In this document: piece after piece, positions 1-64,000 of the stretch
Layout of the letters: each line of letters begins with the position of its first letter
How positions within the stretch are numbered: position 1 is the first letter of the stretch
Translations under genes and position numbers: made by a program
The notes under the pieces: model-generated
The model's input: only the letters and a program-made list of their open reading frames with translations
Database searches by the model: none
What the model was told of the DNA's origin: nothing
DNA from: Eledone cirrhosa
Lineage: Eukaryota
Direction of reading: 5' to 3'
Assembly: GCA_964016885.1 (NCBI GenBank)
Contig: OZ024745.1
Span: 94,426,001-94,490,000, forward strand
DNA: 64,000 nucleotides

Positions 1-586
1 GGCGAACGAATTCCACTGTGTGTATATGCTAGAGCCTACATATTTATTTAAATATGCATGAGAGAAGATAACATACTTAAAACCTGAAGATTGTAGTCTA
101 TAGCCATCATGCTTTGCTTTTGCTTGTTGTTTGTTTAACTGTTTTAAACAATCAAAGATTGGCTCTCGTATCTCACTTGTATCTTGTATCTCGTTTGCCA
201 GTATAAAATACGATGTGTAAATACTTTAGGACTTGGGCTTCTTGGAATCACAAACAGACAGAGGACATTCCGTAGCAGCAATCGGTGTATCTATCACGTG
301 AATCTGCAACAATAAAATACCACCAGTTCCGTAATTCCTTCACTTGTGAAAGCCCACGGAAGGTGTAACATAGTTGGAAGTAGTCACGATTTTCAGGTCG
401 TTTGTGCTGTTGTATCATACTTTGATGGGTTGGAGTGTCTCGAAGGAGGAGTCTTGGTCTTGACATGTTGATGTATGTCTTCATTTACCTTGAGAACACA
501 TATACGGTAATTATAAACATTTAGACACCTTGAATCATTCATCAATAATCTTAAACATTGTTCAAATAGGTAATGCATTCTAAATA

Positions 587-772
587 CGTAAAATTCCGTT
601 ATAACGAATACCATTATAACGAATTTTTCAGTATAACGAAATCTTTTTCAATCCCCGGGGTAATAAGAAACAAACACTCGATCGGTTTCGGTCGATCTCG
701 TTATAAATAACTTTTCATTACAACGAATTTTTTTTTATATCCGGTGAATCTCGTTATAACGGAATTTCACTG
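587..772. mobile_element. Tc1/pogo(Tigger)-like MITE
   Basis: Imperfect terminal inverted repeats (C-GTAAAATTCCGTTATAACGA ... TCGTTATAACGGAATTTCACTG) flanked by TA on both sides; internal TATAACGAA repeats; no ORF. Confidence 0.7.
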
Positions 773-1112
773 TAGTAATATGTCTCCAAAAGTTGCTTTA
801 TTTGGAGGAATGGTTTTACGTATCAATGTAATACCTTGAAAATAACAAGAACGACTATAAGAAGAACTAGAAAGCCGAGAGTTACAAGTACTTTTGTGTG
901 GAATTAAAAACAAAGTAATGGATTCGACATGTTCGACTAAGTGACTCTAATAGAGACAGGCAATATTAAAATACAGATAAAAATCTATCCATATGGTAGT
1001 TTTAATTCCTAATTGAAGACAATTCATATCTTAATGCATTAAGGAAATATAAAATGTGTCAAAATTTATCGTTGAAAATATCAGATTTATTTTTATTATT
1101 GGTGGGTTGGAG

Positions 1113-1930
1113 GACGGTGGATTGGCAGTATTGGTAGAGATCGGAGATCATGCTTTGCAGCATAGAGTTACGGCCCTTTACAGTGTGAGTTCAAATACCA
1201 CCGAAGTTAACTTTGCCTTTCATCCTTACGGGGTCGATAAAATAATAGCGTACTGGGGTCGATTTAATCGACTTTCCCCTCCCCTAAATTACTGGCATTG
1301 TGCCTATACTAGAAATCATTATTGGTGAATTGGCAGAATCGGTAGAGGGTCGGACGCCATGCTTAGCAGCATAGAGTTACGGCCCTTTACGATCTGAGTT
1401 CAAATCCCACCGAGGTTAACTTTGCCTTTCATCCTTACAGGGTCGATAAAATAATAGCGTACTGGGGTCGATTTAATCGACTTTCCCCTCCCCAAAATTA
1501 CTGGCATTGTGCCTATACTAGAAATCCTTATTGGTGAATTGGCAGAATCGGTAGAGGGTCGGACGCCATGCTTAGCAGCATAGAGTTACGGCCCTTTACG
1601 ATCTGAGTTCAAATCCCACCGAGGTTAACTTTGCCTTTCATCCTTACGGGGTCGATAAAATAATAGCGTACTGGGGTCGATTTAATCGACTTTCCCCTCC
1701 CCAAAATTACTGGCATTGTGCCTATACTAGAAATCCTTATTGGTGAATTGGCAGAATCGGTAGAGGGTCGGACGCCATGCTTAGCAGCATAGAGTTACGG
1801 CCCTTTACGATCTGAGTTCAAATCCCACCGAGGTTAACTTTGCCTTTCATCCTTTCGGGGTCGATAAAATAAAGCATCAGTAATGCACTAGGGTAATTGC
1901 TGGCCTTGAGCCAAAAGTAGAAACAATTAT
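1113..1930 (+). mobile_element. Tandem array of 4 tRNA-derived SINE copies (209-bp period)
   Basis: Unit starts about 1113, 1322, 1531, 1740. Each has A box TGGCAGAATCGG, B box GAGTTCAAATCCC, core GCCTTTCATCCTTACGGGGTCGATAAAAT and tail TAGAAA..ATTATT; copies 2-4 nearly identical over their shared part. Confidence 0.9.
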
Positions 1931-2088
1931 TATTAAACCTTATTTTATTTATTTATGCCTCTAAAGTCAGCCATTTTAAACAGTCAAGCAGATACTGAGT
2001 CTTATCTAAAAATGTATCCTATGAGAGAACGTTCAATCCAACTAATGTTCTGGCGATCAATAATATAATCAATCAGACAGCAACACAG

Positions 2089-2220
2089 TTAGAACGTCAG
2101 ATAGAATATATTGCAGTATTCGTTCCTATTCTCTGCTCTCTGAGTTCAAATCCTGCCGAGATATACTTTGCCATTTATCCTTCCGCAGTCGATAAAAAAG
2201 TACCAGTTCAATAGTGGGTT
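2089..2220 (+). mobile_element. Degenerate SINE copy
   Basis: B box GAGTTCAAATCC followed by diverged core TTTGCCATTTATCCTTCCGCAGTCGATAAAAAAGTACCAG. Confidence 0.7.
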
Positions 2221-2457
2221 CAATTATTTCTTTATATCTTTCTCTTACTTCCTTTCTATTACTCTCTTCTCTTAGTCAGGAAGAAATTGACTGTGTTCAG
2301 ATCTGGAGAGGGGATGGGCTCCGCCAGGTTTAAACAGAATGTTGAAGTAACGCCGTATGTCACTAAAATGCCCCTACGACTCTACCAGGGGGTTCAGGTC
2401 CATTCGTACAATATAAGAATGACTGTTTTTAAATAATTTAATTTAATAAGTAGATTA

Positions 2458-2806
2458 TCTACTACTCCGAATTGAGAGATCACAGATCTGATACTACGGG
2501 TATGTGGTTAGAATGTCTCAGGAAAGAACCACTGGACAGATTTTACGGGCAAAAACCAACCGGCAGGAGACCCAGTGGTAGACCCCGAGCAAGATGTTTA
2601 GATAACATCCATGAGCTTGACTGGTCTCGCTGAGAGATCCAGACGGATCAGTTGGAGACGATTGCTTATGACGGTTGGAAGGAGTGTTTGAGGACTCTGC
2701 CTACACCACCCTCTCAGGAATAAGTGGGCGAAAAAAAAAAAAAAAAAGAAGAAGAAGAAGAAGAAGAAGAAGAAGAAGAAGAAGAAGAAGAAGAAGAAGA
2801 AGAAGA
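2458..2806 (+). mobile_element. 3' fragment of RTE-clade (Expander/Rex3-like) LINE with (A)n(GAA)n tail
   Basis: Hand translation LLLRIERSQI*YYGYVVRMSQER...PTGRRPSGRPRARCLD resembles the RTE ORF C-terminus; followed by A-run and (GAA)n at 2731-2806. Confidence 0.7.
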
Positions 2807-2945
2807 TTATATTATCTGCTAATTTTGACGAATTTTAATGGATTGAAGAGGATCAACAAACAAACAATGTTTAATTCAGAATCGTTGTTGGGCAGTCAAC
2901 GGACAAACAAAAAATTATTGTTGTGTTATTATTAGCATCACTGTA

Positions 2946-3803
2946 GGGCGGTGGCTTGGCAGTATCGGTAGAGGGTCGGACGCCATGCTTTGCAGCATAG
3001 AGTTACGGCCCTTTATGATCTAATTTCAATTCCCGCCGAGGTTAACTTTGCCTTACATCCTTACGGGGTCGATAAAATAAAGTACCAGTCACGTACTGAT
3101 TTCGATTTAATCGACTTTCCCCTCCCTCAAAATGGCTGGCCTTGAGCCTATATAAGAAACCATTATTAGCATCACTGTAAGGGAAGTAGATTGGCAAAAT
3201 CGATAGAGCGTCGGACAATATGCTTCGCAGCTTAGGGTTACAACCATTTACGTTCTGAGTTAAAATCCCGCCGAAGTTAGCTTTGCCTTTAATCCTTACG
3301 AGGTCAATAAAATAAAGTACCAGTAACGGACTGGGGTCGATTTAATCGACTTTCCCTTTCCCCCTAAAATTGATGGACTTGTGCCTAAATTATAGACCCT
3401 TTTGGCAGTATCAGTAGAAGGTCGGACGCCATGCTTTCCAGCATCGTTACGCCCCTTTACGGTCTGAGTACAAATCCCGCCAAGGTTAACTTTGCTTTTC
3501 ATCCTTACAGGGTAGATAAAATAAAGTACCAGTAATGCAGTGGTTAATTGCTGGCCTTGTGCCAAAAGTAGAAACAATTATTAGCATGAATGTAAGGGCA
3601 GTGGATTGGCTGGATCAGTCGAGCGTCGAACAGAGTGCTTGCGGTATTTGTTCCGAGTTGTTATGCACACGCCGAGGTTAGCTTTGCCTTTCATCCTTCC
3701 GGGGTCGATAAAATGAAGTGCTAGTCACTTACTGGGGTCGATATGATTGACTTTCCCCTTCCCCACAAATTGTTGACCTTGTGCCTAAAGTGGAAGCAAT
3801 TAC
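2946..3803 (+). mobile_element. Four diverged head-to-tail SINE copies
   Basis: Copies about 2946-3167, 3180-3400, 3402-3582, 3595-3803 with A/B box remnants and the SINE core. Confidence 0.85.
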
Positions 3804-3922
3804 TAGTGTCAGTGTAGCTCCCAGTAATCGAACTCGAACCCCAGATGTCTCTTGTTGGTAAGATGTCAGTGTTTAGTTTCGATTCATTTCACTTAGTTAT
3901 TTATGAATCGATCAGTAGTTAA

Positions 3923-4265
3923 TAATTGTTTCTACTTCTGGCACAAGGTCATCAATTTGAAGGGAAGGGGAAAGTCAATTAAATTGATCCTAGTGCGTTA
4001 CTGTTACTTTATTTTATCGACCTCGGCGTGATTTGAACTCAGAACGTAAAGGGCCGTAACTATATACCGAAAAGCATGTTGTCCGAAGCTCTAATCCACC
4101 ACAAAGCATGTTGTCCGAAGTGCCATTCCATCGCCCTTTCCCTAGTATCGGAAATTTGTGAGGAAGGGAAAGTCAATTAAGTTGACTCCAGTACATTACT
4201 GGTACTTTATTTCATCGACTCCGTAAGGATGAAAGGCAAAGCTACCCTCGGCGGGATTTGAACAC
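3923..4265 (-). mobile_element. Two SINE copies, minus strand
   Basis: Reverse complement of the same SINE (GATTTGAACTCAG; GGATGAAAGGCAAAG; GGGAAAGTCAATTAA). Confidence 0.8.
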
Positions 4266-5059
4266 CTTTCCCTAGTTAATAATAAACTGTAGTATTATGA
4301 CCAGTACTAGTCATTTGTATACAACCTTAAAATTCGATCTCTCTTCGTCCTCAGCAATAACTCTAGACGCCTCAAACCATTAATATGTTAGCATCAACAT
4401 TTAAAGGCTTAGGTAAGTGAAAGAACTCATCTATCAGGTGATACAACAATTATCAAAGAACGCAGAATTGCAGCAATTCTCTTCATTTAAAAACAAACAA
4501 AACAAAACAAAACAAACTAACAAAAACAATGAAGTATGAGATTGAAAAGGAAGAAACATATTAAGTCGGAAATATCGAGGATGAGAAAACATTACAAATC
4601 AATATAAATAAATTGACTTTAATAAATAACATTACTTTTAAACATTATATTAAAACATTTTTCTCGTGTGTGTAAAGCACTTATTAATCAGTTACGACGC
4701 CATTCAATAAAACCAATATTTAATGTAACAAGTTCATCTTTATAAAGTCCTTTTGCTTTATTGGAACATGTTTTGTCACGTACACTCATTAATGATGCAT
4801 TTATAAATCAATCAATCAATGCAAACTTTAATTTTCAAAGCAAACACTGAACATTTTATCTAACCTAATGGTACAGTTATGAAATAATGGTACAGTTATG
4901 AAACGAATAAAAAGCAGCATTTAGGCAACAAGCGAATATAATAGATCAAATATGTAGAAAAATTGTTCAAACTGTAATCAGTATTATATCAAGTCTCTAC
5001 TTGGATTTAATTAATGGACTAAGCTTCATGGCCCAACATTCTTCTATGGTATTTAAATT

Positions 5060-5500
5060 TAATGGTCCGGAAAGTACTCCGGTGTTTCTTTTATTTGGGT
5101 ATCTGAAGGTCGTTTTGTGATTGACGAAGCGATTTAAAACTGGCTCTCTGACATACCGACGTATTTCCAGGATTCCTTTTAGCGGTGATTTGCAATAGAG
5201 CGACCTAAGCTTAGTATATTATCGCTGCATTGTTGATCCAGCGGGCATGGAGTATCGAAATGTTGACCGATGATGGTTAAAGATCTTGTGGTACTTGTGT
5301 TCTGGGAGAAATGTGTATTTATGAGGGTTAAAAACTTATTTCCGACGTTAGTTTTGACATTTAATGAGAAAGGAGGAGAGAAATAGATTTTTGCTTTATT
5401 TCTATTTTTCCTATTATTGTTTGGGGAGTGGGTTGGAGTGTAGGAGATATTCTCGGAGAAGCCGCTATTCGCTATTGCTGTATTATAGTAGACATCTTGG
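5060..5500 (-). pseudogene. Penelope-like element fragment (RT thumb/linker to GIY-YIG), decayed
   Basis: Minus-strand translation YYNTAIANSGFSENISY...IYFSPPFSLNVKTNVGNKFLTLINTHF/PEHKYHKIFN...CPLDQQC...KYVGMSE...RFVNHKTTFR with frameshifts and stops. Confidence 0.75.
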
Positions 5501-5866
5501 TGTACTTATCTTACAAGTGACTTTATTTAAGACCGTATGTTGAAACTGAGACAGTTATTGCACAGAAGAGTCATCTTACCCATTTAAAAACACAAAAACT
5601 GTTAATTTTACTTTTATGTTTAACATTTATTTCTTGGAGATGAATTGACTGAGACCTGGTCACTGACGCAGGGCCACAATTCCACACACACACACACACA
5701 TGCATATACAGAAACACACACACACACATGCATATACTCAAACAAACACACACACACACACACACACACACAATCATACACGTCCCTCCCCCACATATGT
5801 ATATATATGTTTATCCCGGGTTTAATCTGTAAGGTACTCAATACATAACAGAGTATAAATATGTAA

Positions 5867-5982
5867 TATAGAAATAGCTTCTACATGACTAGAACTGTTT
5901 TATTCGGGAGAAATCATCAGGGCTTCCTGATGATTTCTCCCGAATGAAACAGTCCTAGTCTTGTAGAAGCCATTTCTATATT
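5867..5982. repeat. Palindromic insert with ~55-bp arms next to (TA)n
   Basis: AATATAGAAATAGCTTCTAC...ATCATCAGG-GCTT-CCTGATGAT...GTAGAAGCCATTTCTATATT, few mismatches. Confidence 0.9.
5921..5971 (+). ncRNA. Type I hammerhead ribozyme motif
   Basis: GGCTTC-CTGATGA-tTTCtcccGAAt-GAAA-CAG(tcctagtc)TTG-TA-GAAGCC: stem I GGCTTC/GAAGCC, GUA cleavage triplet, U.U at 10.1/11.1. Confidence 0.75.
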
Positions 5983-5984
5983 AA

Positions 5985-6599
<615 letters not shown>

Positions 6600-7013
6600 G
6601 AGGGTTATGATTCGATGAGAGAGAAACTCTTTTCTTGACTGTGACAATTGTATTTTATTACGTGTAAAAGATTTCTACTGCGAGCCCGTAAATGACTTTC
6701 AAGTCCAGAATTAGAATGAAAGTGTTTTGGGTTGAATTTACAGTTGTGTTTAGAAGCTATTTATGGCAAAGTGTTCTTACCCGAAATATTCCCAGCTCTG
6801 TAGATTTTACAATGTGTTTTAATGTCACAGTATGACATATCTTTTGTGACAAATCCAACTTATAAATTCTGTCTTAAGCTCATACAAGTTGCATTCAGGA
6901 AGTTTTGAAACTTTTTCAGTAGAGACGTTTATTATTATATGTAAATTGATTTGTATTATGGAATTTCAGACTTGCATTTGATAAGCATATCTTATTGAAA
7001 TGTGAACAAAGAA

Positions 7014-7071
7014 AAAATGTAAGACCATTATTTCCAGTAAGGTGTAGGTTATGTACTATTAGTGTACAGTC

Positions 7072-7158
<87 letters not shown>

Positions 7159-7239
7159 ATGCACACACACACAAAGTAAAAATGTAAGACCATTATTTCC
7201 AGTAAGGTGTAGGTTATGTACTATTAGTGTAAAGCCATT

Positions 7240-7322
<83 letters not shown>

Positions 7323-7407
7323 CATACACACACACGCACGCATACTCACACACACACACACACACACACACACGCGCGCACGCACACACACACACACACA
7401 TACACAC

Positions 7408-7451
<44 letters not shown>

Positions 7452-7586
7452 CACACACACACGCACACACACACGCACACACACACACACACTCATGCAC
7501 ACACACACAAAGTAAAAATGTAAGACCATTATTTCCAGTAAGGTGTAGGTTATGTACTATTAGTGTAAAGCCATTACACACACACA

Positions 7587-7666
<80 letters not shown>

Positions 7667-7735
7667 AACACACACACACACACACACACACGCACGCATA
7701 CTCACACACCTACACACACAAACACGCACACTCAA
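7014..7735. repeat. Compound tandem repeat: ~60-bp unique unit plus (CA)n, 3 copies
   Basis: AAAAATGTAAGACCATTATTTCCAGTAAGGTGTAGGTTATGTACTATTAGTGTA at about 7014, 7178, 7514, each followed by (CA)n. Confidence 0.95.
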
Positions 7736-7939
7736 ATCTATATATAACTGGGGCACACACATACAAAAACAATTCTTTGTTAAAGGAAGCTGAACAACTT
7801 GTATTCACAATTTTGCTTTTGTCCCGTTGTCTGACATCTCCAAGTAGAGAGTAAAAGTGACAGAACCGAACTTACCAGATCCCGGTCCCTATAATGCAAC
7901 CGTCTCTCTTTTTTCTTTCTATCATAATACTATTTTTCA

Positions 7940-8035
7940 AGAGAGCACGCGAGAGAGAGAGAGAGAAAAAGAGAATGCGAAAGGGAGAGAGTGTGAGAGA
8001 GACAGAGAGAGAGAGAGAGAGCGAGAGAATGCGAA

Positions 8036-8094
<59 letters not shown>

Positions 8095-8155
8095 AAAAAT
8101 GGGAGAAAGAGAAAAAGTGGGAGAAAGATAAAGAGAAAGAGAGAGCGAGCGAGAA
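7940..8155. repeat. (GA)n microsatellite / purine tract
   Basis: Directly visible. Confidence 0.95.
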
Positions 8156-8442
8156 ATTCATAAAAAATATATACAGAAGTGCAGTGGTAGTGAAATTACG
8201 TCAATGAGCCGTATCATGTTTACTTCTATTAAAAAATGTGGTTTTCTAAAGAGATTGATGAAGTCAAGAGATTGATGAAGTCAAGGGAGAGAATTAATGT
8301 GATTTACTATTTTGCAATCTCATGGTGAATTATCATTTACTTAATATTTAACCTCCAAGAAACCGTTTTAGCAAGGTATTCTTAAAAATATAAAACAGCA
8401 CTATACTTGCATCACATTAAACATTTAAAGTCTTTACTTTAA

Positions 8443-8654
8443 CCCTTTAGCATTTAAACTAGCCATATCCGGCCAGAATTCTCTCACCCCTTTCTGTTCA
8501 AACCGGTTGTAACCATCCACTCATACTGATGTTAATGCATTTTTCTCAAAGTGAATAATATCAAAATCTCGTAGATTTGATATTTTGTGAGATTAAAGCC
8601 TTTAATGTGAAAATACAATAGTAAATATAGAGTAATGTAAATACTACTAAAGGG
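8443..8654. mobile_element. piggyBac-like MITE
   Basis: TTAA|CCCTTTAG ... CTAAAGGG|TTAA: TTAA duplication and CCCT termini. Confidence 0.65.
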
Positions 8655-9252
8655 TTAATACAGCAGATTTTCAAAACAGTAAAGATACTATGTCCACTAG
8701 TAAAGATACTATGAATATTTGAAATAACAGCCGTATTTTTATATATTATCACTTTAATCATTATAGAATGTTAAGAGTTAAAGGAAGTTGAATGCTGCGA
8801 TACTATTTTGATGCATCAATGTAATGGACGAATTCTTTCTTTACTTAAACCGGAAGTTGAACTGTTTTATTAGTCGTTGAATGCAGCCTTAGTATTCAAA
8901 TCTTTTATCATTACTTTTTACGACAAGCCCATTCAACGTTCATACGTATTTGTGTATATAAGCGTGTGCAAGTAAGAATTCTTCTTTTCTCAGTCATTTT
9001 GAGATTAGCTTCAATACGGAATCACTCTTGAAACAGGATTTGTGTAGCAATGATGGCTATTAAGCCGAGGGGTTGTATATCAAGACACGATGCAATAGAG
9101 GAGAAGATAATTTAACTTCGGTCATTGATTCTCAATGGATTTCATCTAAAAGTTGCACAGAACTAATATGTATATTATATCCACTCATCATTCTCCATTC
9201 CTTATTAAAGACGACTCTCTTTCTCTCACTCTCTATGTATGTATGTATATAT

Positions 9253-9595
9253 GTTAGAAAAAGTCGGGTTGGACACTGATCGCGCGGTTAAACCACTGGG
9301 AGTGAAGGACCCCTAGCCTTTGTCAGGGTATTCTTCTAGGAGAAGTCAACTCAGGTAACTGGGATAGCTCCGATATAAAACCTGCGGCTCAGTAGTTACC
9401 GATGATGTTGATCTTTTCTTCTTTTCGGATTATAGCTACTGTCGCTCAGAGAGTGGGATTGGCTCAGTGCACAGTCTTTCCTCACTTTAAAAAATATCTT
9501 CACGCACAGGCATTGCACGATAGAATTAATTAATAATTATTAATAATGGTATATCATGCAATGGCCATACTAGATACCGAGGGGGCAGCCATCTT
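9253..9595 (+). mobile_element. Non-autonomous RTE-related retroposon with (TATG)n-type tail
   Basis: Shares TAGCCTTTGTCA..TTCTAGGAGAAG..GATATAA..CCTGC, GAGAGTGGGA.TGGCT, GCACAGGCATTGC and the 3' GGCC.TACT.GA...CAGCCA blocks with 14218-14610. Confidence 0.65.
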
Positions 9596-9970
9596 GTATG
9601 TATGTATGTGTGCGTGCATGCGTGCGTGAATGCATGTATGTATGCATGTATGTGTGTGTGTGTGTATATGTATGTATATATGAATGTATACATGTGTGTA
9701 TATATATATATCCATGTATATATGAATGTATATATGTATGCATATATGTGTATGTATGTATGAATATATATATGTATGAATATGTGTGTCTATGCATAAT
9801 TGTATGTAGGTGTGTGTGTATGTGTGTATGCATGTATGTATGTACGTATGCATGTATGTATGTATGCATGTATGTGTATATGTATATATGTATATATGTA
9901 TATATGTATATGTATGTATGTAGGTATGCATGTATGTATGTATATATGTATATATGTATATATGTATATG
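9596..9970. repeat. Compound (TATG)/(TA)/(TG) microsatellite
   Basis: Directly visible. Confidence 0.95.
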
Positions 9971-12900
9971 TTATCTCTTTCTCTTAATTTCGAGTATATT
10001 TTTTTGACCGGCCACCTTTCTGGTGGCAAGGTTGTAAAAGAAAAGAAATTTTAATTCCTTGAATCGCAAGAATGTTTTGCAAATTTTGAAGGTGCCAGCT
10101 ATCGCAGCCATTTGTAGACTATGAATTAGGGAGCTGCGCTCTTTGTCCGCAAATCCAAGTTCAGTCATACTTTGGTCCAAGCGGGTTGGTATATAACCCG
10201 TAGCACCAATAATGATGGGTATGAAGCTAAAGGTGTATCTTGGATACTGGGTTTGTAAACTCCTCATCAATGGTCCGTGGATGTCCTCCTTCTCCTGTAT
10301 TTTTCTGACAACGTTTACATCAAGTGGGCAGCTGATCACAACAGAACACGTTTTCAATGTGTGGTCCCAAACAACAATATCAGGCCGGTTGTGGTTTAAT
10401 TTGGTGGCAGTTTTTATTTTCAAGTTCCACCAGTATTCCTTAGTGCCATCTGTCTCAATATATTCTTCCTCGTTTGTTGTTAATTTTGTTTTCCGAAGTG
10501 CGTTCCAGATGGTTCTAGCTATCCCATCGTGTCTCATGGGGAGGTAGTAGGGAGATGACATTCTTTCGCAGATGGCAACAATGTGGCTTACATCTTCGAT
10601 CTTTGTTTTACATAGCCTACATTTATTGTCAGTTGATGGCCCTCCCCTTTTGTGCAGCAGATATTTGGTAGGGAGTTCTTGTTCCTGTATTGCATAAAGA
10701 TATCTCTCAAGGTGTGATGTCATAAACTTGTCGGAACTCCATGCCAGGCCTTTTGAGTAGTTTATCCCCTTTATGGTCTGTGTTTTACGTCTCAAGTATC
10801 CAAGTATCCACGCACAACTTTTTCTGTAAATTGGTCAATTTTTTGATCTTGTTTGAACATTGAATAGGATCTTCCGATTTCTCTGGGTGAGAGATTTATA
10901 TCAGGCTTTATTCCATATCTCTCCTCCAGATCAGTGGCTATTCTAATGATATTCTTTTTTTCATGCTCATAAACCTGGACAAGATGGTTGCCAACCTTTT
11001 TCCACTGTTGAAGATGTTGCTTCAGTGTTACTATCCGGGTCTCATATGATGTTAATATGGATTTTAGACCCCGGCCACCTTCCTTGGGTGAGAAGTATAG
11101 CCTATCCACATCACCATTGATGTTAAAGTTCCCAGTAACAGTGAGAAGTTTGCGAGTTCTAACATCCATCTCACTTAGTTCTAGCTATGACCTGTTCAGC
11201 AGGCCAAATGTTGGCGTTAGAATGTATTTGTTGTACGCTGAAAATTCTGATGACCATATTTTCTTTACTCTTCTGAGGTATTCAATTCTGCTTCTCTCCT
11301 TATTTATGGGTCCATCATATCTGACATTCTCATCCTGCCCAAGATATCTGTAGTTTGCACCTGACTGTAGAGGTTGTATTGTCAGGCCGTTCATCTCTAT
11401 ATTTCTAGAGGAGGGCACAGCCCTTCCACGTTTTACTGCCAAATATGCACACTTGGACTCACCAAATTTCATTTTGATGTTGGTTGAAAATTGTGTAATG
11501 AGGTCCAATTGTTTCTTGATGTCATTGATATTTGGCCCATATAACTTCAGGTCATCAACAAAGAAAAGATGGGAGATACTTCTGGACCCACTTCTTTGTC
11601 CACCTTGTTTCCTGAGTAGGTAAGATTATGGATTTAGTGAGAGAACGAAGAGTAGCACTGACAAGCTGTCACCCTGAAAGATGCCCTTCTGGTAATGTAT
11701 CTTATCAGTCTTAACTTGCTCCTTCTCACCTCTAAGGATGAAATTGGTGTACCAGTTCTTGGTCAGACGTTCAACAGCAGCTACCAGTGGTTGTGGGACT
11801 TTGGCTAACTGTAAAGCCTTAACAATCCACCCATGAGGTACACTATCAAATGTTTTTTGATACTCCAGCCACACCACAGTCATGTTTCTGTGATTCTTTG
11901 TTGTTCTTTCTTGAATCAGTTTATTAGTTAGTAGGTGATCTATACAACCCCATACCCCCCTCTTTCCACCAGCTTGCTCAGGTGTTATGATGTTGTTGGT
12001 AGCACAGTGATCCTGTAAGGACAGGTTAAGGAACCCAGTATATAATTTATACATGATGTTTTGGCAGGCTATTGGGCGGTAATTTTAGCAAGGGTGGTTT
12101 GGCTATTTTGGGGAATGAGGAGAGTAGTGGCAGTTGATAACCATCTGGGCAGTTCTTGTGTGCCTTTAATGGTTTCTGTAAACAGCCGTATGAGATCCTG
12201 CCGATAAAAAGTGAAATTCTTCAACCAGTATCCTGTAATGAGGTCTGGGCCTGGTGATTTCCTATTCGACATTTTCTGTAGAGCTGTTTCCTGTATTGAC
12301 CTATCTATGTCATATTGATTTGTCTGGACATGTTGGCAGTAGTCCTGATCCAGTTCTTTTAGCCAATTAGTTTGTCTGTTGAATCTGTCATCCGTTTCCC
12401 ATACAGATCTCCAGTAGCTCTCAACCTCTTATTTTGAAGGAGTGTCATTTACAGAGATTGAGCTTTTGCCACCGAAGCTGCGATAAACTGATTTAGGATC
12501 TCTGGCAAACAATCTATTTAGCACTTGTCATTTATGTGCTGTTGACTTATATTTTAGTCTTTCTGTTGTAGCTGTGAGTTGTTGTTTCAACTGGTGTAAT
12601 TTGGAGTTTAATGTTTTAAATTTTGTATCTCCAAATCGTCTCTCTAACCCTTTTTTTAGTTCTTCCTGGTGTCGTGTGAATTTGCTCTCTATGTTGCATT
12701 TCATAACGACTGCGATGTGTGAGATACTCCGTGTCAGGGACAAAATTTTGCTTTTTAAATTTCGCATCCACGCTGGTTCAGGCTTTTTGTTTGTATCTTG
12801 ATTGCGTGGCTTTAGATGTTTGTTATATGATAGCAATGTGACAGCTGAAACATATAACAAAATGTTAAGCGTTTCAAATGTCGTTTCTACACCTTTAGAT

Positions 12901-14190
12901 CGTATAGCCTTCAGCTAATTGTCAGCTATTTCGTTCACCGCTTCCAATTCCAATTTAGTGGGTTCTTTACTGATTCTGGTGTTGTATGGTCTGTCACTCA
13001 CATTAAGGCTGTGTATCTCTTGAAACATATCGTCCCATATCACTTGTAAGGTGTCCACAAGTTTTTGGTGTTCTGTTTGTACAGTAGAGTCATGAATTTC
13101 AGCCTCGTTGTTGATGTTGTGACAATTACTACTAGAGTTAGCTGACCATTCTCGCTGTTCTTCAGTGGAAGTGGGATGGATTTCAGCAAAATTGTTGGTG
13201 AGCTGTTCACTGTTAGATTTAGCTGGCCATTCTCTTTGTCTGTCAGTGGAGGTGGGGTGGTTGTCTACAAGGGCTGTATTTGTAGTATCACTCAATTCCG
13301 TTAGATGTATCAATTTACATCTAATGATACGTTTTGCCTGTTCATTTAAATGCTTTGGAGAAAAGTCTAATTCTGGGTGTTTGGAGTTCCATAAAGTTTT
13401 TAGCCTTTGCATAAAACCGAACTTTTGGGGTTCAGATTGTTTGTATGCTTCATATAATTCTTTGTTAAGCTCCTAGCTCCACTGTATACAACGGTTGTAG
13501 TTGCGATTTGGTCGAAGGAGACTTGTACGTTTTGCTATGATGAGTTCGTCTATTCACTAATATTTTGTATTTATTTTTCAAAATAGTCGATGATCTTCTT
13601 TAAAAGTTTCGACAAAGTTCTGTCAGAATCAAATCTAAAGTTATTCACAGCTTGGGTAATATTTCTTTTCAGTTAGTTTTTAATTCTACAACTGTGTTTT
13701 AAACGTTGTTCTTGAATCGTTTGAATCGAGAAAAAAAACCCGTTACTTAGTATATTTCTTTATGAGTGTAATATAATATAACGACGCTGTATTTATATGT
13801 TAAAGTTTATGTATCATTCATATAAATAGGTGTTCTACAACATACTCACAGTTCAAACACTTATGTTTTTGTTTCTGAATCGAAAACGTTACTTGCATAT
13901 TTCTTTACAAATGTAATATAACAACGTTGCATTTATATGTTAAAGTGTATGTATCGTTCATATATCATAAGTGTATGTATCGTTCATATATCATAAGTGT
14001 ATGTATCGTTCATATAAATAGGTGTTTTACAACCCACTTACAGTTCAAACACTTATGTAGAATTATTGTATGTAATCTTACCGCGTAATGTAGCTCAACT
14101 TTTTCCAATATATGGTATGTTGCCTTCATGTAAGCCGTAATTACACACGTCCGATTATCGGACACTGACCATATCGGTCGCCATTGTATG
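9971..14190 (-). mobile_element. Near full-length decayed non-LTR retrotransposon with restriction-like endonuclease (R4/Dong-like clade)
   Basis: Single broken ORF about 13545 to 10052: KSPGPDLITGYWLK, EQAGGKRGVWGC, FDSVPHGWI, GIFQGDSLS, LFFVDDLK (11530-11570), YRYLG, GGRGL, CRLC..EDVSHIVAIC, RHD, NRPDIVVWD; many stops and frameshifts; microsatellite on both flanks. Confidence 0.88.
13741..14058. repeat. ~146-bp duplication with nested 26-bp triplication in the LINE 5'UTR
   Basis: CGTTACTT...CAGTTCAAACACTTATGT twice; AAGTGTATGTATCGTTCATATATCAT at 13943, 13969, 13995. Confidence 0.85.
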
Positions 14191-14217
14191 ATTGTATATA
14201 TATATGAATGTATGTAT

Positions 14218-15245
14218 TAGCCTTTGTCAAGGCAGAATTCTAGGAGAAGGAAAACTCTGATATAACACCTGCAGCCCTGATGGTATCCAATGATGTTGAC
14301 TTGTTCTTCTTTTTGGTAAATATCATCTTGGTTAAGAGAGTGGGACTGGCTTTGTGCATTGCCTTTGCTCACTATAAAAGCTTCACGGCACAGGCATTGC
14401 TTTGTATCTGGAGATCTCTCTGCACTTGTCGTCACATGGTACCATGGGCCCTGCACTGTGTCAATAATTGTCATAAGTGTAGTGTTTGTACCAGAGTTTT
14501 CAAGTCGCTGGCTGGACTTAAAAGTCACACTCGTTCAGCGCATCGGTAGGGGTTCTCCTACATGGATATAAAGTAGTGGCCGTACTCGAAAACGAGTTGT
14601 CAGCCACCATGTATATATGTATGTATATTTATAACTATATATGTATATATCTATATATGTATATATGTATGTATGTATATATGTATATATGTATATATGT
14701 ATATATGTATATATGTATATATGTATATATGTATGTATGTTTATATCTATATATGTATATATCTATATATGTATATATGTATGTATGTATATATGTATAT
14801 ATGTATATATATCTATATATGTATATATATGTATATATATATGTATATATGTATATATGTCAAGGCAGAATTCTAGGAGAAGGAAAACTCTGATATAACA
14901 CCTGCAACCCTGATGGTATCCAATGATGTTGACTTGTTCTTCTTTTTGGTAAATATCATCTTAGTTAAGAGAGTGGGACTGGCTTTGTGTAGTGCCTTTG
15001 CTCACTATAAAAGCTTCACGGCACAGGCATTGCTTTGTATCTGGAGATCTCTCTGCACTTGTCGTCACATGGTACCATGGGCCCAGCACTATGTGTCAAT
15101 AATTGTCACAAGTGTAGTGTTTGTACCAGAGTTTTCAAGTCGCTGGCTGGACTAAAATGTCACACTCGTTCAGCGCATCGGTAGGGTTTCTCCTACATGG
15201 ATATAAAGTAGTGGCCGTACTCGAAAACGAGTTGGCAGCCACCAT
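14218..15245 (+). mobile_element. Two tandem copies of a bipartite RTE-derived non-autonomous element (14218-14610, 14858-15245)
   Basis: Near-identical ~390-bp units separated by TA/TG microsatellite; 3' part encodes C2H2 finger [23 protein letters not shown] like RTE/BovB ORF ends. Confidence 0.75.
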
Positions 15246-15696
15246 GTATATATGGATGTATGTATATATGTATGTATGTAAGTGGGCGCCTTTCTTAATG
15301 TACTCCTGTCAAGAGTCGCATAGATATATAATCTTATAGATACATATTACTTGAGGGAATAAAACCATAACCGGAAAATTACAATCGAGATATTTCCAGA
15401 TATAGTAAAACAAACTAACGGAAATCTGCACATTTTCACACTGAAATAATATAAAAATATATAAAATACATACATACGCAGATATATAACATAATTACAC
15501 ACACACACACACATACACACATACACAAACACACACACACGCATGCACAAACACACATACGCACGCATACACAAACGCACACGCATACACCAGCACACAC
15601 ATTTACACACATACATACGCACACATCTATATACACAGATACCGTTGAGTCACACACACACACACACACATACACACACACATATATATATATACA

Positions 15697-15743
<47 letters not shown>

Positions 15744-15746
<3 letters not shown>

Positions 15747-15985
15747 GTTTCTACTTTTTGGTACAAGGCCAGCAATTATATCAGTGTATTACTGGTACTT
15801 TATTTTATCGACCCCATAAGGATGAAAGCCAAAGTTAACCTATATATAGGGCGGTGGATTAGCAGTACCGGTAGAGGGTCGGACGCCATGTTTTGTAGCA
15901 CAGTTACGTCCCTTTACGGACTAAGTTCAAATCTCGCCGAGGTTAACTTTACCTTTAATCCTTACGGGGTCGATAAAATAAAGTA
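15744..15985. mobile_element. Back-to-back SINE pieces (minus 15744-15840, plus 15848-15985) inside (TA)n
   Basis: SINE core in both orientations. Confidence 0.8.
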
Positions 15986-16135
15986 TATATATATATAATG
16001 TGCACTGGAGTAAATGGTGGTGACACAAACACGCACACACGCTCACACACACACGCACACATATATACACACATATTCCTTTCAGTCACATGCTTATATT
16101 ATATACACTGGCGTAAATGGTGGGGATGCGCAAAA

Positions 16136-16783
16136 TCTTTAATGCGCCGAAATACCAACGATAAATCAGAAGACTACTGAAGAGGACATTTTAACCCTTG
16201 TCTATTTTTATTCATATATTCTTGTTCGCAACAACACAGCACCCATTTTTCATTCACATAATTTTTCCCTTCGCTGTGGTTCGTATATTTTCTGTTACCT
16301 TATTGCTATCACCCCTTCTCTCTTCTTCACCTCTTGCCTTCCACAATTCCTGCTGTTGGGCACTCACCCTCGGCTGGTCCTTCCTCCCACTTTCACTCAT
16401 TCCCTCTCTGCTTCTCCTCCCTCTCACTTCCTCCCGTCTGACCTGCTTGAATTTCTTTCCTCTCTCAATCTTCTCGCGGCTCGGACGTGTCTATTTCTTC
16501 TCGTCAATTTGATATGTCGGGCTTATGCCCACGTGATTCATTGACTTGTCTCTAATTTTCCTCTCTTTTCGTTGCATACCACCATGTGTTTGTTTTCTTC
16601 CCTCCGTTTTCCCACTGTCTCGGTAACTTAATTGAGTTATCGCTCGCACTGATTTTAGGTATCTAGTCTTTAATGCGCCGAAATACCAACGATAAATCAG
16701 AAGACTACTGAAGAGGACATTTTAACCCTTGTCTATTTTTATTCATATATTCATGTTCGCAACAACGCAGCTCCCATTTTTCA

Positions 16784-16787
<4 letters not shown>
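16136..16787 (+). mobile_element. Retrozyme-like / Penelope pLTR-like non-coding element with 121-bp terminal direct repeats
   Basis: 16136-16256 repeated at 16667-16787 (offset 531, about 3 mismatches); pyrimidine-rich non-coding interior; ends in (TA)n. Confidence 0.7.
16649..16721 (+). ncRNA. Non-circularly permuted hammerhead-like motif (copy 1)
   Basis: CTGATTT ta GGTA-TC-TAGTCTT tAATGcgCC GAAA TACC aacgat AAATCAG AAGACTA CTGAAGA GGaCATT: all three stems and all core nucleotides present, but in order III/UH/I, II/GAAA/III, I/CUGANGA/II. Confidence 0.7.
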
Positions 16788-16821
<34 letters not shown>

Positions 16822-16857
16822 TATGTATGTATGTACATATATATTTAATATAGAAAT

Positions 16858-16908
16858 GGCTTCTACAGGACTAGAACTGTTTCATTCGGAAGAAATCATC
16901 AGGAAGCC
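16858..16908 (-). ncRNA. Type I hammerhead motif, same family as 5921-5971, in a partial palindrome (16847-16929)
   Basis: Minus strand GGCTTC CTGATGA tTTCttccGAAt GAAA CAG ttctagtc CTG TA GAAGCC. Confidence 0.75.
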
Positions 16909-17314
16909 CTGATAATATCTTCCGAATACATGCATACATGCATGCATACACATATGCATGCATACATACATACATACACATACATACATACATACATACA
17001 TACATACATACATACATACTTACATACATACATACATATACACATACATACGAGTATACACTTCTATATCACCTGTTCCACATAATGAATGCTACAAATA
17101 CCTAAGCAAAAAAGAAAATATATTATACAGATGTGCTTGAAGAAAAATAGAATGGCCAAAACATATAACGCCAGACAATATGGCAGTTACTGCTTTGCCA
17201 TTACAAGACAATATCCGACAATAGAATTGCAGTAAAAGTAATAATGATTTCTACTATAGGCACAAGGCCAGCAATTTTGGGGGAAAGGAAGCCTCTGGAG
17301 AATAGCAAAAGCCA

Positions 17315-17555
17315 GGTAGTTATGAGTTTTCGTAGACTCCTGAGGCGCTGTGCATCACGAATACACATACAATAGCGAAACAGTTACAAAGGAGTACAAC
17401 AAAGAAGTCTTTCGACGAATTCGCGATGCGTTTCGGCACAAGAGACTAGCAGCTGCAGCATGGTGTATATTTACAGCTGATCCAAGATTTATTGACAAAG
17501 AGAAGCATTTAGCTTAGTCGTCAGACGCGGCAGTCTCAAGATATGGCTTCTTCTG
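17315..17555 (+). pseudogene. mariner transposase fragment
   Basis: FVDS*GAVHHEYTYNSETVTKEYNKEVFRRIRDAFRHKR ... QSQDMASSDF resembles mariner GVVHHEY..GQTVNKEYY.EVLRRLRDAVRRKRP and YSPDLAPCDF motifs. Confidence 0.75.
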
Positions 17556-18887
17556 ATTTCTGATTTCACTTTATTCTATGTAAAAATATATCATATAAAT
17601 ACAATTTAATAGAAAAAGAAAACAGAAAATTTAGATTGAGAAGAAAGAATGGAATGTAAAATAAGAAAAAATATTTATAAAAAAACAACGAAAAAGGAAA
17701 TGCAAGGGCTCTAGTGTCACAGAAAAATGGGGAAGGGGAAGGGGCATGATTGAGCTTTTGGCCTATTAGACCGCTAAAGCATTCCCGCGGACTATGGCCA
17801 GCAACACCCGCTGCAACATTGTTTTCGAAAATAAAGACGCCACAAAAAGTTTCCCACTTTGGGAGTCGAGAGAATATCTAGTTTCCACTCTATTTCTAAC
17901 TTTTACCCTACCATTTCTCGCAAGATATCTATAACAATAAACACAAACATAGACATGTGTATGCCTACACAAATACACGCACTTATACGTATGCATACAC
18001 ACACACACATATGTATCTCTCTCTCTCTCTCGCTCTATCTATCTACTATATATCGCTCTCTTTTTCTCTCTCTTCTCTCTATATATATATATACACATAC
18101 ACACACATACGTACACACACACACACACGCCCCCCCCCATATATATATATATATATATATAACCACACAATCATGCAAACATCCAGATGAGCTTTTCTTT
18201 TCGTAAAGATACAAATGAAATACATTTCACTAACGAAATAAGTGAAATCTAAAAAAAAACACCCCAAAAAACAAACAAACCAAAAGCTACAGTTAAAACG
18301 GATCGTTTCAATAATTCTTTTTAATCCCATTTCACAAGCGTTTTAGTTCACAAAATCGATATAATTGAGACATTGATTTTCGAAATATTGATAATATTTT
18401 TTTTCCTTTCAGACACGTTAAGAAAATAACAAATATAATCTCTATATTCCATTTGGTGTTGCAGAATGATGAAATATATGGATGTTTGGTAATTGTGCGA
18501 GTATTGTGTATATATCTGCATATTGCATGCACCAGTATTTGAACAGTACATAAGTGTATGCGTAACAAGTGTCACGAATTCATTACTTCGCTAAGGCTTA
18601 ATGAACACAAACACAAGGATATGGTCCGAACGTGGAAGAGCCGAACATCCCACTGTCATCGCCTCCAGCTCTCTCGCTCATCCCATCTCTCCGTATGGTG
18701 AGCAAATGGGGTCCCACGTACTGGCGTCCCTACAGCCCTGGCGGACAGAATGGAGAAGGTGTTTTCCCCGGAGGATGTATATGAGAGAAAGTTTATAACA
18801 ATGAACACACACAGAGTGGCCATTGAATTTCTGTGCATACATAAACCAATGACAGGCATTTCGGTGTTATTATTTATGTTCAGCAAT

Positions 18888-19543
18888 GGCGGTGGATTGG
18901 CAGTATCGGTAGAGGGTCAGACACCATGCTTTGCAGCATAGAGTTACGGCCCTTTACGATCTGAGTTCAAATCCCGCCGAGGTTGACTTTGCCTTTCATC
19001 CTTACGGGGTCGATAAAATAAAGTACCAGTAATGCACTGGGTAATTGCTGGCCTTGTGCCTAAAGTAGAAACAATTATTTATGTTCATCAGGGCGGTGTA
19101 TTGGCAGTATCGGTAGAGGGTCGGACACCATGCTTTGCAGCATAGAGTTACGGCCCTTTACGGCCTGAGTTCAAATCCCGCCGAGGTTAACTTTGCCTTT
19201 CCTCCTTACGGGCTCGATAAAATAAAGTACCAGTAACAAACTGGAGTCGATTTAATCCACTTTCCTCTCCCCCAAAATAGCTGGCCTTGTGCCTATAGTA
19301 GAAATCAATTATCTTCAGTAGGGCGATGGGTTGGCAGTATCAGTAGAACGTCGGACAACATGCTTTGTGGCATAGAGTTACATCCATTTACATTCTGAGT
19401 TCAAATCTCACCGTGGTTAGCTTTGCCTTTCATCATTACGGGGTCGATAAAATAAGGTACCAGTAATGGACTATGGTCGATTTACTCGACTTTTCCCCTC
19501 CCCCAAATTTCAGGCCTTGTGCTTTAATCCGAAACCATTATTA
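18888..19543 (+). mobile_element. Three head-to-tail SINE copies
   Basis: Copies about 18888-19080, 19090-19310, 19320-19543 with A box, B box and core. Confidence 0.9.
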
Positions 19544-19762
19544 ATCTTCAGTGTCCTCAAATTAATGAAAGATGTATCATGTGAAGAATATTATATTTAT
19601 GATATTTGCTAAATTTGGCTGAAACCTATCAGGAGATCTATAATGTGATAGAAATAAAGAAGGGGAGCGACTAGAAAGAGTCATTGAAGACAAACATTGG
19701 TTAAATATAAAGATATAACGGAGGTTTCAAGTGAGGTAATCATACACCAAGAGATTGTGTGT

Positions 19763-22700
19763 TTAATATATAACTACACATACTCTCTAATATATAACTA
19801 CACATATTCTCTAATAAATAACTATACATATTCTCTAATATATAACTATACATATTCTCTAATATATAACTACACACATTCTCTAGTAAATAACTACACA
19901 TATTCTCTAATATATAACTACACATATTCTCTAATATATAACTACACATATTCTCTAATATATAACTACACATATTATCTAATATATAACTACACATATT
20001 CTCTAATATATAACTACACATATTCTCTAATAATAACTATACATATTATCTAATATATAACTACACATATTATCTAATATATAATTACACCTACTCTCTA
20101 ATATATAACTACACATATTCTCTAATATATAATTACACATATTCTCTAATTTATAAATACACATATACCCTAATATATAACTACACATATTCTCTAATTT
20201 ATAAATACACATATACCCTAATATATAACTACACATATTCTCTAATATATAATTATACATATTCTCTAATAAATCACTATACATATTCTCTAATATATAA
20301 CTACACACATTCTCTAGTAAATAACTACACATATTCTCTAATATATAACTACACATATTCTCTAATAAATCACTATACATATTCTCTAATATATAATTAC
20401 ACATATTCTCTAATATATAACTACACATATTCTCTAATAATAACTATACATATTATCTAATATATAACTACACATATTATCTAATATATAACTACACATA
20501 TTATCTAATATATAATTACACCTACTCTCTAATATATAACTACACATATACCCTAATATATAACTACACATATTCTCTAATTTATAAATACACATATTCT
20601 CTAATATATAACTACACCTATTCTCATATATATACTACACATATTCTCTAATATATAACTATACACATTCTCTAATATATATCTACACATATTATTTAAT
20701 ATATAACTACACATATTCTCAAATAAATAACTATAAAATTTTATCTAATATGTAACAATATATATTCGCTAATATATAAATACACATATTCTCTAATATA
20801 TAACTACAAATATTCTCTAATTTGTAATTACACATATTATCTAATATATAACGACACATATTCTCTAATAAATAACTACACATATTCTCTAAAATATAAC
20901 TACACACATTCTCTAATAAATAACTATACATATTCACTAATATATAACTACACATATTCTCTAATAAAAGACTACACATATTCTCTAATATATAAACACA
21001 CATATTCTCTAAAATATAACTACACATATTCTCTAATATATAACTACACATATTCTCTAATAATAACTATACATATTATCTAATATATAACTACACATAT
21101 TCTCTAATATATAACTACACATATTCTCTAATATATAACTACACATATTCTCTAATATATAACGACACATATTCTCTAATAAATACCTACACATATTCTC
21201 TAATATATAAACACACATATTCTCTAAAATATAACTACACATATTCTCTAAAATATAACTACACATATTCTCTAATAAATAACTATACATATTCTCTAAT
21301 ATATAACTACACATATTTTCTAATATATAACTATACCTATTCTATAATAAATAACTACCTACACATATTCTCTAATATATAAATACACATATACCCTAAT
21401 ATATAACTATACATATTCTCTAATATATAATTATACATATTCTCTAATATATAACTACACATATTCTCTGATAAATAACTATACATATTCTCTAATATAT
21501 AATTATACATATTCTCTAATATATAACTACACATATTCTCTAATATATAATTACACATATTCTCTAATATATAACTACACACATTCTCTATTAAATAATT
21601 AAACATATTCTCTAATATATAACTACACATATTCTCTATTAAATAATTAAACATATTCTCTAATATATAACTACACATATTCTCTAATATATAACTATAC
21701 ATATTATCTAATATATACATATACATATTCTCTAATATATAACTACACATATTCTCTAATATATAACTATACATATTCTCTAATATATAACTACACATAT
21801 TCTCTAATATATAACTACACATATTCTCTAATATATAACTATACATATTCTCTCATATATAACTACACATATTATCTATTATATAACTACACATATTCTC
21901 TAATAAATAACTATACACACTCTTTAATATATAACTACACATATTCTCTAATATATGATTACACATATTCTCTAATATATAACTACACATATTATCTAAT
22001 ATATAACTACACATATCTAATATATAGCTCTACATATTCTCTCATATATAACTACACATATTCTCTAATAAATAACTACACATATTCTCTAATATATAAC
22101 TACATATATTCTCTAATAAATAACTACACATATTCTCTAATAAATAATTACACATATTCTCTAATAAATAACTACACATATTCTCTAATATATAACTACA
22201 CATATTCTCTAATATATAACTATACATATTCTCTAATATATAATTACACATATCTTCTAATATATAACTACACATATCTTCTAATATATAACTACACATA
22301 TCTTCTAATATATAACTACACATATTCTCTAATATATAACTATACATATTCTCTAATATATAACTACACATATTCTCTAATATATAACTACACATATTCT
22401 CTAATATATAACTACACATATTCTCTAATTTATAAATAAACATATTATCTAATATATAACGACATCTATTCTCTAATAAATAAATACACATATTCTCTAA
22501 TACATAAACACGCATATTCTCTAATAAATAACTACACATATTCTCTAATATATAACTATATATATTATCTAATATATAACTACACATATTCTCTAATATA
22601 TAACCACACATATACTTAATATATAACTATACATATTCTCTAATATATAACTACACATATCCTCTAATATATAACTACACATGTTCTCTAATATATAACT

Positions 22701-24490
22701 ACACATATTATCTATTATATAACTACACATATTCTCTAATAAATAACTATACATATTCTCTAATAAATATCTTTACATATTCTTTAATATATAACTATAC
22801 ATATTCTCTAATATATAACTACACATAGTATCTAATATACAACTACACATATTCTCTAATATATAACTACACATATTCTCTAATATATAACTACACATAT
22901 ACTATAATAAATAACTATACATATTCTCTAATAAATAACTATACATATTCTTTAATATATAATTACACATATTCCCTAATATATATCTACACATATTCTC
23001 TAATATATAACTATACATATTCTCTAATATATAAGGACACATATTCTCTAATAAATACCTACACATATTCTCTAATATATAACTACACATGTTCTCTAAT
23101 ATATAACTACACATATTATCTAATATATAACTACACATATTCTCTAATATATAACTACACATATTCTCTAATATATAACTACACATATTCTCTAATATAT
23201 AACTACACATGTTCTCTAATATATAACTACACATAGTATCTACTATATAACTACACATATTCTCTAACATATAACTACACATATTCTCTAATATATAACT
23301 ACACATATACTATAATAAATAACTATACATAATCTCTAATAAATAACTATACAAATTCTTTAATATATAACTATACATATTCTCTAATAAATATCTATAC
23401 ATATTCCTTAATATATAACTATACATATTCTTTAATATATAATTACACATATTCCCTAATATATATCTACACATATTCTCCAATATATAACTACACATAT
23501 TCTCTAATATATAACTACACATATTCTCTAATATATAAGGACACATATTCTCTAATAAATACCTACACATATTCTCTAATATATAACTACACATATTCTC
23601 TAATATATACCTATACATATTCTCTAACATATAACTATACATGTTCTCTAATATATAACTACACATGTTCTCTAATATATAACTACACATATTCTGTAAT
23701 ATATAACTACACATATTCTCTAATATATATCTATACATATTCTCTAATATATAACTCCACATAGTATCTATTATATAACTACACAATCTCTAATATATAA
23801 CTATACATATTCTTTAATATATAATTACACATTATTCCCTAATATATAACTATACATGTTCTCTAATATACAACTACACATAATCTCTAATATATAATTA
23901 CACATATTCTCTAATATATAACTACACATATTATCTAATATATATCTATACATATTCTCTAATATATAACTACACATATTCTCTAATAAATAACTATACA
24001 TATTCTTTAATATATAACTATAATACTCTCTAATATATAACTCTACATATTATCTAATATATAACGACACATATTCCCTAATATATAACTACACCTATTC
24101 TCTAATATATAACTACACATATTCTCTAATAAATATACACATATTCTCTAATACATAAACACGCATATTCTCTAATATATAACTACACATATTCTCTAAT
24201 ATATAACTTCACATATTCTCTAATATATAACTACACATATTCTGTAATATACAACTACACATATTCTCTAATATATTACTACACATATTCTCTAATAAAT
24301 AACTACACATATTCTCTAATATATAACTACACATATTCTCTAATATATAACTACACATATTCTCTAATAAATAACTACACATATTCTCTAATATATAACT
24401 ACGCATAATCTCTACACAAATTCTCTACACAAATTCTATAATATATAACTACACATATTCTCTACACATATTCTCTAATATGTAACTACA
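19763..24490. repeat. 24-bp satellite array, about 197 units
   Basis: Consensus TAATATATAACTACACATATTCTC repeated over about 4.7 kb with point variants and occasional indels. Confidence 0.98.
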
Positions 24491-24506
24491 CACATACTTT
24501 AATATA

Positions 24507-24599
24507 TACAGGTACAATTCCCTTATAACGAATATCATTATAATGATTTTTTCAGTATAACGAAGTTACGTCGTTTTCGTTATGAAGTTTTCGCCTATA
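24507..24599. mobile_element. Internally deleted relative of the 587-772 MITE
   Basis: TACAGGTACAATTCCCTTATAACGAATATCATTATAATGATTTTTTCAGTATAACGAA matches 585-640; diverged inverted end TCGTTATGAAGTTTTCGCCTATA. Confidence 0.55.
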
Positions 24600-24760
24600 A
24601 TTACACATATTTTTAAATGTAAAATTATACAGATTCTTTGATATATAATTATACACATTCTTTAACTAGTTCAGTTATTGAACTACAATCACCTTGCTGC
24701 ACGAGCCTTCGAGATTACACACACAAAAAAAGATACAAACTCAAACAGAAACGCGCGCGT

Positions 24761-24799
<39 letters not shown>

Positions 24800-25806
24800 T
24801 GATGAACTAAGTCCCTTCAATGTGATACCTCAGCAAAACCCCTGTATTGTCAGTGACAAAACTAAATGAGTAAATGAATACAAAGACATCACATTATTTT
24901 ACGCCCCTTTATCCGTGCAGGCATGGATTTGTATGGGGCATTGTGTACTTATCATGAGCTTCACCGGAGCTATTATCCATCTAGACGGGTTTGTAGTCAA
25001 TGCCACTCTCAATATGTTCCATTTTTGTTACATTGGCTTTTCATAACGGCAACGATTTTATAGCGTACGCTCTGTGCATTTAATCCTGACACTAGTACTA
25101 GGGTTGTTGTATTGTAGTCTCTTTTGGTTCTGTTTCTACAGCTGCACCACCTTCCTAAAGCAAACCACTTTATAGAGTGTACCGATTGCATTTTATCGAG
25201 GCAACTCACTAGATACATTGCCATGTCTTTGGCGTGTCTAAATATGTCTCTCGCATTGGTTTGGTTTCTATGGCTGGTTGATTTTCATAAAAGCCAACCC
25301 CTTTACTGAGTGTAATCAGAGCATTTTATCGTAGCACAAGCAGTAAAGATTGCCATAATTTCACCGTATGTTATTTAACCCCGAATTTTGAGCTATTTCA
25401 CGTAGTGTACCGAGTGCTTTTTATCATAGCACCAACAGTAGAGAGTGTAGATTGTTCGACGCCATGCACAATCAATAGAGAATAAGAAGGACGGTGTTGG
25501 CTAAGGATGACTTTAGAAAAGAAAGGTAATCTTGTTCCAAATCAAACATAAAGAGACGAGATGAGGATAGTGTAATGGTTCAGATTAGCACAGGTGTATG
25601 ACTATGGAAGGTAGACAGCGATATGGTTACAAGGTAATTGTTGTTAAATGGAGAAATAGTTTATTATGTATAAATAAATATTTACGTATATTTCTGTCGG
25701 TAAACGAGGAAAATGTTGATAAAGTACTCAATGTAGAGAAGCAAGGCGATCGTATAGCCGAAACTGCTGGGCTCGCGGTCGATCCTCTACTTTTACTAAT
25801 ATATAT

Positions 25807-25933
25807 ATAGGAAGAAGAGTCAGGACCCGGACAGCTGAACTCCGGCCGTTTCAACAGCTAAATCTGAACGCGTTGAGATTTATCTGTCGAAACGGCCGGA
25901 ACTCAGCCGTAGGCGACCTGACTCTTTTCCTAT
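25807..25933. repeat. Imperfect palindrome containing a half hammerhead, between (TA)n tracts
   Basis: Arms centred on ACGCGT (25868-25873); right arm has CTGTC-GAAA-CGGC(cggaactca)GCCG-TA; unpaired extension to about 26010. Confidence 0.8.
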
Positions 25934-26678
25934 TACCCACTTTACTGCCCTAAGTATCGAGTACTCTAGTGCGTTATGGGCCACCTGGTTCCTTACCACA
26001 CTTCCTTCGTTATATATATATAGTGTAGGTGGTTCAATGAATTACTAGTGTTTGTACCAAATCAAACACTTTTTTTAAATTTTTTTTAAAAGACTGCGAT
26101 AATATTGCTTATGCTGAACTCCATATTTTTGTTGATTTTTTTCGGAATGTTTTGACTGTTGTTTCTTGTAAACTGCCTTTTCATCTCATCCCGCCATCAC
26201 TAGTTTGTCTACACGTGTGTTTTGTTATTTCATTTATACACGCTGTTCACTTGCCTACTTTTAAATCCCAGTCGATTATTTTTCCCCTTGGTATTTTAGC
26301 AGCGGTATTTAGTTAATGTGTGGAGCACTACTGAAGATCAACTCCAACCGTGACTAACCCCACTGAAAAGTTTCGTGAAATGGTCTTTTAAAGTCTATAT
26401 AGTGCATCTGTAGTTTCCCCCAAATTGACGGATAAGTATTACTTCTTGATTTTATTTTAAATTAAGATCGTATTGTTTTTTCTTCAACTTACACAAAGTT
26501 TCATGAAAAAGTTTTTTCTTCATGATTTGTTTTGAATTAAGATTGTGTTACTTTTTCCCTCACCTTGCATTAAATATTTTTTCATCTTGATGGTATAGTC
26601 ACTTATATACCTGAATTATTGTTGTCATTTTGCTTAGATTAATTTTATTTTCATATATATATATATATAAGTATATAT

Positions 26679-27123
<445 letters not shown>

Positions 27124-27211
27124 TGTATTTACTCCACTAAACTGTTGAGTGCTTTATATCAGTTATAACATTTTAAAGCTTGTTGAATCCCAACAAATTA
27201 AATATAACCTC

Positions 27212-27267
<56 letters not shown>

Positions 27268-27334
27268 CAAGGTTTAGTAAATAGAGAAAAAGTTTTAAAA
27301 TAAATTTTAAAAAGTTCGCTGTACTTATTATATG

Positions 27335-27419
27335 TACCCTTACCGCGCGGTTTCAAATCCCAAAATAAATGGATAATCCAGGCGGACCACCATTGAGAAG
27401 GGGATCCTCGTCAGAATGT
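27335..27419 (-). ncRNA. Hammerhead-like motif
   Basis: Minus strand CTGACGA GGATCCC..(long loop)..GGGATTT GAAA CCGCGCGG TA; palindromic stem III, GUA triplet, weak stem I. Confidence 0.6.
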
Positions 27420-27706
27420 TTTTCTCGCTCGGAGAATATAAAATTCCCGAGTTCAAATCACAAACAGGCACCATACAAAAGTGTTCCCAGTGAAAGAGTG
27501 AATGAGGAAGGGACCAATTCTGTCTAGTGCCATGTGTAAAGACAAAAGGCAAGGGTGGACAGGTCAATGTCCTGCCACTAGAAATAGCAGCAGTTCAAAC
27601 GACCAAAATGTTATCTCTACCTTAGGGGAGATTAATAATAATAAAGTTTATGTTCCTACGTGTAAAAAATATATATATATAATATAATATATATATATAT
27701 TATATT

Positions 27707-27802
<96 letters not shown>

Positions 27803-27807
27803 TCAAG

Positions 27808-27848
27808 CCGAGCTGAAGATCCGTATAAGGTGAAACATTTGTTCTCGG
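27808..27848 (+). ncRNA. Minimal type I hammerhead motif, isolated inside (TA)n
   Basis: CCGAG CTGAAGA tCCgtataaGGt GAAA CatttG TT CTCGG; same family as 60838-60877. Confidence 0.7.
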
Positions 27849-27870
27849 TATGCTGAATTAACTGTTGTGG

Positions 27871-27916
<46 letters not shown>

Positions 27917-28153
27917 AATTTATATCTAGTAACATCTATATACACACAGATGCATTCCAGTCCACGCATCGCTATTTCCATTCCACTGAATTATTTTTTT
28001 AATAAGTTTCCAGTGTCCTCGCTATGCCTGGTTTTATAACTTTGAATTGCTGATCGAATAACGTGAAAACAAGCGTTGATATCATCCAGTACCCGGAGTA
28101 CCATAACTGGACTACACTTAAGTGGACTACCTATAACAATAATCTGTTACCCC

Positions 28154-28205
<52 letters not shown>

Positions 28206-28294
28206 CAAGAGTAACCAATCTTAAAGAGAGAGATGGAGATAGGAGAGGAGATAGGAGAGAAGAGAGATTGGTGAATTAGTTAGAAGCCAAAGCG

Positions 28295-29550
28295 TAACCC
28301 CCCATTCTCATCTAATCTAGCCACTAATATCGCTAAACGCTTCTTCTCTATCCTATCTAAACATTCCCCCCCCCCACCCATAGATATTACAAACATTTTA
28401 ATAAAAACAACATTAAAATCTCATTCTCCACAACACCTAACCTAGCTAGCCACATCGCATTCACTAACCATCATAAACTAAGACAGTATAACTCCCACAC
28501 CGCGGTACCCCCCATCAAATACACCACGCCACTACACCGATACTTACTCTAGTAGCACACCTCCCCCATCTAATCCTTCTAGCCCTGACCAACCGCTTAG
28601 GTTAAACAACCCTACTCTTACTAACCGCAGTTATCCTAATGCATGACCACTAAATGGACATTGCCTGACACCCAATATAGTTTATAGGTGCACGGTTAAA
28701 ACTGCTTCGCATACCAGCTCTTATATCGGCTCTACCTCTAACCCTTTTAAGGTACGCTATAACGTGCACTCTTTTTCATCCCGAGACCCTAACAGCAGAT
28801 GTTCGACATCTCTAGCTAGGCTCATTAAAAACCTTAAATTAACTAACATTGAACACTCACTAACATGGAATATCTTGGCTAGAGCCTAACCGTTCAATGG
28901 ACGAAGAAACTCTTGTGACCTCTGTCTTACCGATGCATATTACATAACTCTATCACGACCTCTACTGATTAACGATAGAACGGAGGTAACTATTAGCTGT
29001 CAACATCGAAGGGCTAATTCCTTCGCCAACAGAATATTTGACCCAACATAGTCATCTAGCCCCATTTTTACTTGTAGCTAATAAGTTAAATAGTTATAGT
29101 TAACTTAGATAATTATAAGTTACCTCCCTTACATTTTCTCTCAATTAAAAAAATTACAAAATTAGCACTTCTTAACTATAAACTACCCACAATTTCTAAT
29201 CTCTCCAGGAGTTACTTACCCTGAAACCATCCTATAATTAGTAAGGTAAATATGTCCATTGGCGGCCATCTTGTTACCCATAGGCAGATCTCACACAATG
29301 CAGCCTCGACAGAAGAATACTGCTCCACTATGGCAGACAATTGATATACCCAGGACACCATAGTGAAATACCAACATATGGAACATTACATTCATGTAAT
29401 ATTCTTTCCTTCTTTTAATTTATATTCCGATGAGCTGCTCTAATTTTACCTAAGTTAATTATTTTCAACTGAACCAGATCAATAATGATCTACAATCATT
29501 GGATCCAGAAATATCATATGGAGTAGCGAAACAATTGTAAACGGACAATA
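28295..29550 (+). mobile_element. 5'-truncated Penelope-like element (linker + GIY-YIG + 3'UTR)
   Basis: NPPFSSNLATNIAKRFFSILSKH..HRYYKHFNKNNIKISFS ... PLNGHCLTPNIVYRCTV..SYIGSTSNPFKVRYNVH ... WNILARA..CDLCLTD..INDRTEV..CQHR, stop at about 29051; several internal stops. Confidence 0.85.
29425..29541 (+). ncRNA. Hammerhead-like motif with long stem II in the PLE 3' region
   Basis: CCGATGA GCTGCTCTA..(~80 nt)..TGGAGTAGC GAAA CAATTG TA; U4 to C change and poor stem I. Confidence 0.55.
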
Positions 29551-29569
29551 TTATTATTATTATTATATT

Positions 29570-29697
29570 ATGATCTGAGTTCAAATCCCGCCGAGGTTAA
29601 CTTTGCCTTTCATCCTTACGGGGTCGATAAAATAAAGTACCAGTAATGTACTGGATAATTGCTGGCCTTGTGCCTAAAAATAGAAACAATTATTATT
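29570..29697 (+). mobile_element. 5'-truncated SINE
   Basis: B box through tail. Confidence 0.85.
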
Positions 29698-29845
29698 AAT
29701 ATTATTCTTATTATTCTCTACATTCCTTACATCAAACTAAAATATGTTGACAATCTATTAATAATGCCTTCCTTGTGAAATGTGTGGTCTTGTTTTGCTT
29801 AACTAATGAATATATATATAAATAAATAAATATATATATAAATAA

Positions 29846-29919
<74 letters not shown>

Positions 29920-29939
29920 ATGTATATATATGTGTATAT

Positions 29940-29996
<57 letters not shown>

Positions 29997-30034
29997 GGGG
30001 TGTTATGTGTGCGTGCATAAATATATATTTGAAA

Positions 30035-30073
<39 letters not shown>

Positions 30074-30309
30074 ATGAACTAAGATAAATAGCTGAAAGGG
30101 GAGAATGGCATGAGTTTGGATAATTAAGTAGCGCAAGGGATTGTACTGATTGCCATACACAACGACTACTTAATTTGTTCAAACACTTTCGTTGAGTGTG
30201 AGACAGAACACAAGAACCTAATGGCAATCTTTAGTGAGTCTCCAAGAAATGTGAAGATATTTAAAAAAATTACGTATGAATTCTCAAGTGGATTAACATG
30301 TTAATCTGA

Positions 30310-30394
<85 letters not shown>

Positions 30395-30396
<2 letters not shown>

Positions 30397-31074
30397 GGTA
30401 GCTGGACGCACACAATTTTGCTGGTAAGTTTCTGTCAATGTATTAACAAAAAACTGAAATTCTTGTTTAAAAAAAAACACATTATTCTATAGATTAAGCC
30501 CCAGGCTGAATTGTCAGCTGGGTGGCAATCTTATTTTTCGCCCCCAAAGGGGCGATAATTTAATTTGAAATTAATTTGAAAACTGTTTAAACATTTTAAA
30601 TATTTTGCCATCAGCTATGGCAAGCGGCGTTCAAGGAACGCGAGCGAACATTGAAGAAGGAAAAAGAAAAGAAATAGACTTTAACGTTGCTAAAAATTCT
30701 GCCTGTATCGAGGTAGTTAACAACAAAGCTTTGTGTAACGAAAGTGAAGTAGACAACACAAACAAAACTGAATCGCACAGTGAACCACACAGTATACAAC
30801 ACACACTAAAATCAACAAAAAAAAATAATTGACACAACTACAAACGGAAAACCCGACAACAACAACAAAAAAATAACTTATACAGAAATAGTCACAAATA
30901 ATAATAATAACGTTACTTCTAACTCCGCATGTATTGGCGTCACCATAGAAACCAATATGAACAACAAAAATAAAAACAAGATCGAACCACACATAGTACA
31001 ACAGACGGAAAAAACAACAGAAAATAAAACCATTGACACAACTACAAACGGAAAACCTGACAACCACAACAACC

Positions 31075-31134
<60 letters not shown>

Positions 31135-34100
31135 CCAAAAAAACTTTTGCGCAAACAGTCACCAAGACACAAGATTTCACGGATCTCGATATCTCCAATG
31201 CGAAACAAATGCTCTCTGAAGCAAAGGAGTTTATCACTTTCGGTGAAAACGGGGGATTTCAGATAAAATCACCCCCAGAAATTCGTCTGGAAATATTTCG
31301 AAGGACAATCACCTTCAGAAGTGTTTCAAATGAAACAAAAAGACCAGCATTCCTCAGTCAAGGGGAAATTGAGGCAACCTTAATACAGATATTGCCAAAC
31401 ATTGACTTTATGCAGAGGGCCAAACAGTACGGGAGTATTTCGGTACTCCTCAAAAGCGAGGCCCTTGCACAAAGATATTCAGTGACGCCAATATTGTCAC
31501 AAAAATACACCTTTTTCCCTACATAGCGGGGAAACAGGACACAAAAAATTAGAGTTTCAAACATGCCACCAAATATTAATATTTGGTGGATATTGGCAGG
31601 ATTTTTAGAGGAGAGAAAAGACACTATTCTCTCCATCAAAAAGTCAACCAGACACACCTGGTCTGGTACAAATTTGGAGATTCTAGTGCAAATGAGCCCG
31701 GAAAGAATCTCCAAAATAGTAGAAAAAGTGATGGTGGACAACAACAGCCACATAAACATTGTAGGTGAGGGACGAAAACCACATTGCTTTCGTTGCAATA
31801 GCACCACACACTTAAAGGCCTCTTGCCCTTTACAAACACGCTCAACCAAAACAATACAAAAGAAAACACTGTTACCAACACCAACACCAAAGCAACCACC
31901 ACCACCACAAGTACAACGACAGACAAAACGGGCAACCACACCAAAATAATCAGACACGCAACCAACAACAGAAAAAACAGAGACAACACCCCTGAAGAAC
32001 ACAGCCCCACTCCATAAAACACTACCACAAACACACACACCGAAACACCACCACCACCACACAACATACCCCTACCCCACACACCTGACGATGATTATTC
32101 ATCGACGGATGAAGCTGCTTCTCCTTCTTTAAGTGAAGAAGAGGGAGAGCTGCGGATATTTAAAAAACAAAAAAAGTGACACCACAAAACCCCCAAAACT
32201 CCAATCACCAACACCAACACACAACCACAGACACAAACAACAACACAAACAACACCACAGTCAAACGTCCCCCTACCAGCAAAACCAACACCAACACCAC
32301 CCCAACACAAGCACCCACAATAAAAAGAAAACTCCCGGACGAACAACAAACTAAAACAACACAACAAAAACACAAACAACAATACGCATACAGCAACACA
32401 AACAACAAGAGTTTGATGGAGGTCATCTTCCAAAACCCCAAGGTGGAGACGGAGGGCAGAATCATCTCCACACCTTAAACTTATAAGGGTTTCTATGGAG
32501 ACCTATAGTGACCTAAAAAATAAATTTTCACAGGACGTGGGCAACCCCTGCCAGAAACCCATCAACTGCGTCCTGTTAAAATATTTCCCCACCACACCCA
32601 ACACCCCATCCAGCACCCAAATGGAGATTGAACAACCCGATCTCCAGGCAACGAAAAGGTAAGTACACCTTTTCGTCCCTTTTCACCAACTTTTCTTCAC
32701 CAACATGGTTAGTTTACGAGTTGTAACCGTGAATGTGCGTGGCCTAGGGATGCCCTGGAAACAGGGCCAACTTTTAAACGACCTTAGGTCACACAGTATG
32801 GATGTGATAGCCATCACCGAGTCCAGGATCCACAACAGGCAACACTAACCCCATCTTCGACAACTTTGAGATCTACGCATCTCTCTGTCAGCCAGGAGGT
32901 GGAGGTGGAGTGGCTGTTATGTTTCGGAAGAACCTGGACGTCGGAGTACAGCAAGTACACTTGGACCCAGAGGGTAGACTGGTAGTCCTAGACGTGAACA
33001 GTATTGGAGATGGAGCCTTCAGACTGGTGGTCGTTTATACCCCGACCGGCCAATCGCAATCACGGCCAGACTTCTTTAAGCGTCTAGAGTCTTTTCTGGG
33101 AACGTCTCGCTCCTTACTTTTAGAGGGGGACTGGAATAGTATCCTAGATGCACGATGGGACTATGTGGGAGCATGTCCCAGTAGAGCGGGGTGCAACAGC
33201 CTCAAAAGTTTAATCGGCCAATTTCAACTGGCCGATAGGTATCGACTGGATTTCCCGACTGCACCACAGTGGACGTGGGCAAACCACAGCGGGACATCTA
33301 GATCGTATTTAGATAGGTTCTTCATTAGAGAAATTGACAAGGAGATGTTAAGCTGTCCACGAATGCACATGGTTGCCTATTCAGATCACAAGTTAGTCGT
33401 CTGCTTAGTCAACCGTGATAGAATACATAGACGGGGACCCGGATACTGGAAGCTGAACGTGTCGTTGCCGGCACGTAAAGCTTACAGTGAACGGATAAGT
33501 AGATTAGTTAAGCAACAGTTAACGGAAGCCATCGTCAACAATAGATGGTGGTACTCTCTCAAGAATAGAATCGATAGGGTATAGCAGAGAGTTAGCCTTA
33601 GAGAAAAACAGAATAGAAAGAGAACTAGTAGCCAAGGTAGATGAGAGGGGGCACTTAGAAGTGGCAACGCGGCTAGAGTATTAGCGTCAAGAACGGTACT
33701 CGACCAGTTCTTCGATGCGAAACACGAAGGCTGCGTGGTCAGAAGCAAAACACGTGCTCTAGGAAACGAAGGAGCGAAAGCTGTCAGCTGGGCCTGAGCG
33801 GCGGAGGCAAAAAAGTGGCAACAAGTCCACGATTCGGTCTTTGAAAGACCAAAACGGACGCGTGCTACTTGACCCCAAGCAAATGTGCGCGGCCTTTCAG
33901 CGGCACTTTGCGCGACTGTTTGAGCAGAACGACGGTGAGCCGAACGGGGCAATGGACTTTAGTTCATACCTCGATGTCCTACCGCGTCTCTCGAACAAGG
34001 ACGCCGAGTTCTGCGAAAGACTGATCACGGACACTGAGATACGGGACACTCTGGGCCGCTGCGGGAAACGCAAGTCACCCAGTCAAGATGGTCTACCCTA

Positions 34101-36336
34101 TGAGTTTTACATAGGCATGCCGGACTTGTTCTCTGGCATCCTCGAATCCGTCTACTGCAATTGGCAGCAACACGGAAGAATTCCCAGTTCTGCAGGCAAG
34201 GGCGTAGTAACGCTGATCAGGAAAGACGAGAACAAGGGGCCGAAATTAACAACTTCAGACCCATAACTCTGCTCAACACAGACTTAAAGATTTTGGCCAA
34301 GGTGCTAGCGACAAGGTTGGCGCTTGTCGTCGAGAACCTGGTAGGGAAAGCGCAAACGTGTGCAATCCCGACCAGGCCCATACACGACAACCTCCACATC
34401 ATGCGATACATCATAGAAAGGGTGGGTAGTAAAACCGGCTTCGGTGGGGCTCTGATCAATTTGGATCAGTCTAAGGCATTCGATAGGGTCGACCATCGAT
34501 ACTTGGAAGCAGTTCTCAAGCGGCCGGTTTCGGTCCCGTTTTCAGAGTCTGGATCGAGGCGATGCACACCAGCATCTGCTCGAGGGTCAAGGTGAACGGC
34601 TACCTATTGGGGCCGTTCGCAATCACGCGTTCCATTCGACAGAGTGCCCTCTCTCCTCCATTCTCTATGTATCTAGAGCCACTACTGCGTAAATTGGAGC
34701 TGTTGCAGGGCATCCTTCTAGAACCGGGACTGCGGAAAGCGGCGTCGGCTTATGCCGACGACGTGACAGTAATGGTGTCGAGCACCTCGGAAATCGGGGT
34801 GATCGGCAACTTACTGAAATAATACGAAACGCTGACGGAAGCAAAACTAAACCCGGACAAGTCTGTCGGGTGCAATCGGTATGTGGAGAGGCAAACCAAT
34901 GACGTCCGACAGCGTCGTTGGACGCTGGACGGACAGTCCAGTGAAATTGCTCGGGGTCTGGTTCGGTCCAGACCTCCAGGTGGAGAAAAACTGGAACGAG
35001 GTCACGGCCAAGGTGTTTGCGCTCACCCAGAAGTGGGCAGAGGTGGCGAACACTTTCATAGCGTCCGTCATCTACTACCGCTTGACTGTCATGCCTTGTC
35101 CCCGTGAACACTTCGCCAAGATGGAGCGCATGCACTTCCAGTTTCTGTGGAAGAAGCAGGCTGCGCTGGTGAGGAGATCCGACTGCTGTCAGCACCCTTC
35201 CAACGGAGGGCTGGGAATTCCGTGGCTGATGATACGCAAACATGCGCTGAGGCTGTGGCATCTCCAGGTATTCCTCACCGACCCCCAACCGGTGTGGGCA
35301 CCGTTTGTGAGACAGGCATTCCCGCAGCTCGTCTCGCTGACGGAGCTGCAGTCCTGGGTCAAGAAAAGACCGAAAACGATGGGCGCCTGGCACATTGAAT
35401 GCGCTCAGACGCTCACAGTCCTCTGACAAGCGGAAACAGCAATCAGTGGAGACGCCACTTCGACATTCTATAGAGGGATTGTACATTACAAGGGCGACGA
35501 CGTGCTCGGAGAGACTCTGGGCATCGAAGACGATGAGCTCACCAGTCTGTTTGGTAGGACTTTCCGCCCGGAACCTATGGACAACTTCCAGAAGTCCCTA
35601 GCCTGGCAGTGCTACCGAGGAGCTCTACCGGTTCGTGACAAGATCTACAGGCACGGACGCCCCGGCAGGGATCCTTCCAAGAGGACATGTCCAAGATACG
35701 CGCAGGACATTGAAACAGTCCTGCACGCAATTGTACTCTGCCCGGGTGTAACCGAGGTGTGGAACTATGCAGAACAACTGCTGTCGCGTATGGGACAAAT
35801 CCAGTTGACTGCCGAGTCCATAGTAAGGATCAAACCGCCAGCCTCTTTCAAAAACGAAAGAGAGGTGGTTTTCCTCTGTACAGTGGCTATAGTGAAAGAA
35901 GTTATATGTTGGACGAGATTGAGAGGACTGAGGACAGATGCCTTTCTCTCCGGACAGCAATTGATTCCCTTCTTTAAGTATCACTTTAGAAGGAGAATCA
36001 GAGTGGAGAGAGAGGCACTGCACCCCAGTAAATTTACTGAAAGGTGGGTGAATGAAGCGAAAATGGCCGGAGTGATTGGGCCTTCTCTGTTTATAAGCCT
36101 GTAGGTTAAAGAAGAGAGCAAAAGGAAGAAAGGAGCACTTGCACAACTCGCTCCTGGAGTCGAGGGTTGTTCTATCGACGGGGTATTAAAAAACCCGTTT
36201 GTGGCGCTTCCCCCCTATTGGGGATTTCGATTGTTGTAATTGTTTGTTTTTATATTTTAACACGAGTGTATGTAAAATCCCCGGCATGTCTTTGTATTGT
36301 CCCCTTTTCTTGTGCGCCCATGTGGCAAATAAAAAA
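30395..36336 (+). mobile_element. Tx1-clade (L1 group) LINE copy A, full length, decayed
   Basis: Broken ORF1 30617-32662 (CFRC..HLKASC knuckle) and ORF2 32705-36104 (GDWN, SDH, LDQSKAFDRVDH, YADD); flanked by (TATC)n 30310-30394 and 36337-36442. Confidence 0.92.
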
Positions 36337-36352
36337 ATCTATCTATCTATCT

Positions 36353-36399
<47 letters not shown>

Positions 36400-36400
36400 G

Positions 36401-36442
<42 letters not shown>

Positions 36443-36516
36443 GTTTTTATTGTATGTAATCTTCCCCCTTTGTATTTGTCCCCTTCTTTTGTGCCCCTGT
36501 GGCTAATAAAGAAACA
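36443..36516 (+). mobile_element. ~75-bp 3'-terminal fragment of Tx1 subfamily D
   Basis: Nearly identical to 47774-47847; (TATC)n on both sides. Confidence 0.85.
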
Positions 36517-36756
36517 TATCTATCTCTATCTCTCTATCTGATGGACACATGTGCTGAGCTCGCTCGGTAAGTTTTTGTTTAAATTCATACGGAAATTGTA
36601 AACTGTAAACTTTCATTTTTGTATCATTTTGTAGAGGGACTGCCAGGTCAAATTTTGATCTGGTCGGTCTCTCAAAATATTCTGCGCCTTTGGGCGAAAT
36701 AGTATTGTGAACATTTTATCTTTCGAAAAACTTCGAAAAACCCTATTTTGAGAAAA

Positions 36757-36933
36757 ATGGCTGAATCATCTTCACCATCAATCAAAGAAGGAAAGGGGAA
36801 GTCATACTCACAGCTTCCCCCTGCCACTGTCACAGCAGCAGATGCCAAAGGCAGAGGTCAGAGAGAGGAAGAATTGTCTTCACCTGTTGACCGACCACTA
36901 GATGTAGCCACAACTACACAAGAATTTGAAAAC

Positions 36934-36964
<31 letters not shown>

Positions 36965-38607
36965 GCAACAATAAAGACAACAAAAACAACAACAACACAA
37001 ACGTCACAAGTATCCACACACGAAACGAGAAAGACAACAACAACAACAAAGATGAAAACAACTCAAACGACGAGAAACAAAACAATACTAATATCCAAAA
37101 CGAAAACAAAATATCTTTTGCACAAACGGCTAAATTATCAGTCGCTTATGTGCTGGAAGATATTTCAAAAGCAAAAGAAATGCTGGAAAAAGCCAAGAAA
37201 TATGTGTCTTTTGGCGAAAACGGATCGTTTTCTATACATTCACCTCCGGAACTAAAAAGACAGACGGATTTACGAACTGTCGTATTCCGAACAATTTTAA
37301 ATAAAACAAAGAAACCAGCGCAACCATCTCAAGCGGAAACTCAGTTAGTCTTGAAAGACGCGATGAGAGACATCACTTTCATACAAAAGGATAAACTCTA
37401 TGGGAGTTTATCCATATTGATGAAAGACGAATTGGCGGCAAAAAAATACTCTGTGTCGCCAATTCGGTCCACACACTACACCTTCTTCCCTACCTACATG
37501 GGTAAAAAAACCCAGAGGATATGGATAACCACCATCACCCCAAACATAAACTACTGGTGGTTACTAACCGGTTTCCTCAATTTAGACGAGGACAACCTCA
37601 TCTCAATAGGGAAGGCATCCGGCGACGCGTTCAGTGGAACGAGCATCGAAGTTCTGACCCAAATAAGGCCAGAACGCATCGCCCAAATCCCTGAGCGCGT
37701 CATGCTGGATGACCGTACCCACCTCAACATTATTGTGGAGGGTAGGCGTCCCTCCTGTTACCTCTGTGGCAATAGAGGTCACCTGAGGGCTGCCTGTCCC
37801 CAGCTCACACAGAAAAAAACACTGCTACCAACACCAACACCACCCCAACTACAACAACAAAAACAACCACAACAACAACAAAAACCAACAACCCCACCAC
37901 CACCACCACAACAACAACAACAACAAACACGTGAAAAAATAACACAGAATACTGTCCCACCCAATCCCTCCCCACCCAAAACAAATACAAAAACACGCAC
38001 ACCGCAAACACTACCAGAAAACATACCCCTCCCACCCAACAAGGAAGACGAACCTCTTTCGTCGCAAGACGAAAAAGATCCCTTCCAACAAGTAAAAAGA
38101 AAGAAGAGGAGACGCACCACAGACACACATGTTAACTTTAATCCCCCCCAAGAGAACACAAACTACACACAAACCACCCCTCCCTGTCACACAACACTAA
38201 CTGCTACACAAAAAAAGACATTACAATACACATACATGAACACAGACAACAAAGAATTACGGAAAACAATTTCAGCAAACCCTTCGGTCCAAACCGAAGG
38301 GCCAAACTTTATAACTGCTGTGGGACTACCTCATTTGAAAATGATAAAAGTCCCAATGCACTTGTACAAAACACTGAAAATAAATTTCACGGAGGACGTG
38401 GGCCCCCCCTGCGCCAAACCAATCAACCGCGTCCTCCTAAAAAATTTCACCCCCCCACCTCACCCAGACACCCACTCAACGACAAACACCCCAACCCCAC
38501 AACACACCGATGCCCCTTCACTTCCACAAACCACAACCCCACCCAACAACCCATCCCCAACCAGCATGGAAATTGAGCGGCCCGTTTCCCGGGACGCAGA
38601 GAGGTAA
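36757..38607 (+). CDS. Tx1 ORF1p (Gag-like nucleic-acid-binding protein, 616 aa)
   Basis: ATG at 36757; poly-Asn N-terminus, central globular region, CYLCGNRGHLRAAC zinc knuckle, P/Q/T-rich linker, KRKKRRR basic patch. Confidence 0.88.
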
Positions 38608-38631
38608 GTGCCTTTTCTCTTTACCACCAAC

Positions 38632-41600
38632 ATGGCTGTGCTAAGAGTAGGGTGTCTAAATGCGCGTGGCCTGGGCTCGTCTTGGAAGCAAGCAATGCTT
38701 CTAAATGACCTCAGGTCACAATCTATAAATGTGATGGTTATCTGCGAGGCCCGGATCAGCAGCATGCGACAGCTAGCCCCCACCTTTGACGACTTTGAGA
38801 TGCACGCATCTCTCTGTCAGCCCGGAGGTGGGGGTGGGGTTGTCGTTCTGCTGCAAAAACATATGGGCCTTGCAACACAGATAGTTCACTTGGACCCAGG
38901 GGGTCGACTGGTGGTGCTGGACCTTGGCAGTGGTGAAGGTAGAGCCTTTAGGCTGATAGCCGCATATGCCCCTTTTGGGACAGAGCGGCCCGACTTTTTC
39001 CAGCGTCTGGAGTCTTTTCTAGGGACGTCCCGTTCCCTGCTTTTAGTGGGGGATTGGAATGGTATCCTGGATGCACGTTGGGACTATGCAGGGGCATGTC
39101 CCGATAGAGAGGGGTGCAACAGCCTCAAGGGGTTACTCGGCCGATTTGACCTGGCCGATAGATTTCGACTAGATTTTCCGACGGTGCCAACCTGGTCTTG
39201 GTCAAATCGCAGCGGATCATCTAGATCGTACCTAGATAGATTTTTAGTTAGAAATAAGGACAGGGACTTTTTAAGTTGTCCAGAAATGCTCATGGTTGGC
39301 TATTCAGACCACAAGTTGGTGACCTGCATGGTCAACCTTGATAGAACGCATAGACAGGGCCCCGGTTACTGGAAGCTCAACTTGTCCTTGCCGGCAAGTA
39401 GAGCCTACAGGAATCGGATTAGTACGTTAGTTAAGGAACGGTTGACTGGAGCGATCGTCAACAGCAGGTGGTGGGTATCTCTAAAGAGAGAGATTAGAGT
39501 AGTCTCGATTGAATTTAGTAAGGTTCTAGCTGCGGATAGGAATAGGAAGGAAAGGGAGCTAATAGATAGAGTAGAAGAGGCAATTAGAAGCGGCGACGTG
39601 GCCAGAGTGCTAGCGTCGAGAACGGCTTTGAGCCAGTTTTTCGACGCGAAGCACGAAGGCTGCGTTGTCCGAAGTAAAATACGTGCTCTAGGGAACGAGG
39701 GGGCCAAAGCTGTTAGCTGGGCCCGCGTGACAGAGGCCAACAGTGGAACTAAATCCACCATCCGGTCTTTGCGAGACCTGGATGGACGGGCGATTCTTGA
39801 GCCTAAGCAGATGTGTGAGGCCTTTCAAAGGCACTTTGCCCGACTGTTCGGGAGGGGCGGGGAGCCGGTTGGAAACGTGGACTTCGGTCCATACCTCGAC
39901 GGCCTGCCGCGCCTCTCGGACAGGGAGGCGAAGTCTTGCGAGGAGCCGATTTCGGCCGCTGAGATAGAGGACGTGCTGGGCCAATGCGGCAAACGCAAAT
40001 CCCCGGGTCTCGATGGTCTTCCTTACGAATTATATCTAGCTATGCCGGACTTGTTCCCCGATCTCCTCGAGGCGGTCTACTGCAACTGGCAACAGAACGG
40101 GAGAATTCCCTGTACTGTGACCAAGGGCGTAGTCACGCTAGTGAGGAAGGACGAGAACAAGGGGGACGAAATAAGTAACTTCAGGCCCATAACTCTGCTA
40201 AATACAGAGTTACAGATTTTGGCCAAGGTGCTAGCAAAGAGGTTGGCGCTTGTCGTGGGCAACCTGGTGGGAGATGCGCAGACATGCGCTATCCCGTCCA
40301 GGTCCATCCATGACAACCTCCACCTCATGCGATACATCATAGAGAGGGTTGGGAACGAACCCGGCTTTGGTGGGGCTCTGATCAACTTGGATCAATCTAA
40401 GGCGTTCGATAGGGTCGACCATGGTTACCTGGATGCGGTGCTAGCGGCGGCAGGCTTCGGACCCGTTTTCAGGGGCTGGATCACTGCTATGCACAGCAGC
40501 CGCATCTGCTCTAGGGTCAAGGTGAACGGCTACCTCTCGGAGCCGTTCAAAATCGCGCGGTCCATCCGACAAGGGTGCCCTCTCTCCTCCCTTCTGTATG
40601 TGTTGACTCTCGAGCCACTACTGCGGAAGTTGGAGTTGTTGCAGGGCATCCCTTTGGAACCGGGATTGCGGAAAGCGGTGTCAGCCTACGCCGATGATGT
40701 GACAGTAATGGTGTCGACGGCCTCCGAAATCGAGGCGGTCGGCACCTTACTGGAGGAGTACGAAAAGTTCACAGGGGCTAAGCTGAACCGGGACAAGTCG
40801 ATCGGTTTGCAACTCGGCACGTGGAGGGGCAGACCGATGCCCTCCGATGGCGTCGTCGGACGCTGGACGGAGGGCCCGGTGAAGTTGCTCGGGGTCTGGT
40901 TCGGACCGGACCTCCAGGTGGAGAAAAACTGGGCGGAGGTTACGAACAGGGTGTTTGCACTGACCCAGAAGTGGGCCAGTTGCAAACTATCCCTGAAAGG
41001 TCGGGCGGAGGTGGCGAACACTTATATAGCGTCCGTCATCTACTACCGCCTGACCGTAGTGCCCTGCCCAAGGGAAACCCTCACCAAGATGGAGCGCGCG
41101 CTCTTCCAATTCCTTTGGAAGGGGCGGGCTCCTATGGTGAGGAGATCCATCTGCTGTCAACACCCTTCGAAAGGAGGGCTGGGGATGCCGTGGCTAATGA
41201 TGCGTAAACACGCATTAAGGCTACGGCACCTCTACGTATTCCTCACCGGACAACCGGTGTGGGCCCCGTTTGTGAGACGAACCTTTCCCAGACTCGTCTC
41301 ACTCACCGAACTGCAATCCTGGGTCAAGCAGAGACCGAGAAAACTGGGCGCCTGGCACACTGAGTGTGCCCAGGCGCTCACCGCCCTCTGGCAGGCGGAT
41401 CCGGTTATCAGTGGAGACTCCACCGCAACATTCTATAGAGGGCTGGTACGCAGCAGGTGCGACGACGCCCTCGGAGAAGCCCTAGACATGGAGGAGGACG
41501 AACTGGCCAGCCTGTTCGGTAGGACATTCAGCCCGGGACCTATGGACAACTTCCAGAAGTCCCTGGCCTGGCAGTGCTACCGAGGGGCTTTACCCGTTCG

Positions 41601-42069
41601 AGAAAGGCTCTACAGACACGGGCGCCCGGGTAGGGACCCCGCCAAAAAGATCTGTCCCAGATGCGTGTGCGACGAGGAAACCGTTGCACACGCATTGGTA
41701 CACTGCTCGGGCGTAGCCGATCTGTGGGGCTATGTCGAACAACTGCTGTCAAGGGTGGGACCGATCCGGTTGACCACCGAGTCTATTGTAATGATCAAGC
41801 CGCCTCCCCCCTTCAAAGATGAAGCAGAGGCGGTGTTTCTGTGCGTAATAGCCATGGCGAAAGAGGTTGTATGGTGGACGCGTCTGAAAGGACTGAGGTC
41901 GGGCGCCTTTCTCTCTGGCCAACAACTGGTCCGTTTCTTCCGATATCATTTCGGAAGAAGGATCAGGATGGAGAGAGAGGTGCTGCACCCCAGTCGTTTT
42001 TATGAAAGGTGGGTGAAAGTGGCGAGAATGGCCCGTGTGAATGGGCCTTCTCTTTACATAAGCCTGTAG
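38632..42069 (+). CDS. Tx1 ORF2p: APE endonuclease + reverse transcriptase + C-terminal CCHC (1145 aa)
   Basis: LNARGL, ICE, YAP, GDWN, YLDRF, SDH (endonuclease); KSPGLDGLP, FRPITLLN, LDQSKAFDRV, IRQGCPLS, YADD (RT); CPRC..ETVAHALVHC. Confidence 0.95.
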   Translation: MAVLRVGCLNARGLGSSWKQAMLLNDLRSQSINVMVICEARISSMRQLAPTFDDFEMHASLCQPGGGGGVVVLLQKHMGLATQIVHLDPGGRLVVLDLGSGEGRAFRLIAAYAPFGTERPDFFQRLESFLGTSRSLLLVGDWNGILDARWDYAGACPDREGCNSLKGLLGRFDLADRFRLDFPTVPTWSWSNRSGSSRSYLDRFLVRNKDRDFLSCPEMLMVGYSDHKLVTCMVNLDRTHRQGPGYWKLNLSLPASRAYRNRISTLVKERLTGAIVNSRWWVSLKREIRVVSIEFSKVLAADRNRKERELIDRVEEAIRSGDVARVLASRTALSQFFDAKHEGCVVRSKIRALGNEGAKAVSWARVTEANSGTKSTIRSLRDLDGRAILEPKQMCEAFQRHFARLFGRGGEPVGNVDFGPYLDGLPRLSDREAKSCEEPISAAEIEDVLGQCGKRKSPGLDGLPYELYLAMPDLFPDLLEAVYCNWQQNGRIPCTVTKGVVTLVRKDENKGDEISNFRPITLLNTELQILAKVLAKRLALVVGNLVGDAQTCAIPSRSIHDNLHLMRYIIERVGNEPGFGGALINLDQSKAFDRVDHGYLDAVLAAAGFGPVFRGWITAMHSSRICSRVKVNGYLSEPFKIARSIRQGCPLSSLLYVLTLEPLLRKLELLQGIPLEPGLRKAVSAYADDVTVMVSTASEIEAVGTLLEEYEKFTGAKLNRDKSIGLQLGTWRGRPMPSDGVVGRWTEGPVKLLGVWFGPDLQVEKNWAEVTNRVFALTQKWASCKLSLKGRAEVANTYIASVIYYRLTVVPCPRETLTKMERALFQFLWKGRAPMVRRSICCQHPSKGGLGMPWLMMRKHALRLRHLYVFLTGQPVWAPFVRRTFPRLVSLTELQSWVKQRPRKLGAWHTECAQALTALWQADPVISGDSTATFYRGLVRSRCDDALGEALDMEEDELASLFGRTFSPGPMDNFQKSLAWQCYRGALPVRERLYRHGRPGRDPAKKICPRCVCDEETVAHALVHCSGVADLWGYVEQLLSRVGPIRLTTESIVMIKPPPPFKDEAEAVFLCVIAMAKEVVWWTRLKGLRSGAFLSGQQLVRFFRYHFGRRIRMEREVLHPSRFYERWVKVARMARVNGPSLYISL

Positions 42070-42341
42070 GTGGAAAAGAGGAAGGAACGAGGGAGCACCC
42101 CCTCTCTGTGCTCCTGAGGAAAAGGGTTGCACACTTTTTTCGGGGGTGTGTGCGACCCCCCAAGGCGCCTCCTCTCTATTGAGGATTTTGTTAAAAATTT
42201 TATTTTTTGTTATATCTTATTTTATTTTTATATTTTGTTATTGCCTCCTCCTTATTGAGGACGCCTTTTTGTGTAAACTCCCCCCTTTGTACTTGTCCCA
42301 CTTTTGATGCCCTAGTGGCAAATAAAAGAAACTTATCTATC

Positions 42342-45300
42342 AAAACAAACAAATCTTGCAATCAGTCATTAGAAGTGGTGGAGAGGCGGTAAGAGTGTTA
42401 AGTTCGCAGTCACCTCCTCTTACCACCTCAGTGAAAGACATCGAAAATGTCAGTTTTGAAAACACAATGTCGGACGTTGATTGTAACATCAACACTAACA
42501 CAAACACCAATAACATGCAAAATATAAACAATACCAACCAGAACAACAACAACAACAACAACAGCTATAATGACAACAAGAACAACAACAGCAATAATGA
42601 TAACAACAACACCACCAACAACAGCAACACGAACAACTCCACGAACAAGGAAAAGATTTCCTTTGCTCAAACCCTCCAAAAGACGGAACTGTTCACATAC
42701 CTTGACATTTCCAATGCAAAACAGTATGTAACTTTTGATGAGAGTGGTGCTTTCAGCATCACTTCTCCTCAACAGTTACGCAGAGAAACTGTTCTAAAAA
42801 CAGTAATTTTTAGGACGGTTTCAAATGTGTCGAAAAAACCAGTTCAATTATCCCAAAACGATATTGAACAGGTTCTGAAGAATTCCATGAAGGATATTGC
42901 CTTCATCCAAAAAGGGAAACTTTTTGGAAACATTTCGGTGTTGTTGAAAGACCAATTGACGGCACAAAAATATTCTGTATCGGCGATTGTGTCCCCCCCC
43001 CCCTTTACACCTTTTTCCCCACATATATGGGAAAAAGGACACAAAAGATAAAAATTTCGAACATTGCACCAAATGTAAACGTCTGGTGGATTTTAACTGG
43101 CTTCATCGATTTCGACGAAGACACGATCATTTCGGTGGGAAAGTCCTCCAGAGGCACATTCAATGGTACAAACATGGATGTTCTGGTCCAAATGAGGCCA
43201 GAACGGATAGCTAAAATACCCCAACGTGTGCCTCTGGATGGAATTTCACACATAAACATTTCTGTGGAGAGTAGGCGGCCTTCATGTTACCACTGTTTAA
43301 GCAGTGGTCACAGTTACTGTCCTCAGTTAACTACAAAAAAAACAGGCACTACTGCCAACACCCAAAACAACAACACAACCACCACCACCACCACCACCAC
43401 CACCACCACCACAACAACAACAACAACAAGCAAACATAACCAAAACAAGAACAACAAACCAACCTGCAAGCACAGTCTCATCCAACCCCACTCCACCTAA
43501 AACCACTGCAAAAACACCCACAAACACAACAGCTCCCCAAAATATACCCCTTCCAAATAACACAGACACCACAACGGACGAGGCCCCCTCATCATCACCA
43601 AGTGACGATGAGGGAGAGCCTCTCCGTTCGAAAAGAAAGAAGAAAAGACACCACAAGAACAAAAAAACAACAAACATCACTACAAACATACAACCACCAA
43701 CACAAACAACACAAACATTACAAACAAAAAACCCCCGTCCCGAAAACAAAACCACGAGATCACTCAAAACACAAACACCTACAACAAAACGAAAGCTTCC
43801 ACAAGAACAACAGACAAAAACCACCGCAACACAAGAACATTACACATACATAAACAGTAAAAACAAAACTTTAATGGAGGTCATCTCCAACGACCCTTCG
43901 GTTTTCACCGAAGGGAAAACTTTTTCGAACTGTGTAGACAAACCTAATTTAAAGATGGTTAGGGTCCCTACGGACACCTATAAGTCTTTAAATGAAAACT
44001 TTCCTAAGGACGTGGGTTATCCTTGTGTTAAATCCTAATTAACCGCGTCCTTTTAAAATGTCCCCCCCCCCTCACCCAAGACCCCCCCATCAGACCCCCC
44101 CCAAACATCTCCGTCCTCACCCCGCCGGAAACCACCACCCACCCAGACAACCCCTCTAACACCCCCATGGAAATCGTGCGGCCTGATCCCCGGGAGACGA
44201 AGAGGTGACTGTTTTCTTCTCTTCTTTTAACTTTTCAGAACCGACATGGCCAATATAAGAGTTGGATGTGTGAATGTACGCGGCCTGGGGATGCCCCGGA
44301 AACAGGGCAAATTCTTAAACGACCTCAGGTCGCACAGTATGGATGTAGTAGCCATTTGCGAGTCCAGGATCCACAGCGAGCGACAGCTGGCCCCCATCTT
44401 CGATGACTTTGAGATCTACGCATCTCTCTGTCAGCCGGGGGTGGGGCGGGGTTGCCGTTTTGGTGCGGAAACACCTGGGCCTCGTAACACAGACGGTAGA
44501 TCTAGACCTGGAGGGTCGACTGGTGGTCCTAGATGTTGACGGTAGTGAAGGTGGAGCCTTCAGGCTGGTGGCCGCATATTCCCCATCCGGGACACCGCGG
44601 CCAGATTTCTTCAAACGTTTAGAGACTTTTCTGGGAACGTCCTGCTCCTTGCTTTTAGTGGGGGACTGGAATGAAATCCTAGATGCACGTTGGGACTGTG
44701 TGGGAGCATGTCCCGATAAAAGGGGGTGTGTAGCAGCTGATTTGACCTGGCCGATAGATATCGACTAGATTTTCCGACTGTGGCACTGTGGACGTGGACT
44801 AATTTTAGCGGAACATCTAGATCGTACCTAGATAGGGTTCTAGTTAGAAATAAGGATAGGGACATGTTAAGCTGTCCACAAATGTTCATGGTTGCCTATT
44901 CAGATCACAAACTAGTGACCTGCATGGTCAACCTTGATAGAACCCATAGACAAGGACCCGGCTACTGGAAGCTGAACTTGTTGTTAACGACATGCAAAGC
45001 CTACAGTAGACGGATTACCACTTTAGTTAAACAGCACTTGACAGGGGCCATTGTCAACAACAGATGGTGGTACTCTCTCAAGAGGGCAGTTAGATTAGAC
45101 TCGTTAGTTTTTAGTAAAGAATTAGCGTTAGATAGAAATAGGACCGAGAAGGAACTGGTAGATAAAGTAGAAGAGGCAATTAGAAGTGGCAACGTAGCCA
45201 GCGTGTTAGCAACGAGAACGGCCTTGGACCAGTTCTTCGACGCAAAGCACGAGGGCTGCGTTGTCAGAAGCAAAATACGGGCTCTGGGAAACGAGGGAGC

Positions 45301-47847
45301 CAAAGCTGTTAGCTGGGCCATAAGTGGCAAAAAGTGGCAACAGGTCCACGATTCGGTCTTTGAAAGACCAAGACAGACGCGTGATACGTGAGCCGAAGCA
45401 GATGTGTGCGGCCTTTCAGCGGCACATTGTTCAACTGTTCGGGCAGGGCGGCGCGCCGGGAGGGGCTATGGATTTCGGTCCATACGTCGACGGCCTACCG
45501 CGACTCTCGGACAGCGAGGCGAAGTTCTGCGAAAAGCCGATTTCAGCCGCTGAGATAGGGGACGCGATGAGCCAATGCGGCAAACGCAAATCTCCAGGTC
45601 TCGACGGTCTACCCTACGAAGTTTACGTAGCAATGCCGGACTTATTCTCCGGTCTCCTGGAAGCGGTCTACTGCAACTGGCAGCAGAACGGGAGAATTCC
45701 CAGTTCTGTGACCGGGGGCGTAGTCACACTAGTCAGGAAGGACGAGAATAAGGGGGATGACATAGGCAACTTCCGGCCCATAACTCTGCTAAACACAGTT
45801 ACAGATTTTGGCCAATGTGTTGGCAAAGAGGCTGGCGCTTGTCGTCGAGAACCTGGTGGGAGAAGCGCAGACATGCGCAATCACGAACAGGTCCATACAC
45901 GACAACCTCCACCATCATAGAAAGGGTGGGGTGTAAACCCTGCTTCGGTGGGGCCCTGATCAACTTGGATCAGTCTAAGGCTTTCGATAAGGTTGACCAT
46001 GGTTACCTAAATGCGGTGCTCGAGGCGGCAGGCTTCGGACCCCTGTTCACGGGCTGGATTGCTGCAATGCACAACAGAAACATCTGCAACATCTGCTCGG
46101 AACCGTTCTATATCACGCGATCCGTTCGACAAGGATGCCCTCTCTCCTCCCTTCTGTACGTACTGACTCTCGGGCCAACACTGCGGAAGTTTGAGCTATT
46201 GCAGGGCATCCCTCTTGAACCAGGACTGCGGAAAGCGGCGTCGACCTACGCCGACGACGTGGCAGTAAAGGTGTCGAGCGCCTCGCAAATCGGGGAAGTC
46301 GGCACCGTACTGAAGGAATACGAAAGGTTCACAGGAGCGAAGCTGAACCGGGACAAGTCCATCGGTTTGCAACTCGGATCGTTGAGAGGCAAACTGATGC
46401 CTTCCGATGGCGTCGTCGGACGCTGGACGGAAGGACCGGTAAAGCTGCTCGGGGTCTGGTTTGGTCCGGACCTCCAGGTGGAGAAGAACTGGAACGAGGT
46501 GACGGCCAAGGTGTTTGTACTCACCCAGAAGTGGGCCGAGTGCAAACTATCCTTGAAAGGTCGAGTGGAGGTGGCGGACACTTTGATAGCGTCCGCCATC
46601 TACTACCGATTGACCGTCGTGCCTTGTCCAGCCAAAACGCTCACCAAAATGAAGCGCGCGCTCTTCCAATTCCTTTGGAGGAGGCGGGCTCCTTTGGTGA
46701 GAAGATCCATCTGCTGCCAACACCCTTCCAACGGAGGGCTGGGGCTGCCGTGGCTGACGATGCACAAACACGCGCGCAGGTGGCGGCATCTCTACGTATT
46801 CCTCACCAGACAACCGGTGTGGGCCCCGTTCGTGAGGCGAGCCTGACAACGACTCGTCTCGCTGACCGAGCTGCAGTCCTGGGTCAAGCAAAGCCGAGGA
46901 AAATGGGCGACTGGCATATCGAATGTACTCAGGCGCTCACACCCCTCTGGCAGGCGGACCCGGCGATCAGTGGAGACTCTACTTCGTCATTCTATAGAGG
47001 GTTGATCCGCAGCAAGTGAAACTCTAGGCGTAGAGGAAGATGAACTGGCCAGTCTGTTCGGTAGGACCTTCCGCCCGGGACCGATGGACAACTTCCAAAA
47101 GTCCCTAGCCTGGCAGTGCTACTGAGGAGCTCTACCAGTTCGAGACAGGTTCTACAGACATGGGCGCCCGGGCAGGGACCCTTCGAAAAAGATCTGCCCG
47201 AGGTGCGTGCGCGACGAAGAATCCGTCGCGCACGCATTCACACACTACCCCGGCGTTACCGACCTGTGGGGCTATGTAGAACGACTATTGTCCCGGGTGG
47301 GACCAATCCGGTTGACCACCGAGTCCATTGTCATGATCAAACCGCCACCCTCCTTCAAAAATGTAGGAGAGGCGGTTTTCCTTTGTGTGATAGCTATGGC
47401 GAAAGAGGTTGTATGGTGGACAAGGTTGAAAGGGCTGAGGTCAGACACCTTTCTCTCCGGCCAACAACTAATTCTTCTTTTCAAATACCACTTTAGAAGA
47501 TGAATCAGGATGGAGAGAGCGGTGCTGTACCCCAGCAAGTTTTATGAAAGGTGGGTGAAAGTGGCGAGAATGGCCCGAGTGAATGGGCCTTCTCTCTATA
47601 TCAGCCTGTAGGTTGAGGAAAAAGAGGAGGTGAGGAAAGGGGTACAAACTCTTCGTACTCCTGGAGATGAGGGTTGCACATTTTACGGAGGTATGTTTTA
47701 CCCATATGTAATGTCTCGCCCTATTGGGGAAAATCGATTAACTTTTAAATTGTATTTGTGATAGTATTTTACACGTTTTTATTGTATGTAAACTTCCCCC
47801 TTTGTATTTGTCCCCTTCTTTTGTGCCCCTGTGGCTAATAAAGAAAC
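42342..47847 (+). mobile_element. Tx1 copy D, truncated near ORF1 start, decayed
   Basis: ORF1 remnant to 44208, ORF2 44246-47611 with frameshifts; ends AATAAAGAAACATATCTATC. Confidence 0.92.
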
Positions 47848-47856
47848 ATATCTATC

Positions 47857-50800
47857 AAAACAAACACCCACACCACCACAATCACAAACCCCAACCACAA
47901 AAAGAAAACTACAAAGAGAAACAGTACACATAAAAAACAAAACACACTACACATACATAAAAACAAGAAACAAAGAACTGGTGGAAACTGTCCGAAAGGA
48001 CCCCACAATACAAACGGAAGGGAAAACCTTTCCCACCAACGACCAACCCCCAAACCTCAAACTTATCAGGGTAACAACCCTACAGTATGAAAGTTTAAAA
48101 GAGAACTTCCCACATGATGTGGGCCCCCCTTGCCAAAAGCCGCTTAACCGTGTCCTGCTAAAAGGATTCCCTCCCTCCCAAAACACCACCAATCTGGACA
48201 TGGAGATCGAACAACCCGACCTCCAGGAAACGAAAAGGTAAGTGTTCCTGCCTTTTCTCTCCTTAACTCTTCTTCACCAACATGGCGACTATACAAGCTG
48301 GATGTTTGAATGTACGTGGCCTTGGCATGCCCTGGAAACAGGGCCAGTTTTAAATGATCTCAGGTCACATTGTATAGATGTGATAGCCATCACCGAGTCC
48401 AGGATTCACGACAAGCAGCAGCTATGTCTATGATTTTGAGATCTACGCATCTCTCTGTCAGTCAGGAGGTGGAGGGGGAGTTGCTGTTCTGTTTCGAAAA
48501 AACTTGGATCTCAAAATACAGACGATTCAGTTGAACCCGGAGGGCAGCCTGGTGGTCCTGGACGTGAATGGTAGTGAAGGTGGAGCTTTCAGACTAGTGG
48601 CCGTATATGCCCCGACTGGCACATCGCGACCAGAGTTCTTCAAGCGTCTGGAGCCATTCCTGGGAACGTCACGCTCCTTAGTGTTAGCGGGGGATTGGAA
48701 TGGCATCTTAGACGCACGTTAGGACTATGTAGGAGCTTGTGATCATAGAGGCGGGGGGGGGGGGGTGTAATCGCCTCAAAAATCTCATCAGTCAATTCCA
48801 ACTGGCTGATAGATATCGACGAGACTTCCCAAGTGTACCACTGTGGACGTGAAGCAACCGCACTGGGTCTTCTAGATCGTATTTAGATAGATTTTTGATT
48901 AGATAAGGAAACATTAAGCAGATTAGATAAGGAAACATTAAGCTGTTCACAAATGCACATGGTTGCCTATTCAGTCAACCTTGATAGAACACATAGACAG
49001 GGACCCGGATACTGGAAGCTAAACATGTCGCTCTCGGCGCGTAAGGCCTACAGTAAACGGATTAGCACCTTAGTTAAGTGTCAGTTGACGGGGGCGATCG
49101 TCAGCAACAGGTGGTGGAGCTCTCTCAAGAGAGCAATTAGAATAGAATCGATAGCATTTGACAAGGACGTAGCTTTAGAAAAAACAAAACTGTAAAGGAA
49201 CTAGACCAGTTCTTCAGCGTGAAACACGACGGTTGTATTGTCAGAAGTAGAACACGTGCTCTAAGAAACGAGGGAGCCAAAGCTGTTAGCTGGGCCGAGT
49301 GGCAGAAGCGAAAAGTGGCAACAAATCCATTATTCGATCTTTGCAAGACAAAGATGGACGCATTCTACTTAAACCCAAGCAGATGTGCGCGGCCTTCCAG
49401 CAGCATTTTGCACAACTGCTCGGACAAAGCGGTTCATCGAGCGAGGTGATGGACTTCAGCTCCTACCTCGACGGCGTACCGCGACTCTCTAGCATGGATG
49501 CGAAACGCTGCGAAAGGCCGATCACAGCGGGCGAAATAGAAGATGCCCTAGGCCGCTGCGAGAAACGCAAACCACCAGGTTAAGATGGTCTACTCTATTA
49601 GTTTTAAATAGGCATGCCAGACTTGTTCTCTGGCGTCCTCGAAGCGGTCTACTGCAACTGGCAGCAGAACGCGAGGATTCCCAGTTCTGTAGGCAGAGGC
49701 GTAGTAACGCAGATCATGAAAGATGATAACAAGGGGGATGAGATAAGCAATTTCAGGCCCATAACATTGAGTTAAAGATTTTGGCCAAGATGTTAGCAGC
49801 AAGGCTGGCGCTTGTCGTCGAGAACCTGGTAGGGGAAGCTCAAACGTGTGCAATCCCGACCAGGTCTATACACGACAACCTCCACCTCATACGATACATC
49901 ATAGAGAAGGTAGGGTGTAATCCTGGTTTCGGTGGGGCTCTGATCAATTTAGATCAGTCTAAGGCATTTGACAGGGTCGACCATCAATACTTGGAAGCAG
50001 TTCTCAAGTCGGTCGGCTTCGGTCCCGTCTTCAGATGCTGGATCGCTGCCATGCACACCAGCATCTGCTCGACAGTCAAGGTGAATGGCTACCTATCAGA
50101 GCCATTCCAAATCATGCGTTCTATCCGTCAGGGATGCCCTCTCTCCTCCATTCTGTATGTACTGACTCTAGAGCCGTTACTGCGGAAATTGGAGCTGTTG
50201 CAGGGCATCCCGAATACGAAACGTTGACAGGAGCAAGACTAAACTCAAACAAGTCTGTCGGTTTGCAATTCGGCTCATGGAGAGGCAAGCCCATGCCTTC
50301 CGACTGTGTCGTTGGACGCTGGACGGAAGGACCGGTGAAATTGCACGGGGTCTGGTTCGGTCCAGACCTCCAGGTGGACAAGAACTGGAACGAGGTCACG
50401 GCGAAGGTGTTTGCACCCACCCAGAAGTGGGCTGAGTGCAAACGCTGCTTAAAAGGCCGAGCGGAGGTGGCGAACACTTACATAGCGTCCGTCATCTACT
50501 ACCGCTTGAGAGTCGTGCCTTGCCCCCGCGAATACCTTACCAAAATGGAACGCCTACTCTTCAAGTTCCTCTGGAAGAAACAGGCTCCATTGGTGAGAAG
50601 ATCCATCCGCTGTCAACACCCTTCTAACGGAGGGCTGGGCATGCCGTAGCTGCTGATGCGCAAACATGCGCTGAGGCTACGCCATCTCCAGGTATTCCTG
50701 ACCGGTGAACCGGAGTGGCTTTCGTTTGTGAGACAAGCTCTTCCACAACTCGTCTCACTAACAGAGCTGCAGTCCTGGGTCAAGCAAAGACCGAAAATGG

Positions 50801-51769
50801 GTGCCTGGCACCTCGAGTACCTACAGGTGCTCGTAGCCCTCTACCAAGCGGAAACGGCAATCAGCGGAGACTCCACTTCGCATTCTATAGGGGATTAGTG
50901 GAGGATAAGTGCGACGATGTTCTCGGGGAACTTCGAGGCATCGAGGAGGACGAACTGACCAGTCTGTTCGGGAGGACTTTCCGTCCAGGGACTATGGATA
51001 ACTTCCAGAGCACTCTGGCCTGGCAGTGTTACCGAAGAGCTCTACCAGTTCGAGACAAAATCTACAGGCACGGACGCCCTGGCAGAGATTTTGCCAAAAG
51101 GACATGTCCAAGATGCGAGCAGGACATCGAAATCGTTCTGCACGCAATTGTTCAGTGCCCAGGGGTGACCGACCTGTGGAATTATGTTGAACAGCTGCTG
51201 TCACGCGTGGGAGGCATCCAGTTGTCAGCCGAGTCCATCGTGAGGATCACCCCTCCGCATACATTTAAGAACGAAATAGAGGCGGTTTTACTCTGTCTGG
51301 TGGCTATGGCGAAAGAGGTAATATGGTGGACGAGGTTAAAAGGACTGAAGGCAAACACCTTTCTCTCCGGACAACAACTTATCCCCTTCTTTAAGTATCA
51401 CTTCTGAAGGAAGGTGAGTGTGGAGAGAGAGGTGCTACACCCCAGTAAATTCGCTGAAAGGTGGGTGAATGTGCCAAAAATGGCCCGAGTGAATGGGCCT
51501 TCTCTGTATATAAACCTGTAGGTTGAGGAAGATTAACAGAGGGAAGACAGGAACACCTACAAAACGTGTTCCTGGTGTTGAAGGTTGTTCTATCTACGGG
51601 GTGTAAAACAACCCTGCAATAACGTCCCCCCCCCTTCTAGGTATTTCAATTGTTATTTTATTATATATAGTTTATTGTTATTTATTAATGTTAAAGTTAT
51701 TTTTATGTAAAACTCCCGCCGTCACGTCTTGTAATGTCCCATTTTTGTACGCCCCTGTGGCAAATAAAG
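47857..51769 (+). mobile_element. Tx1 copy E, 5'-truncated in ORF1, decayed
   Basis: ORF1 C-terminus to 48241, ORF2 48282-51521 with deletions and stops; close relative of copy G. Confidence 0.92.
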
Positions 51770-51780
51770 ATATCTATCTA

Positions 51781-52750
51781 GTGTGCCCAGGCGCTCACGG
51801 CTCTCTGGCAGGCGGACCCGGCTGTCAGTGGAGAATCCACCTCGTTATTCTATAGAGGCCTGGTGGTTAGCAGGTGCGACGACGCCCTCGGAGAAGCCCT
51901 AGGCATGGAGGAAGACGAACTGGCCAACCTGTTCGGTAGGACATTCAGCTCGGGACCCATGGATAACTTCCAGAGGTCCCTGGCCTGGCAGTGCTACAGA
52001 AGGGTTCTGCCCGTTCGAGAAAGGCTCTACAGACACGGGCGCCCGGGTAGGGACCCCTCGAAAAAGATCTGTCCCAGATGCGTGTGCGACGAGGAAACCG
52101 TTGCACACGCATTGGTACACTGCTCGGGCATTGCCGATCTGTGGGGCTATGTCTAACAACTGCTGTCAAGGGTGGGACCGATCCGGTTGACACCGAGTCT
52201 ATTGTAACAATCAAGCCGCCTCCCCTCTTCAAAAACGAAGGAGAGGCGGTGTTTCTGTGCGTAATAGCCATGGCGAAAGAGGTTGTATGGTGGACGCGTC
52301 TGAAAGGACTGAGGTCAGACACCTTTCTCTCTGGCCAACAACTGGTCCGTTTCTTTCGATATCATTTCGGAAGAAGGATCAGGATGGAGAGAGAGGTGCT
52401 GTACCCCAGCCGTTTTATGAAAGATGGGTGAAAGTGGTGAGAATGGCCCGTGTGAATGGGCCTTCACTCCACATCAGACTATAGGTGAGGAAGATGAAAG
52501 ACCAAGGGAGCACCCCCTCTCTGTGCTCCTGAGGAGAAGGGTTGCACACTTTGTTTCGGGGGTGTGTGCGACCCCCCAAGGCGCCTCCTCCCTATTGAGG
52601 ATTTTGTTATAAATTTTATTTTGTTATATTTTATTTTATTTTTATATTTTGTTATTGCCTCCTCCTTATTGAGGTCGCCTTGTCATGTAAACTCCCTCCA
52701 TTGTACTTGTCCCACTTTTTGATGCCCTGGTGGCAAATAAAAAGAAAATG
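51781..52750 (+). mobile_element. Tx1 copy F, ~1-kb 3' fragment of the B subfamily
   Basis: Colinear with 41364-42330; followed by (TATC)n 52751-52847. Confidence 0.92.
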
Positions 52751-52846
<96 letters not shown>

Positions 52847-52847
52847 C

Positions 52848-55800
52848 TGGGATGGACACATGTGTTAAACTTGCTCGGTAAGTTTTGTTTAAATTTCTTT
52901 AGAAATTCGTCATTGTGAACTTTTATTTTTATACCAATTTGTAGAGGGACTGACTGGTCAAATTTTGATCTGGTCAGTCTCCCAAAATATCGTGCCCCTC
53001 AGGGCAAAAACATCCAACATATTTTCGAAAATGTTTTTGCAAAACACTTCAATTTAAAAAAAATGGCCGAAGCAAAGGCACCTACTTTTTTGTCAATACA
53101 AGAAGATGGGAAGGGAAAGCCATGCCTACTTGACCAGCAGCTAGTATCAGACATGGACAAAGGAATGCCAACATCCTCACCTCAATATTTAGAAGAGGAA
53201 CAAGCTTCAGTTGTTTGTAAGCAACTGAACACGGCTGACGTCACATACGTCACATGTATCCACATACAGAAGGAAGAATGTGTAGCAAATACTAACACCA
53301 CCACAAGCAACAACAACAACAACACAATAAATTAGAACAACAACAATACAACAAAAGGAATCAGCGACAACACAACGAATGAGACCATCATCACCAACAA
53401 CAACAATAACAAAATTTCATTTGCAGCAACCGTTGCTATGCAACAGGATTTTAAATATTACCCCATGGACATTTCCCAAAAGTCCAAACATTTGGAAGAA
53501 GCTTCCAACTATGTGACGTTTGAGGGAGACACCCCACACATACACATACCCCCACAAGTAAGAGAGATGACACAGAAAAAGAAACTGATCTATAGAACAG
53601 TTGACATCATTACTAAAAAACCCATAACGCTCCCAACAAGCACTATTGAAGCTGCACTAAAAGTTATCAAGCCAGACGTGGCATACCTCCAAAGAGCTAA
53701 ACAGTATGGAAGTGTGTCAGTTCTCTTTAAGAGCGAAACTCTGGCTCAAAAACACTCGGTTCACCCAATAAAAACGGATCAACACATCTTCTTCCCCACA
53801 TACATGGGAAGAAGATCTTACAAAATAAAAATAACCAGGATCCCAGCAGAGGTCAACATATGGTGGATCCTGCGCTGCATCCCGAAGAAGGATGAGAACA
53901 CCCTCCTATCTGTAGACAGGACAGACCGGAATAACTGGTTTGCAACCTGCATCGAGGTTCTGATACAAATTAGGCCAGAGAGAGTTGAGAAAATCCCGGA
54001 CAGGATCATCCTGTGGATCATTTTAGTGGAGGGAAAAAGACCTCAGTGCCATAAGTGTGGGAAAACCACACCTAAAGGCTTTTTGCCCTCTCTTAAACAA
54101 ACCGAGGACAAACAGGGTGTTTTACCAGCACCAAAACCCCAACATCAACACCTCAAACAAAACACAACACAAAAACCTGCAACATCCACTCCCACACCAC
54201 CAGAGACCAGAGACAGCCACACACACACAATCCCACTGAAAACCCCTCCATTGCCTCCTCACTCCCTGTCAAATACTTCCACAAACACCTGCACAAACAC
54301 TCCACCACACAACATACCCCTCCCATCTACCCTTGATTCATAAGTCTCAGACACGGGAACCTCTACATCTCCAAATGAGAATGACGAGGAACCCCAAAAA
54401 TCAAAAAACAAAAAAGAGACAAAAAAACAAAAACAAAAACATCTACAGAAAACCCGCACACACCCAACCCCCCATAAACACACCGCCACAAACGACAAAC
54501 ACACCAACAACACAATCACCACCAACACAACCAAACACTTCACCAACAAAACAAACACCGACACCACCACAATCACAAACCCCAACCACAAAAAGAAAAC
54601 TACAAAGAGAAACTACACATTAAAAACAAAACACACTACACATACATAAAAACAACAAACAAAGAACTAGTAGAAACTGTCCGAAAGGACCCTACTATCA
54701 AAACGGAAGGGAAAACCTTCCCCACCAACGACCCACCCCAAACCTCAAACTGATCAGGGTAACAACCCTACAACATGAAACATTGAAAGGGACCTTCCCA
54801 CACGATGTGAGCCCACCTTGCCAAAAAAACCTTAACCGTGTCCTGCTAAAAGGATTCCCTCCCTCCCCAAATACCACCAATCTGGACATGGAGATCGAAC
54901 AACCCGACCTCCAAGAAACGAAAAGGTAAGTGTTCCTGCCTTTTCTCTCCCTAACTCTTCTTCACCAACATGGCGACTATACAAGCTGGATGTTTGAATG
55001 TACGTGGCCGGGGCATGCCCTGGAAACAGTGCTAGCTTTTAAATGATCTCAGGTCACATTGTATAGATGTGATAGCCATCACCGAGTCCAGGATTCACGA
55101 CAAGCAGCAGCTAACCCCCATGTTCGATGACTTTGAGATCTACGCATCTCTCTGTTAGCCAGGAGGTGGAGGAGGAGTTGCTGTTCTGTTTCGAATAAAC
55201 TTGAATCTCAAAGCACAGACGATTCACTTGGACCCGGAGGGCAGCATGGTGGTCCTGGAGGTGAATGGTAGTGAAGGTGGAGCTTTCAGACTGGTGGCCG
55301 TATATGCCCCGACTAGGACATCACGATCAGAGTTCTTCAAGCGTCTGGAACCATTCCTGGGAACGTCTCGCTCCTTAGTGTTAGCGGGGGACTGGAATGG
55401 CATCTTAAATGCCGGTTGGGACTATGTAGGTGCTTGTGATCATAGAGAGGCGGGGGGTGTGATAGCCTCAAAAATCTCATCAGTCAATTCCAACTGGCTG
55501 ATAGATATCGACGAGACTTCCCATATGTACCACTGTGGACGTGGAGCAACTGCACTGGGTCTTCTAGATCGTATTTAGATAGATTTTTAATTAGACAGAA
55601 TGATAAGGAAACATTAAGCTGTCCACAAATGCACATGGTTGCCTATTCAGACCAAAAATTAGTCACCTGCGTAGTTAACCTTGATATAACACATAGACAG
55701 GGATCCGGATAGTGGAAGCTAAACATGTCGCTTCCGGCGCGTAAGGCCTACAGTTAACTGATTAGCACCTTAGTTAAGTGCCAGTTGACGGGGGCGATCG

Positions 55801-58641
55801 TCAACAACAGGTGGTGGAGCTCTCTCAAGAGAGAAATTAGAATAGAATCGATAGCATTTAGCAAGGAAGTAGCTTTAGAAAAAAGCAAAACCGAAAAGGA
55901 ACTGGTAGCTAAAGTAGAAGAGGCACTTAGGAATGGCAGTACAGCTGACATGTTAGCGGCGAGAACGGCACTAGACCAGTTGTTCAACGTGAAACACGAA
56001 GGTTGTATTGTCAGAAGTAGAATACGTGCTCTAAGAGACGAGGGAGCCAAAGCTGTTAGCAGGTCGAGAGTGACAGAGGCGAAAAGTGGCAACAAATCCA
56101 CAAATCGGTCTTTGCAAGACAAAGATGGACGCATTCTACTTGAATCCAAGCAGATGTGCACGGCCTTCCAGCAGTATTTTGCACAACTGTTCGGACAAAG
56201 CGGTACTTCATGGGAGGTGATGGACTTCAGCTCCTATCTCGACAGCGTATGACGACTCTCAAGCACGGATGCAGAGAGCTACGAAAGGCCGATCACAGCG
56301 GGCGAAATAGAAGATTCCCTAGGCCGCTGCGGGAAACGCAAATCACCCGGTTTAAAAGGTCTACCCTATGAGTTGTACATAGGCATGCCAGACTTGTTCT
56401 CTGGCGTCCTCGAAGCGGTCTACTGCAACTGGCAGCAGAACAGGAGGATTCCCAGTTCTGTAGGCAGAGGCGTAGTAACGCTGATCAGGAAAGATGAGAA
56501 CAAGGGGGATGAGATAAGCAATTTCAGGCCCATAACTCTGCTCAACACAGAGTTAAAGATTTTGGCCAAGGTGTTAGCAGCGAAGCTGGCGCTTGTCGTC
56601 GAGAACTAGGCAGGGGGAGCGCAAATGTGTGCACTCCCAACCAAGTCCATACACGACAACCTCCACCTCATGCGATACATCATAGAGAAGGTAGGGTGTA
56701 AACCTGGTTTCGGTGGGGCTCTGATCAATTTAGATCAGTCTAAGGCATTTGATAGGGTCGACGATCAATACATTGAAGCGGTTCTCAAGGTGGCTGGCTT
56801 CAGTCCCGTCTTCAGAGGCTGGATAGCTGCCATCCACACCAGCATCTGCTCGACAGTCAAGGTGAATGGCTACCTATCGGAGTCATTCCAAATCATGCGT
56901 TCCATCCGTCAGGGGTGCCCTATATCCTTCATTCTGTGTGTACTGACTCTCAAGCCATTACTGCGGAAGTTGGAGTTGTTGCAGGGCATACCGATCGACC
57001 CAAGACTGGGGAAAGCAGCGTCGTTCTATGCCAACGAGATAACCGTAATGGTGTCGAGAACCTTGGACATCGGGGTAATCGGCAACCTATTATAGGAATA
57101 CGAAACGTTGACAGGAGCAAGACTAAACCCTAAAAGGTCTGTCGGTTTGCAACTCGGCACATTGAGGAGCAACCCCATGCCTTCCGACAGTGACGTTGGT
57201 GAAATTGCTCGGGGTCTGGTTTGGTCCAGACCGCCAAGTGGACAAGAACTGGAACGAGGTCACGGCGAAGGTGTTTGCACTCACCCAGAAGTGGGCTGAG
57301 TGCAAACTCTCCTTGAAAGGTCGAGCGGAGGTGGCGAACACTTACATAGCGTCCGTCATCTACTACCGCTTGACAGTCGTGCCTTGTCCCGGCGAATACC
57401 TCACCAAAATGGAACGCCTATTCTTCAAGTTCCTCTGGAAGAAACAGGCTCCATTGGTGAGGAAATCCATCCGCTGTCAACACCCTTCTAACGGAGATCT
57501 GGGCATGCCATGGCTGATGATGTGCATGCATGCGCTGAGGCTACGCCATCTCCAGGTATTTCTGACCGGCACACCACCGGTGTGGCTGACATTTGTGAGA
57601 TGAGCTCTTCCACAACTCGTCTCACTAACAGAGCTGCAGTCCTGGGTCAAGCGAAGACCGAAAATGGGCGCCTGGCACCTTGAGTGCCTTCAAGCGTCTC
57701 AGCCCTCTACCAAGTGGAAACGGCATTCAGCGGAGACTCCACTTCGACATTCTATAGGGGATTAGTGGAGGATAAATGCGACGACGTTCTCGAGGAAACT
57801 CTAGGCATCGAGGAAGGCGAACTGACCAGTCTGTTCTGGAGGACTTTCCGTCCAGGGCCTATGGATAACTTAAAGAGGACTCTGGCCTGGCAGTGCTACC
57901 GAGGAGCTCTACCAGTTCGAGACAAAATCTACAGGCACGGACGCCCTGGCAGAGATCCTGCCAATAGGACCTGTCCAAGATGCGAGCAGGACATCGAAAC
58001 CATCCTGCACGCAATTGTTCAGCGCCCAGGGGTGACCGACCTGTGGAATTATGTTCAGCAGCTGCTGTCACGTGTAGGACACATCCAGTTGTCAGCCGAG
58101 TCCATCGTGAGGATCACCCCTCCGCATACATTTAAGAACGAAGTAGAGGCGGTTTTCCTCTGTCTAGTGGCTATGGCGAAAGAGGTAATATGGTGAACGA
58201 GGTTAAAAGGACTGAGGGCAAGCACCTTTCTATCCGGACAACAACTCATCCCCTTCTTTAAGTATCACTCAGAAGGAAGGTGAGTGTGGAGAGAGAGGTG
58301 CTACACCCCAGTAAATTCGCTGAAAGGTGGGTGAATGTGGCGAAAATGGCCCGGGTGAATGGGCCTTCTCTGTATATAAACCTATAAGTTGAGGAAGATA
58401 AACATAGGGAAGACGGGAACAACTACAAAACGTGTTCCTGGTGTTGAGGGTTGTTCTATCCACGGAGTGTAAAACAACTCACAGTAGCGTTACCCCCCCC
58501 CCTAACGGGCGATTTCAATTGTTTTATTTTTATATAGTTTATTGTTATATATCATTGTTAAAGATTTTATGAAAAACCCCAGCCGTCATCTCTTGTAATG
58601 TCCCATTTTTGTACGCCCCTGTGGCAAATAAATAAAGATAA
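52848..58641 (+). mobile_element. Tx1 copy G, full length, decayed
   Basis: 5'UTR like copy B (GATGGACACATGTG..GCTCGGTAAG); ORF1 53063-54929 and ORF2 54970-58387 with stops; ends GTGGCAAATAAATAAAG..CTATCTATC. Confidence 0.92.
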
Positions 58642-58677
58642 CTATCTATCCCTCTCTCTCTTTCTTTCTCTCTTTCT

Positions 58678-58820
58678 ATATATATATATACATACATACA
58701 TATATCAATACATACATATATCATATATATACATGTGTGTCCATGAGAGAGAGAGAGAGAGAGGGGGATAGACAGATAAATAGGTAGGTAAACAGATAGA
58801 TCCATAAAACATACATACAT

Positions 58821-58884
<64 letters not shown>

Positions 58885-58903
58885 TATATCAATACATGCA
58901 TAT

Positions 58904-58962
<59 letters not shown>

Positions 58963-59000
58963 TATATCAATAATATATACATATATCAATACATGCATAT

Positions 59001-59063
<63 letters not shown>

Positions 59064-59084
59064 TATATCAATACATGCATATAT

Positions 59085-59112
<28 letters not shown>
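58678..59112. repeat. Compound repeat: AATATATACATATATCAATACATGCATATATCA + (TA)n
   Basis: Unit recurs at about 58874, 58972, 59055 with partial copies. Confidence 0.85.
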
Positions 59113-59115
<3 letters not shown>

Positions 59116-59169
59116 GTGTCCACATACTTGGACACACACGGCCACACACGGCCACACATAGGAAAGGAA

Positions 59170-59662
59170 TTAATCAACTTCTGTACTTCATTGGTAGTTG
59201 AACTAATCTAACCTGGTGGAGGAAGGATCGAAGGCAAATTTGACTTCGAAAGGATTTGAAATCAGAAAGTAGCGTACCGGAAATACAACATAAACAACAA
59301 CAATAACAACAAGAACCCCACAACAACAACAACAGCCAAAATACTGGTTACTGATTTAGGCATATTGCCATCAATTTTGGGCGAAGGCGAAGTTGATCAA
59401 GTCGACTCCTGTTCGTTACTGGTACTTTATTTTATCGATCCCCTAATAATGATTTCTGATACAGGCACGAGACCAAGGATTTTGGAGGAGGGGAAAGTCG
59501 ATTAAACCGACCCAGTGTATTATTGGTACTCTATTTTATCGATACCCTTAAAAAACAATAATGGTTTCTGATTTAAGGACAAGGCCAACGGCTTTGAGGG
59601 AGAGGAAAAGTCGATTAAATCGACCCCAGTGCATTACTGGTAGTTTATTTTATTGACCCCTG
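59170..59662 (-). mobile_element. Degenerate SINE plus three tandem SINE 3' halves, minus strand
   Basis: Repeated GGAAAGTCGATTAAATCGACCCCAGT..CTGGTACTTTATTTTATCGA.CCC. Confidence 0.75.
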
Positions 59663-60055
59663 AAACAATCAATAATAAAAACAATTAATCACAATGACAT
59701 TCACATGTAATACAGTAAGTATTATATACACAGAGCTTACACTAAATGTGGAGTTGTACAAACAATGTTAAGTAAAAACGAGTGTAGACTTATTAATTTG
59801 AGGCGTCTTTTAGTAAATTAAGTTCACTGTTTATCGAGTGTCGCTGTGATTTCTTTTGATCCAGCATCTTTTCTACTATTTCTTTTCTTTCTTTGTTTCT
59901 TTGTTTCTTTATTTCTTTATTCATTTATTCAATTTAAACGTCCGTATAGAGCTAGTAAGCTATGACGGACAGGGGAAGTATCGAGTACTCCTTATAGTCG
60001 GTAATCAAAAAGAATTACTGGGACAAGTAATGAAAAAAAAAAAATTAAAAAGGGG

Positions 60056-60283
60056 GAAATAAAATAAAACAAAATAAAAATAAAAATAAAAATAAAAATA
60101 AAAATAAAAATAAAAATAAAAATAAAAATAAAAATAAAAATAAAAATAAAAATAAAAATAAAAATAAAAATAAAAATAAAAATAAAAATAAAAATAAAAA
60201 TAAAAATAAAAATAAAAATAAAAATAAAAATAAAAATAAAAATAAAAATAAAAATAAAAATAAAAATAAAAATGAAAATGAAA
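60056..60283. repeat. (TAAAAA)n hexamer microsatellite
   Basis: Directly visible. Confidence 0.98.
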
Positions 60284-60614
60284 ATTTCAAATATTGAAGG
60301 CCAATGGGAGGCAGATTATGCATCTTGCTGCTCCTTTCGTTTTATTGTAACATCATATATTAAAACAATCTCAAAAAGAGAGAACTTACGTTTATCTCAG
60401 ATATTGGGATAGTTGTTCAGATTTTATTGAGCCTTGCTGTTTTTAAAATAATCAAGACAGAACATTTTTCATCCAGTAAACCTTCGTAAAACGTCGCTAT
60501 GATTGGATCTGTCTTAAGCGGCGTCCGTCCATGTCAATAGCAAAAATAATGATATATAATTCTGACCCAAGGCTAGCAAGTTTTATCAAACCCACTACTT
60601 AACTGTTACTTTAT

Positions 60615-60740
<126 letters not shown>

Positions 60741-60807
60741 GTAGAACACTGGAAGGTAATATCCGTAGTGGTAGAGCACTCAGTCCATGGGACGAGTTAG
60801 GTAGTAG

Positions 60808-60929
60808 AAGTGGTTACACAACAGTTAGTTCACCATACCGAGAACAATTGTTCCACCTTAGCGGATCCTCAGCTCGGATCCGTTAACAATTGTTCTCGGT
60901 ATGGTGAACTAACTGTTGTGTAACCACTT
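60808..60929. repeat. Palindrome with perfect 45-bp arms and a hammerhead-like motif (60838-60877, minus)
   Basis: Arms 60808-60852 / 60885-60929; minus strand CCGAG CTGAGGA tCCgctaaGGt GGAA CAATTG TT CTCGG (GAAA changed to GGAA). Confidence 0.85.
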
Positions 60930-61076
60930 ATATATATATATATATATATATTAATAAGAGGAATTCCAACTTTGTCTGATTTACTCGTTTTATTTACAAT
61001 CCTTTAAAATATATATAATATAATATGGTATTATAATGAAATAGTATAATAGAATATTAAATTCTAAGTGTTAATA

Positions 61077-61113
61077 GAACAAGTACTTTCATGCTTTCGC
61101 AATCTTCAGATTC
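61077..61113 (-). ncRNA. Minimal hammerhead in inverted pLTR (sense copy at 62049-62085 has G8 to A)
   Basis: GAAT CTGAAGA tTGCgaaaGCAt GAAA GTAC TT GTTC; palindromic stem III AGTACT. Confidence 0.7.
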
Positions 61114-61217
61114 ATGATATGTGGTGACAGTCGAGTTTGCAATTTTCAACTGTAATGAGATGGGTAAATTTACTACCTTTTATACATTTTATACAGAGAA
61201 AAGTGGCTCCGGAATGC

Positions 61218-61673
61218 AAAAATTTGAAGCAATTGCTAACAAAAGCAAAGTTTGACCTTAACAACAAAGACCAATCATTCACTGTATCTAAATGCAATGA
61301 TAATCGATGCGGCACATGTCAATCCATACACGCCGGTCAATATATGAAAACAAAAACTGGAAAAATATTCCCAAATGCAAATATGAACTGCAAAAGCAGA
61401 AATCTAATTTACTGCATTAAATGCCCGAATTGTGAAGAACTATATGTCGGTCAAACTGAAAATGCACTATCGGAACGTGCACGGGTACACCGTCAACAAA
61501 TCAGAGACCCAAATGTCCGTCAGATACCCCTAAGCGGCGACCTGGCAACATGTGGTCAGGGAATATTTATAATATTCCCATTCTACAAATTACACAGCCC
61601 AAGTGAAATCAAGAGAAAAATCAAAGAAAATAATTTTATTGATAAATTCAAACCCAAGCTAAATGAACAATAA
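61218..61673 (+). pseudogene. Truncated PLE Cys-rich linker + GIY-YIG endonuclease
   Basis: KNLKQLLTKAKF..CNDNRCGTC..MNCKSRNLIYCIKCPNCEELYVGQT..LSERARVHRQQIR..E..I..FKPKLN; upstream ORF part is only the inverted repeat. Confidence 0.85.
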
Positions 61674-62458
61674 TAACGCCTAGGGGTATTACTTCTACTA
61701 CCACTATGACCACGACCACTAACAACAACAACAACAACAATAATAATAATAATAAAAGTGATGTTGATGGTGATGATTAATAGAAAATGCTATTTTCATC
61801 ATTTCAAAAAGCAAAACAATTGATACGTTGGGTATGACTATTGGTCGTTAGCATGCTCAACCAGCCGTGACGCTTAAACCAATCAACTGTAGTAATTCAG
61901 TGAAACTACACACTGATTGGTCGAAATACAGTTTACAGGGCTTTGCATTCCGGAGCCACTTTTCTCTGTATAAAATGTATAAAAGGTAGTAAATTTACCC
62001 ATCTCATTACAGTTGAAAATTGCAAACTCGACTGTCACCACATATCATGAACCTGAAAATTGCGAAAGCATGAAAGTACTTGTTCAATTAACACTTAGAA
62101 TTTAATATTCTATCATACTATTTCATTATAATACCATATTATATTATATATATTTTAAAGGATTGTAAATAAAACGAGTAAATCAGACAAAGTTGGAATT
62201 CCTCTTATTAATATAATCTTCTATACACAATCATACACACCCGTGTATATTTACTTATCTATATATATATATAATAAATATATATAGGGAGATATATTTT
62301 AATTATGTCTCATATAAAAAAATACAACTGGCTTTCCGCAAAATACATATAGTTAGCACCCAAACGTAAAATTGGGATTATACTAAGGTATATCCTAATG
62401 TTTGTTGAGTGAGTTGGTAGCCAGTCAGAGTATAGCTTAAAGCTTTCTCTGTTAATGT

Positions 62459-62489
<31 letters not shown>

Positions 62490-62544
62490 TGCAGAAGAGT
62501 GTTGATTTTCTTAGTTGTTATCTTGCCGGTTCAACAGCTAGTTC

Positions 62545-62579
<35 letters not shown>

Positions 62580-62848
62580 GGTGTCCCTCCTTTATCAGTT
62601 TTACTCAATATCTGAAGTAAATAAATGAATAGTAAGATAAATAGAAAAAATATACCTAATTCGTCCTTTCATTGAGGTGGTTTCTTGAAAAGTTAATAGT
62701 CTCACATCCCTGGTTCACTTTAGTTGCACTCGTCAAAACTGTACAGTCGGTCGGGACTTATATATATATATATATACTATCCAAGGATAACTTGAACCGT
62801 TAAGGTATATTCTCCTTGGTTATGTCAAAATTTATAAAACACACTTCG

Positions 62849-62910
62849 TATTTTATCTGATGATAACGTACCAACATTTTTGGTACCCTTGAAATATATA
62901 TAATAGAATA
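62849..62910 (+). ncRNA. Hammerhead motif in a 62778-62954 insert related to the 26790 palindrome
   Basis: TATTTTAT CTGATGA taacGTACCAA..TTGGTACcctt GAAA TATATA TA ATAGAATA. Confidence 0.65.
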
Positions 62911-62949
62911 AATATGATTTTATAAATATAGTTTCCATTTATTTATTAT

Positions 62950-63015
<66 letters not shown>

Positions 63016-63147
63016 AGATAAATCTACCAAGAGTTTACGGTAGTGTCCAATCCGTATGAAGAACTCAATGTAATCCGGATATCATGGAAAGAAGAGATGC
63101 AACGAAAAATCACTTTCGGTGAAAGATAAACGGAATACAGAGTCAAG

Positions 63148-63565
63148 ATAAAATATAAAAAAAATAATGAATAAAACAATGAAACAGTTCCTTATATTAA
63201 ACAAAAAAAGTTCATTATTTAACGATCGTTTCTAGGATATATATGTGTTAGAAATGGCATGCATATTCAACAGATCTATGTACAAAATTATACAAAATTA
63301 TACAAACTATCAAAATTAAATATACATACCAAACACATATATATGCCGTCTTCAGAAATATTATTTCTGAAGACGGCATATATATGTGTTTGGTATGTAT
63401 ATTTAATTTTGATAGTTTGTATAATTTTGTATAATTTTGTACATAGATCTGTTGAATATGCATGCCATTTCTAACACATATATATCCTAGAAACGATCGT
63501 TAAATAATGAACTTTTTTTGTTTAATATAAGGAACTGTTTCATTGTTTTATTCATTATTTTTTTA

Positions 63566-63574
<9 letters not shown>
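63148..63574. repeat. Near-perfect 427-bp palindrome centred on 63361 with two divergent hammerhead-like motifs
   Basis: Arms about 213 bp, one mismatch seen; plus strand 63361-63507: TTATTT CTGAAGA..(~115 nt)..GAAA CGATCG TT AAATAA. Confidence 0.92.
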
Positions 63575-63634
<60 letters not shown>

Positions 63635-63652
63635 ATATATATATATATATAT

Positions 63653-63691
<39 letters not shown>

Positions 63692-63722
63692 TATATATAT
63701 ATATAGTAATATATATATATAT

Positions 63723-64000
63723 GTGCTGCTGTATGGGTCTGAGACTTGGACACTGACCAAGAGACTCACTCAGATAGTGGATGGGTGCTACACGAGAATG
63801 CTGAGGATGGCTCTGAACATTAATCAGTATACACTGAGGATGAAAAACTCAGAGCTGTATGGGAGCATCCCAAAAGTCAGCTCAAAAGTGACACAGAGGA
63901 GACTGAGGTTGGCTGGACATGCTCACCGACATCCAGAGTTGACATTGCACTCGGTGCTCCTTTGGGAGCCCCTACATGGACACACTAGAAGAGGAAGACC
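63723..64000 (+). mobile_element. 5'-truncated RTE-clade LINE fragment, runs off window
   Basis: Open frame VLLYGSETWTLTKR..DGCYTRMLRMALNI..ELYGSIPKVS..RRLRLAGHAHRHPE..VLLWEPLHG.TRRGR. Confidence 0.85.

Follow-up and report, generated by a model that had tools for sequence, protein, structure and literature searches.

Co-oriented L1/Tx1-type LINEs stacked at TATC sites in the genome of Eledone cirrhosa

The window analyzed here, a stretch of 64,000 nucleotides (C5:94426001-94490000) in a genome of 3.0 Gb, contains a stack of LINE copies that most probably arose as seven separate insertions of a recently active L1/Tx1-type lineage into sites of the form Y|TATMTAT, with the element's own APE endonuclease likely nicking the GATA strand. 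One of the seven, copy B, is intact and a member of a young family, and the element is real both in its target specificity and in its self-seeding. Insertions of this kind would leave the element flanked at either end by TATC motifs of one orientation, presenting a target for later subfamilies.

Organization of the stack

The seven co-oriented pieces described in the first-pass annotation were recovered by blastn and tblastn between positions 30395 and 58642; with the copy B proteins as tblastn queries, ORF2 was found in A, B, D, E, F, and G and ORF1 in the same set minus F. All features lie on the + strand. The 5' edge of the stack is a (TATC)n tract (30311..30394), followed by copy A (30395..36339), which is near full length, has ORFs broken by stops and frameshifts, and has a 3' end at most 96% identical to other genomic copies. 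A (TATC)n tract of ~26 units (36340..36442) leads to a 5'-truncated, 74-bp D-type 3' end (36443..36516), identical to D at 73 of 74 positions. Next come TATCTATC (36517..36524), likely the 5' member of an 8-bp target duplication made by B; the TATC-like 5' head of B (36525..36539), whose 15 bases also precede copy L160 and which likely transposed with the element; and copy B itself (36540..42333), full length, with its nearest full-length relative 3 substitutions away (median, 16). The 5' copy of D's 17-bp target-site duplication (TSD) (42334..42350), the last 4 bases of which also fit D itself (microhomology), precedes copy D (42351..47848), which is frameshifted and slightly 5' truncated; the 3' copy of that duplication (47849..47865) consists of TATCTATC and the first 9 bases of copy E (47857..51770), a G-type, 5'-truncated copy with two internal deletions. 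The junction TATCTATCTA (51771..51780) separates E from copy F (51781..52753), a B-related, 5'-truncated piece of ~1 kb, and a (TATC)23 tract (52754..52845) separates F from copy G (52846..58642), which is full length with broken ORFs and a 3' end at most 93% identical to other genomic copies. The stack closes with TATCTATC (58643..58650), beyond which lies TC/TA microsatellite DNA.

The sequence TATCTATC, claimed earlier for every junction, is present on the + strand at all eight (30311-30394, 36340-36442, 36517-36524, 42334-42341, 47849-47856, 51771-51778, 52754-52845, and 58643-58650), whereas in a background sample of 20 x 10 kb, read on both strands, it starts at 38 of 400,000 positions. 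There are 13 + strand (TATC)2+ runs in the window, and only 2 of them (at 288 and 18036) lie outside the stack. The absence of related pieces elsewhere in the window was likewise borne out, with no blastn match outside 30300-58660 and a single tblastn match, at E 0.29. The proposed subfamily pairings hold (B/F, 92.1% identity; D/fragment, 98.6%; E/G, ~89.4%), with the remaining copy pairs ~74-79% identical in long alignments; the size given for the D-type fragment, 75 bp, is corrected to 74 bp. The window also contains a minisatellite with ~196 copies of a 24-bp unit (19764-24492).

Copy B and its family

ORF1 of copy B (P0001; 36757..38607; 634 aa, stop to stop) encodes a single, weak CCHC zinc knuckle that falls below the Pfam cut-off, and an Atlas lead (0.90) points to a ZCCHC3-type RNA-binding cluster. 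The ORF1 typical of the Tx1 clade is of the gag-like type, with an RNA-binding domain and a CCHC knuckle. ORF2 (P0002; 38608..42069; 1153 aa, stop to stop) encodes an APE endonuclease, a reverse transcriptase (RT) with the YADD motif, and a zf-RVT-like domain, with Pfam Exo_endo_phos and RVT_1 above the cut-off and zf-RVT just below it. Its endonuclease and RT motifs align with those of human L1 ORF2, the best match in the PDB (E 3.5e-48, residues 13-865); the only other match there was R2, at best E 6.5e-19. ORF2 accordingly has the features of the L1 group, namely, an N-terminal APE endonuclease, an RT nearer to L1 than to RLE-type elements, and a C-terminal zinc-binding domain, and the copies bear the marks of target-primed reverse transcription (5' truncation, a fixed 3' end, and TSDs). 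Membership of the Tx1 clade is plausible; no labelled Tx1 element came up in the protein searches. Among named proteins, the closest come from Argonauta hians (63-67% identity), in keeping with an octopod host.

The last 194 bases of B are 100% identical in 40 of 40 scored matches, among the matches listed, and both ORFs are kept in 28 of 39 full-length B copies; these copies, like the samples of A, D, and G discussed below, represent the best 40 matches rather than random draws. A 17-base 3'-end motif occurs 24,811 times in the genome, a count that takes in sister families with other targets, against 0 occurrences of the reversed control. A metagenome scan returned 55 loci with best segments 21-62% identical, none of them a close relative.

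B-family copies (L151-L189, L371, L381, and L411) are haplotype mosaics, and in some a B 3' end continues into a 5' part of more distant type, a pattern that points to template switching or gene conversion. In L187, an internal deletion of ~330 bp fuses ORF1 to ORF2 in frame (1532 aa); splicing was rejected as its origin because the deletion lies away from the GTAAGT site. An intron-like GTAAGT...TAG segment is conserved in the 5' UTR yet kept in the DNA copies (B, 36567-36635; similar segments in A, near 30424-30492, and in G, near 52879-52945), and AG|GTAAGT also overlaps the ORF1 stop at ~38604; the 5' UTR donor motif is missing from the stretch read of the satellite family described below. 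A small stem-loop is predicted just before AATAAA (window 42300-42326 and matching ends) in six of the seven copies (A, B, D, E, F, and the fragment). At the 3' junctions of L108, L104, L084, and L038, the last bases of the element are repeated in very short duplications, or 12 nt are inserted together with a separate 17-bp duplication, which suggests abortive starts of reverse transcription.

Target sites across the genome

The flanks of genomic 3' ends support the proposal that the element targets TATC: TATCT directly follows 305 of 362 young B-type ends, compared with 0.24% of background positions (950 of 400,000; 20 x 10 kb, both strands). On the forward strand, TATCT lies within 2-14 nt of 9,235 of 12,740 family 3' ends, against a background of 3.0%; only forward-strand counts were used, since those on the reverse strand count one site several times. 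A census of C1 took in all 60 young B ends, with both sides available for 59 (L417, with a 3' flank of TATAT, was left out). The first five bases of the 3' flank are TATCT in 42 of these, TATAT in 14, and another sequence in 3; the consensus is TATMTATMT, and 30 of the 59 flanks start with TATCTATC. Per site, TATCTAT is favored ~200-fold, with 37 TATCTAT and 12 TATATAT sites occupied against 106 and 7,304 in a background of only 200 kb. The targeting seen by the first-pass annotation is therefore real, but its description as specific for (TATC)n is too narrow, the motif being a leaky one of ~7 bp, Y|TATMTAT, with TATAT as the start at close to a quarter of the census sites (14/59).

Exceptions among the first 30 family ends on C1 revealed two other targets, (ATT)n and a satellite. 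The ATT family ends before (ATT)n (1,481 matches; loci L337-L366 and L419-L426); one copy, L424, has an open frame of 1129 aa, and several adjoin a SINE-like repeat that is also found in the window at 1116-1872 and 19043-19522. The satellite family, with an overall identity to B of ~78% and 305 matches to its own 3'-end motif, occupies a fixed register of a ~70-bp satellite and is found at ACTCT in 30 of 30 loci (L427-L456). One of these loci is truncated and has its own 9-bp TSD, and the other 29 have no resolved junction within 1.5 kb; the full-length copies examined have one common 5' junction, and some of the loci may therefore reflect spread together with the host repeat. An array of six satellite-family copies lies at G000:C1:4221001-4263000 (L295-L299). 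A DNA tree of ORF2 (11 rows) nests the satellite family within the TATC group as the sister of B (100/100), and monophyly of the TATC-targeting copies is rejected (AU test, p 0.00016), with mosaic copies as a caveat. A protein tree that preceded the DNA tree had the same shape and placed the ATT family outside. The endonucleases of B and the satellite family are 76% identical, with nearly the same hairpin loops, and the TATC and satellite sites both have TCTAT at positions 3-7.

Mechanism of target choice

The junctions have a consistent geometry, consisting of a fixed last base of the element, no poly(A), next bases that come from the target, and ~8-20 bp of duplicated target. In the mechanism that we propose, the APE endonuclease would nick the bottom (GATA) strand at 5'-AKATA^R-3', the 3' end at the nick would prime reverse transcription at the last base of the element, and a second nick downstream would make the TSD. 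This order of events has a high probability, and the role assigned to the enzyme is likely in light of Tx1L and L1; specificity set by the endonuclease has been shown for Tx1L, and that of L1 is shaped by a hairpin loop (PMC1950540). Points that weigh against the mechanism are that this loop does not sort by target here, being nearly the same in the TATC-, satellite-, and ATT-targeting families, and that specificity is leaky, with TATAT sites, truncated copies lacking a TSD of at least 8 bp, and a few unrelated 5' flanks (counts below and above).

Target choice might instead be inherited partly through RNA, with the endonuclease reading only a core such as NNTCTAT or an AT-rich structure and the site fixed by pairing of read-through RNA, derived from the 3' flank of the donor copy, with the nicked strand. 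We consider this account unlikely, and a contribution of RNA-target pairing alongside the endonuclease mechanism, with which it is compatible, is tentative to the same degree. AATAAA lies ~7 nt before the end of the element and no poly(A) follows, so that a processed RNA would be expected to run into the flank. The satellite family, although sister to B, uses ACTCTAT, which shares TCTAT (30/30 loci), with its hairpin loop nearly unchanged, and RNA-target pairing has been proposed for SART1 and R1Bm (PMC7265360). Against such pairing, B copies flanked by TATAT show no grouping by haplotype (p 0.03 in one test of six and 0.10-0.67 in the others), no extra TATC units are present at non-repeat sites, and the endonucleases differ by ~24%, with 8 columns fixed between groups, which is enough for a switch through the protein only. 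Pairing in register would itself leave no trace in the sequence. Since the genome holds intact young elements and a close sister family that uses another site and has an endonuclease of known divergence (76% identity), the question of protein versus RNA is directly testable.

In full-length copies, the TSD and the GATGG start of the element are separated by a head of 0-22 nt that resembles TATC or TC repeats; L403 has no such head. The head adds TATC that is missing from the 3' flank at (TA)n or unique sites (L172, L165, and L375), which points to transcription that likely starts in the upstream repeat and copies the head along with the element. The five copies with a head ending in TAATCTAC are exactly the five of 39 that have two shared private substitutions, and they sit at different loci with different flanks; the match amounts to 1 in 575,757 by arithmetic and was noticed after the fact. 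Overall, head type and haplotype showed no significant association in a permutation test (L187 left out), with p 0.11 for 8-nt classes and 0.998 for 5-nt classes. An inherited TATC-like head would bring TATC to new sites. A broader and more speculative version, which we rate as improbable, has the RNA carry a copy of the landing site at both ends, so that a single off-target founder could switch target (from TATCTAT to ACTCTAT in a satellite) with little change of the endonuclease and the element would be a main source of long GATA repeats in the genome; the 5' head would then plant GATA repeats at (TA)n or unique sites, and the read-through 3' flank would pair with the nick.

5' flanks and target site duplications

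Whether TATC precedes insertion was examined in truncated copies, which cannot carry a 5' head. In the 25 nt upstream of the 43 truncated young copies on C1, at least two TATC units are found in 19, (TA)4+ in 7, one TATMT in 12, and none of these in 5, against background frequencies of 0.66%, 6.8%, 9.7%, and 82.8%, respectively; TATC, TA, or TATMT sequence is thus present on the 5' side in 38 of 43 (L333 and L315 were left out of the tally of 5' flanks and TSDs, and L406 was counted as truncated though its junction is doubtful). TSDs of at least 8 bp occur in 28 of the 43, and the other 15 have none. Nonperiodic TSDs of at least 9 bp were found in 12 of 57 resolved copies, whereas 300 shuffles gave 1.1 on average and never more than 5. 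Where the site is not a repeat, the base next to the element is already the first of the TSD, and neither additional units nor poly(A) intervene. Because the nonperiodic TSDs start exactly at the element's end, TATC is the target rather than a tail.

The older A, D, and G copies present the same picture in 50 resolved 5' flanks, with at least two TATC units in 34, one TATMT in 8, none in 7, and a GATA tract in 1 (the sample comprised 87 loci, 37 of them without a 5' junction within 1.5 kb, and excluded the window's own copies). The GATA tract, in opposite orientation, flanks L115, a G-type copy, and is the sole such case among the 50.

The contrary pattern named in the first-pass annotation, with TATC only as a 3' tail and unrelated sequence at the 5' flank, is not what these copies show, as truncated copies have target-like 5' flanks and nonperiodic TSDs begin with TATMT. 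A tail made by the element itself upon untargeted insertion would fit the near invariance of TAT just past the element (positions 1, 2, and 3 agree in 58, 59, and 58 of 59 flanks) and the 5 of 43 truncated copies with an unrelated 5' flank in the 25 nt upstream, but it is highly improbable given that position 4 tracks the target (C or A), that two or more upstream TATC units occur in 19 truncated copies, far above background, and that at non-repeat sites the 5' TSD copy also begins with TATMT while the 3' end has no added units (L017, L008, L165, L377, L401, L405, L389, L395, and L418).

Growth of the stack

The order of events is partly recorded in the junctions. The 17-mer TATCTATCAAAACAAAC is present both before D (42334) and after it (47849), and E starts with the nine bases that end this 17-mer; in a comparison with a relative of D, only the last four bases of the 17-mer also fit D. 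The presence of TATCTATCAAAACAAAC on both sides indicates that the target duplicated by D at its insertion extended over the first 9 bases of E. The earlier statement that the pieces are never nested is correct in that no piece interrupts another, yet it requires this qualification. D accordingly went into the 8-bp junction ahead of E, duplicating that junction, and B then came to lie before D, likely with a duplication of 8 bp. We rejected a simple ordering of the stack from young to old, since B, the youngest copy, lies inside it with the older A upstream.

At locus L185/L407, a 12-bp TSD takes in the start of the next copy, as with D. The first 100 family ends on C1 give 99 neighboring pairs, of which 33 are at most 8 kb apart (expected, 4.1%), and 31 of these 33 close pairs are co-oriented, versus 26 of 66 distant pairs; two clusters have six members, one being the satellite-family array. 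For young B copies on C1, a co-oriented relative lies within 250 nt downstream in 13 of 60. Since stacking is frequent genome-wide, the seven-copy stack represents the upper end of a common pattern. The suggestion that each insertion leaves a target for the next is directly supported by the TSD of D, that of L185/L407, and the genome-wide co-oriented clustering.

Tandem duplication, unequal exchange, mis-assembly, and a passive build-up of copies in neutral DNA, the last being the published reading for Drosophila Waldo (PMC3812793), are very improbable as origins of the stack: copies elsewhere are mosaic and some arrays contain near-identical copies, but in the window adjacent copies share only ~73-82% identity and are 5' truncated at different points, a separate 17-bp TSD flanks D, the AC, AT, and TGTA repeats that fill the rest of the window contain no copy, and TATCT sites dominate even though background (TA)n and TATC tracts number 293 to 10. 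Successive targeted insertion is the reading that we retain.

Comparison with known elements

Mutsu has 5S as its target. Among elements that insert into repeats, Kibi and Koshi of teleosts target (TC)n and (TTC)n, crocodilian Tx1 families target (TTCC)n or (TTTC)n, and Keno targets U2 (PMC4494074); the targets that the first-pass annotation gave for Kibi, Koshi, and Keno are the same. How APE-type LINEs choose microsatellites is not well understood (PMC3812793). Like Kibi, Koshi, and the crocodilian families, the stack family is an L1-group, APE-type LINE that inserts into a microsatellite (PMC4494074, PMC3812793), and more than 20% of its flanks have one sequence type, the measure of microsatellite specificity used in PMC4494074 (30 of 59 3' flanks and 19 of 43 truncated 5' flanks). 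Unlike Kibi and Koshi, it uses a TATC/GATA unit (3' flank, TATMTATMT) rather than (TC)n or (TTC)n, resides in an octopod, has a motif leaky to (TA)n, and has ~24,800 genomic family 3' ends, all targets taken together. In octopods and their relatives, 13 recently active L1-Tx1 families are reported from Octopus vulgaris, without named targets in the text available (PMC13282606), and L1-Tx1 elements have expanded in coleoids (PMC8967140).

Published target lists comprise ACAY, AC, TC, TTC, TAA, and TG (PMC3812793, PMC4640811). GATA/TATC is absent from those lists, as far as the text available from the two papers goes, and from the main text of PMC4494074, whose figure labels and supplements may list further targets; the literature searched contained no GATA- or TATC-targeting family, a search that had Repbase outside its scope and does not establish absence from print. 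Waldo (ACAY), Mino (AC), Dong (TAA), and Togen (TG) are also non-LTR elements with microsatellite targets but belong to other clades (PMC3812793, PMC4640811). SART1Bm and R1Bm of the R1 clade are repeat-targeting APE LINEs as well, in which target-like RNA may pair with the nicked strand; they differ in clade and in their targets, a telomeric repeat and 28S rDNA, and SART1 has a poly(A), which the stack family lacks (PMC7265360).

Xenopus Tx1L, which inserts into Tx1D, and crocodilian Tx1-Mar/SINEU-3 rely on a sequence-specific APE endonuclease (PMC4494074, PMC1950540), as the stack family likely does. The stack resembles the tandem SINEU-3 insertions that sandwich a TSD (PMC4494074), and the sister family at a fixed satellite register can be likened to Tx1L, Tx1-Mar, and SINEU-3. 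These three target DNA transposons, whereas the stack in the window targets a simple repeat (PMC4494074, PMC1950540). TATC/GATA is thereby added to the targets listed for LINEs, and in such genomes a GATA locus can harbor insertion polymorphisms of large size. Seeking out repeats is itself a known habit, and what appears to be new for elements of this kind is the TATC/GATA target.
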